A stretch of 63,924 nucleotides of DNA, the filler included. It is 5 parts of 5 records of this genome, joined end to end, with 100 filler letters (N's around TTAATTAATTAA, not from the genome) between each part and the next. Parts side by side here need not be neighbours in the genome. Positions count along the whole stretch, not along the records: positions 36,033 to 57,142 come from SRR31156797_5364; 4 more parts are not named here. The stretch is one strand, 5' to 3'. The number at the start of each line of letters is the position of its first letter. The first letter of the stretch is position 1. Position numbers and translations under genes: made by a program. Shown here in pieces: positions 1-63,924 of this stretch. Below the pieces are notes generated by a model, which did no database searches, was not told where the DNA came from, and worked only from the letters and a program-made list of their open reading frames with translations.

Positions 1-1226
1 TTAAACGAAGGCATTCCAAATCCTTTTTCAATAACGCGCATGCATTCCATCATAAAATTCTGATTGATATTTTTATGAAAACGCACGGAAAGATTGGGTT
101 GGGTAAGTTTCATTTTTCCCACAGAATCAAGAATCAGAAAACTCAGTTCGTTTACGGCATCTTTTCCTTCAGAAGTTTGTCCGCCAATGGTAACATTCTG
201 ATATAGTGGACCACCGGCCGAAAAACGGGTGTGCGACCATGGTCGTATTTTATTGATTGAAAGCAGTTTTATCCATGTGTTTTCGAGTAATTCAGAAGCA
301 AATTCCTCTGAAATTTTGCCCATCATTTTATCGCGTAAATAGAATGGGAAAAGGTACTGGTCTAATCTGCCCAGTGATACACTATGACCGTTACTTTCAA
401 TTTGTAAAACCAGTTGCACAAAATAGGTGAGTTGCAATGCCTGATAAAAATTGGTTGGTGAATTTTCTGCAATAATTTCACAATTTTCTGCAATAGTTTT
501 TAGTTCCTCCTCTCTTTTTGAATCGTCTTCCAATAAACTCATTGAGGTTGCCAAATCGCGAAACCGTTGAATAAAAGTTTGTAATGCTTTTACTGAAATG
601 GTTAAGGAATTGTAAAAATGATCCTTTTTTACACCTTCCATTTCTGTATGATCAACCTGGTTGTGATATTGTTCTATTTCCTGTAAATAACCGTTTAATC
701 CAACCGCTAGAATTTTATAAAAATCGACGGCAATGTGAGCATCGCCCGAGGTTAAATTACCAGTGGCCTTTATAATGGCTGAATCCTGTAAATCCCGCAA
801 TTCCTGCGACATTAGCGCCCGACCTTTGTCCCAAAGAACTTTTCCTTTCCACCATTTGGCAATTTCTGTAAGTTCTTTTTTATGTTCATCGGTAATAAAA
901 AATGCATCGCCGGGGCGTTTGTCGAGTTCATCCATTTCTTCGGGTAGCCAGTCGACTGCATATTCCGGAAAAATGGGTGCTGCACGGTGTTGCGACGACT
1001 GATTCCCAACAATTAGTTCACCGTCATCGATAAAAAGGGTCATCTTTTTAAGCGTTTTTTCCAATGCCAGTGCCCGTTTAATAATAACCGGTTTATCTTC
1101 ATTTTCCTGATAAACCTGTGTGTAAAATTTTGCCCTTTCAGTGCACACCGATGGTCTTGCACTCATTACCTTTTCACGCAGGTTTGCTATTCTTTCTGTA
1201 ACTTTCACCGATTTTTCAGATATCAT
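1..1226 (-). CDS. Glycyl radical enzyme, YbiW/PflF (PFL2-like) subfamily; C-terminal half runs off the window start
   Basis: Not in ORF track (no stop in window). Manual minus-strand translation from ATG at 1226 (1 nt after the activase stop): MISEKSVKVTERIANLREKVMSARPSVCTERA...ELIVGNQSSQHRAAPIFPEYAVDWL...GNLTSGDAHIAV...QIESNGHSVSLGRLDQY...PLYQNVTIGGQ...TQPNLSVR...GFGMPSF. This closely resembles E. coli YbiW as recalled. The Cys and Gly loops lie outside the window. Confidence 0.9.
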   Translation of the reverse strand, partial: MISEKSVKVTERIANLREKVMSARPSVCTERAKFYTQVYQENEDKPVIIKRALALEKTLKKMTLFIDDGELIVGNQSSQHRAAPIFPEYAVDWLPEEMDELDKRPGDAFFITDEHKKELTEIAKWWKGKVLWDKGRALMSQELRDLQDSAIIKATGNLTSGDAHIAVDFYKILAVGLNGYLQEIEQYHNQVDHTEMEGVKKDHFYNSLTISVKALQTFIQRFRDLATSMSLLEDDSKREEELKTIAENCEIIAENSPTNFYQALQLTYFVQLVLQIESNGHSVSLGRLDQYLFPFYLRDKMMGKISEEFASELLENTWIKLLSINKIRPWSHTRFSAGGPLYQNVTIGGQTSEGKDAVNELSFLILDSVGKMKLTQPNLSVRFHKNINQNFMMECMRVIEKGFGMPSF

Positions 1227-1227
1227 T

Positions 1228-2109
1228 TTAACCTCCAATTTTTGTCGTAAATCCTTTTGATTGTGCATATTTCAGATAAGGTTTCAATTCATTATCTTCC
1301 ACCTTTTTTATGTCTTTCATTTTATAATTCATTCCCAGCATTTTGTATTTTTCAGTTCCAAAGGTGTGGTAGGGGAGAAAGTGAATTTCTTTTGCATTTT
1401 TAAGTGACGATACAAAATCTATCATTTCCTTAATTTCCGATTCAGAATGATTAAAACCGGGAATTACCGGAATTCGAATGATATAATTTGCTCCTGAATT
1501 ATCCAGTTTTACAATGTTGGTCATCACCAAACTAACCTCGCCACCCGTGTATTTTTTAAACTTTTCTTTATTGGTGTGTTTTAAGTCTACCAGAAAAGTA
1601 TCTGTTAAATTCAAACAACGCTCTACTTTTTCCCATTTTACATGAAGTGTGGTTTCTATATTCACACCAATGTTTTTTTCTTTTAGTTTTTGAAGGAGTT
1701 CAACCAAATCATCACCCTGCGACAAGGGTTCGCCACCGGAAAGTGTTACACCACCGTTTTCGCGATAGAAAAGTTTGTCTTTTTTAATTTCGGCCAGAAT
1801 TTCATCTGCAGATTTATTTTCACCGGAAACGGTTAAAGCTTTTGAAAGACAAACATCTTTCAAATATTCCGGATTTTGAAGCGATTCTCTGTCGATTGTA
1901 ATTCCGTTATTATCTGTAATGGCTTTATTAGCCAGCAAACAATCGCCAAAGTTTTTGCACAGTTTTTTATCGTAAAAAATAGTGTAACCAAACGACTGAC
2001 TTTCAGGATTGCTGCACCACCAACATTTCAGCGGACAACCTTTGTAAAAGATGATAGTACGGATGCCGTTTCCGTCGTGCGTAGAAAATCGCTGAATATT
2101 AAAAATCAT
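1228..2109 (-). CDS. Glycyl-radical enzyme activating enzyme (radical SAM)
   Basis: IFNIQRFSTHDGNGIRT, CPLKCWWCSNPES (CxxxCxxC), GGVTLSGGEPL, IRIPVIPGFN, LPYH; coupled to the downstream GRE. Confidence 0.95.
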   Translation of the reverse strand: MIFNIQRFSTHDGNGIRTIIFYKGCPLKCWWCSNPESQSFGYTIFYDKKLCKNFGDCLLANKAITDNNGITIDRESLQNPEYLKDVCLSKALTVSGENKSADEILAEIKKDKLFYRENGGVTLSGGEPLSQGDDLVELLQKLKEKNIGVNIETTLHVKWEKVERCLNLTDTFLVDLKHTNKEKFKKYTGGEVSLVMTNIVKLDNSGANYIIRIPVIPGFNHSESEIKEMIDFVSSLKNAKEIHFLPYHTFGTEKYKMLGMNYKMKDIKKVEDNELKPYLKYAQSKGFTTKIGG

Positions 2110-2140
2110 GGTCAGTTTTTTTACTTCGATTTTTGTTTTA

Positions 2141-2185
2141 CAAAGATAAAATAATTTTCAAATGAAAGTAGATTTGCTTTCGTTT
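2141..2185 (-). promoter_or_regulatory. Putative Bacteroidota promoter (-7 box TATCTTTG) with an upstream inverted-repeat operator
   Basis: Minus strand TATCTTTG (TAnnTTTG) at 2148-2141; imperfect palindrome AAATGAAAG-TAGATTTG-CTTTCGTTT at 2160-2185. Confidence 0.5.
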
Positions 2186-2219
2186 AAAAATGAATGTTGT
2201 TTAAGAGCATGTAATTCAT

Positions 2220-2260
2220 AAAAAAAACCGTCTCAACATTTACCCTGAAACGGTTTTTTT
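2220..2260 (-). terminator. Intrinsic terminator after the GH43 gene
   Basis: AAAAAAACCGTCTCA...TGAAACGGTTTTTTT inverted repeat with A/T tails. Confidence 0.7.
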
Positions 2261-2322
2261 AAATAAGAATATAATGTATTGTAATTAAATCTACCTAAAA
2301 TTCACTTGAGAATCGTACTTTT

Positions 2323-3978
2323 TTAAAATCCTGGAAATTCATTATTTTGATTTTGAGGTGGCTCATTAGCAATGTATTCAAACCAATTATAATCGGCAGG
2401 TGTTTTTGAAATTTCACCGTTTCCGGTTGCATAAAGACCAATATATGTTCCTGTAAATCCACCAGCAGTTTCTGAACTTAAGAATTTGGAACCCACAGTT
2501 TCAATATCTTTATACTCATTATTCCCTTGAGCGTATGAAAATGTAAATGATGTTCTTTCTCCTTTTATCCTTAAATTAACCGGACCAGGATTTAGTATAA
2601 TTTCTTTAGATTTATATACTATCTGCTCAAATTGTAATTCTACTACAAGAATTCTATCTGTTCCTTTTTTATTGATAATAATATCAAAATGGGCTCCATT
2701 ATTAAGCAATACCATGCCAGCTTTTTCATTATCTTTTTGTGGCTCATATTCTAGTTGCGTAGTTGCAGTAAAATAGAAGTCTTTTAGTCTTCTTCCCACG
2801 AAAGTTGGAGATTCTCGTTCTCCTAATTTAATTTCAGATCCTTTTAAGCGCAAATAACCGCTTCGTTCATTCAGAGAAAAATTTCTTTCCTCGGGAAGTT
2901 GCACGTAATTCCAGTCCAATCCAAGTTCATTAGTATCAAAATCAATGCGGGATGGTTTTTTTGCAAAAGGTTGTAATGGAAGGGTAGGACAAGTCATGTC
3001 AATGGTAGCTGTTCCATTTCCGTTTACAACTGGCCAGCCGTTTTTAGGCCATGTAACAGGAGCCAGACAAGTTTCTCTGCCTAGAATATGATGAGGTTTT
3101 CCTCCACTTCCTGTTGAACGATAACCGTGAAACATAATCCACCAGGAATCGTCGTGAGCCTGAATAATATCGGCATGCCCTAAACCTTGTATAGGAAGTC
3201 CCTGGCCTGCAGCATTACAATTAGTTAGAATAGGATTTGAAGGATTTTCCGTATATGGCCCCCAAATGCTATTACTACGTGCAATTGTTTCCGAGTGAGC
3301 CTCTTCCGTGCCTCCCTCGGCTGCCACTAAATAGTAGAATCCATCTTTTTTGTAAATATGTGGACCCTCTGCATATCTGCCTCCTGCACCATTCCAAATC
3401 TTATGCCCTTCGGTGAGTAATTCACCCGTTTCAATATTTATTTCAAAAAGTTCAAAGGGTGAAGAAATTACATAGGTTTTACCATCATCATCCCAGAAAA
3501 GATCAGGATCGATTCCCGGGATATCTTTTAACCATATTGGATCGGACCAGGGACCGGCCGGATTAGTTGCTGTAACAAAGAAGTTACTCATGCCTCCTGC
3601 CAAATTAGTCGTTATCATATAAAATATCCCTTCATGATATCGAATAGTAGCTGCAAAAATATTAATGCCGTTTGGTAATTGTTCTTTACGATGTATACAA
3701 TGTCCAATTTGTTCCCAGTTTACCAAATCTTTACTGTGAAAAACCGGAACCCCCGGGAAATATTCAAATGTACTTGATATTAGGTAATAATCATCTCCAA
3801 CTCTGCAAACACTGGGATCAGAGTAAAAACCGGGAATGACCGGGTTATTATATGTAATAGTAGCATCTGGATCAGCAATAGCAGCGAAGGGATTTCCTCC
3901 GTTAAAGCCTTGTGCAAATATGTAAGAACTAAATAATATTGTGAGTGAACACAATAAATATTTTTTTTTCATTTTCAT
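2323..3978 (-). CDS. Secreted GH43 glycoside hydrolase (beta-xylosidase/arabinofuranosidase type) with C-terminal beta-sandwich domain
   Basis: Signal peptide; NPVIPGFYSDPSVCRVGDDYY, GIDPDLFWDDDG, AEGPHIYK, GHAD, LGRET, GGFTG motifs. Confidence 0.93.
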   Translation of the reverse strand: MKMKKKYLLCSLTILFSSYIFAQGFNGGNPFAAIADPDATITYNNPVIPGFYSDPSVCRVGDDYYLISSTFEYFPGVPVFHSKDLVNWEQIGHCIHRKEQLPNGINIFAATIRYHEGIFYMITTNLAGGMSNFFVTATNPAGPWSDPIWLKDIPGIDPDLFWDDDGKTYVISSPFELFEINIETGELLTEGHKIWNGAGGRYAEGPHIYKKDGFYYLVAAEGGTEEAHSETIARSNSIWGPYTENPSNPILTNCNAAGQGLPIQGLGHADIIQAHDDSWWIMFHGYRSTGSGGKPHHILGRETCLAPVTWPKNGWPVVNGNGTATIDMTCPTLPLQPFAKKPSRIDFDTNELGLDWNYVQLPEERNFSLNERSGYLRLKGSEIKLGERESPTFVGRRLKDFYFTATTQLEYEPQKDNEKAGMVLLNNGAHFDIIINKKGTDRILVVELQFEQIVYKSKEIILNPGPVNLRIKGERTSFTFSYAQGNNEYKDIETVGSKFLSSETAGGFTGTYIGLYATGNGEISKTPADYNWFEYIANEPPQNQNNEFPGF

Positions 3979-4049
3979 TTTTTAAAATTTAATTAAACAA
4001 AACATTTAGTTTTATATCTTTTAATGCAAGAATTAAAGACATTTTGCTA

Positions 4050-4087
4050 AAAAAGACTCCGAATAATATTGTAGTTTGAGTCTTTTT
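4050..4087 (-). terminator. Stem-loop/terminator between susD and GH43
   Basis: AAAAAGACTC...GAGTCTTTTT inverted repeat. Confidence 0.5.
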
Positions 4088-4095
4088 ATATTAGA

Positions 4096-5799
4096 CTAAT
4101 ATCCATTATTTTGCTGAAGAAAATTTATACCCTGATCATCCTTTCCCATGGTTTGTATTTCAGTTAAAGGTATAGGATAATAAATGCGGAATTCTTCAAA
4201 TGTTTCTGCCTGGTCGTAATGACTGATGTACTGTTTTTCGTAGTTGGTAAAAGCATCCAGCTCTTGTTTTGCATAAGTACTTCCCCAACGGGCCAGGTCA
4301 TAAAAACGATGACCTTCCAGTGCAAATTCAAGTTTGCGTTCGTAACGGATAGCTTTTAATGCGTTATCTTTAGCACCGAATTGTGACTCAGTATAAGTCC
4401 CAATTAAAAAATTGGCTGCATCTTCTCCGTTGTCTAAAGTTACTACATTGTTTGCTGCTCTAGTTCTTATCATATTAACATATTGTCTGGCTTCTTCTGG
4501 TTTCCCATTTTCAGCAAGGCATTCAGCATACATTAATATCACATCTGCAAGACGAATAACATGATAGTTCATAGTGTTAGATAATGTTGCTCCTCCACCA
4601 TCAGCACCCCAGTGAAGCATTTTATTCACATAAAATGGACCTCCGTAAGTCATATCCCTAATGTGAAAAGGTTGCCACATACCATAATCTTTAACAGGCA
4701 TGCCAGGTCTTGCTACTGTCCAGTCTAAACGAGGATCCACAGCAATCGATAAATCAGAGTTGGCATTTCCATCATTTACAGTAGTAACACTTGTCATATT
4801 TCTGTAGCTATTGTCCAGATAAGGCAATCCGTCTTCATTGACTTGGTACGAATTTACTAAATCAAAAGAAGGATGATAAAATCCAAAGCCACTAAATGGA
4901 GGAAACAAGCCTAATGGCCAACAAAAAATCCAACCGTTATTACTAAAAGAGTTTGCGGCATCTGTAAAATGATTAATTGAAAAAATAGCTTCAGAATTTG
5001 ATGCTTCGGTTGCAATTCGATAAACATCAGAAAATTTTTCCATTAATTTGTAATCAGTCCCAGTTGATGTAGCACCATTATCGATTATATCTTTCAAAAT
5101 AGGTTCTGCTGCAGTGAAATTGGATTGATATAAGTAAACTTTTGCAAGAAGTGCTTTTGCAGCCCAAAAGTTAGCGCGTCCTGCTCCAGTAATTTCAGGA
5201 AGGTTGCTCATTGCACTTTCCAGATCGGCAATAATATATGGATAAATATCCTCGTTATTATATAATTTAGGATCGTTTTCCTTAATTGTCTCATCTACAA
5301 AAGGTACATAATGAAAAGATTTTCTTAATTCAAAATATCCATATGCACGAAGAAACTTTAGTTCACCAGTTTTTTCAGCAATAAAATCTTCGGCTAAATT
5401 TTCTGATTTATTAATAGTTTTAATAATTGAATTTGCTTTTGCAATAAGATCGTAAATATTTGACCATTTAGATAAAATATAACCATTTGAGGAGGTAACA
5501 TTATATAGTTCAAAATACATCAGATCAGGTTGGTCGGATGCAGCACTTGCTTTATTGGCATCACCACCGGCAACACTTCCTGAAGCCCAATTTACGTATG
5601 TGTCGTCCAGTAATCCTCCTGGAGCTAATGAAGAATAAACAGATGTTATTAACAATTCAATTCCATCTTCATTTTGAAATGCAACTTCATCTAAACTGCC
5701 TTGTGGGCGTGTTTCAAGAAAATCCTCACATCCTGTTAATAAAAGGACAAGAGTAAAAATTAATATAGATAAATATGATTTTTTCATTTTTACTTTCAT
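4096..5799 (-). CDS. susD: RagB/SusD family outer membrane lipoprotein
   Basis: Lipobox LTGC; GELKFLRAYGYF, AAKALLAKVYLY, IRLADVILMYAE, ERKLEFALEGHRFYDLARW, YPIP; follows susC. Confidence 0.95.
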   Translation of the reverse strand: MKVKMKKSYLSILIFTLVLLLTGCEDFLETRPQGSLDEVAFQNEDGIELLITSVYSSLAPGGLLDDTYVNWASGSVAGGDANKASAASDQPDLMYFELYNVTSSNGYILSKWSNIYDLIAKANSIIKTINKSENLAEDFIAEKTGELKFLRAYGYFELRKSFHYVPFVDETIKENDPKLYNNEDIYPYIIADLESAMSNLPEITGAGRANFWAAKALLAKVYLYQSNFTAAEPILKDIIDNGATSTGTDYKLMEKFSDVYRIATEASNSEAIFSINHFTDAANSFSNNGWIFCWPLGLFPPFSGFGFYHPSFDLVNSYQVNEDGLPYLDNSYRNMTSVTTVNDGNANSDLSIAVDPRLDWTVARPGMPVKDYGMWQPFHIRDMTYGGPFYVNKMLHWGADGGGATLSNTMNYHVIRLADVILMYAECLAENGKPEEARQYVNMIRTRAANNVVTLDNGEDAANFLIGTYTESQFGAKDNALKAIRYERKLEFALEGHRFYDLARWGSTYAKQELDAFTNYEKQYISHYDQAETFEEFRIYYPIPLTEIQTMGKDDQGINFLQQNNGY

Positions 5800-5814
5800 T
5801 TTAAGTTTAAATTT

Positions 5815-8800
5815 TTATAAGTTCAATGTTACTCCAAAAATAACCTGTCTTGCCGCTGGCCAGTATCCTCCATCAATTCCTTTATTTAAGTCACCAGAAC
5901 TACTTTCGGTTGACTGGTTCCCAATTTCAGGATCTAATCCTTTATATTTTGTGAAGGTCAGAAAGTTTGAACCTTGAACATAAAATCGAACTTTATTAAT
6001 ATTAATCTTTTGAGTTAAGCTGGCTGGTAAAGTATAGCCAAGCGACAGATTTTTTAATTTTAGAAACGAGCCATCTTCTACATAAGCACTATGTGAACCA
6101 GCAATAGTGGCCACATCCTGCGCATCGAGAATTGGAAGTGATGCATCTTTATGTTCAGGAGTCCAGGAGTCATACAGAACATCTTTTGAACGAGCACCTG
6201 TTAAAATTCCATAGTCAGTATATTGTTTAAATAAACGATAAATGTCATTTCCAACAGAGGCATACCAATACATGTTCAAATCGAAGTTTTTATATGAAAT
6301 ATTGGTATTGATGCTTGCAGTAAAATCTGGGTGAGGATTACCAATTGTAGTCATGTCATTCCCATCAATTCTTCCATCATCATTTGTATCTTCATAAATA
6401 TATTTTCCAACCCATTCTCCGGGTATTAAATTTTCAGTAGTTGACATACCGTAAGGAAGGACTGTTGCTCCGGCTGAATTCCTATAATTTAAGACTTCAG
6501 TTTCGTCATCGTAAAAACCAAGTATATTCCATCCGTAAAACATACCAATAGGTTCACCTTTCATCGTTCGGTTAATATTGCCCATTCTGCCAGTGGCACC
6601 GTACAGAACATAGTTTTCGTTATCAGAAAGTTTTGTAACCTTATTTCTGTACATGCTGTATATTCCTGTTACTTCATAGCTTAAATCGCTGTTGATATTC
6701 TTCCGATAAGTAAGAGATAATTCAAATCCTTTATTCAGCATGCTTCCAATATTAATAAATGGGGCACTTGCACTACCCGCTAATGAACTATAGCTTGCCC
6801 TTGTTAACATGTCTGTTGTTTCTTTAATAAAATAATCCATATTAACCTCGAGGCCATAGTTAAATAAAATAAGATCCAGTCCGGCATTCAACATTCTACT
6901 GGTTTCCCATTTTGTATTCTGATTACTATATGTACTCATATAGTACCCCGCTGTACTACTGTAGTTTGCGTTACTGTAGTCGTAGTATGATTGGCTTACA
7001 CTTGAACTGTATTGACTTGCCCAGTTATAAGGTTCTGGAATTTCTGAATTACCTGTAACTCCGTATCCCAATCTCCATTTAAAATTATCGATCCAGGTGA
7101 AATCTTGCATAAAATTTTCTTCCGACATTCTCCAACCTAAACTAAGAGCAGGGAAATAACCATAACGTTCTGATTTGGCAAATCTTGAAGAGCCATCTCT
7201 TCTTAATGTTGCAGTAACCATGTATTTGTTAGCAAGAGTATAATCAACACGACCAAAGAAACTTAAAAATTTCACTTCGCCATTAAAATAACTTGAGTTG
7301 GTTGAACTTGAAACATCTCCGTTGTCTAATATCCAAGTATTTGTATCATCCTCAAACAAAAAGTTTTGTCGGGCTGCAGTTAGAGTTCTTCCAATTCCGT
7401 CTTTAATGGATTCATTACCTAACAGAACGGTAATATTGTGATTGTCAAATGATTTTTTATATGTTAAAGTATTACTAAATACCCATCTCATATTACTGTA
7501 GGCACTTTCCGATAACGATGTTGAACCTGATCCTGAAGTCCAGGGTTCATGACGACTCATAACAACAGAAGATAGGTTCCTGTAATCAATTCCGAAGCTC
7601 GTACGAAACATTAGATCTTTTGAAAAATCTATCTCCGCAAACATATTTCCAAGCATTCTTACATTTTTATACCTGTTGTCTTTATCAAGAAATGTTTCTG
7701 CATAAACATTAGATGTTGCACCAGTTGAAGTTCCCAGATTTCCGGCAAAATTCCCTGTGATATCATACATTGGAATATAAGGAACTACCATCATTGCACG
7801 ACCTATCGGGCCTGCATCTGTTGAAGTCGAATTACGATTATTATATGTAGCCATTGAAGCAGTCAGGTTTTCGCCAATACGTATATTGTTACCAATATTA
7901 AATTGAGTATTAATCCGTAAAGAATATCTGTCGTAATATGAAAATTTAACTGTTCCTTCCTGGTTGAAATAATTTAATCCCATAGAATATGTCCCTTTAT
8001 CATTTCCGCCAACAAGTGAAAGTTGATGATTCTGAATTGGTGCCGCCTGGGTAATTTCGTTAAACCAGTTGGTGCCTGCTTTATTTGTTTTTGTAATTCG
8101 GTTTGTTAATGCATTATAATCAGATAGTAGTGTTCCCGGATCACCTTCCATTGCTCCTGACGGTATTATGTAATCAGGAAGGTTGAAAGTTCCAGTCCCA
8201 AACTGTGCATGCGTTGGAACAGTAGTTTGTCTGCGAAGATTTATTCCATTGGTTATCATTTGATACTCAGATTCCATCCATTCTTCAGAATTTAAAAGGT
8301 CGTAACCTTTTGTTAATTTCTGAATTCCATAATATCCGTCGTAGGTTAATTTTGGTTCACCGGTTTTGGTGCCCTTTTTAGTGGTTATAATAATTACGCC
8401 ATTTGCAGCCTGAGCACCATAAATTGATGCAGATGAAGCATCTTTTAATACCTGAATTGATTCAATATCATTAGGATTTATGTTACTCATATCCTGATCA
8501 CGTGTCGAAACACCGTCGATTACATAAAGCGGGCTATTGTCATTCACAGATCCGATTCCACGAATTCGAATTGTATTTACCGAACCGGGTGCACCCGATG
8601 AGCCAACTGTCAAGCCAGCTGCCCTACCCTGTAACTGACCGGTAAAAGAAGCTGACGGCGTTGAAAGAAGTTCTTCTGTTTTAACAATTGCAATCGAGCC
8701 GGTGATGTCTTTTTTGGCTTGCGTGGTATAACCAATTGCAACAACTTCTTCAATTCCAATAGTTTCTTCTTCAAGAGTTATATTAATTACCGCTTGCTGA

Positions 8801-9201
8801 CCTACTTCAATTTCCTGCATTTTCATTCCTACAAAGGAAAATTGAAGAATTGTATTTTCTGCTATTCCTGAAATGGAAAAATTGCCATCAAAATCGGTAA
8901 TTGTACCATTGGTAGTCCCTTTAACAACTACCGTAACTCCCGGAAGCGGTTGCCCCGATGAATCGGTGACTTTTCCTGAAATGGTTTTTTGTTGCTGACT
9001 AAAGGAAGGATCGCTAAAATCATTAAATCCATCATCATGAATAATTATTAACCGGTTATTCAAAGTGTAAGTGATGTTAGTCCCTTCAATAACATTTTCA
9101 AGAATATTTTTTACGGTTTCATTCCTGAAATCAACATCTACTTTTTTACTTAAATCAACTTGTTTAAGGTTATAAATGAATGAAAATTCAGATTGATCTT
9201 C
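5815..9201 (-). CDS. susC: SusC/RagA TonB-dependent transporter with N-terminal STN domain; 5' end cut by contig edge
   Basis: ISGKVTD..LPGVTV, PLYVIDG, DIESIQVLKDASSASIYGAQAANGVIIITTK, RRDGSSRF, KWET. The frame stays open upstream of 9063 to the contig end (EDQSEFSFIYN...VDFRNETVKNIL, STN-like). Confidence 0.95.
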   Translation of the reverse strand, partial: EDQSEFSFIYNLKQVDLSKKVDVDFRNETVKNILENVIEGTNITYTLNNRLIIIHDDGFNDFSDPSFSQQQKTISGKVTDSSGQPLPGVTVVVKGTTNGTITDFDGNFSISGIAENTILQFSFVGMKMQEIEVGQQAVINITLEEETIGIEEVVAIGYTTQAKKDITGSIAIVKTEELLSTPSASFTGQLQGRAAGLTVGSSGAPGSVNTIRIRGIGSVNDNSPLYVIDGVSTRDQDMSNINPNDIESIQVLKDASSASIYGAQAANGVIIITTKKGTKTGEPKLTYDGYYGIQKLTKGYDLLNSEEWMESEYQMITNGINLRRQTTVPTHAQFGTGTFNLPDYIIPSGAMEGDPGTLLSDYNALTNRITKTNKAGTNWFNEITQAAPIQNHQLSLVGGNDKGTYSMGLNYFNQEGTVKFSYYDRYSLRINTQFNIGNNIRIGENLTASMATYNNRNSTSTDAGPIGRAMMVVPYIPMYDITGNFAGNLGTSTGATSNVYAETFLDKDNRYKNVRMLGNMFAEIDFSKDLMFRTSFGIDYRNLSSVVMSRHEPWTSGSGSTSLSESAYSNMRWVFSNTLTYKKSFDNHNITVLLGNESIKDGIGRTLTAARQNFLFEDDTNTWILDNGDVSSSTNSSYFNGEVKFLSFFGRVDYTLANKYMVTATLRRDGSSRFAKSERYGYFPALSLGWRMSEENFMQDFTWIDNFKWRLGYGVTGNSEIPEPYNWASQYSSSVSQSYYDYSNANYSSTAGYYMSTYSNQNTKWETSRMLNAGLDLILFNYGLEVNMDYFIKETTDMLTRASYSSLAGSASAPFINIGSMLNKGFELSLTYRKNINSDLSYEVTGIYSMYRNKVTKLSDNENYVLYGATGRMGNINRTMKGEPIGMFYGWNILGFYDDETEVLNYRNSAGATVLPYGMSTTENLIPGEWVGKYIYEDTNDDGRIDGNDMTTIGNPHPDFTASINTNISYKNFDLNMYWYASVGNDIYRLFKQYTDYGILTGARSKDVLYDSWTPEHKDASLPILDAQDVATIAGSHSAYVEDGSFLKLKNLSLGYTLPASLTQKININKVRFYVQGSNFLTFTKYKGLDPEIGNQSTESSSGDLNKGIDGGYWPAARQVIFGVTLNL

Positions 9202-9202
9202 A

Positions 9203-9302
9203 NNNNNNNNNNNNNNNNNNNNNNNNNNNNNNNNNNNNNNNNNNNNTTAATTAATTAANNNNNNNNNNNNNNNNNNNNNNNNNNNNNNNNNNNNNNNNNN
9301 NN
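9203..9302. other. Artificial contig spacer
   Basis: 44 N + TTAATTAATTAA (stops in all six frames) + 44 N; composition and gene style change across it. Confidence 0.98.
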
Positions 9303-9329
9303 GTGATGTTCATGAACATCACCCCTTTC

Positions 9330-10472
9330 TTAATCCCATTCTTTTTTCAATAAAAACTTATATGATCGTACTCCGTGAACCATATCAGCCAGTATTCTGG
9401 GCATGGATTTGAACATCATTTTGAATGACATATGCTTTAAGAGTGGCTGGGAATAGAATAGGGTCCAGCGCAAACGGTTGGAGTAACGCAATTCAGGAAA
9501 CACGTATTTTTCCAGCCGTTCCAGATAAAATTTATCCGGAGCTTTGTTTTCGGTGATTCCACGGGCGATGGATTCTGCGGCGTAGCGTCCGGTTTGCAGG
9601 GCGTAGAAGATGCCTTCACCGAAGAGCGGTTCTACCAGACCTGCGGCATCACCTGCGAGGATTGTTCGTCCGAAGCATGGATTCTCCATGAAGTTACCGT
9701 AAGGGAGCGGATAACCTTGCATGTGCATAGATTCAGGATCGGCAATACCTTGCGAGCGCAGGAAATCCATATAGGTTTTTTTGAAATCAGAGGTGCAGCG
9801 TTTGAGTGCGCCGATTCCGGTGACTACTTTTCCTTTTGCCGGGAAAACCCAGATGTACCCAGCCCGGAGATGCCCGATGTAAAGTTCCGGCTTGGTCACT
9901 TTGCGCGGAAAATCTTTTTCATCGAAAATTATTTCAATGGTCGAAGCCATATCATCGCGCCATTTTTTCTTGTCGTAAGGAACTGAGCGGCGGATGGTGG
10001 AATGTACTCCATCTGCACCAATTAGGTATTTTCCTTTGAAAATTCTGTTTGATGCAGTTTTAATTTCCGCATCTTGATAATTGCATTCTTTGATTTTTTC
10101 GCCGGTGAATATGTGCGCTCCTGCATTTGCGGCTTTTTGCAGAAGGAAGTAATCAAAATCAACCCGGTCCACAAAACGGAAAGGGATTGATGATTCTGCA
10201 TCACGGATATTATGATCGCGGTAATTGATGGAATATTCAGGCGATTCAAAATTGATTATGCCTTTATCCTTGAGGCAATCAACATCACAGTTGAAAATTT
10301 TATTTAATAATTCAGTAGCCTTATAAGTCAGAAGACCACCACAGAGCTTTTTTCTGGGGAATTCGGCCTTATCAATCAGCGCTACTTTAAAACCTCTACC
10401 AGCGAGGATGGTGGCGGCTGTAGAGCCAGTAGGACCTCCCCCTGCAATGATTACATCAAATTTACCGGACAC
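9330..10472 (-). CDS. Geranylgeranyl reductase family FAD-dependent oxidoreductase
   Basis: DVIIAGGGPTGS, FPRKKLCGG, LIGADG, GYIWVFP, LAGDAAGLVEPLFGEGIFYA; probable GTG start at 10472 after AGGAG (track starts at 10556). Confidence 0.88.
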   Translation of the reverse strand: MSGKFDVIIAGGGPTGSTAATILAGRGFKVALIDKAEFPRKKLCGGLLTYKATELLNKIFNCDVDCLKDKGIINFESPEYSINYRDHNIRDAESSIPFRFVDRVDFDYFLLQKAANAGAHIFTGEKIKECNYQDAEIKTASNRIFKGKYLIGADGVHSTIRRSVPYDKKKWRDDMASTIEIIFDEKDFPRKVTKPELYIGHLRAGYIWVFPAKGKVVTGIGALKRCTSDFKKTYMDFLRSQGIADPESMHMQGYPLPYGNFMENPCFGRTILAGDAAGLVEPLFGEGIFYALQTGRYAAESIARGITENKAPDKFYLERLEKYVFPELRYSNRLRWTLFYSQPLLKHMSFKMMFKSMPRILADMVHGVRSYKFLLKKEWD

Positions 10473-10583
10473 ATTGACTCCTGAAAAACTGTTCACAACC
10501 GGAATATCTGCTTGATTAAGTTGCGATTTTATACCGTCTAGCGGTAACTTGGGCAAGCAAGACCGTACAAAACTTACCGAAAT

Positions 10584-11261
10584 ATGAAAAAAATAGAAGC
10601 AATAGTTTTTGATTTTGACGGCACACTGGCCGAGTTAACCATTGATTTCGATGAGATGAAGAAGCGTCTCAAGGCTCTTGGCAGTGCTTTTCTTGACCCG
10701 TTACCGGAAAAAGATGTTCCGGCTCTTGAATGGGTGGATTTCATTGCTGATTGCCTTGCTGAAGAAGACCCTGACCTTGGCAAGGAATTTCATACCCGTT
10801 GCCGTTTTTTGATCATCAGCATGGAAGTGGAAGCCGCTCGTCATGGAAAGCTGTTTCCCTTTACTTGCGATATTCTGAACGGGTTACGCAATTCGGGTAT
10901 CAAGACCGGAATCATCACCCGTAATACCGCTGCAGCAGTGCGGGAATTGGTCCCGGAAATTAACAATCTTTCCGGATGTTTTCTTTCCCGTGAGGATGTT
11001 CAAAACGTAAAGCCGCATCCTGAGCATCTGTTCAAGGCTCTCGAAGTTATCGGTGTTGATGCTGAAAATGCACTTATGGTCGGTGACCATCCCATGGATA
11101 TAGAAACCGGGAAAAGAGCCGGGGCCATGACAGCCGGAGTAGCAACAGGCCGTATGTCTGTGGAGGAACTTCAGAAAGCAGCCCCGGATTTCGTAGCTGC
11201 AAATTGTGCAGAACTTGTACAACTACTTGAAAAAAAAGGATTAGTTATAAACAATTTGTAA
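10584..11261 (+). CDS. HAD-superfamily hydrolase (phosphoglycolate phosphatase-like)
   Basis: FDFDGTL, TRN, KPHP, MVGDHPMD motifs. Confidence 0.9.
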   Translation: MKKIEAIVFDFDGTLAELTIDFDEMKKRLKALGSAFLDPLPEKDVPALEWVDFIADCLAEEDPDLGKEFHTRCRFLIISMEVEAARHGKLFPFTCDILNGLRNSGIKTGIITRNTAAAVRELVPEINNLSGCFLSREDVQNVKPHPEHLFKALEVIGVDAENALMVGDHPMDIETGKRAGAMTAGVATGRMSVEELQKAAPDFVAANCAELVQLLEKKGLVINNL

Positions 11262-11485
11262 CTACGGATTGTTCAAAACATGAATTTGGTCTTATTCAAA
11301 AGGCATTCAAAGTACAAAAAGAATCTGAGCCATGTTCTTAACTGAAGTTACCGGCTGGATATCAGTGGAAGTCCTTAAATAAATAAAGGCTCATTTTAAA
11401 GTTTCATTTTGTGCGCAACTAATACAAGTATTTGAAAAATAGAGATTAGTTATAAACAATTAGCATCCAAAAATTGTTCAAAACA
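11227..11485. repeat. Two imperfect 54-bp direct repeats (11227-11280 and 11432-11485)
   Basis: Both read TTGAAAAA..GATTAGTTATAAACAATT-N11-ATTGTTCAAAACA. Confidence 0.8.
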
Positions 11486-11487
11486 AA

Positions 11488-11528
11488 AGGGCGCAGTATC
11501 AATGAAGATACTGCGCCCTATGTTTTTT
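11488..11528. terminator. Intrinsic terminator between the convergent HAD and DUF362 genes
   Basis: AGGGCGCAGTATC-AATGAA-GATACTGCGCCCT, 13-bp stem, T-rich tail. Confidence 0.8.
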
Positions 11529-11546
11529 ATGCACTTACGAACACAA

Positions 11547-11632
11547 CGCGGCGAAGTCCATTAAAAGTTTTAGGATAGTCCAGAGAACCCTTTTGAAAAA
11601 GGGTTCATTGGTCCCCGAAGGGCCGCCGGGGT
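11547..11632. repeat. REP-like intergenic palindromic repeat (Desulfovibrio type)
   Basis: GAACCCTTTTGAAAAAGGGTTC hairpin plus GGTCCCCGAAGGGCCGCCGG; related inverted copy at 16771-16822. Confidence 0.65.
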
Positions 11633-11633
11633 A

Positions 11634-12737
11634 TTAAATAGTCACCAGCTTGTAGTTTCTTGAACCGAGGCCGATTTCTTCGGCGTATTTGAGGCCGAAA
11701 GAATCCGGTGTATCGGGAGTAAGGGCTTTGAATTTGTCATCACCATTACCGAGTCCGTCAGGCAGTCGGCTGGGGTAGAGCGGCGGTGCTGCATTGATCA
11801 TATCAAGAGATGCCTGGTCGATTGCTACGGGGTCGGAGGAAATCATGACTCCGAGATCGGGACAGATGGGGGCGTCGCTGTAGCCGTGGCAATCGCAATC
11901 CGGGGTGATGTTCATCAGGAAATTGATATGCATGGCCGGACGCTTGAGCTGATCCAGAATGGCTTTGTTGTATTCAATGAGCCGCTTGGTGAAAACTTCC
12001 ACATCGCTTTTCCAGTCAATGGAGATTGCGCCATAGCGACAGGATAGGAAACAGCGTCCGCACCCGGTGCATTTTCCACCCATTATGATCTTACCGTCAT
12101 CGTCGAGGTCTAGTGCTTTGGCAGCACATTCGGTGATGCAGACTCCACATCCGGTACATTTTTCAGGATGCAGGTGCGGTGCAGTGGAAACATGGATGTG
12201 CATTTTCCCTTTTTTGGAAGCGCAACCCATACCGATATTTTTGATGGCCCCGCCGTATCCGGCTAATCCGTGTCCCTTAACGTGATTAAGGGTAACCATC
12301 ATGTCGGTTTCCATGAACATTCCGCCCACGTGGGCTTCAGAAATATGTTCGCCTGCATAAGGGATGGTTGTTTCGTATTCGCCGCGCAAGCCGTCTGCAA
12401 ACATGACCGGGGCACCAATAACATTGGGATCATAGCCATGACGTGCTGCCAGCAGGCCGTGGGAAACGGATTCTCCGCGATCACCAACGTAAAGGGTGCT
12501 GGTATCGGTGAAAAATGGTTTGGCTCCGGCTTTTTTCAGGAAATCAACGATGGGGCGCAGGTTGAGGGCATTGAGATACCCGGTATTTCCGCTTTCTCCG
12601 AAATGTACTTTTAGAGCAACAAGGTTTCCCGGATCAATGATAGCATTCAGGCCGGACTGTTTGAGCAATTTTTTCATCTTCAAGGCATGCGGAGATTTAC
12701 GTGTGGTACGCAAATTCCAGAAATATACTTTAGACAT
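11634..12737 (-). CDS. DUF362 domain protein with 2x[4Fe-4S] ferredoxin module
   Basis: ALKVHFGESGN, HVKGHGLAGYGGAIKNIGMGCAS, CTGCGVCITEC / CTGCGRCFLSC, ITPDCDC, SSDPVAIDQAS. Confidence 0.9.
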   Translation of the reverse strand: MSKVYFWNLRTTRKSPHALKMKKLLKQSGLNAIIDPGNLVALKVHFGESGNTGYLNALNLRPIVDFLKKAGAKPFFTDTSTLYVGDRGESVSHGLLAARHGYDPNVIGAPVMFADGLRGEYETTIPYAGEHISEAHVGGMFMETDMMVTLNHVKGHGLAGYGGAIKNIGMGCASKKGKMHIHVSTAPHLHPEKCTGCGVCITECAAKALDLDDDGKIIMGGKCTGCGRCFLSCRYGAISIDWKSDVEVFTKRLIEYNKAILDQLKRPAMHINFLMNITPDCDCHGYSDAPICPDLGVMISSDPVAIDQASLDMINAAPPLYPSRLPDGLGNGDDKFKALTPDTPDSFGLKYAEEIGLGSRNYKLVTI

Positions 12738-13005
12738 AACGTTTCCCCCTATGTTTACGAAAATATGTAAATCATTTCCCTGACTGTTTTTGCGGGGTTA
12801 AGGTATAATCTGCTTTGGATATTGTCTATTTTAAATAATCATTCGGACAGTGAAAAATATCGGGAATGCTTCGGGTAGCTTTCGTCAGCCAGTTGATTTA
12901 TATAACAACAAGGCATTCATTTAAAGTCATATAGGTGTATGTAGAAAATTAAACTGATCAGGTTAAACAACGTAGTTCAAGGAATTATGTAATCAGGAGT
13001 TCGGA

Positions 13006-13959
13006 ATGCATTTAGTAAAAAGGGTTTTGGTCACAGGCGGGGCCGGTTTTCTCGGATCACATCTTTGTGAACGGCTGCTTAATGACGGTTGTGACGTCTT
13101 GTGTGTAGATAACTTTTTTACCGGAGCTAAATCTAATGTTGCCCACCTGATCGGCAATCCTAATTTTGAAATAATCAGGCATGATGTAACTTTTCCTCTC
13201 TATATTGAGGTCGATGAAATCTACAATCTTGCCTGTCCAGCATCTCCTATCCATTATCAGCATGATCCGGTACAGACCACCAAGACTTCCGTACATGGGG
13301 CTATCAACATGCTCGGCCTTGCTAAGCGCACCGGAGCTAAAATATTTCAGGCTTCTACATCTGAAGTCTACGGCGATCCTGAAGTTCATCCACAACCTGA
13401 AACATATGTTGGTAATGTGAACCCTATCGGTCCTCGTTCATGCTATGACGAGGGTAAACGTTGCGCTGAAACATTGTTCTTTGATTATCACCGCCAGCAT
13501 AAGGTTAGAATTAAGGTTGCGCGACTTTTCAACACTTATGGCCCTAAGATGCATCCTAATGATGGCCGTGTTGTTTCAAACTTTATCACTCAAGCCCTGC
13601 TGGGGAAACCAATCACCATTTATGGTGAAGGATCACAGACCCGTTCATTTTGCTATGTGGATGATCTTATAGAGGGTTTTATTACTCTCATGGCTACACC
13701 GGATGAAGTAACAGGTCCGATTAATCTTGGTAATCCGTCCGAATTTTCCATTCTTGAGTTGGCCCAGAAAATTATCAAGATGACAGACTCCAAGTCCGAA
13801 CTCGTTTTCAAGCCTCTTCCCGGAGATGATCCCAAGCAGCGTAAGCCTGATATTACTGAAGCCAATAAACTTGGCTGGTCTCCTTCAATTTCAGTAGATG
13901 ATGGTCTGCGGAAAACCATTGAGTATTTTAAGACTCTGGATCTTGAATCCATTTTCTAA
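13006..13959 (+). CDS. UDP-glucuronic acid decarboxylase (UDP-xylose synthase family SDR)
   Basis: [53 protein letters not shown]. Confidence 0.93.
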
Positions 13960-13985
13960 CCCAGCACTTTTCTGCGGAGGATATT

Positions 13986-15005
13986 TTGGATAAGCACACG
14001 GTACTCGTAACCGGGGGCACCGGTTACATAGGCAGCCATACTGCTGTTTGCCTTATTGAAAAGGGCTATAAGGTCGTGGTTGTGGACAACCTTGCGAATA
14101 GCAAGATTGAAGTACTTGAACGTATTGAAAAAATATCAGGCGTAAAACCTGAATTTCATAAGGCAGACCTTACTGACCCCGCTGCTATAGAAGAGATTTT
14201 CAAGACAAACAGCTTTGATTCGATTATTCATTTCGCCGGATATAAATGTGTAGGTGAGTCTGTTGAAAAACCGCATTTGTATTATCTCAACAATGTGGGT
14301 GGATCGACCGTATTGATGGATATGATGGCCCGTTACAATGTGCATCATATTGTGTTTTCTTCCTCATGCACTGTTTACGGGAATCCGAAGGTGATGCCTG
14401 TAACAGAAGAGAGTCCCCTTGCGCCACAGTCCCCGTATGGTTTGACCAAGCTTACGGTTGAAAATCTTCTTAATGATTTTGGTATACAGAAGGATTATAT
14501 AAAATCCGGACTGCTTCGCTACTTCAACCCCATCGGAGCTCATGAAAGCGGTTTAATCGGTGAAGATCCGCTTGGAATCCCTAATTGCGTAATGCCTTAC
14601 ATTGCGCAGGTTGCAGTCAAGCGCCGTGATAAACTTAGTGTTTTCGGCAATGACTATTCCACAAAAGATGGGACTGGCGTTCGCGATTACCTGCATGTTC
14701 AGGATCTTGCTGAAGCACATGTGTTGGCTCTTGAGGCTGTTACCGGAGAGGTTGGGAATCTAACCTGTAATTTCGGTACCGGAGTCGGTTATAGTGTAAT
14801 GGAGCTACTCGAAGCTTTTGAAAAAGTCAGCGGAGTGTTCATTCCCTATGAAATTACCGAACGAAGGTCCGGGGATGTGGCTGAAGTCTATGCTGACACC
14901 AGTTATGCACAGGAGTTGCTTGGCTGGAAAGCCAGACGCGGGCTGGAAGATATGTGTCGGGATCACTGGAACTGGCAGAATAAAAATCCCAACGGATATG
15001 AGTAG
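13986..15005 (+). CDS. galE: UDP-glucose 4-epimerase
   Basis: GGTGYIGSHT, HFAGYKCVGES, PYGLTK, LRYFNPIGAH, DGTGVRDYLHV, NPNGY. Confidence 0.95.
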   Translation: MDKHTVLVTGGTGYIGSHTAVCLIEKGYKVVVVDNLANSKIEVLERIEKISGVKPEFHKADLTDPAAIEEIFKTNSFDSIIHFAGYKCVGESVEKPHLYYLNNVGGSTVLMDMMARYNVHHIVFSSSCTVYGNPKVMPVTEESPLAPQSPYGLTKLTVENLLNDFGIQKDYIKSGLLRYFNPIGAHESGLIGEDPLGIPNCVMPYIAQVAVKRRDKLSVFGNDYSTKDGTGVRDYLHVQDLAEAHVLALEAVTGEVGNLTCNFGTGVGYSVMELLEAFEKVSGVFIPYEITERRSGDVAEVYADTSYAQELLGWKARRGLEDMCRDHWNWQNKNPNGYE

Positions 15006-15023
15006 TTTTTAAAAAAAACACAA

Positions 15024-15065
15024 AAAAAATCCCGCAATATCAAGTAAGATATTGCGGGATTTTTT
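15024..15065. terminator. Bidirectional intrinsic terminator between galE and ilvD
   Basis: AAAAAATCCCGCAATATC-AAGTAA-GATATTGCGGGATTTTTT. Confidence 0.9.
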
Positions 15066-15081
15066 ATTAAACATAAGTAAG

Positions 15082-16749
15082 TTACTTTTTATAAATAGCA
15101 CCGGTTGATGCTGAAGTTACGTTCTGGCTGTAGCGCTTGAGGAATGCGGAGGGCATTTCTTTTTCAATGGGTTTGAATTCAGCGCTCCGCTTTTCAAGTT
15201 CAGCTTCATCGAGTTTCACGTTGATGGAACGTCCGGGGATGTCGATTTCAATTACATCGCCGGTCTGAACGAGTCCGATGGTACCGCCGGAAGCTGCTTC
15301 AGGAGAAACGTGCCCGATAGCTGCGCCGCGGGTTCCGCCGGAAAAACGTCCATCAGTGATCAGGGCGACGTCAGCGCCAAGCCCCATACCTGCGATCGCG
15401 GAGGTGGGAGTCAGCATTTCACGCATACCGGGGCCACCTTTGGGTCCTTCATAAAGAATTACCACGGCATCGCCTTTGACGATCTGGTTACCGAGAATTG
15501 CTTCAACTGCTTCTTCTTCGGAATTGAAGACCTTGGCGTTGCATGTACGCTTCATCATTTCAGGTGCTACTGCGGACTGTTTAACTACGCAGCCGTCTTC
15601 GGCAATATTACCGAACAGAACCGCGATGCCGCCTTCCTTAGAATAAGGATCATCAACCGGACGTACAATCTTGTGGTCTTTAATTCCAGCGTTCAGTTCT
15701 TTGAGGTTTTCACCAACGGTTTTACCGGTAACGGTCAGGGGATCAAGTTCGATGCGTCCGGTCTTGGAAAGTTCGGCCATAACGCCCTGAATTCCGCCTG
15801 CTGTGTTCAGGTCCTCGATATGATCGGGACCGGCCGGAGAGAGTTTGCAGAGGTTGGGGGTGTTGCGGCTGATTTCATCAAATACGGTCAGGTCCAGATT
15901 AAGGCCTGCTTCGTTGAAAATAGCGGGCAGGTGCAGCACGGTGTTGGTGGAACAGCCGAGAGCCATGTCCATGGTAACCGCGTTTTTGAGGCTCTTCTCA
16001 GTGACGATGTCGCGCGGTTTGATGTCTTTTTCGAGCAGGGTCATGATCTGGGAACCGGCTGCTTTGGCAAGGCGGGTACGCTCGGCCATGACAGCGGGGA
16101 TGGTTCCGTTACCGGGCAGGGCCAGACCGATGGTCTCGGAAAGGCAGTTCATGGAGTTGGCTGTGAACATACCGGAACAGGAACCGCAGGTGGGGCAGGC
16201 ACTTTGTTCGAGTACGGTAAGTTCATCTTCGGTCATGTTGCCGGTTTTAACCTGACCCACACCTTCAAATACGGTGATAAGGTCGACTTTTTTGCCGTCT
16301 TTGCGTCCTGCGAGCATGGGACCGCCGCTGATGACGATGGTCGGAATGTTCAGGCGCAGGGCAGCCATGAGCATACCAGGTACGATTTTGTCGCAGTTGG
16401 GAACGAGTACCAGAGCGTCAAAAGGATGTGCGGTAGCCATGATCTCAATGGAGTCGGCAATGATTTCACGACTGGGCAGGGAGTAACGCATGCCCGCGTG
16501 GTTCATGGCCAGACCATCACAGACGCCGATGGCCGGAAATTCCATGGGCACACCGCCAGCAAGACGCACGCCGTCTTTTACCGCACGGGTGATGTTGTGC
16601 AGGTGTACGTGGCCGGGAATGATTTCATTGGCTGCGTTGCAGATACCGATCAGCGGACGGTTAACTTCGTCCTTGGACATGCCCAGTGCGTAAAGCAGGG
16701 AACGGTGCGGGGCTTTCTCCAGCCCTCCAGTCATTTTTTTACTTCTCAT
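15082..16749 (-). CDS. ilvD: Dihydroxy-acid dehydratase
   Basis: [70 protein letters not shown]. Confidence 0.97.
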
Positions 16750-16770
16750 GATGGTTCTCCTGGTTGGTAT

Positions 16771-16822
16771 GCCTCCGGCGGCTCTTCGAGGACCCTGCCG
16801 GGGGCCTTAAACCCTTTTGGAA
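16771..16822. repeat. Second REP-like repeat copy, cut by contig end
   Basis: GCCTCCGGCGGCTCTTCGAGGACC...AAACCCTTTTGGAA resembles the reverse complement of 11580-11632. Confidence 0.6.
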
Positions 16823-16922
16823 NNNNNNNNNNNNNNNNNNNNNNNNNNNNNNNNNNNNNNNNNNNNTTAATTAATTAANNNNNNNNNNNNNNNNNNNNNN
16901 NNNNNNNNNNNNNNNNNNNNNN
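16823..16922. other. Artificial contig spacer
   Basis: 44 N + TTAATTAATTAA + 44 N. Confidence 0.98.
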
Positions 16923-16943
16923 GTTTTCACTCTATTAGATTTA

Positions 16944-17516
16944 TTAGTTCACTATAAGTTCGATTAATTTTTTTGCAATATTATTTATACTTAGTATATA
17001 TTTTGTTTTTGTTAGATTAATTGCTGATAAAGGCATTACAGGAACTTCAGCTTCGTCCGGATCTTGTGCAATTACAAGTCCTCCAAGCTCACTAACTAAT
17101 TTGGCTCCATATGCTCCATCATCGTTTGCTCCTGTTAAAATTACTGCAATAGTTTTATCCTTATAAATAGCTGCTGCTGATTCCAGAACAACGTCAATAG
17201 ATGGTCTACTGTAGTTTACCGGAGCGGAAACGTCTAAAGAAAAAGTGTGGTCACGCTCAAAAAGTACGTGGTAGTTAGCAGGAGCGATATAAACAGTTTC
17301 AGATGAAATCCTCTCTTTTTCTTCAAGTTCTTTGACTTTTATTAGACAATTATTATCCAAAAAATTTGCTAAAAAATCATCAGAATCCGCAGTTTGGTGT
17401 TGAACAACTACAATTGGAATGGGAAAGTCTGCTGGGATTCTTTTTAGCAAAACAGGTAGAACATTCATTCCTCCTGCTGAAACTCCAATGATTATAATTG
17501 AGTAGTTTTTTTTCAT
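16944..17516 (-). CDS. cheB: Stand-alone CheB methylesterase (no receiver domain)
   Basis: GVSAGG, VVQH, APANYH, RPSIDV, LTGANDDGA, MPLSA. Confidence 0.92.
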   Translation of the reverse strand: MKKNYSIIIIGVSAGGMNVLPVLLKRIPADFPIPIVVVQHQTADSDDFLANFLDNNCLIKVKELEEKERISSETVYIAPANYHVLFERDHTFSLDVSAPVNYSRPSIDVVLESAAAIYKDKTIAVILTGANDDGAYGAKLVSELGGLVIAQDPDEAEVPVMPLSAINLTKTKYILSINNIAKKLIELIVN

Positions 17517-17526
17517 AACAATTCCT

Positions 17527-18354
17527 CTATTTAACTTTTTTATATATTTTAGAGTTCTTAATAAGCTCTACAAATTTATCAGAATAATCACTATAATTTA
17601 TACTTTCTTTTAAGCCAAGGCATAAAATACCACCTATTGGTAAACTTTCATAAAATAAACCGATTACTTTGTTTTGTAATTCCCTGTTAAAATAGATCAT
17701 TACATTTCTGCATAAAATCAAATTCATTTCGTTAAAACTGGCATCAGTTACAAGATTGTGCCTTGTAAATAAAATGTTTTTTTTAAATTTTTGTTTGATT
17801 AACGCATATTCAGCATGAGTGGTAAAGTATTTACTAAAAGTTTTTGTTCCACCTGATTTTTGATAATTTCTCTCATAAAAATCTAGTTGAGAACTATCGA
17901 AAATACCTTTTTCAGCTTTTTCAAGAATAGTATCGTTTATATCAGTTGCATATATTTGTGATTTATCAAGAAAACCAAACTCTTCTAATAAAATATTCGT
18001 AGAATAAACTTCTTCTCCGCTGGCACAACCTGCATTCCAGATTTTAATAAAATTAGTGTTTCCAAATTCGGGGATTATTTTTTCTCTTAATCCCTGATAA
18101 AAAACAGGATCCCGAAACATCTGAGTAACATTAATTGAGAGAGTCTGAACTAGTTCGGAAAAGATATTTTTGTCATAGACAATATCTCCAATTATGTCTA
18201 TAACTCTTTGATACCCATTCATACTCTGAAAATGCATTATACGCCTCTTAATGTGCGCTTCAGCATAATCCTTGTAATCATAGCCATATTTGAGATACAT
18301 TGCTTCCAAAAGAAGCTTAATCTCAACATCAATATTTTCTAAAGTATAATCCAT
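17527..18354 (-). CDS. cheR: CheR-type protein-glutamate methyltransferase
   Basis: INVTQMFRDP, IWNAGCASGEEVYS, YATDIN, HNL, CRNVMIYF, LGLKES. Confidence 0.93.
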   Translation of the reverse strand: MDYTLENIDVEIKLLLEAMYLKYGYDYKDYAEAHIKRRIMHFQSMNGYQRVIDIIGDIVYDKNIFSELVQTLSINVTQMFRDPVFYQGLREKIIPEFGNTNFIKIWNAGCASGEEVYSTNILLEEFGFLDKSQIYATDINDTILEKAEKGIFDSSQLDFYERNYQKSGGTKTFSKYFTTHAEYALIKQKFKKNILFTRHNLVTDASFNEMNLILCRNVMIYFNRELQNKVIGLFYESLPIGGILCLGLKESINYSDYSDKFVELIKNSKIYKKVK

Positions 18355-18371
18355 TTAAGCCCCTTGTTTTT

Positions 18372-21300
18372 TTAAAATGATTTGTATAACCAAACCTGCA
18401 TAAGTGATAGAAGTCTTTCAACATTTAATGGTTTAGTTAGATAATCTGAAGCACCAGCTTCGATACAATTCCTATAGTCATCTTTCATTGCTTTTGCAGT
18501 TAATGCTATAATTGGAAGAGACTTAAATTTCTCAAATTGTCGAATCTGTTTCATCGCTTCATATCCATTCATAATTGGCATCATGATGTCCATTATGATC
18601 ATATCGATATCAGGATTAAGCTCAAGTACTTCAATGGCATTTTTCCCATTTTCAGCAGTCAATACTTCTATATCTTTTTCTTCCAGGACACTGGTAAGAG
18701 CAAAAATATTTCTAATATCATCATCAACAATCAAAACTTTTTTTCCCTGAAATTCAGAACCTTTCTCTTTAAAATCTTTAATTATTTTTTTGTTTTGATC
18801 ACTCAAGTTATCTTCCATTATGTGTAAAAACAGAGTAACCTGATCAAGTAATTCTTCGTGTGATTCAGCACTTTTGATAATTATCTTTTCTGAATATAAC
18901 TCTAAGAATTTTTTTTCTTTTTGAGTTAATTCTCGCGCTGTATAAACTATGATAGGAGTATCCTCTATTTTCCCTGTTTTATTCAGAACTTCTAATAATT
19001 TCATTCCATTAATATCAGGTAGAGAGAGATCAAGTACAATACAGTCATATTTCTTTCTATTGATCATCTCAATGGCTTCATTTCCCGACTTTGCTGATTC
19101 TAGATGTATTAGTTTAGATTTTGAGAAAACTTCACTTAGCATTTCTAATTGAGCAAAATTATCCTCAATGACCAAGATATTTCTCATCTCTTTCTCGTTG
19201 ATGAACTCAAGTTTATCAAATGCCTCATAGAGCTCTTCTAACTCAGCAGGTTTTTTGATAAAGCCTGCTGCACCTAATTTTAAACCAAGTCCGGCATTTT
19301 CATTTCCGGAAATAATGTAAACAGGGATATGCCTGTTTTTTAGATTATTTTTAATCTTGCCCAGTACTGTCCATCCATCAACATCCGGCAAGCCTAAATC
19401 AAGTAATATTCCTTGCGGATAATACTTTTCAACCATATCGATAGCATCATGACCATTAAGTGATATTATTCCTTTATACCCTTTTTCTCTGCTAAGTTCA
19501 AGTAAAACATTTGCAAAATCTGTATCATCTTCAACAATTAATACAACTTTATCATTTTTTTTCAGTGTTTCACGATCATCATTAATTTTTTCCAAATCTT
19601 GTATAGGATTATTTTCCGTGATTTTTACTTTGTTTTCTATTAAATTTTCTTGTATTTCAGAAAAATTAAGATTAGTACTTTTATCTTCTTTTAATGGAAG
19701 ATAAACTTTAAAAGAACTTCCATGATTTTCTATACTTGTTAATTCAATAAATCCTCCAAGAAGAGCAGCCAAATTTTTAGTTATAGATAAACCTAAACCT
19801 GTTCCGCCATATTTTCTATTGGTACTCCCGTCAGCTTGTTTGAAAGCTTCAAAGATTGAAGTTTGAACTTCATTGGGAATACCGATTCCCGTATCCCTGA
19901 TTTCAAAAACTATCATATTCTCACTATTGTTAATAGCTCCATATATGTTTAAACTTACACTTCCTTTTTCAGTAAATTTAAACGCATTTGAAAGTAGATT
20001 TTTGATAATTTGATTCAGTTTTCTTTCGTCCGTTTTAATAATTGGCGGAATATCATCATTTATTCGAAGTTTAAACTCTAAATTTTTCTCATCAGCAATA
20101 GCCTTAAAGCTTTTTTCATAAAATTCAACAGCTTCGATTAACTCTAACTCTTTTATTTCAAGTTCAGTTTTACCTGCTTCAATTTTAGAAAGATCAAGAA
20201 CTTCGTTTATTAAATCAAGTAAATCATGACCTGAACGATAAATTGTCTGAACTTTCTCAATCTCTTTATTATCCAAATGATTATATTTATTTTCAGACAA
20301 GAGTTTCGCAAGTATTAATATGCTGTTCAGTGGAGTTCTTAGTTCGTGACTCATATTAGCTAAAAACTCTGATTTATATTTACTTGATTTTAATAATTCA
20401 GTTGATTTTTCTTCTAAATTTGACCGAATTTCAACTAATTCTTTATTTTGTTTTCCAACAGCTTCTTTTTCTTGTTTGAGCAAAAGAGTTTGTTCTTCAA
20501 GTTCTTCATTTGTTTGCTTTAATTCTTCCTGCTGTTGTTGTAAAAATTTCTCTGATTCAAGAAGTTTCTGTGTTTGCTCTTCGAGTTCTTCGTTAGTCTG
20601 CTTAAGAGTTTCTTGTTGATGTTGTAATTCATCAGATTGTTTAAGAGTTTTATTAAGTAAAATATTGAGATTCTCTTTTGCTTCTGAAGTATGAAGAGCA
20701 ATAGCGATACTTTCACTTATTAAATTTAAGAAATCTATTTTTATATTATTTATTTCTTTTAAAAATGCAAGCTCAATAACTGCTTTTACTTCTTTATTAT
20801 AAATACACGGAATTACTATTATATTATTTGGCATAGTATTTCCCAGACCTGATTTAAAAGAAATATAGTCGTCAGGTAAATTATTAAGTACGAAAGTTTC
20901 CTCATCAATAAGAACCTGTCCTAAAACTCCCTCACCTTTTTTAAAACTCATATTATTTGTATTATGAGAAGTGTAAGCATATGAACTATTTAGCATAAAA
21001 GTTTCTTTCTGCTCAGCTTCAATAAATAAAGCTCCCATTTCAGCACCTGAATATTTACACAAAAAAGTTATTATGTCTGTTGTGAGAGTTAAAACTTCTT
21101 TTTCTTCTCGCATTAGATTATTCAGTTCACTTTGCCCTGTTTTAATCCATGAGTCCCGTTCATTTTGTTCAGTTGATATTTTTAAAGCATCTACAAGATT
21201 GATTAAAGCTATTGCCAGATCATCTTCATCTGATCTTTTGCTTATTTCAACTGAGAAATCTTTTTCAGCTAATTGATTTGCCTGTGTAATAACTTCTAAA

Positions 21301-23360
21301 AAACTTGTTCTCATTTGATTAATTGCATTACCAAGAGGATCATTTTTACTTCTAATATTGAATGACTTAGAAAAGTTTCCGATTGCCATGTTTTTGCATA
21401 TAGCAGTAGCTTCTCTTATAGAGAATACAACACTGGTAAAGCTGTCGTTGAGATTTGAAAATTCATTTGTAGTAGTTTTGAGTTCAGCCAATTCATTATT
21501 TCCTAAAGCAATTTGTTTTGCCCAATTTTCTAAATCTTTGATAGGTTTACTAATTTCACGAGTAACTCTATATGAGATCATTATTATGCCTAGTATTCCC
21601 AGAATAGCTACAGTTAAGATCATATATCTCAGAGTTTCTACACTTTGAAATGCCTCTTTAGTGCTGATTTCAGAAATGATAAGCCAGTTTAAGCCATCAA
21701 TATTTAGTTTTGAATAAGAAGAGATTACTTTTTCATTTAGATAATTTCTTGTAATAAGAGTCTCGTTAATTTCGTTTAAGGCATTTAAAACAGCATCTGT
21801 TTTAATTTTAGTTTTTTCAGGCATATCCAGTGAGTTTTCAAGAGAGTATAAAGTTTTATCTCTTGAAGAGTCAGATTTAATCAAATAATCTGATCCGACT
21901 AAATATGTTTCATTTGTGTAACTAGAGCTTTTAGAGGATTTCATTATGTCATTTATTTTATTTCCTAAAAACTCAGCTGCAATAATCATAATAATTTCAT
22001 TATTTTCAATAATAGGAATCCCAATAAAACCAGCAGCTTTCTTATTTAGAGCTTCATAAAGACTAAAATCTGTTATTTCATATTTTTTAGATGATTCAAT
22101 ATTTTTAACAAGTTGAGCTAGATTACTGTCAGAATATTTTCCATATAAAATATTTCTATGATAATCATCTTTCTTTTTAACAGAATAAAAAACTTCGCCG
22201 TTAGGATGAATCAGAAAAAGATCTGAGAAGTTAAACTTCCTGGTAAATTCCTGATAAATATCTAATGAAGTTTCATTTAACTTCTTATCAATAATTTCCT
22301 CTAGATTCATTTTAGTTACAATTATCCAATTCAAACCAAAACTAAAAAGAGGTTCAGCAATAACCATAACTAATTTCCCCTGCGAATCTGTAAAGATTTT
22401 TTTAACTCTTTCTCCATTAAAAGCACTTTTCCAGTATTCAAGATTTAAATCACCATTATATCCAACGATGAATTTTCCCTCTCCTATAGTTTGCAGATCA
22501 CTTCTGAAAGATTCATTATCATCAACTGTTCCGGCTAAGTATGTTTCACCGCTTGAACCAAGAGCTTCCGGATTTTTCATGAGTTTATTAATTGATGTTT
22601 TATTATATCTTGCAGCTAATACATAAGTTTTGTTATTAAGCATGACAGGGATAGCAGTAAAGAGTGACATCTCACTATTTGCCGGAGTATATTCATCAAA
22701 ATCTTCAAGAACAAACGTGTGCTTTTCAAGTGCTGACTTATACGTTTTAGCCAATGGAGTATGACTTAAACTTCCATAATTTAGATTTTTACCTAATTCT
22801 TGTGTGATTCCGGAAGAATAAATTAGTTTAGATGTATCTGTGTCAATTAGATAGATAGTTGAAGGTTTAGAAAGGAGTGAAACTTTCTTAAACTCTTGAT
22901 CGATTTTACGTTTTAGAATACTAAAATTATTATTATTAATATCTATAATTAAGCTTTCTTTATTATCATATTTATCCAAATATTCTTTTAAATCATTTAA
23001 TGCTGATTTAGTTATATCAAGTTTAGATAGATTTATTAAATCGTTTCTAATAGTATCAAAATAATTTATAATACTTTTTTTCTTCAATGAAGTAATGGTC
23101 TCCAGCTTAGTATAACCATCATCTTTATATGTATTTACAACTTTTTGAAGAATTTTTAAGCTTTCTTTTTGACTACTGAATAGATCTTCTACTTGAGCAG
23201 CTTTAGTATCTCTAATGGATTCCAGTTTAATATATTCGACCTTTTTCAGAGAAGCCGAAGCAGTAAATAAACTACAAATAGCAATAATTAAAGCTGGAAT
23301 AATACCAACGATTAAAAAACTAATTAAAAGTCTATTTGATAATTTTCTGAATTTAAGCAT
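18372..23360 (-). CDS. Hybrid sensor histidine kinase: TM, Cache-like sensor, TM, HAMP, GAF, coiled coil, HisKA, HATPase, three receiver domains
   Basis: FLANMSHELRTPLN, NLLSNAFKFT, DTGIGI, GGTGLGL; receivers VEDD/LDLGLP, IEDN/LDLSLP, VDDD/MDIMMP; probable ATG at 23360 after AAAGGAGA. Confidence 0.93.
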   Translation of the reverse strand: MLKFRKLSNRLLISFLIVGIIPALIIAICSLFTASASLKKVEYIKLESIRDTKAAQVEDLFSSQKESLKILQKVVNTYKDDGYTKLETITSLKKKSIINYFDTIRNDLINLSKLDITKSALNDLKEYLDKYDNKESLIIDINNNNFSILKRKIDQEFKKVSLLSKPSTIYLIDTDTSKLIYSSGITQELGKNLNYGSLSHTPLAKTYKSALEKHTFVLEDFDEYTPANSEMSLFTAIPVMLNNKTYVLAARYNKTSINKLMKNPEALGSSGETYLAGTVDDNESFRSDLQTIGEGKFIVGYNGDLNLEYWKSAFNGERVKKIFTDSQGKLVMVIAEPLFSFGLNWIIVTKMNLEEIIDKKLNETSLDIYQEFTRKFNFSDLFLIHPNGEVFYSVKKKDDYHRNILYGKYSDSNLAQLVKNIESSKKYEITDFSLYEALNKKAAGFIGIPIIENNEIIMIIAAEFLGNKINDIMKSSKSSSYTNETYLVGSDYLIKSDSSRDKTLYSLENSLDMPEKTKIKTDAVLNALNEINETLITRNYLNEKVISSYSKLNIDGLNWLIISEISTKEAFQSVETLRYMILTVAILGILGIIMISYRVTREISKPIKDLENWAKQIALGNNELAELKTTTNEFSNLNDSFTSVVFSIREATAICKNMAIGNFSKSFNIRSKNDPLGNAINQMRTSFLEVITQANQLAEKDFSVEISKRSDEDDLAIALINLVDALKISTEQNERDSWIKTGQSELNNLMREEKEVLTLTTDIITFLCKYSGAEMGALFIEAEQKETFMLNSSYAYTSHNTNNMSFKKGEGVLGQVLIDEETFVLNNLPDDYISFKSGLGNTMPNNIIVIPCIYNKEVKAVIELAFLKEINNIKIDFLNLISESIAIALHTSEAKENLNILLNKTLKQSDELQHQQETLKQTNEELEEQTQKLLESEKFLQQQQEELKQTNEELEEQTLLLKQEKEAVGKQNKELVEIRSNLEEKSTELLKSSKYKSEFLANMSHELRTPLNSILILAKLLSENKYNHLDNKEIEKVQTIYRSGHDLLDLINEVLDLSKIEAGKTELEIKELELIEAVEFYEKSFKAIADEKNLEFKLRINDDIPPIIKTDERKLNQIIKNLLSNAFKFTEKGSVSLNIYGAINNSENMIVFEIRDTGIGIPNEVQTSIFEAFKQADGSTNRKYGGTGLGLSITKNLAALLGGFIELTSIENHGSSFKVYLPLKEDKSTNLNFSEIQENLIENKVKITENNPIQDLEKINDDRETLKKNDKVVLIVEDDTDFANVLLELSREKGYKGIISLNGHDAIDMVEKYYPQGILLDLGLPDVDGWTVLGKIKNNLKNRHIPVYIISGNENAGLGLKLGAAGFIKKPAELEELYEAFDKLEFINEKEMRNILVIEDNFAQLEMLSEVFSKSKLIHLESAKSGNEAIEMINRKKYDCIVLDLSLPDINGMKLLEVLNKTGKIEDTPIIVYTARELTQKEKKFLELYSEKIIIKSAESHEELLDQVTLFLHIMEDNLSDQNKKIIKDFKEKGSEFQGKKVLIVDDDIRNIFALTSVLEEKDIEVLTAENGKNAIEVLELNPDIDMIIMDIMMPIMNGYEAMKQIRQFEKFKSLPIIALTAKAMKDDYRNCIEAGASDYLTKPLNVERLLSLMQVWLYKSF

Positions 23361-23384
23361 ATGATGTGATCTCCTTTGCAAGTA

Positions 23385-24275
23385 TTATTTTATAATGATC
23401 ATATCTCTTCCGCTATTTTTCGCTGTGTAGAGTCTTTGGTCAGCAATTTGCATTAATGAAGTTATTGAGTTTACTTCATTTGAGTTAAATTCATCAAATT
23501 CGGAAATACCGGCTGAGAAAGTAAATTGCAGTACTTTACAACACGAGAGAAAAACCCCTTCTTTAACTTTATTTTTAATACGTTCAAGTACATTTTGAGA
23601 TTCATTACGATCACAATCTACAAATAATATGGTGAACTCTTCTCCGCCAAATCTGGCTACAATATCATATGGACGTACTTCGTCACTTAGAATCTTAGAA
23701 AATTTTTCAAGGACTTCATCTCCGCACATATGTCCATATGTATCGTTAATATCCTTGAAAAAATCAATATCTAAAATAGCAACACTAAAATTAGTACAAG
23801 TTCTCTTAGAATGATTAAGAATCTCATCACCTCTAAGATTAAAGTATCTTTTATTATATAACTGAGTAAGGGTATCAGTTGTTGCGAGTTTAAATAATTC
23901 CTGTTCTTTTCTTTTAATCTCTATAGTTTTTTTGATTCTTGCATGTAGTATTTTTGCATCAAAGGGTTTGGTAATATAGTCATAAGCTCCCAAATCAAGA
24001 CCCTCAATTATATCATCAGATTGAGCCTTTGCAGTAACAAATATAACTGGTATATCTGAAAAATTAGGGATATGAGTTAACTCTTTTGCGATTTCAAAAC
24101 CATCACCATCTGGTAACATAATGTCAAGCAGGATAATATCGGGCAGAGTATTGTCCAAAACATTCATCATCTCTTGCCTTGATTTTGCAATGGTAAGTTT
24201 ATGCTCTCGCAAAATCCTTTTATATAAAAATACATTTACATCTTCATCATCAACTACGAGAATATTGTGATTCAT
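23385..24275 (-). CDS. Response-regulator diguanylate cyclase (REC-GGDEF, WspR/PleD-like)
   Basis: VVDD, LLDIMLP, KPF; DTLTQLYN, DIDFFKDINDTYGH, RPYD I-site, RFGGEEF. Confidence 0.93.
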   Translation of the reverse strand: MNHNILVVDDEDVNVFLYKRILREHKLTIAKSRQEMMNVLDNTLPDIILLDIMLPDGDGFEIAKELTHIPNFSDIPVIFVTAKAQSDDIIEGLDLGAYDYITKPFDAKILHARIKKTIEIKRKEQELFKLATTDTLTQLYNKRYFNLRGDEILNHSKRTCTNFSVAILDIDFFKDINDTYGHMCGDEVLEKFSKILSDEVRPYDIVARFGGEEFTILFVDCDRNESQNVLERIKNKVKEGVFLSCCKVLQFTFSAGISEFDEFNSNEVNSITSLMQIADQRLYTAKNSGRDMIIIK

Positions 24276-26029
24276 TAAATTTCTCCTTTCACTAGTAATT
24301 TTGGTAAACTAAAGCAAACTCGGGTTCCTGTTCCCTGCTCACTTTCCACATCAATTTCTCCCTGAATATATTCAGCAAAAAGCTTAGATTTACTTAGTCC
24401 AATACCTAAACCGTTAAAATTGTGTGCTGATTTTCCTTTTTTAAAACTGTGAAACATATACTCCATATCACTTTTTGAAATACCAATACCTGAATCATGA
24501 ATTTCAAATTTTAATTTATTACTTGTTTCGAAAACCTTAAAAATTATATTTCCGCTATGTGTAAATTTAGTAGCATTATCCAGAAGATTACATAAAATAT
24601 TTTTAATAATATATTGATCTGAGATAAACTCATATTCGTTATTTAAGTTGTTTTCAACAGTAAAATTTATCTTGTTTTTTTTGGTGTTATCTTGTTTTAA
24701 GAGATGTTTCACTTTATTGTTAATAAAGTGAATAACTCCTTTGATTTTTATTTTTGAATATTTGATATCAAAATCACCTGATTCGAGTTTTGAAAAATCT
24801 AAAAGATTGACAATTAATAAAGTTAATCTTCTAGCACTTTCATGAATAAGTTTTAGTCCTTCTTGGAATTCAGGTTCGATTTTTTTCTCATTCATAAATG
24901 ATGATGAGATTTTCTCTACTCTTTTAAGTGGGATCTTAAATTCTGATCGAACACTGGCTATAAAATTCTTTTTAAGTAGCTGTAATTTTTTATGATTGAT
25001 TATATCTTCCGGAAGATCTTTTCGCAATAAAAAAACTATTTTACTTTTTCCGTTTTTTTCTTCAACTAAGATACTTCCACCAATAATTTCTGTTAAGAAT
25101 TTTGATTTAGCCAAAAGACCTACTCCGGTAGTTTTACAACGTTCGATGATAGAGTCTCTAAGTAATTTAGTCATCATTATTTTCATTTTATTTTGGACTA
25201 TTTTCAAGTTGGAACTATAGAATTCAAAAATATAATGTTGTGAATTTTCACATATCTTTAGTTTAACTACTCCTGAATCAGTAAAATTTGCAGTATTGAC
25301 TAAAATATTGGAAAGAATCTCAGTTAAGATTTCTTCATCGTTTATTAATTTAGTTTTGGGTTTAATATCATTCTGAATTTCAAATGTAACCTCTCTTTTT
25401 TCTTTACAAAACTCTTCTGTTAAATTAGTCATAATTCCGTTGCAAAAAGATATAATATCTTCTATAGCAACTTCTTCTTTGTAAAAAGAGTAGTTATTTG
25501 ACTCAAATTCAGAGAAATTAAGAAGTTCTTCAATAAGTCCAAGTAGTTTTGCTCCACTTTTATTTATAATAGTTAAACCTTGCTCAAATTTACTACATAT
25601 GTTCTCATCTACTAAAAAAGAGTTTGATATTCCTATAATTCCATTTAATGGAGTTCGGAATTCGTGATTAACACTTGAAATGAAGTTATTTCTAAGTTGA
25701 GTAACTTTTCTTTTGTTAAGTATTTTATCCAGTTTCTTAAGTGTTAAAATAATTTTATTTCGATCGATTTTAACAAAATTTTGCTCAAAATTACCAAATC
25801 TGGTGTTACTTTCAAATCGTAAAAATTCGTTATTTTTTAGATTTCTAATTTTTTTTGTATCAATGCCGGTAAAAATAGCTCCTTTTGTAATGTTATGGTT
25901 CAATAATTTTTCTTTAATAAATTTACTTGAACCTTCTGTTAAATTAATAACATCAATGAAATCAAGATCATTATTGAGAACAAGAATACTGCTTTGTAGT
26001 TCATTTAGCATTGAAAATTCGATACACAT
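24275..26029 (-). CDS. Cytoplasmic histidine kinase with two tandem HisKA-HATPase modules
   Basis: Module 1 has NHEFRTPLN but degenerate G boxes; module 2 has RSEFKIPL (no His) with intact NLLDNATKFT, DSGIGI, GLGIGL; probable ATG at 26029 after AGGAGAG. Confidence 0.85.
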   Translation of the reverse strand: MCIEFSMLNELQSSILVLNNDLDFIDVINLTEGSSKFIKEKLLNHNITKGAIFTGIDTKKIRNLKNNEFLRFESNTRFGNFEQNFVKIDRNKIILTLKKLDKILNKRKVTQLRNNFISSVNHEFRTPLNGIIGISNSFLVDENICSKFEQGLTIINKSGAKLLGLIEELLNFSEFESNNYSFYKEEVAIEDIISFCNGIMTNLTEEFCKEKREVTFEIQNDIKPKTKLINDEEILTEILSNILVNTANFTDSGVVKLKICENSQHYIFEFYSSNLKIVQNKMKIMMTKLLRDSIIERCKTTGVGLLAKSKFLTEIIGGSILVEEKNGKSKIVFLLRKDLPEDIINHKKLQLLKKNFIASVRSEFKIPLKRVEKISSSFMNEKKIEPEFQEGLKLIHESARRLTLLIVNLLDFSKLESGDFDIKYSKIKIKGVIHFINNKVKHLLKQDNTKKNKINFTVENNLNNEYEFISDQYIIKNILCNLLDNATKFTHSGNIIFKVFETSNKLKFEIHDSGIGISKSDMEYMFHSFKKGKSAHNFNGLGIGLSKSKLFAEYIQGEIDVESEQGTGTRVCFSLPKLLVKGEI

Positions 26030-26421
26030 GTATACTCTCCTATCTCTGTATTGAAAAACCGTTAACATTTCATCAAAATTGACAACAATTAAATTGAGAA
26101 CTCCTGATTATTCTTTGAGTATGTAGCAATATAAGTCTAGCATATAAATATTGAAAAATCCAATTTAATACTTTAAATTTTATATACAAATACGAGCTTC
26201 CATTTAACTCAATAATTAGTGCTTTGATAAATAGCATCCGCAAACGATTTTAGTTAATAATTGCAGGAAATTAATCAAGATAAAACGTTGATATTTCATT
26301 TAAAGTATGCTAACATTAAATAATAAGACACACAATTTGTATAATCAGACCTTTACATAAATTACTTTGAGAATTTTTAGTATTATGTAAGGCTCATATA
26401 ATGTGGATACGGGGGAAAATT

Positions 26422-28440
26422 GTGAGAGTAAAATTATATGAATATGACTTCAAAGATAGTATTTTTATTGTCTTTGATAATAACTTCAATATAATAAAAC
26501 TAAATAAGTATATTAAGAATCTTTTGATGGATGAAAAGATTCCCTTTTCTGATGGAAGGAAAGTTCTGGACTTTTTAAAAGAGAGGTTTGCTATTGCTAC
26601 TTTATGGAACGATGTTGATCTGATTATTTCTGAAAGAAGCGAGATAAAACTAGAAGATGTTAATAATAAACACAAATTCAAAACTATCTTGTTTTCTTCG
26701 AAAAAAACACTAAATAGCAACAATGAAGAATTCATAATAGCAATGTCAAATAGAAATGAACTTTACTTTAACTATCAATTGGAACAATTTTTAAGTAGGG
26801 ATGATGAAGGTTTAATATTTTATGATAATGCTCAGAATGAACTTCTTTATACAGAGGGTTTTCTGAATATTTTTAATATGCCTGAAAGAGATTATGAGTT
26901 GAAAGATTTTTTTGATTCATTTCACTCAAGGATTAATAGGGAAAACAATCAAAATCTGCTTTTGAAAAACAACTTTTTTAAATATAATAAATTTATAGAT
27001 ATAATTAAATTAAATGACGGAAGAGAAATCGAATTTTTATATGAAAAATTCAATGTAACAGGTGCGAGTAATAATGCAGTTTATACATTTAGACCTGTGA
27101 AAAAACAAGAAACAGAAGCTCTGGAGGGGGACCGTTTAACGGGACTTTCAAATAGAGAATCACTTTTGTCTCAGCTGGAAAATTTAGTAAAAAGTTATAA
27201 AACCAATCAACATGATCATTTTTCTATTTTACTTATAAATATTAATGATTTTAAAGTAGTAAATAATTTATTTGGATATAAAATGGGTGATTTTGTACTT
27301 AAGCAGGTTGCGAACAGATTAAACTCATTAATAAGAGAATATGACGTTTTGGGAAGACTAAATGGAGATGAGTTTATTATTCTTCTAAGGCATTTCAAAA
27401 CAGTCGAAAGTATAAAATATATAGTTGATAGAGTACTGCAAAAGATGGAACAACCGATACGATTGTTGAATCGTACATACAAAATTACAGCAAGTATTGG
27501 AATCTCAAATATGAATCAAGATGTTAAGTCTGCGTCTGAACTGTTGAAGACAGCAAGTATTGCACTGCACAATGCACAAAGACTTGGAAAAAACACTTAC
27601 TGTTTTTATGAAAATAAAATGGATAGAGTATTCCTAAAAGAGTATGAGATTGAATATGAATTAAGAGAAGCAATTAGAAATAATGATTTTCTTGTATATT
27701 ACCAGCCTTTAATTGATTATGAGAAGATGAGAGTTCTTGGTGTTGAAGCTTTAATAAGATGGAAACATCCGCAAAAAGGAATTATATCTCCAATTGTATT
27801 TATAACAATTGCTGAAAAAACAGGACTTATTCTTGATATAGGTAAATTAACTCTGAAAAAAGCTTATGAGGATATTAAAAAAATAAATGAAGAGTTTAAC
27901 TTAATGTTAGCTGTGAATATATCGCCAAAACAGTTTAAAAGTGATGAATTTATTAATATGATAAAGCAGCCGTGTGAAGAAGAGTGCTGTTCATGCTGTT
28001 GCTTAGAAGTTGAGCTGACAGAAAACGTTGCAATGGAAAATACAACTACAACAATCAATAATATGAAAAGATTAAAAGAGATGTCTGTTAGTCTTGCAAT
28101 TGATGATTTTGGAACCGGATATTCATCTCTGGCATATTTAAAGAGATTTCCAATAGATAAAATTAAAATAGACAGATCGTTTGTTAGAAATATTGAGTTT
28201 GATCCTGATGATAGAGCAATTGTTAAAGCTATAATCTCTATTTCTCGTGATTTAGGTCTTGATATATTGGCAGAAGGTGTTGAAACAGCTGAGCAATTAA
28301 GAATAATAAACGAGCTAGGGTGTCATAAATTCCAAGGCTATCTGTTTGACAGACCGATTCCTTTTGACCAATTACTGGATAATTTAAGAAAAGGAAAATA
28401 TGCTGAACAATTAAATAAATTAAAGAATAAGCTAAGCTGA
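26422..28440 (+). CDS. GGDEF-EAL protein (probable c-di-GMP phosphodiesterase; GGDEF altered to NGDEF)
   Basis: DRLTGLSNR, RLNGDEF, YQP, VEALIRW, VNISPKQF, ELTE, IDDFGTGYSSL, KIDRSF, AEGVET, QGYLF; probable GTG start at 26422. Confidence 0.92.
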   Translation: MRVKLYEYDFKDSIFIVFDNNFNIIKLNKYIKNLLMDEKIPFSDGRKVLDFLKERFAIATLWNDVDLIISERSEIKLEDVNNKHKFKTILFSSKKTLNSNNEEFIIAMSNRNELYFNYQLEQFLSRDDEGLIFYDNAQNELLYTEGFLNIFNMPERDYELKDFFDSFHSRINRENNQNLLLKNNFFKYNKFIDIIKLNDGREIEFLYEKFNVTGASNNAVYTFRPVKKQETEALEGDRLTGLSNRESLLSQLENLVKSYKTNQHDHFSILLININDFKVVNNLFGYKMGDFVLKQVANRLNSLIREYDVLGRLNGDEFIILLRHFKTVESIKYIVDRVLQKMEQPIRLLNRTYKITASIGISNMNQDVKSASELLKTASIALHNAQRLGKNTYCFYENKMDRVFLKEYEIEYELREAIRNNDFLVYYQPLIDYEKMRVLGVEALIRWKHPQKGIISPIVFITIAEKTGLILDIGKLTLKKAYEDIKKINEEFNLMLAVNISPKQFKSDEFINMIKQPCEEECCSCCCLEVELTENVAMENTTTTINNMKRLKEMSVSLAIDDFGTGYSSLAYLKRFPIDKIKIDRSFVRNIEFDPDDRAIVKAIISISRDLGLDILAEGVETAEQLRIINELGCHKFQGYLFDRPIPFDQLLDNLRKGKYAEQLNKLKNKLS

Positions 28441-28462
28441 CAAAAAATGTCAGCTTTTTCTT
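28434..28462 (+). terminator. Intrinsic terminator
   Basis: AAGCTGACA-AAAAA-TGTCAGCTT then T-run, overlapping the stop codon. Confidence 0.75.
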
Positions 28463-28692
28463 TTTGTTAAAATTTATATAGTTGTTTTTTTCAACTATTT
28501 TTACATAAATATTCACTTTTTGTTTAAATAATTCTATAAATTCATTTTAAACTCTTTCAAAAACACTAAGCCTATGATTTTGCCCTGAAAATATTTGGCT
28601 TTGAACTTTGCAAATGTTATAATTTAGTAATATTTGAATAAATCAAATAAATACTGACGGGGAACGTATTGGAGAATATATTAGGAGGGGAA

Positions 28693-29061
28693 ATGAAAAA
28701 TCAAAATAAAGCGATTATTGCATATATAGCGGGGAAAAATTTACTAAATGTAAAAAATCATTCAATTTACGATAATTTATTGAAAACTAATATATTAATT
28801 GAGGGGATAGTAAATAATAGTAAAGTAAATGTGAGTATAAAAGATAGTAATTTTAATCTTTTCGGAGAATTTGAAACAACTAAAATTAAGTTATATAACA
28901 AAAATAATAATTCGTGTATCGAGTTAGAGTTTTATGGTGATAAATTTATTGGAATGGATAATTGTTCCGGGTTTCCATATGAAGGGAAACTAGAGGGAGA
29001 TATAATATCTCTATATGATTATGAAGATGGAAAAAATTGTAAATATAGTTTTATGGATTAA
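28693..29061 (+). CDS. Hypothetical protein (beta-rich)
   Basis: GGAGGGG RBS before ATG 28693; own terminator; no recognised motif. Confidence 0.75.
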   Translation: MKNQNKAIIAYIAGKNLLNVKNHSIYDNLLKTNILIEGIVNNSKVNVSIKDSNFNLFGEFETTKIKLYNKNNNSCIELEFYGDKFIGMDNCSGFPYEGKLEGDIISLYDYEDGKNCKYSFMD

Positions 29062-29082
29062 TAAAGCAATGAAATAAACACT

Positions 29083-29113
29083 AAAACATCTCCAATAGAG
29101 GAGGTGTTTTTTT
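29083..29113 (+). terminator. Intrinsic terminator
   Basis: AAAACATCTCC-AATAGA-GGAGGTGTTTT plus T-run. Confidence 0.75.
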
Positions 29114-29270
29114 AGTTTTTTGAATTAGTAAAAAAAAAGAAAAATTATTTACAAAAATTAAAAGGAATTCTAGCAATTTCTTAGAAAAATAATACATAAT
29201 AGAGTTGAAGTAAATTCTTTTAATTCGGATAGTATGTATTATGGATGTTCCAATAATAGGGGGAATTTAT

Positions 29271-29756
29271 ATGGAAGAGAGAATAGGGGTAATATATTAC
29301 TCCAGAACTGGGAATGGGGAATTTGTTGCGAATGAGTTTCATAAGAGATTAGAATCTGATCTCATAAAAATTGAAACACAACAAGATTTAAAAGGGAAAA
29401 AAATACTTCAAATTGTAGTTGGAGGCTTTCAAGTAATAACCAAAAAAACACCTCCCTTAAAAAATTATAAATTTGATGCATCAAACTATGATATTTTGAT
29501 AATTGAAACACCTGTTTGGGTGGACTCATTTGCTCCTGCAATAAGAACATTTTTAAAAGAGCAAGATTTAGAGGATAAAAAGATATTTTTAATATGCTGC
29601 TATGATGGAGGTATAGAAAATACTTTTCAAAATCTAAAAGAAGAATTAAAAGGAAACAGATTTATTGGCGAGATTGCATTCAAGGATGCTCTCAATAATA
29701 AAGATGAAACTATTAAAACAATTGAGTATTTAGCAGAAAAAATTAGTGGTAGATAA
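29271..29756 (+). CDS. Flavodoxin family protein
   Basis: IYYSRTGNG, YDILIIETPVW, APAIRTFL; ATG 29271 after AGGGGG. Confidence 0.85.
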   Translation: MEERIGVIYYSRTGNGEFVANEFHKRLESDLIKIETQQDLKGKKILQIVVGGFQVITKKTPPLKNYKFDASNYDILIIETPVWVDSFAPAIRTFLKEQDLEDKKIFLICCYDGGIENTFQNLKEELKGNRFIGEIAFKDALNNKDETIKTIEYLAEKISGR

Positions 29757-29772
29757 GACTATTAGTTTTGAG

Positions 29773-29802
29773 AGCCTAAAGTTGATCTTTGGGCTTTTTT
29801 TT
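29773..29802 (+). terminator. Intrinsic terminator
   Basis: AGCCTAAAG-TTGAT-CTTTGGGCT plus T-run. Confidence 0.7.
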
Positions 29803-29879
29803 ATACTATTTGACTGGAATTGAAGAGTAAATTATGGTATAAATGTACTAGACTTTACTATACATTATTGGAGGAGATT

Positions 29880-30779
29880 ATGAATTATTTGGTTATTGAT
29901 GTAGGTGGTACAGCTATAAAATATGCATTGATGGATAAAGATTCAAATTTTATAGAAAAAGGAGATGTTCCTACCCCTAAGACTTCATTAGAGGATTTTA
30001 TTAGTACTATTTGCGCAATCAGAGAGAAGTTTGGAGAAGTTGCCGGAGTAGCAATGAGTATGCCAGGTAGAATAGATAGTGATCATGGTTATGCATTTAG
30101 TGCAGGGGAAAGAAAGTATTATGCTGAAATGAATGTCCGGGAGATATTTGAGGCAAAATTTAATTTAAAAGTATCAATTGAGAATGATGCAAAATGTGCA
30201 GCTTTGGCTGAAGCAGCAAAAGGAAGCCTGGCTGATTGTCCAGATGGAATTGTCGTAATACTCGGAACCGGTGTAGGCGGAGGAATTATTAAAGATGGCC
30301 AACTTCATAAAGGTAAAGACTTTATCGCTGGAGAATTAAGTTATCTTCTTGCTAATATGGATGGAAATAAAGGCGATGATCTGAAAATATTCGGATATGT
30401 CTGTGGAGTACCTAAAGGCTTGTGTTTACCTTTTGCGGAGAAAAAAGGTTTAACAGAGGATGAAGTGGATGGAAGGTATGTCTTTGATTTAGTCTCAAAA
30501 GGAGATGAAGATGCAATTGAAGCACTTGACAATTATTGCTATAAATTATCCCTTATGTTGATGAATCTGCAACATATATATGATCCTGATAAAATTGCAA
30601 TTGGTGGAGGAATAAGTGCATCAGATATATTATTTGACTATTTAGAGAATAATTTTAAATATTTGGAAGAGAATTTAGAAATGAAGTTGACTATGCCTGA
30701 GATAGTAAAATGTGAGTTTAGGAATGATGCTAATTTAATTGGTGCTTTATCTCATTTTAAAAATTTATACGAAAAATAA
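29880..30779 (+). CDS. ROK family sugar kinase
   Basis: IDVGGTAIK, SMPG, IENDAKCAALAE, LGTGVGGG, AGE, IGGGIS, NDANLIGA; no N-terminal HTH; ATG 29880 after GGAGGAG. Confidence 0.9.
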   Translation: MNYLVIDVGGTAIKYALMDKDSNFIEKGDVPTPKTSLEDFISTICAIREKFGEVAGVAMSMPGRIDSDHGYAFSAGERKYYAEMNVREIFEAKFNLKVSIENDAKCAALAEAAKGSLADCPDGIVVILGTGVGGGIIKDGQLHKGKDFIAGELSYLLANMDGNKGDDLKIFGYVCGVPKGLCLPFAEKKGLTEDEVDGRYVFDLVSKGDEDAIEALDNYCYKLSLMLMNLQHIYDPDKIAIGGGISASDILFDYLENNFKYLEENLEMKLTMPEIVKCEFRNDANLIGALSHFKNLYEK

Positions 30780-30792
30780 CTTAACTTTAAAG

Positions 30793-30823
30793 AATGCCTT
30801 TGTAAATTAAAAGGCATTTTTTT
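30793..30823 (+). terminator. Intrinsic terminator
   Basis: AATGCCTTT...AAAGGCATT plus T-run. Confidence 0.7.
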
Positions 30824-30835
30824 ATAAAAACTTTT

Positions 30836-30857
30836 AAACGTCAGACGTATGACGTTT
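30836..30857. promoter_or_regulatory. Putative GntR/FadR operator, copy 1
   Basis: AAACGTCA-GACGTA-TGACGTTT palindrome containing ACGTATGACGT. Confidence 0.7.
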
Positions 30858-30931
30858 GCTGAATTTGCTGGTGTTTAGGTCGATTAAGTGTAATAAATGC
30901 GAATACATAATATTTTTTTAGAACAAAACGC

Positions 30932-30990
30932 TTGACAAAAAGATGTGTGAAAGGTATACTTAAAACATAAGACGTATGATGTCTGTTGTT
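30932..30990 (+). promoter_or_regulatory. Sigma70 promoter with operator copy 2 at the start site
   Basis: TTGACA (30932-37)-N17-TATACT (30955-60), then GACGTATGATGTCTGTTGTT (30971-90). Confidence 0.8.
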
Positions 30991-31091
30991 TTGAAGCGCT
31001 GACCTCTTGCATTAAAGTATTTCAAAAATAGGAAAATGAAATGTAATATTAATTAGTAAAAAATTCTATTTAATCAAATTTTTTTCAAATT

Positions 31092-31105
31092 AAACGTATG
31101 ACGTT
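31092..31105. promoter_or_regulatory. Putative GntR/FadR operator, copy 3
   Basis: AAACGTATGACGTT. Confidence 0.65.
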
Positions 31106-31236
31106 ATACATTAGACCTTGATGAAATGCTTTAAATATAGTAAAATTTATATTAGGTTCCTTGCATACGTAAAAGTTACTCTTTAAAAGAGTATGTTAAG
31201 TTAAATAATATATAAAATTGTCAGGAGGTACGAGAG

Positions 31237-31929
31237 ATGGAGAGGTTTAGCAAAATAGAAAATGGAACAATTGTAGAAAGGGTAACAAAAGAGATAACAA
31301 ATGCAATAATTGACAAAAAACTAAGACCTGGAGATAAAATTCCAAGTGAAACAGAGATGGCAAATAATTTTGGTGTTAGCAGAACATCGATTAGAGAATC
31401 CATGAAAACTTTATCAGCACTTGGTTTAATTGAGATCAAAAGAGGGAATGGTACATTTATTGCAACTGAGATTCAATCAAACAGTTTTGATACATTAATG
31501 TATGCAGTAATGCTGGAGCAATGCGGAAATGATGAAATATTAGAACTTCGAAAAATGTTTGAGATTGATACTTTAAATTTAGCTATATTAAAAGCAACAG
31601 ATAAAGACGTAGAAAATTTACAAGTAATTTTGGACAAATTTGAAACAGAGTTTAAAGCAGGAAATTATCATGAAGCAGCAGAGCTTGATTATGAATTTCA
31701 TAAAACAATGGTAAAAGTAACACGTAACAGGTTATTTGAAAAGTTAGTTTTAGCAGTATACGATTTTTTCTTTAAGTCTATTGAAAGAACAATAATTTCA
31801 TATGAAGTAAGAGAACAAAAAGTATCAAAAGTACATGGTGAAATGCTGGATTGTATCAAATCCCGGGATAACAGCAGAGTAGCAGAAATTGTAGAATCAA
31901 GTTTAGAAGGTTGGAAAAATTATGTTTAA
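31237..31929 (+). CDS. FadR/GntR family transcriptional regulator (wHTH + FCD)
   Basis: LRPGDKIPSETEMANNFGVSRTSIRE, RGNGTF, ELRKMFE, DYEFH. Confidence 0.93.
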   Translation: MERFSKIENGTIVERVTKEITNAIIDKKLRPGDKIPSETEMANNFGVSRTSIRESMKTLSALGLIEIKRGNGTFIATEIQSNSFDTLMYAVMLEQCGNDEILELRKMFEIDTLNLAILKATDKDVENLQVILDKFETEFKAGNYHEAAELDYEFHKTMVKVTRNRLFEKLVLAVYDFFFKSIERTIISYEVREQKVSKVHGEMLDCIKSRDNSRVAEIVESSLEGWKNYV

Positions 31930-32110
31930 TTTATTTACTAAAACTTATTACTAAAAATGTCCTTCTAAAGAATTATTAAATTATTCTCTTATCAAATATG
32001 AAATTTATTTTTAAACTCTATATAGTTTAGTTTCTAGAGATATTAATATAAAGACTAAAATATATACTAGTAGTACTTAAGGAGTAAAAATAAAATATAG
32101 GAGGTAGAAT

Positions 32111-33127
32111 GTGGTGAAAAAGTTTAGAATTATATCTGTATTAATGGTGTTATTAATGGTTTCAGCTACATCTTTTGGTTTCTTTGGGAAAAGTAAATTT
32201 CCTAAAAAGGATATTAATGATATAGTGGTATTTGGTGCAGGTGGAGGAACTGATACACTTAACCGTGTTGTAACTGCAGAAATGGCAAAAGCTCTTAAAG
32301 TAAACGTAAATGTAACAAACGTACCTGGTGGAGCTGGTGGATCAATGGGACTAATGGCAGCAGATAAAAAAGCGTCTGATGGATATACATTAGTAGGATT
32401 ATCAGAATCAATTGTAACTGCTCCGGTAATGGGTGGATTCAATAAAACTGTTGATAACTGGGATTTCTTCGTAATTGGAGGATCACCTGAAGTATTATCA
32501 GTATCTGCTAATTCAAAATATAAAACATTAGAAGATCTAATTAATGATGCAAAAGCTAACCCTGGAAAAGTAAGAGTTGGAGCTTCAACTTCTGGATCAT
32601 TCCATCATATCAATATGCTATTCTTCGAAAGAGGTGCAGGAATTGAACTTAACTTCGTACCTTATAAAGGATCAGCAGGATCACAAAACGCATTACTTAC
32701 TGGAGAATTAGATGCAGTATTTACATCTGCAGCAGAGCAAGCTCCATTAATTAAAGGTAAAAAATTCAGACCTTTAGCAATGTTAACACCTGATGATTTC
32801 ACAATTGGGGATATTAAAATTGATTCAGCATTCAAATCATACCCTCAATTAGATCAATATCTACCTATTTACCAAGCAATTGGTTTAGCTGTAAAAGCAG
32901 ATGTTGAAGTTAAAAGAAAAGAAAAATTAGAAAAAGCATTTAAAGTAGCTATGGCTAGTTCAACAGTTCAAAAGAAATTAAAAGATATGTACTATGTATC
33001 TTACGGATTAACAGGAGATCAAGCTCTTAAATTATTCAAAGGACTTGAGTCTAAATTCTCATGGACTTTATGGGATCTTAAAACAGCAACTGTTAACCCT
33101 GAAAAATTTGGTATCAAAAAACCGTAA
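32111..33127 (+). CDS. tctC: Tripartite tricarboxylate transporter substrate-binding protein
   Basis: Signal peptide; FGAGGGTD, NVPGGAGG, DGYTL, VPYKGS. Confidence 0.88.
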   Translation: MVKKFRIISVLMVLLMVSATSFGFFGKSKFPKKDINDIVVFGAGGGTDTLNRVVTAEMAKALKVNVNVTNVPGGAGGSMGLMAADKKASDGYTLVGLSESIVTAPVMGGFNKTVDNWDFFVIGGSPEVLSVSANSKYKTLEDLINDAKANPGKVRVGASTSGSFHHINMLFFERGAGIELNFVPYKGSAGSQNALLTGELDAVFTSAAEQAPLIKGKKFRPLAMLTPDDFTIGDIKIDSAFKSYPQLDQYLPIYQAIGLAVKADVEVKRKEKLEKAFKVAMASSTVQKKLKDMYYVSYGLTGDQALKLFKGLESKFSWTLWDLKTATVNPEKFGIKKP

Positions 33128-33142
33128 TTAAAAATAAACATT

Positions 33143-33183
33143 GGTTATGACAGTCTAAATATTAAAATTTAGGCTGTCTAACC
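33143..33183 (+). other. Intergenic stem-loop after tctC (mRNA stabiliser or partial terminator)
   Basis: GGTTA-TGACAGTCTAAAT...ATTTAGGCTGTC-TAACC. Confidence 0.55.
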
Positions 33184-33256
33184 TAAAAAAATTGATTATG
33201 ATAGTTTGTGAGTGAAAAAATACTATCAAATCTCTAATGTTTTGGAGGAAACAATA

Positions 33257-34105
33257 ATGATTGAAAATAAATCAGTATTGAGAAAATGGGATTTTATAAG
33301 TAGCATTATACTTATTCTGTTTTCTTTATGGATAATATTTGAATCACTAAAAATGCCACTTGGTAATGAAGTTGTCAATGGTGTAAAAAGTGAATGGTTT
33401 ACTTCTCCAGCTCTTATGCCTTTAATTGTCGGTACTGCAATTCTGCTGATGTCAATCAGTTTAATGATAGTAGCGGTAAAAGAAGGAGCAATTGAGCTAT
33501 TGAAAAAAGGTCTTATAGACAAAGATAGTATTGATATGAATCAAACGTATAGATCATTAGCAATCTATTATGCGATATTTGGTTTTGTATTCTTCTTGAT
33601 CTCATATATTGATTATTACATTAGTATAATGTTATTTTTAGCATACTTGATTACTTTATTTTATGTTGAAAAAGAAGATTTCTGGCAACCACTTGCAAAA
33701 TCATACTTAGTATTTACACTGGCTTTCTTTATACTTAACCTTGTAGGAGTATTTAAAAGTTTTGCAATATTTGCAGATATATTAGCTATCGCTTATATTA
33801 TTTATATCGCAGTATATGCAGCTAAGAGAACTAAAGAAGATAAGGTTAATAGAAAGAAATTTAAGATTTCATTTTTAGTTTCATTTATTATGTCAGCTTT
33901 CATCTGTTCAATATTTACATTTGTTCTAATGGTTACGCCACCTAGACAGGGAGGAATAATTATGTCTCCTGCTGAAAATGTAAATGCATTGATTAGAGAT
34001 CTAATCAGAGGTGAAGACCCTGATGCTATAGATTTAGATTCAATTGACTTAGATTCAATTGATACATCTAATAATGTTGATGTAAATTCGTTATTAGGAA
34101 ACTAG
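33257..34105 (+). CDS. tctB: Extended TctB-like membrane subunit
   Basis: Multi-TM protein between tctC and tctA; SPALMP motif; ATG 33257 after GGAGGA; acidic tail with IDLDS repeats. Confidence 0.7.
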   Translation: MIENKSVLRKWDFISSIILILFSLWIIFESLKMPLGNEVVNGVKSEWFTSPALMPLIVGTAILLMSISLMIVAVKEGAIELLKKGLIDKDSIDMNQTYRSLAIYYAIFGFVFFLISYIDYYISIMLFLAYLITLFYVEKEDFWQPLAKSYLVFTLAFFILNLVGVFKSFAIFADILAIAYIIYIAVYAAKRTKEDKVNRKKFKISFLVSFIMSAFICSIFTFVLMVTPPRQGGIIMSPAENVNALIRDLIRGEDPDAIDLDSIDLDSIDTSNNVDVNSLLGN

Positions 34106-34126
34106 AATAGGAGGAGTGAGAATAAT

Positions 34127-35656
34127 ATGAATTCGTTAATAGATGGATTTAGCGCATATTTACATCAAATAGTAATGATGAGTACAGATCCAAAAATGAT
34201 ATTAATACTTTTCGCAAGTGTTATTATGGGTATCTTATTCGGTTCACTTCCTGGATTAACTGCTACACTAGGTGTTGCACTACTTACGACACTAACATAT
34301 AGTTTAAGTCCAACATATGCAATTGGTTCACTTCTTGCAATATATGTAGGAGCAGTTTATGGAGGAAGTTACGCAAGTATAACAATCAATATCCCTGGTA
34401 CACCGGCAGGAGCTGCAACAGCACTTGATGGTTATCAAATGGGACTTAAGGGAGAAAGTGGTAAAGCATTAGGAATTGTAACAACAGCTTCTGCAATAGG
34501 AACAATTGTTGGAACATTATTTGTACTTACATTTTCACCGGTAATATTAAAATTAGCATTACAGTTTTCGTCATGGGAGTACTTCTTATTAGCATTGTTT
34601 GGAATACTAATATGCGGGACATTAGCAGTACCTGACCTTGTTATGAAAGGTTGGATGGCAGGTATATTTGGAATATTTGTATCATTAATTGGACGGGATG
34701 TAATTCAATTTTTCCCTAGATTTACAATGGGATTTACAGAATTAGAATCAGGAATTCCGGTAGTTCCAGTTTTACTTGGAGCATTTGGAATACCGCAGGT
34801 TATTGATTCGTTAGCTAATCCATATAAAAATTTACAAGTAAAAAAGGTAGCAAAAGTTTTACCTAACTGGCCTATAATAGGAAAAAATTCAATTAACATA
34901 GTTAGATCAGCTCTGATGGGAGTAGGAATTGGTTCAATTCCCGGAGTTGGAGAAGATGTAGCGGCTTGGGTATCGTACGGAGCAGCAAAGAAATCATCTA
35001 GAACACCTGAGAAATTTGGAACTGGTCATCCAGAAGCAGTAATTGCACCGGAAGTAGCAAATAATGCTTGTATCGGAGGAGCACTTATTCCATTATTAAC
35101 ACTTGGAATACCAGGAAGTCCGCCAGCAGCAATGTTACTTGGAGCACTTATGATTCATGATGTTATACCTGGACCAACATTAGTAATCGAGCATCCTACT
35201 TTCTTATTTGAAGTTGCGGGAATACTTTTCTTAACTTCAATAGTTATGTGGATTTGCGGAATGTTATTAGCTAAACAGTTTATCAAAGTATTAAAAATTC
35301 CACCTCAAATATTTATGCCAATAGTAGCACTATTCTGTATAATTGGGTCATACTCATTAGTTGGAAATGTATTTGTACTTTACCTAATGGTAATAACCGG
35401 TGCAATATCGTTCTTTATGGGTAAATTAGGATATCCTGTAGGACCAATGGTTATAGGGGTTATCTTAGGAACAATGTTAGATCAAAATATCAGAAGAGCA
35501 CTTATGTTAAGTAAAGGTTCGTTTGCACCTGTTTTAACTAGACCTGTTGCAGTAATCTTTGTATTCTTAACAGCTTGGTTATTCTTAACTCAGGTACCAG
35601 TAATCGCTAGATTCCAAGAAAGTATCATTAGGAAGTTTAAGAAAGACGTAGCATAA
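34127..35656 (+). CDS. tctA: Tripartite tricarboxylate transporter permease
   Basis: GSLPGLTAT, YGGS...NIPGTP, TALDGY, PEVANNA, PLLTLGIPGS. Confidence 0.93.
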   Translation: MNSLIDGFSAYLHQIVMMSTDPKMILILFASVIMGILFGSLPGLTATLGVALLTTLTYSLSPTYAIGSLLAIYVGAVYGGSYASITINIPGTPAGAATALDGYQMGLKGESGKALGIVTTASAIGTIVGTLFVLTFSPVILKLALQFSSWEYFLLALFGILICGTLAVPDLVMKGWMAGIFGIFVSLIGRDVIQFFPRFTMGFTELESGIPVVPVLLGAFGIPQVIDSLANPYKNLQVKKVAKVLPNWPIIGKNSINIVRSALMGVGIGSIPGVGEDVAAWVSYGAAKKSSRTPEKFGTGHPEAVIAPEVANNACIGGALIPLLTLGIPGSPPAAMLLGALMIHDVIPGPTLVIEHPTFLFEVAGILFLTSIVMWICGMLLAKQFIKVLKIPPQIFMPIVALFCIIGSYSLVGNVFVLYLMVITGAISFFMGKLGYPVGPMVIGVILGTMLDQNIRRALMLSKGSFAPVLTRPVAVIFVFLTAWLFLTQVPVIARFQESIIRKFKKDVA

Positions 35657-35789
35657 TTTTAAAGTATTTACTATAGAGGCGGAATAGTCAGATTTTACAT
35701 TTTTAATAAGTAAAATCCGACTGTTCAAACTTCTGGAGAAGAGTTTTACAAACAAGATTAATAAGGGTGTAAATTTTTTTAACAAAAGC

Positions 35790-35815
35790 AAACGTATGAC
35801 GTCTGTTGTTTGACA
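35790..35815 (+). promoter_or_regulatory. Putative GntR/FadR operator copy 4 abutting a -35 box for the next (off-contig) gene
   Basis: AAACGTATGACGTCTGTTGTT followed by TTGACA (35810-35815). Confidence 0.65.
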
Positions 35816-35932
35816 CATGTAAACAAAAAAGAGATGTTAATTAAAAAACATTAATTAGGCATTCTAAATTAAAAAAAATATAAATTTTAGTTTCTTATAG
35901 GTACATCACTTCGCTAAAAACTCTTGAAACAT

Positions 35933-36032
35933 NNNNNNNNNNNNNNNNNNNNNNNNNNNNNNNNNNNNNNNNNNNNTTAATTAATTAANNNNNNNNNNNN
36001 NNNNNNNNNNNNNNNNNNNNNNNNNNNNNNNN
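35933..36032. other. Artificial contig spacer
   Basis: 44 N + TTAATTAATTAA + 44 N. Confidence 0.98.
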
Positions 36033-36080
36033 AGATCCGAGGAGTGAACGCCATATTTCCTACCATAAAAACAATTTGAT

Positions 36081-36107
36081 TGTGACCACTGCAAATTATC
36101 TCGTCTA
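36081..36107 (+). promoter_or_regulatory. Putative ECF sigma promoter, copy 1
   Basis: TGTGAC-N15-CGTCTA upstream of 36161. Confidence 0.7.
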
Positions 36108-36160
36108 AAATTACACCTCATAAATTAAATTGTAATCAGAATAGAGCGAGGAATTAGCGA

Positions 36161-36541
36161 ATGAAAGAAAAGTTTAATTATATCTACGACAGCACAAACC
36201 ATATCGTATTTAAAAATTATTTTGGAAAAGTTAGAGTTCACGACATAATACAATCCTGGGATTTTGCATTTACCAATAACCTATTTCCATCAAATGTTAA
36301 AAGATTCATTCTTAATTATAGAAAGGCAAGTATTGAATTAAATACAAAAAGTCACATTGATATCTCATCTTATTATCAAGAGCGAATATCAATGTTTCGG
36401 GATTCAAAAATTGCAATCATAGTAAACACTCCTGAAGCAACGGCAATTTCGGTATTATTTAGCACCCTGGATGATGGATATCAATCTAAACCTTTTTCTA
36501 CTGTGAAAGCAGCAAAAAGTTGGGTATTGCAACTTAATTAA
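36161..36541 (+). CDS. Hypothetical protein, possibly SpoIIAA/STAS-like fold
   Basis: 126 aa; KIAIIV...PFSTVKAAKSWV ending typical of SpoIIAA-like proteins. Confidence 0.7.
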   Translation: MKEKFNYIYDSTNHIVFKNYFGKVRVHDIIQSWDFAFTNNLFPSNVKRFILNYRKASIELNTKSHIDISSYYQERISMFRDSKIAIIVNTPEATAISVLFSTLDDGYQSKPFSTVKAAKSWVLQLN

Positions 36542-36544
36542 GTT

Positions 36545-36570
36545 ACCGACGATACTGAATGATCGTCGGT
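36545..36570. terminator. Stem-loop between convergent genes
   Basis: ACCGACGAT-ACTGAATG-ATCGTCGGT. Confidence 0.6.
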
Positions 36571-36575
36571 TAATT

Positions 36576-37649
36576 TTATAACCATCTTTTTCTCTTAAAC
36601 CAAATGATCATTATAATAGCAACTACAAACATCACACTCAAAAGTGTATAATATCCATAATTGTAATTCAATTCGGGCATATTAGAAAAATTCATGCCAT
36701 AAATTCCAGCCAAAAATGTTAGAGGAATAAAAATTGTTGCAATTAGAGTAAGTAATTTCATTACCTGATTCAATTGATTATCTTGAATTGCCTGATAAGA
36801 GTCGTTTATCGCAGAAAGATTTTCTCTTAAAAAATCCAATTGATCTATTATATACAAGATATGATCTTTTGTATCTCTAAAATATTTCCTATTCTCCTTT
36901 TCAATAAGTGATAATTCATCATTTACCACAACTGAATATGCATCTTTCAAAGGAGCTATACCTCTTCTAGCTCTTAAAAATACTTTTCTATACTCTCTTA
37001 TGGTTTCCGGAACATCAATTGGAGAAGGGCTAATTATTTCATCATCTAAAGATTCTAATGTATCATTTCCTGTCTCAATTAACTCGAAATAATTGTCAAT
37101 AACTACATCTGCCAATGCAAAAAGCAAATAATCCGCTCCTTTGCTTCTTATTTTTTTAGGCTGATTTCTAAGTCTGAAAATCGCCGAATCAAAAATCGGT
37201 TCTTCAAAATCTACAAATGATAACAAAAACCGATCTCCAAGAATGAAATGAACAGGAACTGAACCATATGACAACTCATCCAAATCGGTTAAAACTAACT
37301 TAATGGAAAGAAGGTAATAATTCTCAAACTTTTCAAATTTAGGTCTTAAAGAACTATTTAAGATATCTTCTAATACCAAATCATGAATTCCGAACTGCTC
37401 TCCAAGATTTTCTAATGCACTAACATCAACCCCTTTGAAGTTTATCCAAGTAACATAATTTGCTGAAGGCTTCGGATATTTTATATCTGCTATATCCGTT
37501 TTATACTCATCAAATTTAATCTCATCAACATTATATTGCACCACCTGAATAGACGCATTACTCACACGCTTTTTTCCAATATGCATAAGGGTTCCAGGCG
37601 ACATCCCTTTCTTTGTTGAATTTCTTTTAATTTTTTTATTTCCCATCAT
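36576..37649 (-). CDS. corA: Magnesium/cobalt transporter CorA
   Basis: GMSPGTL, IHDLVLEDI, RPK, KLLTLIATIFIPLTFLAGIYGMNF..MPEL, KRKRWL. Confidence 0.95.
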   Translation of the reverse strand: MMGNKKIKRNSTKKGMSPGTLMHIGKKRVSNASIQVVQYNVDEIKFDEYKTDIADIKYPKPSANYVTWINFKGVDVSALENLGEQFGIHDLVLEDILNSSLRPKFEKFENYYLLSIKLVLTDLDELSYGSVPVHFILGDRFLLSFVDFEEPIFDSAIFRLRNQPKKIRSKGADYLLFALADVVIDNYFELIETGNDTLESLDDEIISPSPIDVPETIREYRKVFLRARRGIAPLKDAYSVVVNDELSLIEKENRKYFRDTKDHILYIIDQLDFLRENLSAINDSYQAIQDNQLNQVMKLLTLIATIFIPLTFLAGIYGMNFSNMPELNYNYGYYTLLSVMFVVAIIMIIWFKRKRWL

Positions 37650-37723
37650 GCAAGCAGTTGCAAATAATACTATATTTAATATTGTTTCTATAAGATAAAT
37701 TTAATCAATATTATTAATACAAT

Positions 37724-38596
37724 ATGGCAACCATTGAAAGTATTTTAAAGGATTTAGGAATAGGATACAAGGTTCTATTTATAATATTTGCAATAGTTAT
37801 TGGGTTCATTGCAGCAAAATTGATCCGATACTTTATGAATCGACTTGTAATTAAATCAGTAAAAAAACTGAATGCTGATCCAACTAACTATAATTTCTTA
37901 AAAAATGCTGTTAGTTTTTTAATCTTCATTATTGTTATTATCATCATTTTCTATTCAATTCCTGAACTTAAAAGTATTGGCGTAAGCTTATTGGCAAGTG
38001 CAGGGATTTTAGCCGCAATTGTAGGATTTGCTTCACAACAAGCATTCTCGAATATTGTAAGTGGAATATTCGTTGTCATCTTCAAACCGTTTCGCGTTGG
38101 TGATTTTATAAAAATTGGTGAATTACATTTTGGTACTGTTGAGGATATAACCCTAAGACACACAGTCATTAAAAATCCTGAAAACAGAAGAGTTATAATT
38201 CCAAATTCTGTAATCAGCTCGGAAACAATACTTAATTCAACCATTGCCGATCCTAAAGTTTGTGCATTTTTGGAAATTGGGATTAGTTATTTTTCTTCGA
38301 TAGATAAAGCGATTTCAATCATTCGATCTGAATCTGAAAAACACCCTAATTTAATTGATAATAGAACTGATTCAGAAATAGAAGAAGGCGTTGACAAAAT
38401 AGTTGTGCGAGTTATTCAACTAACTGATTCAAGTGTTTTATTAAGAGCATATATCTGGGCTGAAAATTCAGGTAGTGCCTTTGTTATGAAATGTGATTTA
38501 TTGAAATCGATCAAGGAAAATTTTGATAAAAATGACATTGAAATTCCATTTCCACACCAAACATTATACCTAAGAAAAAGCACTAAACCAGAATAA
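37724..38596 (+). CDS. MscS family mechanosensitive channel
   Basis: GFASQQAFSNIVSG, KPFRVGD, GTVEDITLRHT, IPNS, IEIPFP. Confidence 0.93.
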   Translation: MATIESILKDLGIGYKVLFIIFAIVIGFIAAKLIRYFMNRLVIKSVKKLNADPTNYNFLKNAVSFLIFIIVIIIIFYSIPELKSIGVSLLASAGILAAIVGFASQQAFSNIVSGIFVVIFKPFRVGDFIKIGELHFGTVEDITLRHTVIKNPENRRVIIPNSVISSETILNSTIADPKVCAFLEIGISYFSSIDKAISIIRSESEKHPNLIDNRTDSEIEEGVDKIVVRVIQLTDSSVLLRAYIWAENSGSAFVMKCDLLKSIKENFDKNDIEIPFPHQTLYLRKSTKPE

Positions 38597-38672
38597 AGAT
38601 TTTTAGATATTAACCAAGTATCTTGGAATGGAAAAATTATTACATTGCGAGGTTCTATTAATAAATTTAAAA

Positions 38673-40838
38673 ATGAAAGTTGCGATAATTTACAACAAAG
38701 ATTTTGAGGGAGTTATAAACATTTTTGGTATGCAAAACAAAGAAGTTTACTCCCCGGCCACTGTGCAAAAAGTTGTTGACGCTCTGGAAAAAGGAGGGCA
38801 TAACGTTGCAGTTATAGATGGCAATATGCATGTGGTTGAAAGACTTCAAAATTTTATGCCAAAAGTTGTTGATGGAGAACAGATGGGAATGGTTTTCAAT
38901 ATGGCTTATGGTATCCAAGGAGAAAGTCGCTACACTCATATTCCATCAATGCTTGAAATGTTGGGTATACCTTATGTAGGTTCTTCTCCATCAGGACATG
39001 CACTTGCATTGGATAAAGTTATCACCAAGATCATGTGGCAAAAGCATGGCATTTCGACTCCCGATTTCTGGGTATTCAACAGTGCCAATGATGACATGAG
39101 CAATGTCAAATATCCAGTGATTGTGAAACCTAAAATGGAAAGTGTTTCATTTGGATTAAAGGTCGTTTACAATGAAGAGGATCTTAGAGAATCTGTAAAC
39201 TTTATTGTAAAAGAATTTCAACAGCAAGCACTAGCAGAACAATTTATTAGAGGAAGAGAGTTTTGCGTTGGGATTCTAGGCAATGAGCCGGTTGAAACTT
39301 TTCCTATCCTGGAAATTGATTTAAACAATGATCCTGATGCCATACAAACTGTAACTGATAAAAAAGAGGCTCCTAAAAGAAAAATTTGCCCTGCCGATTT
39401 ACCCAAAGAGGTAGCAAACGAAATGGTACGTCAAAGTATTGAAGCCTTTAAAGCCCTTCAATTAAGAGATTTTGCAAGAGTTGATATTAGAATGGATGAA
39501 AATAACAACATCTACTTATTAGAAATCAATTCGATGGCAAGCCTAGGATTCACAGGTTCTTATCCTGCGGCAGCAAAAGTTTCTGGTTATGACTACGATG
39601 ATTTAGTTAATAAGATGCTTGATGTTGCATCTGTAAGGTATTTTTCTGGTAGCATTTTAAATCAATCCAGTCAAAAACCTAAAAAACCATTACTTCATAC
39701 AAGAATTAGAGGTTTCCTAAGAGGTAGACAACCACAGCATTTAAAAATGCTTCAAAAAATTGTTAACATGAACTCTCATGTTAGGGACATCGATGGGGTA
39801 AATCAACTTGGCAATTATTTGAAAGGTCAGTTTGCCACGCTCGGTTTTGTGCAGGAAAACTACCCTCAAATTGAAGTTGGGAACCATTTGTTTTTCACAA
39901 ATTCCTATGACAACGAATATGATGTCCTTCTTTTAGGAGTACTTGACAATTCCACACCTTTATCAAAACATGAATCCTACAATGAACAGGATCAAAAAAT
40001 TTATGGTACTGGTGCATGGGAACACAAAGGAGGTTTAATTGTAGCAATGGCTGCACTACAAGCTTTAAAATACTCAAGAAACCTAAAAAATTACAGAATT
40101 GGAATTTTACTAACTACAGATAATTCTGTGTTCGGGAAATTCTCACGAAGAGTGGTAAAAGAGAAGGCAGCCAAATCGAAAGTAGTAATTGGTTTACATG
40201 GTTCGAACACGGAAGGTAGTTTAACTACATCAAGAAGTGGATCTGCTAAATATAGTTGCCAAATGAACTTGTTACCTAGTGAGCGTTCGGAGAAAGTTGC
40301 TAATGCAGCAAGTGCTTTTTCAAAAATGGTTCAAACCTGGTGTGATTTATCTGTTGATGATGACAGTTTGGTTATAGCTCCTCAGGAAATGCGATTAAAT
40401 ACCAATATTATGCAATCTTATTGCAGTGGTTCTGTACAATTAAACATCCGATTCAATCAAAATGATCAGTTTAAAACTTTAGATGAAAATATTAAGAAAG
40501 CCGTTCCTTTACGCAAACTTAATAAGATCGCTAAACTTCAAATGGAAGGTGGAATTATGAGACCTCCATTGGAAGAGAATAAAAAGACTGATCAATTCTT
40601 TCAATTTATTCAGCCTATTGCAAAAAAATTAGACATTCGAGTGGCAAAAGAACACCGATGGGATTCTTCGGATATTTGTTCAATTGACACAGGCATGTTT
40701 TTGATAGATGGATTTGGTCCTAGTGGTCAGATTAATCCAAAACAGTCAGAGTTTATATACACACATAGTATCTCGGAAAGATCTTTGCTTTTGGCAATGA
40801 CAATACACGGACTCTACAATAGAAACTTTGAAATATAA
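38673..40838 (+). CDS. Fusion: D-Ala-D-Ala-ligase-like ATP-grasp domain + M20 peptidase-like domain lacking metal ligands
   Basis: ATP-grasp GIPYVGS, LDKVITK, VKP, EQFIRGREF, RVDIR, LEINSM. M20 scaffold with GVLDNS, GTGAWEHKGG, TDNS, DGFGP. Probable ATG at 38673. Confidence 0.85.
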   Translation: MKVAIIYNKDFEGVINIFGMQNKEVYSPATVQKVVDALEKGGHNVAVIDGNMHVVERLQNFMPKVVDGEQMGMVFNMAYGIQGESRYTHIPSMLEMLGIPYVGSSPSGHALALDKVITKIMWQKHGISTPDFWVFNSANDDMSNVKYPVIVKPKMESVSFGLKVVYNEEDLRESVNFIVKEFQQQALAEQFIRGREFCVGILGNEPVETFPILEIDLNNDPDAIQTVTDKKEAPKRKICPADLPKEVANEMVRQSIEAFKALQLRDFARVDIRMDENNNIYLLEINSMASLGFTGSYPAAAKVSGYDYDDLVNKMLDVASVRYFSGSILNQSSQKPKKPLLHTRIRGFLRGRQPQHLKMLQKIVNMNSHVRDIDGVNQLGNYLKGQFATLGFVQENYPQIEVGNHLFFTNSYDNEYDVLLLGVLDNSTPLSKHESYNEQDQKIYGTGAWEHKGGLIVAMAALQALKYSRNLKNYRIGILLTTDNSVFGKFSRRVVKEKAAKSKVVIGLHGSNTEGSLTTSRSGSAKYSCQMNLLPSERSEKVANAASAFSKMVQTWCDLSVDDDSLVIAPQEMRLNTNIMQSYCSGSVQLNIRFNQNDQFKTLDENIKKAVPLRKLNKIAKLQMEGGIMRPPLEENKKTDQFFQFIQPIAKKLDIRVAKEHRWDSSDICSIDTGMFLIDGFGPSGQINPKQSEFIYTHSISERSLLLAMTIHGLYNRNFEI

Positions 40839-40854
40839 TATCTTGTGCGGTCTT

Positions 40855-41436
40855 TTATTCACAAGAGAGACCGCACATTTTTAGAAAATTAATCATGATC
40901 TGAATTCCCGCCTCGCCAGAAACTTCCGGATGTGATTGAAAACCGTAAATTGGCTTAGATTTATGACGAATAATTTCATTGTAACAGGTATCACTCTCAC
41001 CTATAGAGATAAAGTTAGGTGGTAGTTGAGAAACATGCCATCCATGTTTTTTTACGAGAGGAATAGCTTCAAGATTAATAGATTCAAATATTGGATCCTT
41101 CTTATCTGTTATTCGCACAACCTCTTTTTTGTTATTGTATGCCTTTAATTTTTTAATCCTTCCTCTATTTGCAACAGCAATAATTTCATGCCCCAAACAT
41201 AAACCCAATACAGGAACCTGAAAATTCAACATGGCTACAAAATTAGTTGTCAGGTTTAGTGGTTCATAAGGATTTCCTCTTCCCCCTGATAGAATTATCC
41301 CTTGTATGTTTGCCTTTTCAGGTAAATTTAAGGGCTGATTATGATCGAAAAAAAACGTCTCGAAATCCATATCAGCCAAAAAGTTCCTCTTAAACTTTTT
41401 AATAAAAGCACTTTGATTGTCTATAATTAGCAGCAT
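40855..41436 (-). CDS. Class I glutamine amidotransferase (GMP synthase A subunit/TrpG-like, stand-alone)
   Basis: IIDNQS, IILSGG, LGLCLGHE (Cys), GFQSHPE (His-Glu); triad intact. Confidence 0.9.
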   Translation of the reverse strand: MLLIIDNQSAFIKKFKRNFLADMDFETFFFDHNQPLNLPEKANIQGIILSGGRGNPYEPLNLTTNFVAMLNFQVPVLGLCLGHEIIAVANRGRIKKLKAYNNKKEVVRITDKKDPIFESINLEAIPLVKKHGWHVSQLPPNFISIGESDTCYNEIIRHKSKPIYGFQSHPEVSGEAGIQIMINFLKMCGLSCE

Positions 41437-41437
41437 A

Positions 41438-42406
41438 TTAAATTGAATTTTTAATTGAAATAAAATTATCTTTTAATAATTCCTGAATAACTTTTTCAGT
41501 TAGCTCACTTTTAAATGCAAATTCATATCTAATGTCCATTACATAAGCTTTCAACCTCATCTTGTAACAAAGTTTATCATGCTTAATATCACTCACAAAT
41601 ATTACAACAATTGGCTTAGCTAAATATATGTACTGTGAAAGCTTAGCGACCTCAATTGCTATCTTTCTAACCTTTCTGGTATCTATTGTAATTGGTAAAA
41701 ATATTTCGGATACAACCTGACAATTAGTTTCTCCTGAATTGGAGTTAGAAATAGATTGATTCATTAATTCACCATTGGGTAAAGTAACAACCGAGTCATC
41801 CGCAGTATGAATTCTAGTTGACCTTAAAGACATATCTAAAACCTCTCCATATGTACTCCCTACTTCTATTTTATCTCCCACTTTAAAAGGTCTGTCAATT
41901 AAAATTACAAAACCTCCAAAAATATTTTTTAAAATGTCTTGAGCTGCAAAGCCTACAGCCACACCAACCGAAGCTCCAAATGCAATTAAAGATTCTAATG
42001 GCGGTCTAAAAATTCCTCCTACAATTATGTATGCAAGTATTGCCCAACATATTATTTTAATAATTGGGACAATTGCTTTCCCTTTAACCCTTCTTTCCGG
42101 AGTTCTTTCAGACCAAAGTTCAATCGTCCTGGTAAAAAACCGAATTGAGAAGTAACCGATTAGAACAAATACAATTGCCCAAAAAACTTTCGAAAAAGAA
42201 ATAATATTTGAAACTTTTGGAGGTTTCAATTTGTTTTCGAGAGTTTGTACTGCATTATCAATTTTACTTTTGACAGTATCAACTGCTACTACCTTGGAGA
42301 CTGTATCTAAAACTATTTCTTTTCCATAAGTAACATTACTTACTTGAGTAAAAAATAGTATTATCAACAGAATCAATAAATCCGTTATTTTAATCTTGCT
42401 CCTCAT
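41438..42406 (-). CDS. MscS family mechanosensitive channel
   Basis: GVAVGFAAQDILKNIFGG, DRPFKVGDKI, LRSTRI, LPNG. Confidence 0.92.
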   Translation of the reverse strand: MRSKIKITDLLILLIILFFTQVSNVTYGKEIVLDTVSKVVAVDTVKSKIDNAVQTLENKLKPPKVSNIISFSKVFWAIVFVLIGYFSIRFFTRTIELWSERTPERRVKGKAIVPIIKIICWAILAYIIVGGIFRPPLESLIAFGASVGVAVGFAAQDILKNIFGGFVILIDRPFKVGDKIEVGSTYGEVLDMSLRSTRIHTADDSVVTLPNGELMNQSISNSNSGETNCQVVSEIFLPITIDTRKVRKIAIEVAKLSQYIYLAKPIVVIFVSDIKHDKLCYKMRLKAYVMDIRYEFAFKSELTEKVIQELLKDNFISIKNSI

Positions 42407-45303
42407 TAATGTATGTAGTTTAATGATGTTAGATGATTTACAACCTGTCTATATATTAATGGGTTTATAGAATATTCGTTTTCTTTTTTGACTATTATAC
42501 CATCATCTACAAAGACCATCAATTGATTAGAACTATCCTTTTCAGTTAAGTTAAATACTTCCATATGATCTTCAATAGTCATTCTTCCATGTAAAACCAT
42601 GGCATATAAGGTAGCAAGTTGACTACTAGAAAGAGAATTGACAAAAACCAGATTCAAATTTTTAAATTGCATATTAAAAGTATTGTCCTCAACGCTTACA
42701 ATAGATCTCATCCAAAATAAAAGTGCCAATGACAAATTGTTCTGTGCATAATTAAATAACCTCTTAAAGTAATCTTCTTGAAGTGATGCCTGCTTATCAT
42801 TAAGCGTAAGCTTTTTAAAACTTCGTTTTTCAGAATAATTTTCAGGAGGAATAAAATGCAATTTATATCCACTAAACTTATGTCTATTTAATATTGATTC
42901 GGTTACCTGCTCATTAGACAATTTATCAAGCATTTCTATATGTGCATAATAGTTATTTATCCCTATCGAATAATCAAAGTATTTAAAGGTATAGAATAGG
43001 CAAGTGTTTAACCAGTATACTTTTGAATTTGTTTCTGATATTAGCTTAAACAAAGAGTACAATAAGTTAAAACCTCCCATTTTGCGAATATAAAGCTTAT
43101 GTATATTCTCAAGAATGATTATTTTGCGATTTTCACTTGACAATATAAACTCTCGTATCTCATCACAACTTTTCAACTCCTGATTATTTAGAGCATCCGA
43201 CAAAAGTTTAACAAACTCATTGTCTGTTTTTATTTTCCCATTTGGATTAATTCTAACAACCTGGTATTGATGACCAAATTTCTCTATAAATTCATTTACT
43301 AATGAAGTTAGTCCACTGCCAGTTTCACCAACCAAGCAAGTTGGCGCAAACTTACCTGAAGTCCAATTTGAATAGGCTTTCTCTAGTTGATTTACAACAA
43401 AAGGTCTTTTTATTCTAAATTTTGCATTCACCACAGGAGTGATGCTAAATAATCTTTGATACATTAATGGTAACTTTTCAATCGCAGCCTCTGTTTCTGA
43501 CAAATAATTAGACATTTCACTATTAATAGACGTATGTGAAACAGTCAAACCTAATACCTCTTTATATGAAGAGTACTTAGATCTTATATTCTTAAATATT
43601 GAATTTATCCTCAGGTAATATTCGTGTCCATTCTTTTTTACCATACTTAGGAAAGAAAAAGCATTTCTTTTTATATCTGACCAGACTCTTTTTCTATACA
43701 TCTGGATATGCTTTGACTTAAGTTGTTCAGGAGATATGGATACAGTAATCTCCCTTATCAGTTCGTAGTAGATCAATTGCAAACCTTTCTCTATCTCATT
43801 GGTAAATGTCTTAACGTAAGAAATTCGTTCAAAAGCACGTTTTTTCGCTCTCTCAATACCTTGTTTAAATTCATCAATATGCTGACTTTTGTCAACATCA
43901 ACATTGGACTGTAGGTATTCATTCGTATACTCAAGAATTCCAGAAAGTTCGTTCAAGTACACAATCGAATCATTTTGAAAATTTACCATTAAATCACTCT
44001 CCTTCTCAAGAGGTATTTTTATATACTCAACACACCACCCTTCAATTATTTCATACAACTCAAGTGTTTTTAAATGACTCCGAGATTTTACATTTTCCCA
44101 TTTCGTAACGAGAGGTAAATTGTATGAGCTATTAATTGATGATATTTCGTTATGAATCCTATCGTTTAATATTCCTATTTCCTTTTTTAGATCCAGTTTT
44201 AAAATTTGATGTAAATAAAATGGAATTTGATTTTTTAACAGTTCTTCATTAAGGCTTTTTTCTACTACTGTTATATCTATTTCCTCTTCCTTAAAACTAT
44301 CTGTAGTAATTTTTAATAAATCATATGTTTTTTGATCATTCAATTGAAAATATTCTTTTAATTGAATGGCTATGTATTTATTTGTCTCCTCAAAATTATC
44401 AAAAGATTTAAATCCAAACTTCCTTACTTTTTGAATCAACATCCAGTGATCCAATATCGATGAAATCCTAACATTGTATTTTTCAAAGAGTTTATTTCGT
44501 CGATTATTCAATATTGTATCATTTTTCTCTATTGCAGATGTAGATAGTTTTGAAATAGGAAACTCCACAGTATCAACTAAAAGTAACAAATACTCAAACT
44601 CTGATTGAAGCTCCGGAGTAAGTTCATCAAAGAAGATTTCCAAGTAATTGACAAAAGTATTATATTTTTCTTGTACGGATGAGATTACTTCTTCTACCTG
44701 CTTCAGGTCAATTCCCTCATTATTTAAAATCTTTCCTGTAATATCATGATCCAAGGCTTTTAGTTCAAGAAAAAAACTTTCTCTATTCTCTAAGGCTTCT
44801 GTTAAAACATCCTCAAATTTCTCATAAAACCTTTGTACAAATACATATTTTGCCAGCTGTCTATGCAATACAATTTGTTTTGCAGTTTTATAGGTTAAAA
44901 GTGATTTACCCGCTACCCGTCTAAATAAATTATAGACCCAAACCGCAAACCAACTTAACCTTAGTAATATTTTTTTGAAATATTTCAGAATCTTTAAAAG
45001 GAGTTTATCTTGAGAATTTGCATTGTACCTAGCAATTTCTTGAAATCTCTTTTCTTGCTCAGGAAAAGTCAAGATATGATCTTCAACTTCACTTAACAGA
45101 TCAATTATATCCTCATTGCTTATCACCCTATCACCATCAAAATCCTTCATCATTAAACTATCGAAAGATTGTGCATAATTTTCAAGATTCTCCAGAGTCT
45201 TTTTACCTTGATTCTCCTGCATAGCAAATGTCTTAAGAGCATCAATCACACTCTCGAAAGGTAAATACAGGGATACAATCTTAGCCGTAAATTTATGATA
45301 CAT
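42406..45303 (-). CDS. Large helical protein with C-terminal P-loop NTPase-like (AAA/STAND-like) domain and probable winged helix
   Basis: CLVGETGSGLTSL (Walker A without Lys), IIILENIH (Walker B-like); TAATG overlap with mscS. Confidence 0.75.
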   Translation of the reverse strand: MYHKFTAKIVSLYLPFESVIDALKTFAMQENQGKKTLENLENYAQSFDSLMMKDFDGDRVISNEDIIDLLSEVEDHILTFPEQEKRFQEIARYNANSQDKLLLKILKYFKKILLRLSWFAVWVYNLFRRVAGKSLLTYKTAKQIVLHRQLAKYVFVQRFYEKFEDVLTEALENRESFFLELKALDHDITGKILNNEGIDLKQVEEVISSVQEKYNTFVNYLEIFFDELTPELQSEFEYLLLLVDTVEFPISKLSTSAIEKNDTILNNRRNKLFEKYNVRISSILDHWMLIQKVRKFGFKSFDNFEETNKYIAIQLKEYFQLNDQKTYDLLKITTDSFKEEEIDITVVEKSLNEELLKNQIPFYLHQILKLDLKKEIGILNDRIHNEISSINSSYNLPLVTKWENVKSRSHLKTLELYEIIEGWCVEYIKIPLEKESDLMVNFQNDSIVYLNELSGILEYTNEYLQSNVDVDKSQHIDEFKQGIERAKKRAFERISYVKTFTNEIEKGLQLIYYELIREITVSISPEQLKSKHIQMYRKRVWSDIKRNAFSFLSMVKKNGHEYYLRINSIFKNIRSKYSSYKEVLGLTVSHTSINSEMSNYLSETEAAIEKLPLMYQRLFSITPVVNAKFRIKRPFVVNQLEKAYSNWTSGKFAPTCLVGETGSGLTSLVNEFIEKFGHQYQVVRINPNGKIKTDNEFVKLLSDALNNQELKSCDEIREFILSSENRKIIILENIHKLYIRKMGGFNLLYSLFKLISETNSKVYWLNTCLFYTFKYFDYSIGINNYYAHIEMLDKLSNEQVTESILNRHKFSGYKLHFIPPENYSEKRSFKKLTLNDKQASLQEDYFKRLFNYAQNNLSLALLFWMRSIVSVEDNTFNMQFKNLNLVFVNSLSSSQLATLYAMVLHGRMTIEDHMEVFNLTEKDSSNQLMVFVDDGIIVKKENEYSINPLIYRQVVNHLTSLNYIH

Positions 45304-45444
45304 TAGTCTAACCTATTTATCTATGAGTTACATTAAATTACGAAAAACTTTCGTCATTTCTACCATTACACTTCTGTAAGCGATATACTAACAGAAGGTT
45401 ACATTGTTACCATAATTGAATAGAAGAAATAAGATCTTATTAAT

Positions 45445-45471
45445 TAGACGTGCATTTTCTGCATAGTCACT
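45445..45471 (-). promoter_or_regulatory. Putative ECF sigma promoter, copy 2
   Basis: Minus strand AGTGAC-N15-CGTCTA upstream of the NTPase-MscS-GATase operon. Confidence 0.7.
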
Positions 45472-45899
45472 TGTGTCCTATTTTTCTAACATCTCCTAAT
45501 CCGCTTGATAAGATATATGGGATCACTTACCTTTTTTTAGGAATATGGTTATTAAAAAACAACTTTTCTTTCTAAAGCATAGTGCAATAGCAATGGATAA
45601 AAAATGCGCTATAAAAAATGATTCACTTTTTTATTTACATGTAATTATCATATAATAATTTGTTTTCAAACGCAACTAATTAGAATATAAATCATTTCAG
45701 ATTATTTTTTTTATTTTAATTTATGACAAATAATTAACAGTATCACTTCTAAAACGTATAATACTATATATCAGAAGATAAGACCGTATTCTTAAGTTTT
45801 TATTTTTTTTATTATTGGATAGTGTAATAATCAAATAAATGATTTTATTTGCAAAAAAAATGAAATTTAAAACAACAATTATTTTTTATGGTTTTATAA

Positions 45900-47309
45900 A
45901 TGAAAAACACTTATTTTGATTTGATAGATCAGAGCTATTACTTTCCTCAGGAAGGTTTTGATTTAAGAGATGGATCTCTTACTTTTCAAGGAATTTCCTT
46001 GAAATATCTGATCGAAAAACATGGTACTCCATTTCGCTTTTTTTACTTACCAAAAATTGGAGACCAAATCAAAAGAGCACGCAACCTGTTCAATCGTGCT
46101 ATAAAAAAGAATGGCTATAAAGGAACGTACCATTATTGTTATTGCACAAAGTGTAACCACTTTGCTCACGTGATTGGAGAGGCAATGAAACACAATGTCA
46201 ATCTCGAAACCTCATCATCTTTTGATATCGATCTAATTTTAAATCTTTATAAAGACAAAAAAATCGATTTAGATAGAGTGATTGTGCATAATGGCTACAA
46301 AACCGATGAGTATTTAAAAAAAATACTTAATCTTCAAAAGTGTGGATTTAAAAATACAGTCATTATATTCGATAGCGTACATGAGCTTAATCGCCTGGAA
46401 CAGATCACTACCAGTGAGAAAATTCAGATAGGTATCAGAATGGCTATTAATGAGGAACCACAATCTGCTTATCATACTTCTCGTTTAGGAATACGAGATA
46501 TGGAAATCATGGATTTTTTCCAGAACAGAATTAAGAACAATCCAAAATTTGAACTAAAAATGCTTCATTTTTTTGTTGATTCTGGAATAAAAGATAGCCT
46601 ATATTATTGGGGTGAATTTCAAAAGGCTCTTAAAGTATACATTGACCTTAAGAAAGAATGTGAATCATTAAATTCATTCAATTTAGGAGGTGGTTTTCCA
46701 ATCAAAAACCATTTGGGTTTTGAGTACAATTATGAGTACATGATCAATGAAATTGTTTCGAACATTAAGGATGCATGCGTAAATGAAAATATTCCAGAAC
46801 CAGATATTTATACAGAATTTGGAAAATATACTGTTGGAGAAAGTGGTGCAATAATCTTTAAAGTACTTGAACAAAAACAGCAAAATGATACAGAATCGTG
46901 GTACATTATCGACAATAGTTTGATGAATACTATACCAGATGCCTGGTCAATACATGAAAAATTCATCCTATTACCAATTAATAAATGGAATAATGAATAC
47001 AAACGTGTAAACATTGGTGGTATTAGCTGTGATCATTCTGACTACTACAATTCTGAAGATTTAAATCAAGAGGTGTTGTTACCTGATTATTCTGAGGGTG
47101 AAAAGGAACCATTATACATTGGTTTTTTTCATACAGGTGCATATCAAGATTCAATTAGTGGATACGGAGGAATAAAGCATTGTCTCATTCCATCACCAAA
47201 ACATGTAATTATTGATCGCGACGAAAAAGGAAACTTCTTTGACTATGTATATCGAAACGAGCAATCGGCTGATGAAATGTTTAAACTACTAGGATACAAA
47301 AAGGAATGA
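45900..47309 (+). CDS. speA: Arginine decarboxylase (fold type III PLP, short Bacteroidota form)
   Basis: YCYCTK (PLP Lys), ETSS, NGYK, SRLG, LHFF, NLGGG, EFGKYTV, CD, FHTGAYQ; upstream of agmatinase. Confidence 0.88.
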   Translation: MKNTYFDLIDQSYYFPQEGFDLRDGSLTFQGISLKYLIEKHGTPFRFFYLPKIGDQIKRARNLFNRAIKKNGYKGTYHYCYCTKCNHFAHVIGEAMKHNVNLETSSSFDIDLILNLYKDKKIDLDRVIVHNGYKTDEYLKKILNLQKCGFKNTVIIFDSVHELNRLEQITTSEKIQIGIRMAINEEPQSAYHTSRLGIRDMEIMDFFQNRIKNNPKFELKMLHFFVDSGIKDSLYYWGEFQKALKVYIDLKKECESLNSFNLGGGFPIKNHLGFEYNYEYMINEIVSNIKDACVNENIPEPDIYTEFGKYTVGESGAIIFKVLEQKQQNDTESWYIIDNSLMNTIPDAWSIHEKFILLPINKWNNEYKRVNIGGISCDHSDYYNSEDLNQEVLLPDYSEGEKEPLYIGFFHTGAYQDSISGYGGIKHCLIPSPKHVIIDRDEKGNFFDYVYRNEQSADEMFKLLGYKKE

Positions 47310-48160
47310 GAAAGTTTGCAGGAATAGAAAGTGAGTATTGCCAATTTGAAAATGCAGCCACTCTTTTGCAATCCATCCCTTACGATGGAACCAGTACATG
47401 GGGAAAAGGAGCAGATGAGGCTTTTCCAGCATTTTTGGAGGCTCTTGAGAATATGGAATTGTATGACTTAGAAACCGATTCGGAAGTATATAAAACAGGT
47501 GTTCATATTCTTCCTGATATAAATGAGAATCATTCTCCAGAAACAATGGTTAGCGCGGTGTACAATTCTGCAAAACAAAACCTGGAAACAGGAAAGTTTT
47601 GCACCTATTTTGGAGGGGAGCACTCAGTTAGCATTGGTGTGATTCGTGCATATCATGAAAAATTCAAAAACCTTACCGTACTTCAATTAGATGCTCACGC
47701 AGATTTAAGGAAAGAGTACAATGGTACACCATTTAATCATGCATGTGCTGTTCATGAAGCAAGTAAAACATGTAACCTTATTCAAGTAGGAATTAGAAGC
47801 ATGGACTGCTGCGAACTAGAATATTTAAAAAAAGATCAGTGTTATTTTGCTCAGGATATCGATGGACAAACTAAATGGATGAATGATTCCATATCTAAAA
47901 TGACAAACGATATATATCTGACAATTGACCTGGATGTATTTGACCCATCGATTATGCCATCAACTGGAACACCCGAACCTGGAGGTTTAGAATGGTATAC
48001 AGTAGTACGTTATTTGCGGAAAGTTTTTCGCGAAAAAAATGTAGTGGGTTTTGATATTGTGGAATTGGCACCACAGGAAGGACAAAAAGCCCCTAATTTT
48101 TTGACTGCCAAATTGTATTACAAACTTTTAAGTTACAAATTCGAAAGAAATGAAAAATAA
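47306..48160 (+). CDS. speB: Agmatinase
   Basis: PYDGTSTWGKG, GGEHSVS, DAHADLR, TIDLDVFDPS, TGTPEPGG, DIVEL. Confidence 0.93.
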   Translation: MRKFAGIESEYCQFENAATLLQSIPYDGTSTWGKGADEAFPAFLEALENMELYDLETDSEVYKTGVHILPDINENHSPETMVSAVYNSAKQNLETGKFCTYFGGEHSVSIGVIRAYHEKFKNLTVLQLDAHADLRKEYNGTPFNHACAVHEASKTCNLIQVGIRSMDCCELEYLKKDQCYFAQDIDGQTKWMNDSISKMTNDIYLTIDLDVFDPSIMPSTGTPEPGGLEWYTVVRYLRKVFREKNVVGFDIVELAPQEGQKAPNFLTAKLYYKLLSYKFERNEK

Positions 48161-49127
48161 AGGTCCGGTATCAAAATTTATTCTTGAGCATTACCGTCAT
48201 TTTAACTCAGCTGCTTTAATTGACGCAGCACAGGCATACGAAAAACACCTTGCGGATGGTAAAAAAATGATGATCACTTTGGCAGGTGCTATGAGTACCG
48301 CTGAACTGGGAAGATCACTTGCTGAAATGATTCGACAGAATAAAGTGCAAATCATTAGCTGCACAGGAGCGAACCTGGAAGAAGACATCATGAATTTGGT
48401 TGCTCACTCACATTATGAGAGAGTACCTCATTATCGCGATTTAACACCTCAGCAAGAATGGGATTTGTTGGAAAAAGGCTTAAATCGTGTTACAGATACC
48501 TGTATTCCTGAAGAGGAAGCTTTTAGAAGATTACAAGGACATGTTTTCAAAATCTGGAAAGATGCTGAAGAAAATGGCGAAAGATATTTTCCTCACGAAT
48601 TTATGTATAAATTACTTCTTTCTGGTGTATTAGATCAATACTATGAAATTGATCCTAAAAACAGTTGGATGTTAGAGGCTGCAAAGCAAAACTTACCAAT
48701 AGTTGTTCCTGGTTGGGAAGATTCAACTATGGGAAATATTTTTGCATCCTATGTTATTAAAGGCAAGCTGAAAGCTTCAACCATGAAGTCGGGAATTGAA
48801 TATATGACTTGGCTAGCTGATTGGTATACTGAAAATGCAGAGGATAAAGGAATTGGATTCTTTCAAATTGGTGGCGGAATTGCGGGAGATTTTCCAATTT
48901 GTGTTGTTCCAATGCTTTATCAGGATATGGAAAGAACTGATACACCATTCTGGAGTTATTTTTGTCAGATATCGGATTCAACCACTAGCTATGGTTCTTA
49001 TTCTGGCGCCGTACCAAACGAAAAAATAACCTGGGGTAAATTAGGAATCGATACGCCTAAATATATTATAGAATCGGATGCGACCATTGTGGCTCCTTTA
49101 ATTTTTGCCTATTTATTAGGATGGTAA
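48150..49127 (+). CDS. Deoxyhypusine synthase-like protein (probable homospermidine synthase), catalytic Lys intact
   Basis: LAGAMS, TGANLEED, LNRVTD, EDS, IGGG, SYSGA..NEKITWGK, SDATIVAP. Confidence 0.92.
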   Translation: MKNKGPVSKFILEHYRHFNSAALIDAAQAYEKHLADGKKMMITLAGAMSTAELGRSLAEMIRQNKVQIISCTGANLEEDIMNLVAHSHYERVPHYRDLTPQQEWDLLEKGLNRVTDTCIPEEEAFRRLQGHVFKIWKDAEENGERYFPHEFMYKLLLSGVLDQYYEIDPKNSWMLEAAKQNLPIVVPGWEDSTMGNIFASYVIKGKLKASTMKSGIEYMTWLADWYTENAEDKGIGFFQIGGGIAGDFPICVVPMLYQDMERTDTPFWSYFCQISDSTTSYGSYSGAVPNEKITWGKLGIDTPKYIIESDATIVAPLIFAYLLGW

Positions 49128-49149
49128 TAAATCATTAAACTATATAGTT

Positions 49150-49485
49150 ATGACTGAATTATTAAAACCTAAGGTTATTCAAAACTATAAAAAACTAAGT
49201 AAAGAGATTCAAGAGCAATTAAAACTTTACTATCCAGATGGATATGTAGATTATCTAATTGAATTTAAAAATGCAAAAGGTGAACTTGTAAGTGCATTAC
49301 CCTTTGAAACTGACGAAAAAATCTATATGGTTCGCATGTCTGTTCGTAAAGCGCAGGAATTGATTGAAGATGATTCAGATTATGATGAAGATGGTGTTCT
49401 TCTTTCAAATAGGAGAGAAAAATATGCAGATAAGTACTCCGATGTAGATTATTTATTTGATAATGAAGATAACTTTGATGATTAA
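49150..49485 (+). CDS. Small acidic hypothetical protein, last gene of the spe operon
   Basis: YPDGY...FKNAKGE...ETDEKIYMV; acidic C-terminus; followed by terminator. Confidence 0.8.
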   Translation: MTELLKPKVIQNYKKLSKEIQEQLKLYYPDGYVDYLIEFKNAKGELVSALPFETDEKIYMVRMSVRKAQELIEDDSDYDEDGVLLSNRREKYADKYSDVDYLFDNEDNFDD

Positions 49486-49513
49486 TTAATCATTTATTTT
49501 TGAAAGTGTTTGA

Positions 49514-49548
49514 AAGGCTTCTTGATATACGAGAAGCCTTATTTTTTT
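49514..49548 (+). terminator. Intrinsic terminator of the speA-speB-DHS operon
   Basis: AAGGCTTCT...AGAAGCCTT plus T-run. Confidence 0.75.
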
Positions 49549-49554
49549 ATTTGC

Positions 49555-49582
49555 TGTGACCGAATTCTCTTTTTATCGTCTA
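49555..49582 (+). promoter_or_regulatory. Putative ECF sigma promoter, copy 3
   Basis: TGTGAC-N16-CGTCTA. Confidence 0.65.
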
Positions 49583-49603
49583 ATAATTAAATCGCAGACA
49601 AAT

Positions 49604-49837
49604 ATGAGCAATGATAGAACTATAGACGGCGAAATTTTAAATTCATTTATATACTGGAAAACCTTACCTAACGACAGTGTATTACGTGCCTTTAAGACTT
49701 ATTTTCCTGAAGCTTCTAATATCAAATGGAGAATGTTAAAACATGATAAATACAAAGCAAAATTTACTTGTCGGAATGAAACTATCAATGTTATTTTTAC
49801 CAATAAAGGTAAGCTCGTAAAAATTTATAGTGAATAA
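49604..49837 (+). CDS. Small protein with one PepSY-like/DUF2874 repeat
   Basis: LPNDSVLRAFKTYFPEASNIKW...YKAKF...FTNKGKL; ATG at 49604 downstream of the ECF motif. Confidence 0.65.
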   Translation: MSNDRTIDGEILNSFIYWKTLPNDSVLRAFKTYFPEASNIKWRMLKHDKYKAKFTCRNETINVIFTNKGKLVKIYSE

Positions 49838-49838
49838 T

Positions 49839-50474
49839 CTACTCCACCAATTTATTCCTAAACGCATACTTAACCAACCCAGCAGTATTTTTAACAGCCA
49901 ACTTTTCCATTAAATTCCTTCTATGTGTATCAACTGTTCTAACACTAACAAATAACTGCTTGGCAATCTCATTGTTCGAATATTCCTGAGCAATTAATTT
50001 AAGGACTTCAATCTCGCGCTTTGTAAGAGAAACAATTGATTCACTCCTAGAATTTTCAGTACGTCCATACATAAGACATCTTGATACCTCCTTACTTAAA
50101 TATGTATCACCAACGGCAACACATTTTATTGCTCGCATCATTTCCTCTTTACCAGCATTTTTAAGAATATAGCCGACTGCACCAACTTCTAACATTTTAA
50201 CTACGTATTCTTTATCTCCATGCATAGACACTGCCAAAACATTTACTCTTTCATCAAGTAATTTTATCTTCCTTGTCAGATCAATACCATTAGTTGTTCC
50301 CATATCAATATCCATTAAAACAACATCAGGCTGAAAAGTTTTGACGATTTCTAAAATATCCTTCTCATTATCCGCATCTCCACAAACCTCGATCATCTTT
50401 TCTTTTTGCAGAAGTGCTTTAATACCTTCTCTAAACATTTTGTGATCATCCGCTATTGCGATATTTATTTTCAT
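49839..50474 (-). CDS. NarL/LuxR family response regulator
   Basis: IADDH, MDIDM, GYILK, LTKREIEVL..IA..LFVSVRTVDTHRRNLMEKL. Confidence 0.95.
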   Translation of the reverse strand: MKINIAIADDHKMFREGIKALLQKEKMIEVCGDADNEKDILEIVKTFQPDVVLMDIDMGTTNGIDLTRKIKLLDERVNVLAVSMHGDKEYVVKMLEVGAVGYILKNAGKEEMMRAIKCVAVGDTYLSKEVSRCLMYGRTENSRSESIVSLTKREIEVLKLIAQEYSNNEIAKQLFVSVRTVDTHRRNLMEKLAVKNTAGLVKYAFRNKLVE

Positions 50475-50479
50475 AATTG

Positions 50480-51508
50480 CTATTTTTCTAATGGTATTTC
50501 AATAGTAGCTGTAACTCCTTTTGAAATTGCAGTATCCAAAATAAAATTACCCCCAAATGCATTGGTTCGAGATTCAACATTAATTAATCCTACCCCAGGA
50601 TTTTCACGCATTATTTGATTTTTATCAAATCCATTTCCATTATCTTCAACCATTAATATTATACTGTCTGGATGTTCAACAAACTGCACCTGGACTTCCG
50701 ATGCACCAGAATGTTTAACTGCATTATTGATTAACTCCTGACACATTCTATACATTCCTAGCTCAACTAATTCTGCAAATCTCTTACTAACAACAGAATG
50801 AAAAAATGTAATTTTAATTTTTTCAGCTCGATTAATTCTATTCGCCAAATTCTCTAGTGCTGGAATAATTCCAAAATCAAGCAATACTTTCGGCATTAAC
50901 TGATGCGAAATATCCCGAATGTCACCTGTTAAAGAATCAATCAGCTCCAAAACTTCGGACATTTGACAATTAAATCTTGACGCATTTAACCTAAAGGATT
51001 CTGAGGAAATTGCTTCCAACAAAAGCCTTACCGTTGAAAGTGTCGGACCAATTCCATCATGAATTTCTTTAGCAATACGCCTTCTCTCAATCTCCTGTCC
51101 CTCTAACATTGAATTCAGCGCCACCATCTCCATCTCTTTATCTCTGGTAATATCTTCAATTGTAACAACATACCCCTCCTTTATTTTTCTCCCTCTGATA
51201 TTTAAAAACTTGTCATTAAACTGCAATGATTCCAAGTTAAATGCCTGGTATTGGTTTTCAATTATCTGATTCAATTTTATCTGAAGGGGCTCAATATGTT
51301 TAATTTGATCAAAAATGACTACTTCATTTAATTCATCTGAATTGATCTCAAGTTTTAATAAGGATATAGCCTGATCATTGACAAGTACAATTTGATCACA
51401 ATTGTCCAATGCAATCATTCCATAAGGAGCATTTTTCACAACTGAATTTAAAAGATCCTTTATGTTGTCATTAGTTGTATAGCCTGTCATATAGATGTTT
51501 TTATTCAT
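50480..51508 (-). CDS. Cytoplasmic PAS sensor histidine kinase (HisKA_3)
   Basis: QEIERRRIAKEIHDGIG, QELINNAVKHS, EDNGNGF, GVGL; no TM segment. Confidence 0.92.
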   Translation of the reverse strand: MNKNIYMTGYTTNDNIKDLLNSVVKNAPYGMIALDNCDQIVLVNDQAISLLKLEINSDELNEVVIFDQIKHIEPLQIKLNQIIENQYQAFNLESLQFNDKFLNIRGRKIKEGYVVTIEDITRDKEMEMVALNSMLEGQEIERRRIAKEIHDGIGPTLSTVRLLLEAISSESFRLNASRFNCQMSEVLELIDSLTGDIRDISHQLMPKVLLDFGIIPALENLANRINRAEKIKITFFHSVVSKRFAELVELGMYRMCQELINNAVKHSGASEVQVQFVEHPDSIILMVEDNGNGFDKNQIMRENPGVGLINVESRTNAFGGNFILDTAISKGVTATIEIPLEK

Positions 51509-51578
51509 AAATTATGAACTGTTTGATTGTGTTAAATCAATTTCAAGTATAGTTAATATTCTAATACCAATAATAAGA

Positions 51579-51605
51579 TGTGACTTTTTTCTTAATATGC
51601 GTCAT
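51579..51605 (+). promoter_or_regulatory. Putative ECF sigma promoter, copy 4
   Basis: TGTGAC-N15-CGTCAT. Confidence 0.65.
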
Positions 51606-51645
51606 AAAGATGTAAAAGAAGTTGTATAATTTAATACTTAAAATC

Positions 51646-51795
51646 ATGTCCAAGACGATTAGAAATTTCATATCTGACAAGGGTATGAAATCAAACAGAA
51701 ACAGAAAACCTATAAAATCTTACTCAAAAAAGAAATTATTACAGGATTATTATCAAGGAATTCTACATGATGAACATTGCTTGAGATACAATTAA
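51646..51795 (+). CDS. Putative 49-aa basic small protein
   Basis: MSKTIRNFISDKGMKSNRNRKPIKSYSKKKLLQDYYQGILHDEHCLRYN*; A-rich leader, ECF motif upstream, hairpin downstream; below the ORF-track cutoff. Confidence 0.5.
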   Translation: MSKTIRNFISDKGMKSNRNRKPIKSYSKKKLLQDYYQGILHDEHCLRYN

Positions 51796-51806
51796 AACAA
51801 TTTAAG

Positions 51807-51832
51807 AGTAGGTGAAATCACCTACTTTCTTT
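51807..51832 (+). promoter_or_regulatory. 9-2-9 palindrome (terminator of the small ORF and/or LuxR-family binding site)
   Basis: AGTAGGTGA-AA-TCACCTACT followed by TTCTTT. Confidence 0.5.
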
Positions 51833-51910
51833 CTGCGATTTAACCTAGTGTGAAAAACAGTATTTTACTGGATTTTTTTTAGGAATTAACAACCTACTTT
51901 TATCTGTATA

Positions 51911-52486
51911 ATGATTAAATGGATAAAAATGAAAAGGTCTGAAAATTGGAACATTACTGATGAACAGTTAGTACAAAATTACCTGGCAGGTGATACATCC
52001 TGTTTAGGTATTCTATATGAACGACATTTTAATAAGGTCTATTTTAAATGTTTATCATTTACAAAAAAAAATGATGAAGCATATGATTTGGTTCATGAAA
52101 TTTTCCTAAAAACAATCGACAAACTACACTTATTTAAAGGAAATTCTGAATTTTCAACATGGCTGTATCGAATATCACAAAATTTTTGCATTGAGTATTA
52201 CAGAAAAAATAAACGTTTTACATACTCAGATCTTTCCAAGTGGGTTTATGATATTGCCGATGAAGAATATGAACCGAGTAAATTGGATAATCTATCTATA
52301 GATACTGTTATAAATTCCATTTCCGAGAGCGAACAATTAATGCTTAGACTCAAATACATGGAAGGTAAAAGTGTAAAAGAATTACAAAACCAATTTCAAC
52401 TTGGTTCGAGCGCAATAAAAATGAGATTACAAAGAGCAAAACAAAAAATTGCAAAGCAAATCAAATTTTCAAATGATTTAATGTGA
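51911..52486 (+). CDS. ECF RNA polymerase sigma factor
   Basis: DEQLV, LYERH, DLVHEIF, FKGNSEFSTWLYRISQNFC, LKYMEGKSVKE, SAIKMRLQRAK; alternative start at 51929. Confidence 0.93.
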   Translation: MIKWIKMKRSENWNITDEQLVQNYLAGDTSCLGILYERHFNKVYFKCLSFTKKNDEAYDLVHEIFLKTIDKLHLFKGNSEFSTWLYRISQNFCIEYYRKNKRFTYSDLSKWVYDIADEEYEPSKLDNLSIDTVINSISESEQLMLRLKYMEGKSVKELQNQFQLGSSAIKMRLQRAKQKIAKQIKFSNDLM

Positions 52487-52508
52487 CTTTTAAGTTATTA
52501 CCTGTCTA
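52482..52508 (+). promoter_or_regulatory. Putative ECF sigma promoter, copy 5 (overlaps the sigma stop codon)
   Basis: TGTGAC-N15-TGTCTA. Confidence 0.6.
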
Positions 52509-52732
52509 ATAAATATTAAGGGTAATAAATACATATTTGCAGTAAAATGAGATGAACATTTTCACAAAAAAGGATTAATAATTAGATGTCGGTTTGTTTA
52601 GTGTGGACCAATCTAGACATCATAATACGTAAATTATCTTGTTATAACTAAAATTTAATCTTTAGAGTGAAATAGGAAGTGTTACTATTTCAATGATGTA
52701 TCACTTCCTATCATCTCTTCTTTTTAACTAAA

Positions 52733-53749
52733 ATGAAAAAACGAGAAGTTCTAAAAAAAAGTGTGCGAAACACAGATATAACCGCTTTTGATTCTACAAT
52801 GCTATTAAATGGATTGCATGAAAATTCTGGCAAACTTGGAGAACTAAAAGAAGGCATTGATATCTATTTAAAGATGCTAAGTGATAAATCATGCAGTATC
52901 ATCCTCGCTATTTCAAGTAATACCAATGCAACCGGTTGTCTAAAGGTATTTTCTGATTTGATTAAACACAAACTAGTAGATGCTATCGTTATAAGCGGGA
53001 AAAATATTATTGACATAGATTTCTTTGAAGCTCTCGGATTCAATAATTACCATGGAAGTAAAAATATCTCTGATACTAAACTGAGAGAACTTTATATAAA
53101 TAGGAGCTCTAATTATTTTGTTGATGAAGATGACCTTTTAGTTATTGACGAAACCATAAAGGAAATCGCGGATCAATTATCTCCAAGACCCTATTCATCG
53201 AGAGAATTTCTATATGAACTTGGTAAATACTTAGAGCTTTATGGCAGTAAGAAGGAATCAATAATTCAAACAGCATATGAAAATTCAATTCCAATTTTCT
53301 GTCCAGATATAACTTTTAGCAGAGCTGGATATGGTTTATTAAAGCACTACTTTGAAAGTACAAAACATCATTTAATAATAGACACATTAAAAGATTTAAG
53401 AGAACTTGGAGAAATCAATAGGTCATCTTCTTCGACAGGAATTGTGGCAATTGGAGAAGATTGTTTAACAGATTTAGCATTTAATACAATAAAATATTCA
53501 GAACAAGTTGGAGGGCAAGCCCATGCTTATAAATATGCTTTGCTTTTTAGTGATATTAACTCCGGAGATCGGGCTTGCCATTCCTCCAACCTTAAGGATG
53601 CAATATCAAAAGGGTTTGTAAAGGGAAATTTAAAGAAACACATCTATATGGACACGAATATATCCCTACCACTATTAGGTAGTTATTTATTTCATTCCAA
53701 GAGTCAATATTCGCGTACGCATCGAAATTTATTGAAAATTTATTTATAA
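52733..53749 (+). CDS. Deoxyhypusine synthase-family paralogue with substituted active site (probable pseudoenzyme)
   Basis: DHS scaffold (VDAIV, DFFEALG, PYSSREF, IPIFCP, DLREL), but GGG loop reads GEDCL and SWGK reads SKGF. Confidence 0.8.
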   Translation: MKKREVLKKSVRNTDITAFDSTMLLNGLHENSGKLGELKEGIDIYLKMLSDKSCSIILAISSNTNATGCLKVFSDLIKHKLVDAIVISGKNIIDIDFFEALGFNNYHGSKNISDTKLRELYINRSSNYFVDEDDLLVIDETIKEIADQLSPRPYSSREFLYELGKYLELYGSKKESIIQTAYENSIPIFCPDITFSRAGYGLLKHYFESTKHHLIIDTLKDLRELGEINRSSSSTGIVAIGEDCLTDLAFNTIKYSEQVGGQAHAYKYALLFSDINSGDRACHSSNLKDAISKGFVKGNLKKHIYMDTNISLPLLGSYLFHSKSQYSRTHRNLLKIYL

Positions 53750-53861
53750 AAATTGTTAGGTTTTGTTGTTTTAATATCAGACTCCCGAAAGGAGCAGCTG
53801 ATTTATACTATAGTTTCAACATCTAGTTTATATTACTGCTCCTTTCTTTATTTTTCTAGTA

Positions 53862-55379
53862 ATGACAAAACAAAAAATAGAATTACGCCATTTAAAATAC
53901 GATGATTATTATGCTCTTAAAGAAGTATCTACAGAAGCTTATTCTGGAATAGGTGGGCAATTTTGGAGTAAATCAGATCTAAAAAAATTACTAAAAATAT
54001 TCCCTGAAGGGCAAATTTGTATTGAAATCAACAATAAAGTTGTAGCATGTGCTCTCTCAATAATAGTCGATTACAAAAAAATTGGCTATCAACATACATA
54101 CCAAGAAGTTACTGGAAATTACACTTTCTCAACTCATTCACTTGAAGGAGATGTTTTATATGGGATAGAAGTATTAGTACATCCTGAACATCGAGATAAA
54201 AGGCTTGGACGAAGGTTATATGATGCGCGAAAAGAATTGTGTGAGCAACTAAACTTAAAATCTATAATTGCAGGCGGAAGAATACCAAATTATATCAACT
54301 ATGTAGATAAAATAAATCCACGAACTTATATTGAAAAAGTTAAAAACAAAGAAATAGCTGACCCTGTGTTAGGTTTCCAACTTGCAAATGACTTTCACGT
54401 AAAAAAAGTACTAAAAGGTTATTTACCTGGAGATAGCGAATCACAAGAATTTGCTACTCTATTAGAGTGGAACAACATTTATTACCAAGAAAATACACAT
54501 CTGATAAATACCCCAAAAACAATTGTTAGGATTGGAATTGTTCAGTGGCAAATGAGATTATTTGACAACCAGGATAGTTTAATTGAACAAGTAGAATATT
54601 TTATTGACTCATTAAGCCGATACAATGTCGATTTCATTATGCTACCTGAACTTTTTCATGCACCATTACTTGCTAATTATAAGGGTAAAAACGAATCTAA
54701 AGCCATTCGGAAATTAGCTTTAGTTTCTAATTCACTAAAAACTGTTTTTATTGATTTTGCTATTAAATACAATAGCAATATAATTGCAGGTGGAATTCCA
54801 ATAATAGATAACAACCAACTAAAATGCATCTCTTATTTATTTCGCCGAGATGGGACAATTGATCACCAATTGAAAATTCACCCAACACCTTCAGAATCGG
54901 CATACTGGGGAATGAAAGGTGGTGATGAAATTAAAGTTTTATCAACAGACTGTGGAAATATTGGAATTCTGTCAAGCTATGATGTCGAATTTCCTGAACT
55001 TTCTCGAATAATGTCGCGAGAAAATATTGAAATATTATTTGTTCCTTTTATATCAGACACAAAAAACAGTTATTATAGGATTAGACGATGTGCGCAAGCA
55101 AGAGCAATAGAAAATGAATGTTATGTAGCAATTGCAGGTTGTGTAGGTAACTTACCAAAAGTTTCTAACATGGATGTTCAATATGCTCAATCAGCAATAT
55201 TTACACCATCAGATTTTTCTTTTCCAACAGATGCGATCTTAGCAGAAGCAACACCCAATACAGAAATGACATTAGTAGCTGATCTGGACTTAAGTTTACT
55301 AAAAGTACTGCATGAATTTGGTACTCTACAAAACTTAAAAAACATGAGAAATAATTTATATAAAACTGAAAAATTTTAA
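53862..55379 (+). CDS. GNAT acetyltransferase / carbon-nitrogen hydrolase fusion; nitrilase nucleophile Cys replaced by Ser
   Basis: FPEGQ, LYGIEV..HPEHR..RLGRRLY, GGRIP; nitrilase PELF, KIH.TP, GILSSYDVEFPE, ARAIENECYV. Confidence 0.9.
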   Translation: MTKQKIELRHLKYDDYYALKEVSTEAYSGIGGQFWSKSDLKKLLKIFPEGQICIEINNKVVACALSIIVDYKKIGYQHTYQEVTGNYTFSTHSLEGDVLYGIEVLVHPEHRDKRLGRRLYDARKELCEQLNLKSIIAGGRIPNYINYVDKINPRTYIEKVKNKEIADPVLGFQLANDFHVKKVLKGYLPGDSESQEFATLLEWNNIYYQENTHLINTPKTIVRIGIVQWQMRLFDNQDSLIEQVEYFIDSLSRYNVDFIMLPELFHAPLLANYKGKNESKAIRKLALVSNSLKTVFIDFAIKYNSNIIAGGIPIIDNNQLKCISYLFRRDGTIDHQLKIHPTPSESAYWGMKGGDEIKVLSTDCGNIGILSSYDVEFPELSRIMSRENIEILFVPFISDTKNSYYRIRRCAQARAIENECYVAIAGCVGNLPKVSNMDVQYAQSAIFTPSDFSFPTDAILAEATPNTEMTLVADLDLSLLKVLHEFGTLQNLKNMRNNLYKTEKF

Positions 55380-55388
55380 TCCATACGA

Positions 55389-55415
55389 TGTGACGTAAAT
55401 ATTATTTAGCGTCTA
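55389..55415 (+). promoter_or_regulatory. Putative ECF sigma promoter, copy 6
   Basis: TGTGAC-N15-CGTCTA. Confidence 0.7.
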
Positions 55416-55443
55416 AATGTCATAATTCATAAAACGAGAAGAA

Positions 55444-55920
55444 ATGAAAAAATTATTAATTCTATTAATTGGTCTTGCTCCTTTGTTTTCAAATGCACAA
55501 GATTTTGATCTACCTAAAAAGATTGAAAATGTTTTTAATAAAATGTTCGAAGATGCTGAAGATATTTTTTGGTCTGAAGTTGATAATGGCTATGAAGCAT
55601 CTTTTTATGTCGATGAAGATTATAAATTGGCAGTATTCTCTATAGATGGAATATGGATTGAAACAGCTATAAATCTTAACATTGAAATAGCTTCAACTGA
55701 AATAGCAAAAGCTATTTATAAAAAGTTTAATACACATACCATTGATAATATTTTCCAAGTTGAGACAGCAAATAAAAAACAATTTTACAGGCTTCAAATT
55801 GATGATGGAGACGCAGTCTATATTGTGAAAATGTCGTATGAATTTGAGATTTTAGAATCTCAAAAAGTTTCTGACTCTTCAATATCTGATGATTTTGAAT
55901 TAGAAGAAGAGGAAGAATAA
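55444..55920 (+). CDS. Secreted PepSY-like/DUF2874 protein
   Basis: Signal peptide; LPKKIENVFNKMF..A..I.W...YEASF...FSIDGIWIET; acidic tail. Confidence 0.75.
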   Translation: MKKLLILLIGLAPLFSNAQDFDLPKKIENVFNKMFEDAEDIFWSEVDNGYEASFYVDEDYKLAVFSIDGIWIETAINLNIEIASTEIAKAIYKKFNTHTIDNIFQVETANKKQFYRLQIDDGDAVYIVKMSYEFEILESQKVSDSSISDDFELEEEEE

Positions 55921-55957
55921 AAGTCATCAATATCTTTGCTTATGATGCCAGATGACT

Positions 55958-55985
55958 AGCCATCCCCTCCCAGGATGGCTTTTCT
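55958..55985. terminator. Terminator between convergent genes
   Basis: AGCCATCC-CCTCCCA-GGATGGCT-TTTC. Confidence 0.65.
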
Positions 55986-55999
55986 TATTGTAATAAATA

Positions 56000-56860
56000 T
56001 CAGACCATCGGATTTGACTCTCTAGACTTCACATGCAAGTCTAATTGTGGAAATGGAATTACTATTTTATTTTCAATAAATTTTCTATTAATATTTATTC
56101 GAATATCACTTTTAATTCTCTCAATTCTAAAAACATTTTCGCTAAAAAATAAAACCTGAAAATCTAATGATGAAGTGCCAAAACTTATAAACCGAGCCTC
56201 TATTAAATCTTTTTCGAATATTTCTTCATGCTCGTGAACACTATTCTTCAATACCTTAATTACTAAATCCACATCACTACCATAGGCGACACCAACACCT
56301 ATTCTAAAACGTGTCTTTTTAGTTTGATGACTCCAATTAATCACTTTATTCGTAGTTATTAGTGAGTTAGGAATAATAATGGAGATATCATCTCTATTTA
56401 ATCCTTTCGATGTTCTAAGTCCAATCTCTTGAATCTTTATAATATCATCATCAATTTCTAATATATCTCCTAACTTTACAGATCTTTCCGTTAAAAGAAT
56501 AACCCCTGAAATAATATCATTAAAAGTTTGCTGTAAACCCAAACCTACACCTACAAGTAAGGCCGCAGAACCAGCTAGTAGTAAGGTTAATTTAATTCCA
56601 ATTGTTTCTAACATTAATCCGAATGCAATAATCCAGATAAAATATTTAATAATCTGAAATAGCGCATAGGTACTACCAGTATCAAGTTTCTTGAAGCGCT
56701 GTTTTCTAAACAGTGCTTTTTTAATCAACCATAAAAGGATGATTGTTACTAATATGATAATTAACACACTCAATAATTCGATAACTGTAAGAGAATAATT
56801 ATTGAATTTTATTAATTCAAAATTTAGAAATACCTTAAATGTTCTCATATATTCAATCAT
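56000..56860 (-). CDS. MscS family mechanosensitive channel
   Basis: LLVGVGLGLQQTFNDIISG, IGLRTS, IPNS, VINWS, VGVAYGSD, IPFPQ. Confidence 0.93.
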   Translation of the reverse strand: MIEYMRTFKVFLNFELIKFNNYSLTVIELLSVLIIILVTIILLWLIKKALFRKQRFKKLDTGSTYALFQIIKYFIWIIAFGLMLETIGIKLTLLLAGSAALLVGVGLGLQQTFNDIISGVILLTERSVKLGDILEIDDDIIKIQEIGLRTSKGLNRDDISIIIPNSLITTNKVINWSHQTKKTRFRIGVGVAYGSDVDLVIKVLKNSVHEHEEIFEKDLIEARFISFGTSSLDFQVLFFSENVFRIERIKSDIRININRKFIENKIVIPFPQLDLHVKSRESNPMV

Positions 56861-57142
56861 TAAATAAACTATAATACTTGTTTACTATTGGGATTGTACC
56901 GCATTGTAAATCTAAAATTAACCAGGAATTTGGGTGAATATTAACTTTCCATCAAATATCCCGAAGTATTAATAAATTATACTACTTTATCTAAGTTACT
57001 AAGAATAAAATTAAGTGTTATTTTCCCCTTAGTATTACTGCCAATCAATGTAGTAATACGAATATACTCATCTATCAGGGTTGTAGGATACTGATTTTCG
57101 TAGACGATTTTAGTGAGTGTATCGCGAAAGCCTTCTCTCCTA

Positions 57143-57242
57143 NNNNNNNNNNNNNNNNNNNNNNNNNNNNNNNNNNNNNNNNNNNNTTAATTAATTAANN
57201 NNNNNNNNNNNNNNNNNNNNNNNNNNNNNNNNNNNNNNNNNN
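57143..57242. other. Artificial contig spacer
   Basis: 44 N + TTAATTAATTAA + 44 N. Confidence 0.98.
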
Positions 57243-57283
57243 AGGGCTGGATCGGCGTAATTAATACTCTTTGACTCACTCAT
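57243..57283 (-). CDS. Probable 5' fragment of a gene cut by the contig edge
   Basis: AAGGAA then ATG at 57283: MSESKSINYADPA... Confidence 0.35.
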
Positions 57284-57345
57284 GGGCGTTCCTTGTCTTT
57301 AATTGATGGTTGCTGGTGGTTATTCGCATGACAATAAAGAAATGT

Positions 57346-57359
57346 GTCAAATATTTGAC
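57346..57359. promoter_or_regulatory. Perfect 14-bp palindrome, candidate sigma54 enhancer-binding-protein site (FleQ-box-like)
   Basis: GTCAAATATTTGAC. Confidence 0.55.
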
Positions 57360-57586
57360 CTGTAATAGTCCTGGTCATTTATTCTTTGCCAACTTTTCTC
57401 CGGCAAAATCTTCCGGCTATTACGGCATCTGAGTCTCTTGGTTTCGACGTTTCAATCTGTTCTTTCGAATATCTTAATGCCGTTAAACCTGCTTTCTCCA
57501 TGCATTTTATTCTAATATGCGCTTTTTACCTCACAGGTGACGAAGATGAGATACTCGCCTAAATAACTTTTCATTAGAGCCTTGAT

Positions 57587-57602
57587 TGCAAGCGTCATGC
57601 CA
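57587..57602 (-). promoter_or_regulatory. Sigma54 promoter (leftward)
   Basis: Minus strand TGGCAT-GACGC-TTGCA (GG-N10-GC). Confidence 0.7.
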
Positions 57603-57638
57603 CAGCAATTGATAAGTTACTTGTTAGAAGCTGCTCTT

Positions 57639-57654
57639 TGGCGAGAAAATTGCA
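57639..57654 (+). promoter_or_regulatory. Sigma54 promoter (rightward)
   Basis: TGGCGA-GAAAA-TTGCA (GG-N10-GC). Confidence 0.6.
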
Positions 57655-57782
57655 AAAAGCAAAACTATTTCCGGCTGCCGGATCGCAAGGAGCTTAAATT
57701 GGCCAGGCAAAAAAACAGTAAAAAGAATCGCAAACAGAAAAAATCAGCGTCCTTAAATACCGCGAAAGAGAGGACCGACTCC

Positions 57783-58862
57783 ATGCCGTGTACTCTTTTC
57801 AGCGTGCCCAAGCCATTTACCGGAAAGTTTGACCTGATCCAGAAAAATGCAATTCTTAGCTGGTTTCATATGGATCCCAGGCCCGAGATTATCCTCATGG
57901 GCAGCGACCGGGGCGTTGCTGAAATCGCCCGGGAAATAGGAGTCAGGCATATTCCGGAAGTCGAAAAGAATGAATACGGCACGCCGCTTGTCAATGATAT
58001 TTTTCGGATAGCGGAATCATCCGCCTCCAACGACGTCCTGGTGTATGTTAACGCCGATATTATCCTGACCGATGATTTCCTGCCTGCCTTATCCAGTGTC
58101 CGTAATAGCTTCGAACGATTTCTTATGATCGGCCGCCGTTGGGATATGCGCGTCGAGCAGCCATTGGACTTCAGCAAAAAGGACTGGAACCGAATCCTAA
58201 AAACGCAGGTTTCGGCCGACGGCATACTGCACAGCGTCAACGGGATAGATTATTTTGCCTTCACCCGCGGCTTGTGGCAGGATATTCCGCCGTTCGCCCT
58301 TGGCCGCACTGCCTGGGATAACTGGCTCGTTTACGATCCCCTGAGCAGAAAGACGCCGGTCGTGGATGCTACGCAATCCGTTGTCATCGTGCATCAGGAT
58401 CACGATTATTCCCATGTCCAGGGAGGAAAGGACGAAGCCTGGCACGGACCGGAAGCCAGAAAAAACCAGCAAATGATACACGCCCAGGTCATGTCCGGCG
58501 TGACTTCCAGCGCGGATTATGAATTGATAAACGGCCGTCCGACTCTCAGGTCTCAAGACCGGGAATCCAGGGCGGACCTGATCGCACGGATTCAGGATAT
58601 TTTCACCAGCGGCTGGAAGCTTATGGACAATAACGAACTGGAAAAGGCCATCGACCGCTTCGATCAGGCCTTGAGCCTTTGCGATGGGTTTACCATTACC
58701 AAGGTGTATTTGGCCAAGGCCATAGCCCTGATCAGGCTGGAACGCATCAGTGAAGCCAGAACAGCCCTGGAAATGGAACTAACCGTCAATCCGGGACATG
58801 AAAAGACTCTATCCATTTTAAACAAAATCAATGCGGCCGCTCCCCGCGCCGCGGTCATGTAA
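57783..58862 (+). CDS. GT-A-fold glycosyltransferase-like protein with C-terminal TPR
   Basis: TLFSVPKPF, QKNAILSW, YVNADIIL (DxD-like), GIDYFAF, GRTAWDNWL, HQDH; probable ATG 57783 after GAGAGG. Confidence 0.8.
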   Translation: MPCTLFSVPKPFTGKFDLIQKNAILSWFHMDPRPEIILMGSDRGVAEIAREIGVRHIPEVEKNEYGTPLVNDIFRIAESSASNDVLVYVNADIILTDDFLPALSSVRNSFERFLMIGRRWDMRVEQPLDFSKKDWNRILKTQVSADGILHSVNGIDYFAFTRGLWQDIPPFALGRTAWDNWLVYDPLSRKTPVVDATQSVVIVHQDHDYSHVQGGKDEAWHGPEARKNQQMIHAQVMSGVTSSADYELINGRPTLRSQDRESRADLIARIQDIFTSGWKLMDNNELEKAIDRFDQALSLCDGFTITKVYLAKAIALIRLERISEARTALEMELTVNPGHEKTLSILNKINAAAPRAAVM

Positions 58863-58899
58863 TCCTTTCTTATGAGCACAAAAGGAATATAAGAAAACA

Positions 58900-60981
58900 G
58901 TGGGCGCCCCCAAAGTCACAGTTATACTTCCCACATATAATCGGCAGGATTTTCTGGGCGATTGCATTTCATCCGTTCTCGCTCAAACCATGACCGATTT
59001 TGAACTCCTGGTTATAAACGACGGCGGACCGGATGTATCCTCAATCACAGGAGCATTCACGGACTCAAGGCTGATATACCTGCCCAATCAGGAAAACAGG
59101 GGCAAGGCCCATTGCTGCAACATCGGCCTGAATACGGCGCGGGGCCAATACATCGCGTACATAGATGACGACGACGTCTGGTATCCGAATCATCTCCAGG
59201 TATTGGCCGAATGCCTTGATAGCAATCCCCATTTGGACGTAGCTTACACCGACCTTTACCGGGTCGGTTTTGTCAAGGATCCGGATCGGGCCCGGCGCTA
59301 TCCAATTGACAAGAAAATCATAGTCTCCCGCGACTTTAACCGAACCGTGATGCTTAACAGCAACCATGTTCTCCATGTCAGTCTTATGCATAAAAAGCAG
59401 GCTGCGGTTCGCGTTAATGGATACGACGAAAGCCTTACCGCGCTTATTGACTGGAATATTGCCAGAAAACTTGCTTTTATCGGCAACTTTAAGCACATAA
59501 ACATTGTTACCGGAGAGTATTACGCTCCCCTGCAAGTGACCGATAGAATATCGCATCTCCAGGTGACCGACCCGGAGCGCTACCGCCTGGTATCAATGCA
59601 GGTCAAAGCCGACCTGCCGCCTTACCCCTGGCCGCATTTTGCCTCTATCGAAGCGGTGCTGCGGCCCGGAACAAACTCGCTCGATGTTGAAGAATTTATA
59701 TCCGGATTTATGGGAAAAGTACAGCGCCCCATGCGGTTGATGGTTGTTAATAACGGAACAGGACGGTATGCAGACCTGTTGGAAAAAATTTTCGAAGGTC
59801 CCGCGGATCTGAAAAATGTAACCTTTCTGGCGCCGGATGCCGGGATGAGCTACCCGAACGTTTGTCGTCTCGCTGCACAGAAATCGTCTGCCGATTACCT
59901 TCTTATGGTTGATGAAAAGTTTGACGTCGGCGGCTTTGACGTTGATGAAGCAGCAGCCTGCCTTGAGAAATCCGAAAGCCAATATCTGAAGCTTAACGGA
60001 AGAAAGCTTGAGGGCATCCCCTGTAATTTCCTGGCTAAAAGAGATCAGTTGCTTGGCGATGAACATTGGTATGAGAATAGGCCCGCGAGTGCAGCCGGAT
60101 TGAAGTTATCACGCATAGTCGACGGATTGGACGCGGACCGCGCTTTGGCCCGGGCCCAAAAGCTTTGCGATCTGGGTAAATATGCTGAAGCAGACGAGAA
60201 TATGAAGGTCTTCAGGTCGTTTGACCGGGGAAGGCCCACAGATCAGGCCGTAATTGATACGATAATTAATATTTGTCTCGGCCTGGGAGAGCCGGATAGG
60301 GCAATATCCGAAGTTGCGGCTCTTATCAACAAAGGATACAAACCGGACAACTTTATTCGCCTGGGCAGGATACTTTTAGATCAAAAAAAATATGCTGAAG
60401 GGGCTTCGGCCTTTAAGGCAGGCCTGCAGTCATTGGGCATTCAGCCCGCCGATTTTGAAAGTTCTGTTTTTCCGGCTGCCTTGTCTCCGGAATGCGACCT
60501 GTTCATCGCCTTGCACGGATTGGGAGACTGCCTGCACGCCCTGGGAGAATTGCAATCGGCCGATCAAATGTACTTACTTGCGGCAAAAGTTGATATGTCC
60601 AGCCCCTTGCCTTTTATCGGCTGTGCATCCAACCTTGTCGCCGATGGTCAACTGGAAAAGGCCGAACAGTTTCTCGCTGAAGCCGAAGTTCGCAAAGGCG
60701 TCATGGTTCCCGGATTTCATAAGCTTAAAGGCGTTATTGAAGAGAAAAGGGGCGACCTGATAACGGCCCGGGACTGTTATGTAAGGGCGTATGAACTCGA
60801 CCGAAACGATCCCGATGTCCTGTCGGGATTGAAGCGAATCGAACCGGATGCACAATCCGATAATAGCAGGGCGCTTGAGCTTGCCGGCGATTCGCCTCCA
60901 AAGGCGCGACCGGGCCGCAACTCGCCCTGCCCGTGCGGGAGTGGAAAAAAGTATAAAAAGTGCTGTTTGAATAAAGGCTGA
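58900..60981 (+). CDS. GT2 glycosyltransferase with TPR repeats and C-terminal SEC-C motif
   Basis: VILPTYNR, INDG, N.G...ARGQYIAYIDDDD; TPR-like helices; GRNSPCPCGSGKKYKKCC. Confidence 0.9.
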   Translation: MGAPKVTVILPTYNRQDFLGDCISSVLAQTMTDFELLVINDGGPDVSSITGAFTDSRLIYLPNQENRGKAHCCNIGLNTARGQYIAYIDDDDVWYPNHLQVLAECLDSNPHLDVAYTDLYRVGFVKDPDRARRYPIDKKIIVSRDFNRTVMLNSNHVLHVSLMHKKQAAVRVNGYDESLTALIDWNIARKLAFIGNFKHINIVTGEYYAPLQVTDRISHLQVTDPERYRLVSMQVKADLPPYPWPHFASIEAVLRPGTNSLDVEEFISGFMGKVQRPMRLMVVNNGTGRYADLLEKIFEGPADLKNVTFLAPDAGMSYPNVCRLAAQKSSADYLLMVDEKFDVGGFDVDEAAACLEKSESQYLKLNGRKLEGIPCNFLAKRDQLLGDEHWYENRPASAAGLKLSRIVDGLDADRALARAQKLCDLGKYAEADENMKVFRSFDRGRPTDQAVIDTIINICLGLGEPDRAISEVAALINKGYKPDNFIRLGRILLDQKKYAEGASAFKAGLQSLGIQPADFESSVFPAALSPECDLFIALHGLGDCLHALGELQSADQMYLLAAKVDMSSPLPFIGCASNLVADGQLEKAEQFLAEAEVRKGVMVPGFHKLKGVIEEKRGDLITARDCYVRAYELDRNDPDVLSGLKRIEPDAQSDNSRALELAGDSPPKARPGRNSPCPCGSGKKYKKCCLNKG

Positions 60982-60985
60982 ACTG

Positions 60986-62107
60986 TTACCGCCCCTGCCT
61001 GGCCGACCACGCCTTTATGTCTTTAAGCAATTGCTCCGCCCGTTCGTGCGGCGCGGGCAATTGCAGTTCTCTTTCTAAGAAATCAGCCGCCTCATTGAAT
61101 TGTGCGGCCCTGGCCAGGCAAACCCCTATACGATAAGCCGTTCCTTTTAACAACGGCGACATTCTTGCGGCAGCGCAAAAGAGATCAAAGGCTCCCTGTA
61201 AATTGCCATGGGCATAACTGATGATGCCTTTCTCCGTCTGCCCGTGCGCCGCATGCATTTCAGCCGGTATCTCGGCCTTGGACGGAAACAGTTCCGAAAC
61301 GGGATTGTAAAGGATCGATCCCGAATCCACTGGAAATCTTGCTGTAGTTCTTTTTTTGCTGAAATCCGGCCAGTAAAAACCAGCGGACTTTCCATCAGCG
61401 TCAAAAAATAGTTCAATCCGGTTTTCATTGATCCAGGAAATTAAAGGGATTACTTCACGAAAACCGAAAAAGGAGCCGCCCTGCCAGTAAGAAATATAGT
61501 GGCCTTCAAAACACTGCAATGGATCTATTTCATTTATAATCCTCTGCTGGAAAAACTCTTTCGCCTTTTCACCGGCAAGGTTCTCCGGGCTGAACCATAT
61601 GTCATCCACCATGACCAGGCTTCCGGGCGGCAAATATTTCCGGCCGTTTCTCAGGCAATGATCCATGATGTATACGCCCGGTCGGTCGTGAGCGTCAATG
61701 AACAGAAGCACCCGGTCATCCATGTTCCAAAGGTCGGCAAAATCCAGCTTTAAGGCGTCGGTTTCAATCAAATCCACCCTGGACATATCGAGAGGATATA
61801 TTTTGCGGCTTATTGCCAGCGCTTTGAAAGACAGATCGACAGCCGTCACCCTGGCTTTCACGGCCGCGGCCAGCCAGGCCCTCAGGGATAATCCGAAAAG
61901 GGTTCCTATTTCAATTATTCTGGTCGGGTCATAGCTTTCCGCCTGCCGCACCAACCAGGTCAAGCCATGCACGGTCTGATCCCTGTAATAAAGTTGGCGG
62001 TTCAGGGCGCCCACTCTTTCAATCAGATCCGAAAAATCAATGCCCTGATGCAGGTTGGCGGACGCATTAGCGGCCATAATTGTTGCGGCGTCGGTTTTCA
62101 TGATCAA
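60986..62107 (-). CDS. Class I SAM-dependent methyltransferase with C-terminal TPR
   Basis: IIEIGTLFGLS, AVD, LFIDAH, VMVDD; TPR-like tail. Confidence 0.75.
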   Translation of the reverse strand: MIMKTDAATIMAANASANLHQGIDFSDLIERVGALNRQLYYRDQTVHGLTWLVRQAESYDPTRIIEIGTLFGLSLRAWLAAAVKARVTAVDLSFKALAISRKIYPLDMSRVDLIETDALKLDFADLWNMDDRVLLFIDAHDRPGVYIMDHCLRNGRKYLPPGSLVMVDDIWFSPENLAGEKAKEFFQQRIINEIDPLQCFEGHYISYWQGGSFFGFREVIPLISWINENRIELFFDADGKSAGFYWPDFSKKRTTARFPVDSGSILYNPVSELFPSKAEIPAEMHAAHGQTEKGIISYAHGNLQGAFDLFCAAARMSPLLKGTAYRIGVCLARAAQFNEAADFLERELQLPAPHERAEQLLKDIKAWSARQGR

Positions 62108-62158
62108 TGTCGGCCTTTCAACTTTTTAGCGTCTGTCCATATTTCTGGACGACGCTAT

Positions 62159-63517
62159 TCAGGTTTGCATCTCAGGTCCAAGCCCGAGCCCAATGTAACG
62201 GAAGCCTTGGAGGTCAAGTCCTCGCCAGGTTCTCCAGCAGTCAAGTAAAACCGCTTTTCCGCCAACAGCCTCCCGCATTAAATGCCAATCAAGCTTCCCA
62301 TATTCCGGCCAATCCGCGGCTAAAACGATTAATGCCGCCTCCCGAACGCACTCATACGGATCGGAAGCGTATTCCACAATATCTCCCAGCGCTTTCCTGG
62401 CTTCCGCGATCGCCGCGGGGTCGCTTACGGCAACCGGTCTGTCGTCTTCAGCCAACATCCGGGCCAGTTCTATGGCCTGGGATTCTTCAACTATGTGAGT
62501 ATGGGGCTTGTACGACAATCCCAAAACGGCTATGCGTCTTCCTCGGTCGGGGATTTCATCCTGAATAATCCTGTACAGGCGTGCTAAAACCCCCGAATTT
62601 ACCCTCCTCACGCTTGAGGGGAGACTGACATTGGTCCCGGCTTTTTCCGCGGCCGATTTAAAGGCTGTTACATCCCTCGGGAAACAGGGGCCGCCGAATC
62701 CCATGCCGCCTTTGAGCCCTTTTAAGCCGATGCGGGAATCCGCTCCCATGGCCCGGGTTATGACATCAATGTCCGCGCCGGGTATATTTTGGCAAAGCCC
62801 GCTCAGTTCATTGGCAAAGCTGATCTTGAGCGTGACATAACAATTCAAACTCAACTTGGCGATTTCAGCATTTACAGCCGACATTACGGCAATCAGCGGC
62901 GTGTTTTCACAAGTCGCCTCATACACTCTACGAACGATCTCAATGCTTCTGTCATCTGATGAACCAAGCAGCACCAGGTCGGGATTAAGAAAGTTTTTAA
63001 TCACCGAACCAAGGGCGATAAACTCCGGATTATAAACAAGGCCGAAGTCGCGCCCGCATTTTTTACCCGAAGAAGCCTCCAGGGCTGGGCGGAATATATC
63101 GTCCATGGAACCGGGCATGACTGTTGAAACCACACAGACAACGTGAAAGCCCTTTTTCACGGCCAGGGCCGGCCCAATTTGCTCGAGAACTGATATCACG
63201 CTTGAATTGTCAAAATGTCCGCTCGGCAGGCTGGGCGTGGGAACGATTATGAAAGTGACTTCCGATGAATTTAATGCCTGCGCGACGTCATGAACCGGGG
63301 TTAGATTTTCTCCGGCCCGGGCCATCACTTCCTCAAGACCTGTTTCATTAACCGGAACAAAACCCTGCTTAAGCGATTCAATAACAGCCGAATCGGAATC
63401 CCAACCCCATACTTTAAATCCCTTTAGAGCGAAACATGCGGCCGTGCACAGCCCCAGCTTACCCAGACCAATCACGGACAAGCCGGGCGGTGATTCCTTT
63501 ACATTCGGTTCAGTCAT
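62159..63517 (-). CDS. UDP-glucose/GDP-mannose dehydrogenase family nucleotide-sugar dehydrogenase
   Basis: IGLGKLG, VPTP, STV.PG, NPEF, AEIAK, GFGGPCFPRD, LGLSYK. Confidence 0.92.
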   Translation of the reverse strand: MTEPNVKESPPGLSVIGLGKLGLCTAACFALKGFKVWGWDSDSAVIESLKQGFVPVNETGLEEVMARAGENLTPVHDVAQALNSSEVTFIIVPTPSLPSGHFDNSSVISVLEQIGPALAVKKGFHVVCVVSTVMPGSMDDIFRPALEASSGKKCGRDFGLVYNPEFIALGSVIKNFLNPDLVLLGSSDDRSIEIVRRVYEATCENTPLIAVMSAVNAEIAKLSLNCYVTLKISFANELSGLCQNIPGADIDVITRAMGADSRIGLKGLKGGMGFGGPCFPRDVTAFKSAAEKAGTNVSLPSSVRRVNSGVLARLYRIIQDEIPDRGRRIAVLGLSYKPHTHIVEESQAIELARMLAEDDRPVAVSDPAAIAEARKALGDIVEYASDPYECVREAALIVLAADWPEYGKLDWHLMREAVGGKAVLLDCWRTWRGLDLQGFRYIGLGLGPEMQT

Positions 63518-63525
63518 TAAAAACC

Positions 63526-63924
63526 TTAGATGAACTTGAAAGTCATGGAGTCATTCAGAATGACTTGCTCGTAAATCTCGTTATGGGGCTGGTACGTGCA
63601 TCTGGGACACTCATTAGCAACTTTTATGTGGTCGTGGATCTCCCAGTGCTTTTTGTCGCCCCATAACCGGGGAATATCCTGGACGTTTTCAATATTTCTC
63701 AATAGTTCGAGCTTTTTATCCCCCCGACGATCACAGCACAGACCCATGTTGAAAATATCTTCTCCCTCGGCCTTGTCATCCGGGGGCATGAACACGGCGG
63801 TCATGAAGATGGCGTAACAACGGCGGAAATAATTGGCCCGGACGAACTGGGAATTAAACTTATGCGTCACGCCGTACACGCCGAAGTTTTCATCATCCAG
63901 TTCAAGGGCCATGGTTATCTGTTC
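63526..63924 (-). CDS. C-terminal part of a probable radical SAM protein (SPASM/twitch-like); cut by window end
   Basis: Frame open to 63924; C...LCCDRRG...W...H...CPRC pattern; the CxxxCxxC motif is not in the window. Confidence 0.6.
   Translation of the reverse strand, partial: EQITMALELDDENFGVYGVTHKFNSQFVRANYFRRCYAIFMTAVFMPPDDKAEGEDIFNMGLCCDRRGDKKLELLRNIENVQDIPRLWGDKKHWEIHDHIKVANECPRCTYQPHNEIYEQVILNDSMTFKFI

Follow-up and report, generated by a model that had tools for sequence, protein, structure and literature searches.

A marine Marinifilaceae contig joins a local ECF sigma regulon to a widespread ligase-amidotransferase-polyamine cassette with a possible role in osmotic balance

In the PuuA/PuuD gamma-glutamyl-putrescine cycle, a polyamine is glutamylated and then freed by a hydrolase of the class I GATase fold; PuuA itself has a glutamine-synthetase fold and serves catabolism. 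The logic of this cycle is also that proposed here for a gene cassette on one bacterial contig, which differs in that its GATase more closely resembles subunits of GuaA type. NAGGN synthesis depends on Ngg, a GNAT-ATP-grasp fusion, and on AsnO, a class II amidotransferase. The contig likewise brings ATP-grasp, amidotransferase and GNAT activities into one neighbourhood with an osmotic context, but profile searches find neither the Ngg fusion nor a class II AsnO on it; the analogy with NAGGN-type solutes drawn in the original prediction is thus a loose one, the enzyme families being different. In trypanosomatid DHS, the dead subunit is regulatory. The contig resembles that system (PDB 6dft chain B was matched) in that an active DHS and a dead paralogue occur in one genome; its dead copy, however, belongs to another SpeY clade and occurs in a single lineage, where three of seven relatives do without it.

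Three further systems come close. The agmatine-dependent homospermidine route SpeA-SpeY-SpeB has a Bacteroidota form, a gene triad seen in Winogradskyella algicola, whose SpeY is 325 aa long (Li et al. JBC 2026, PMC13625781; the main text has no match to "osmo" or "stress"). On the contig, too, a short AR-fold arginine decarboxylase stands with SpeB and a likely SpeY of 325 aa that keeps its catalytic Lys, but here the triad is linked to a ligase-GATase pair that is uncharacterised and to another gene of SpeY type, which is dead. The Pseudomonas SigX/ECF102 locus reads cmaX-cfrX-cmpX-sigX-oprF, and cmpX and oprF genes close by are the predicted targets of a flavobacterial SigX homologue (PMC7826278, PMC7641640, bioRxiv 2020.06.23.168245); the SigX consensus is not precisely defined (PMC7641640). 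Here, too, an ECF sigma lies near CorA, MscS and a small uncharacterised protein under its own promoter. The contig sigma, in contrast, scores 71.5 bits on the SigX family against a cut-off of 194, which none of 301 Bacteroidota genomes passes; it has no CfrX, OprF or CmpX-type MscS beside it, its associates being a soluble kinase/NarL pair and proteins of PepSY-like type. Survival of hypo-osmotic conditions has been linked to the Rlo system (PMC12239564), and RimK/RimB and RloABC resemble the contig in pairing an ATP-grasp ligase with its own hydrolase and with a dead enzyme. One relative carries RimK/RimB-like genes at the equivalent place. The contig ligase, however, is Ddl-like rather than RimK-like, its dead domain is of M20 type, and a GATase or GGT serves as hydrolase in place of a retropepsin; a RimK-type ligase with retropepsin is absent from the window (the whole stretch of DNA analysed, 63,924 nucleotides) and present in relatives G552 and G611.

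Positions 36033-57142 of the window are exactly one contig, bounded by artificial N-TTAATTAATTAA-N linkers. The limits of the presumed 21-kb "island" are therefore contig ends, not biological borders. The assembly is sound, with even coverage by the likely source run, and an oyster-metagenome run from an independent study covers all 30 bins of the contig and yields long near-identical contigs. The host is a Marinifilaceae bacterium (marine Bacteroidota), and much of the gene set is kept in seven relatives. The expected genes (three MscS, CorA, speA-speB-DHS, PAS kinase, NarL regulator and ECF sigma) are all present and frame-intact. The contig is two separable modules joined: a local ECF regulon (module A) and a widespread metabolic cassette (module B), the latter made up of an ATP-grasp ligase with a dead M20 domain, a class I GATase, speA-speB-speY and MscS/CorA. 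The channels and metabolic genes are as follows.

36576..37649, minus strand: CorA Mg/Co transporter (TIGR00383, 264.8 bits, over cut-off); no motif upstream
37724..38596, plus strand: MscS-family channel 1 (PF00924, PF21082); no motif upstream
38673..40838, plus strand: Ddl-fold ATP-grasp ligase fused to dead M20 (likely start 38673; longest ORF from 38628)
40855..41436, minus strand: stand-alone class I glutamine amidotransferase (PF00117), triad C80-H169-E171 intact
41438..42406, minus strand: MscS-family channel 2 (domain match), coupled to the P-loop protein
42406..45303, minus strand: 965-aa helical protein with C-terminal P-loop (AAA_22-like) domain in which Leu takes the place of the Walker A Lys
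45900..47309, plus strand: speA, short alanine-racemase-fold arginine decarboxylase (profile matches); no ECF motif upstream
47306..48160, plus strand: speB ureohydrolase, likely diagmatine ureohydrolase (TIGR01230 over cut-off; PMC13625781)
48150..49127, plus strand: first DHS homologue, likely SpeY (325 aa; PF01916), catalytic Lys kept (WGK)
49150..49485, plus strand: 111-aa acidic hypothetical protein, travelling with speA-speB-speY (13/50 ligase loci)
56000..56860, minus strand: MscS-family channel 3; the 282 bp remaining up to the contig end hold no motif

The M20 domain of the ligase was compared with carboxypeptidase G2 (CPG2), and the predicted loss of catalytic residues is borne out: H>V, D>E, EE>NS and E>H substitutions fall on what we take to be metal ligands and the catalytic Glu of CPG2, so that the two-metal ligands and catalytic Glu are absent. 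The fold itself is confirmed by a Foldseek match to CPG2 (E 1e-26, TM 0.8 of target), and the structure model (pLDDT 87) resembles CPG2 and Ddl. Identity as a D-Ala-D-Ala ligase is not supported: the score is 179.6 bits against a family cut-off of 243, and the substrate loops, at positions that we read as D-Ala site residues, differ in the alignment. As anticipated, the partner enzymes keep their catalytic residues, namely the ATP/metal motifs of the ATP-grasp domain, the GATase triad (invariant in 35/35) and the WGK of the first DHS. The latter equals the W. algicola SpeY in length and gene triad while scoring below all NCBIfam cut-offs; arginine decarboxylase, ureohydrolase and DHS homologue are clustered as in the SpeY pathway. 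Homologues of the 111-aa protein are found only in unnamed Bacteroidota clusters.

Across relatives, synteny is conserved rather than scattered, and linkage of ligase, GATase, spe genes and MscS recurs across families and phyla. GATase is present in 41 of 50 ligase loci (within 300 bp in 32), and in two of the nine loci without it a GGT lies directly downstream of the ligase. MscS and CorA remain neighbours of the ligase across phyla: one or the other is found in 25/50 loci, including those of Planctomycetota, Desulfobacterota and an archaeal MAG, versus 0/11 comparison flanks (167 kb; not randomly drawn). speA occurs in 21/50 loci in several gene orders and is missing within 10 kb in more than half (16 of the 29 with full flanks). 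In a Desulfobulbaceae locus, the ligase is immediately followed by genes for a potABCD-type polyamine transporter.

These neighbours suggest, with a probability of about 0.42, a reversible glutamate-amine joining cycle for osmotic and cation balance, its cassette joined to an ECF regulon. Starting from arginine, SpeA, SpeY and SpeB would produce homospermidine by way of agmatine and diagmatine, as demonstrated for a comparable Bacteroidota gene triad. The ATP-grasp domain would spend ATP on an amide, likely the gamma-glutamyl amide of a polyamine or related amine, and the amine partner of glutamate would probably be the polyamine made next door. Gamma-glutamyl amides are cleaved by both the PuuD and GGT folds, and the swap of one for the other points to the class I GATase (GGT in other lineages) as the likely hydrolase. 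It should be noted that this ligase-cycle chemistry is read from gene neighbours. The dead M20, given its ligand loss and conservation, is likely a substrate-binding or dimerising scaffold.

Alternatively, the GATase could hand glutamine ammonia to the ATP-grasp enzyme, as in carbamoyl-phosphate synthetase, yielding a neutral amide or peptide solute of NAGGN kind released by MscS. The GATase is indeed most like ammonia-donor subunits (its best NCBIfam match, below cut-off at 107 bits, is to the ammonia donor GMP synthase subunit A, against no more than 25 bits for Pfam Peptidase_C26), it adjoins the ligase at the spacing given above, a GNAT is found in 12/50 loci, and the MscS link holds equally. 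We nevertheless consider this amidation unlikely: GGT, which replaces GATase in two loci, is not a usual ammonia-donor subunit; the ligase is Ddl-like, and its 25 best NCBIfam matches do not include the NAGGN synthetase family; and GNAT is missing from 38/50 loci. Distinctly unlikely, in our opinion, is a RimK- or RloC-like role for the ligase, in which it would build a peptide or polymer rich in glutamate or else tag a protein, with polyamine genes nearby only through a common low-salt response with Mg2+ and MscS. This would agree with G552, where RimK, a RimB-like protease and a desuccinylase-like protein replace the ligase-GATase pair between mscS and speA, with the RimB-RimK fusion at the other edge of the locus in G611, with a GshB-like ligase that follows a motif beside a related sigma, and with fusion of the ligase clade to an RloB-type 7TM domain (5/44 scanned representatives). 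The RimK and RimB genes of G552 and G611 and the RloB-type fusion, given the hypo-osmotic role of Rlo, also count in favour of the glutamate-amine cycle. The potABCD adjacency, in contrast, favours polyamines, and the partner hydrolases, GATase and GGT, act on gamma-glutamyl amides, not alpha-polyglutamate.

Module A is defined by the sigma factor and a recurrent promoter-like motif.

36082..36108, plus strand: motif 1 (GTGAC-N15-CGTCTAA), upstream of the 126-aa ORF and also of its G611 homologue
36161..36541, plus strand: 126-aa hypothetical protein (57% homologue in G611; no Pfam or NCBIfam match)
45444..45470, minus strand: motif 2, upstream of the P-loop-mscS2-GATase unit; equivalent sites in G002, G611
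49556..49583, plus strand: motif 3, just past a terminator-like hairpin (49514-49540); conserved in G001, G002, G004, G552, G595, G611
49604..49837, plus strand: 77-aa hypothetical protein, conserved downstream of motif 3; no significant Pfam match
49839..50474, minus strand: NarL/LuxR-type response regulator (profile matches)
50480..51508, minus strand: soluble PAS-HisKA_3 histidine kinase (profile match); no predicted membrane helix or membrane-like segment
51580..51606, plus strand: motif 4, sigma-proximal, likely autoregulatory; in 7/7 relatives carrying sigma
51646..51795, plus strand: 49-aa basic small ORF, candidate sigma regulator; in 7/7 relatives, dN/dS 0.21-0.33
51806..51827, plus strand: conserved palindrome with a T run after it, either a terminator or a site for the response regulator
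51911..52486, plus strand: ECF sigma factor, likely start 51929 (profile matches; orthologue in 7/97 family genomes)
52483..52509, plus strand: motif 5, overlapping the stop codon of sigma; shared at this position by G001, G002, G004, G595, G611
52549..52717, plus strand: conserved leader with predicted fold, retained also by relatives that have lost the second DHS
52733..53749, plus strand: second DHS homologue, dead by residue comparison (WGK>KGF)
53862..55379, plus strand: GNAT-nitrilase fusion, nitrilase Cys replaced by Ser, Glu and Lys kept
55390..55416, plus strand: motif 6; equivalents in G001, G002, G004, G552, G595, G611
55444..55920, plus strand: 158-aa acidic protein without a Pfam match of its own, PepSY-like by homology (25% homologue in L087 matches PF11396), likely exported

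The shared motif is real and tracks the sigma across family genomes. GTGAC-N15/16-CGTCnAA occurs six times on the contig, each copy oriented toward a downstream gene; five copies have the strict form GTGAC-N15-17-CGTC, versus 0.03 expected from 300 dinucleotide shuffles, and the sixth, motif 5, has one mismatch. At least two strict sites are present in 7/7 family genomes with the sigma versus 1/90 without it, but the seven are close kin and therefore do not amount to seven independent tests; 19 of 20 strict sites in sigma-bearing genomes lie within about 13 kb of the sigma. In the sister sigma clade, GTTAC (once GTGAC)-N15/16-CGTC precedes the sigma's own gene in 6/6 loci. The sigma likely recognises GTGAC-N15/16-CGTCnAA, a link that is one of correlation. 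The L096 layout combines a sigma 35% identical and outside this clade with a 62-aa ORF and a CmpX-like protein. The claim that the sigma has no adjacent anti-sigma gene overlooked the 49-aa ORF between the sigma-proximal motif and the sigma. The leader has no Rfam match, and its covariation does not exceed that of shuffles.

The proposal of a single sigma-controlled unit fails, in that a PWM scan of the contig finds no motif upstream of the ligase, speA-speB-speY, corA, mscS1 or mscS3. A sigma-like match accompanies only 5/50 ligase loci, the cassette occurring far more often without a sigma, and two genomes, one of them that of Marinifilum fragile, carry the modules on separate contigs. MscS is within the locus of all seven sigma-bearing relatives, and the type of channel 2 is present in 19/20 fetched homologue loci.

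The four degenerate domains do not form one coordinated design, because they were lost at different times. As judged by residue comparison, M20 is dead family-wide, while the nitrilase and second DHS are dead only in this clade. The predicted WGK>KGF change and the nitrilase Cys replacement are both upheld, the Cys being absent from 7/43 sequences, all of one clade; the GNAT-nitrilase is common (83/301 Bacteroidota genomes) and mostly lies apart from the contig's other genes. The degenerate Walker A is also corroborated (GETGSGLTS), its lysine being variable among homologues (kept in 12/19). All four domains are under purifying selection rather than evolving neutrally, with dN/dS of 0.04-0.10 for M20, 0.03-0.09 for the nitrilase, 0.08-0.24 for the second DHS and 0.08 for the P-loop domain, ratios that are rough since most dS values are near saturation. 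A hotspot of unrelated stress genes, with the dead second DHS and nitrilase as relics kept only for folding, would fit modules that separate or rearrange among relatives, a second DHS cleanly deleted in three of seven and more decayed in G552, and a related integrase and restriction-modification element flanking the locus in two genomes, but is improbable in view of the linkage across families and phyla and of a nitrilase dN/dS like that of its GNAT partner.

The best reading, then, is a metabolic cassette partly captured by a SigX-like regulon. The sigma would drive the small ORF, the 126-, 77- and 158-aa proteins, the dead DHS and the GNAT-nitrilase, and, in some lineages, also the P-loop-MscS-GATase unit; transcription of the ligase and the polyamine genes probably starts at other promoters. 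From what is known of their families, MscS and CorA would provide solute release and Mg2+ handling. In its fullest and doubtful form, this would be an undescribed salt-shift system whose ATP-grasp ligase, with its anciently dead peptidase domain, reversibly glutamylates homospermidine to a new metabolite, and in which SpeY and nitrilase folds may act, in one lineage, as non-catalytic polyamine sensors under a new ECF regulon that controls them by means of a structured leader RNA and a small, basic anti-sigma.

The five contigs joined in the window range from about 28% to 51% GC and likely come from different organisms. They are separated by artificial linkers of the form N44-TTAATTAATTAA-N44.

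Artificial linkers in the window
9203-9302: linker
16823-16922: linker
35933-36032: linker
57143-57242: linker

The contig carrying the finding (21,110 bp, GC about 31%) contains every gene named in the original prediction, while the bounded island placed at 36033-57142 was rejected, these limits being the ends of the contig. Its ligase, a Ddl-fold ATP-grasp domain fused to a catalytically dead M20 domain, shares 98% identity with its counterpart in Ancylomarina sp. DW003 and 92% with the one in Marinifilum sp. D714; the host is therefore a Marinifilaceae bacterium. Read depth is even over 37000-56900 in a likely source run, and an oyster-metagenome run from a separate study, contigs of which span 41262-47888 and 47867-52646, covers all 30 bins of the contig; because both runs cover it, chimeric assembly was rejected. 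Judged from translation only, the preceding contig carries ROK kinase-like, GntR-like and tripartite transporter-like ORFs (29820-35656), unrelated to the finding, and the following high-GC contig carries glycosyltransferase-, TPR- and nucleotide-sugar dehydrogenase-like ORFs (57582-63924).

A promoter-like motif, GTGAC-N15-17-CGTC, occurs five times in the contig against 0.03 expected, and the remaining four contigs lack it. When 16 sites from five genomes were combined into a weight matrix, a sixth site emerged, over the stop codon of the ECF sigma gene. The sites lie upstream of ORFs of 126, 77 and 49 aa, the second DHS, a 158-aa protein, and a unit comprising a 965-aa P-loop protein, mscS2 and the class I glutamine amidotransferase (GATase) adjoining the ligase. 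The weight-matrix scan found no motif upstream of corA, mscS1-ligase, speA-speB-DHS1 or mscS3, so the proposal of a single sigma-controlled operon or regulon for all genes of the contig was abandoned.

The extent of the regulon was read from the genomes of relatives. The sigma has an orthologue in 7 of the 97 family genomes, all seven of which contain at least two matches to TGTGAC-N15/16-CGTCnAA; two matches occur in just 1 of the 90 genomes without the sigma (Fisher p 6e-10, inflated as the seven genomes are kin). Moreover, 19 of the 20 matches in sigma-bearing genomes fall no more than about 13 kb from the sigma. The pattern resembles that of autoregulated ECF promoters, and the sites are predicted to act as such. 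It should be noted that a sigma-70 promoter scan (78 sites, 102 expected) was uninformative.

Lack of an adjacent anti-sigma gene, also part of the original prediction, is not established, since the window and all seven relatives have a basic ORF of 41–50 aa located between the sigma-proximal motif and the sigma; the ECF sigma itself stands. A palindrome lies 3' of the 49-aa small ORF. The leader of about 220 nt found 3' of the sigma has a predicted fold and is retained where the second DHS is deleted; its covariation did not rise above that of shuffles, and an Rfam scan returned two matches, both at chance level. A hairpin with a T-rich tail at 53787-53845 separates the second DHS from the GNAT-nitrilase gene; relatives conserve it, and it may uncouple or attenuate the latter gene.

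More distant sigmas show related arrangements. One (locus L087) has the same kinase-regulator pair and three motif sites; a 58-aa CxxC-CxxC protein (4231-4460) occupies its small-ORF slot between motif and sigma. Others adjoin a GshB-like ligase, a methyltransferase-Ddl fusion (L086, 2260-4239) or DgcN/DgcA-like genes (L088, 543-6104, together with a creatininase-domain gene). In a sister clade located beside L,D-transpeptidase genes, a CGTC-type site, mostly with GTTAC, precedes the sigma in 6/6 loci. These sigmas (L089-L094) have a PepSY-like gene on one side and a divergent operon of lipoprotein and L,D-transpeptidase genes on the other, and their GTTAC-N15/16-CGTC sites, often on both strands, define a separate predicted regulon.

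The layout of the regulatory module, in which CorA, MscS and a small protein accompany a sigma, is similar by analogy to that of Pseudomonas SigX (PMC7826278, PMC7641640); a flavobacterial SigX homologue is, according to bioRxiv 2020.06.23.168245, predicted to control the nearby cmpX and oprF. The window sigma nevertheless scores too low for the SigX family, reaching 71.5 bits where 194 is the cut-off. A family search of 301 Bacteroidota genomes yielded six weak matches, none over the cut-off, and no SigX reference on plasmids was among the matches listed. At the single SigX-like locus found with a CmpX-type neighbor, the sigma belongs outside the window-sigma clade and lacks the motif.

The second module is a cassette of ligase, GATase, speA, speB, speY and MscS/CorA genes. 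Among family genomes the ligase is present in 9/97, six of them among the seven that bear the sigma. Conserved synteny holds in part: the two modules are joined in four genomes (G595, G001, G002 and G003), with the order permuted in G002, but the regulatory module is separate from a 57%-identical ligase cassette in M. fragile and G611. The order in G002 is that of the window, circularly permuted. Related type I restriction-modification elements flank the cluster in G002 (C83:32235-50000, with an integrase-like ORF) and G001 (C12:18500-30000).

A third unit is formed by the P-loop protein. Its pair with mscS2 is missing from three of the four genomes with joined modules, and the protein was found in 58 of the 301 Bacteroidota genomes (about a fifth). 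Of 20 fetched loci, 19 also carry an MscS of its own; the other neighbors mostly differ. The protein of about 1000 aa and its MscS form a conserved, uncharacterised pair at L131-L150. The single-sequence fold of the 965-aa protein reached a pLDDT of 35 and was set aside.

The cassette was surveyed in 50 ligase-bearing loci from Bacteroidota, Desulfobacterota, Planctomycetota, Spirochaetota and an archaeal MAG; 29 of these have about 10 kb on both sides.

Genes found at ligase loci (all loci; full-flank loci)
Window-like GATase: 41/50; 23/29
MscS: 23/50; 13/29
speA: 21/50; 13/29
DHS: 20/50; 13/29
CorA: 15/50; 8/29
GNAT-nitrilase: 12/50; 5/29
Sigma-like match: 5/50; 3/29
P-loop protein: 4/50; 3/29

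Gene order differs among these loci. MscS, CorA and speA were absent from 11 comparison flanks (167 kb, not randomly drawn). The ligase is flanked by MscK or MscS with CorA in a planctomycete, a desulfobacterium and the archaeal MAG. GGT lies directly 3' of the ligase in two of the nine loci without GATase, and potABCD-type genes do so in a Desulfobulbaceae locus. The short arginine decarboxylase, SpeB and 325-aa SpeY of the window resemble, by gene content and length, the Winogradskyella cluster shown to make homospermidine via diagmatine (PMC13625781). The ligase tree is a quick tree. The Ancylomarina ligase (L001, 3970-6739) is near-identical to that of the window, with dS of about 0.2, while most neighboring genes exceed 1.2; this contrast suggests recent ligase transfer.

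The analysis establishes gene content, the motif and its association with the sigma, synteny, residue losses, purifying selection and partner swaps; both chemistry and stimulus we infer. Cleavage of gamma-glutamyl amides is common to the GATase and GGT folds. The reading we favor, at a probability of roughly 0.4, is a reversible cycle in which the ligase and GATase or GGT would join and cleave a glutamyl-amine; it is favored because the two partners share this cleavage and because recurring neighbors make or import polyamines. Two findings speak against it: speA is missing from 16 of the 29 full-flank loci, and GATase is most like an ammonia-donor subunit. This likeness argues instead for GATase donating ammonia for amidation, which we consider unlikely. 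Somewhat more doubtful is that the ligase makes a RimK-like peptide or polymer; in G552 the stretch from mscS to speA, where ligase-GATase would be expected, holds RimK, a RimB-like protease and a desuccinylase-like protein. A passive hotspot of genes is improbable.

For the glutamyl-amine cycle, an osmotic context may be proposed from the MscS and CorA linkage and by analogy with Rlo, whose ATP-grasp protein and dead transglutaminase function in hypo-osmotic tolerance (PMC12239564). The Rlo-type 7TM domain family is also fused to the ligase clade of the window, in 5 of 44 scanned representatives.

The degenerate domains are not decaying neutrally, as dN/dS indicates purifying selection in M20, nitrilase and the second DHS; since most pairs approach saturation at synonymous sites, the ratios show constraint, not precise values. 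The structural model of the M20-ligase, with a pLDDT of 87, matches both carboxypeptidase G2 and Ddl, from which we take the metal-ligand and catalytic roles of the residues. In 120 close homologues, the first His is kept in 2, the catalytic Glu in 7, and the next Glu and third ligand Glu in none; in 30 distant representatives the Glu-Glu pair is kept in none (one is gapped there), the first His in 14 and the last His in 2. The alignments place this catalytic loss as ancient, while 62 positions are nearly invariant and dN/dS is 0.04–0.10. Of 43 nitrilase sequences, 36 retain the Cys; the seven losses (six Ser, one Gly) form one clade (support 0.998), whose sister G003 still has it. With dN/dS of 0.03–0.09 here, neutral decay was rejected for both domains. 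No intact second nitrilase copy was found in the five genomes checked.

The second DHS keeps WGK in 117/117 more distant homologues. Near-invariant positions are retained at 84/153 in the window copy and 136/153 in G003, where Lys is replaced by Cys, and the gene is deleted in three relatives (dN/dS 0.08–0.24). In the family, 30 of 34 matching loci were examined: degenerate copies were found only between this sigma and GNAT-nitrilase, at 4 loci, and the copies at the remaining 26 are intact, most of them next to speB. At the Walker A position, 19 P-loop homologues have Lys (12), Arg (3) or other residues (4).

Our literature search, mostly outside subscription papers and ECF-classification supplements, found no description of the ligase-GATase cassette or the motif regulon; ECF classification papers may already assign the sigma and motif. 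New here are the variant with GATase, the regulon that the motif defines, the small ORF with the leader, and the dating of the pseudoenzymes. Pseudoenzymes of three ages occur together, and a SpeY shows graded stages of decay between an intact gene and a deleted one, so that their roles can be tested. A so far unstudied clade of Bacteroidota ECF sigmas gains a promoter motif and a small regulon in isolated Marinifilum and Ancylomarina strains. The swap of GATase for GGT, together with neighbors for polyamine synthesis or uptake, leaves a short list of assayable reactions for a widespread ligase family. To our knowledge, little has been established about what homospermidine does in cells; the osmotic link, if true, would bear on it.
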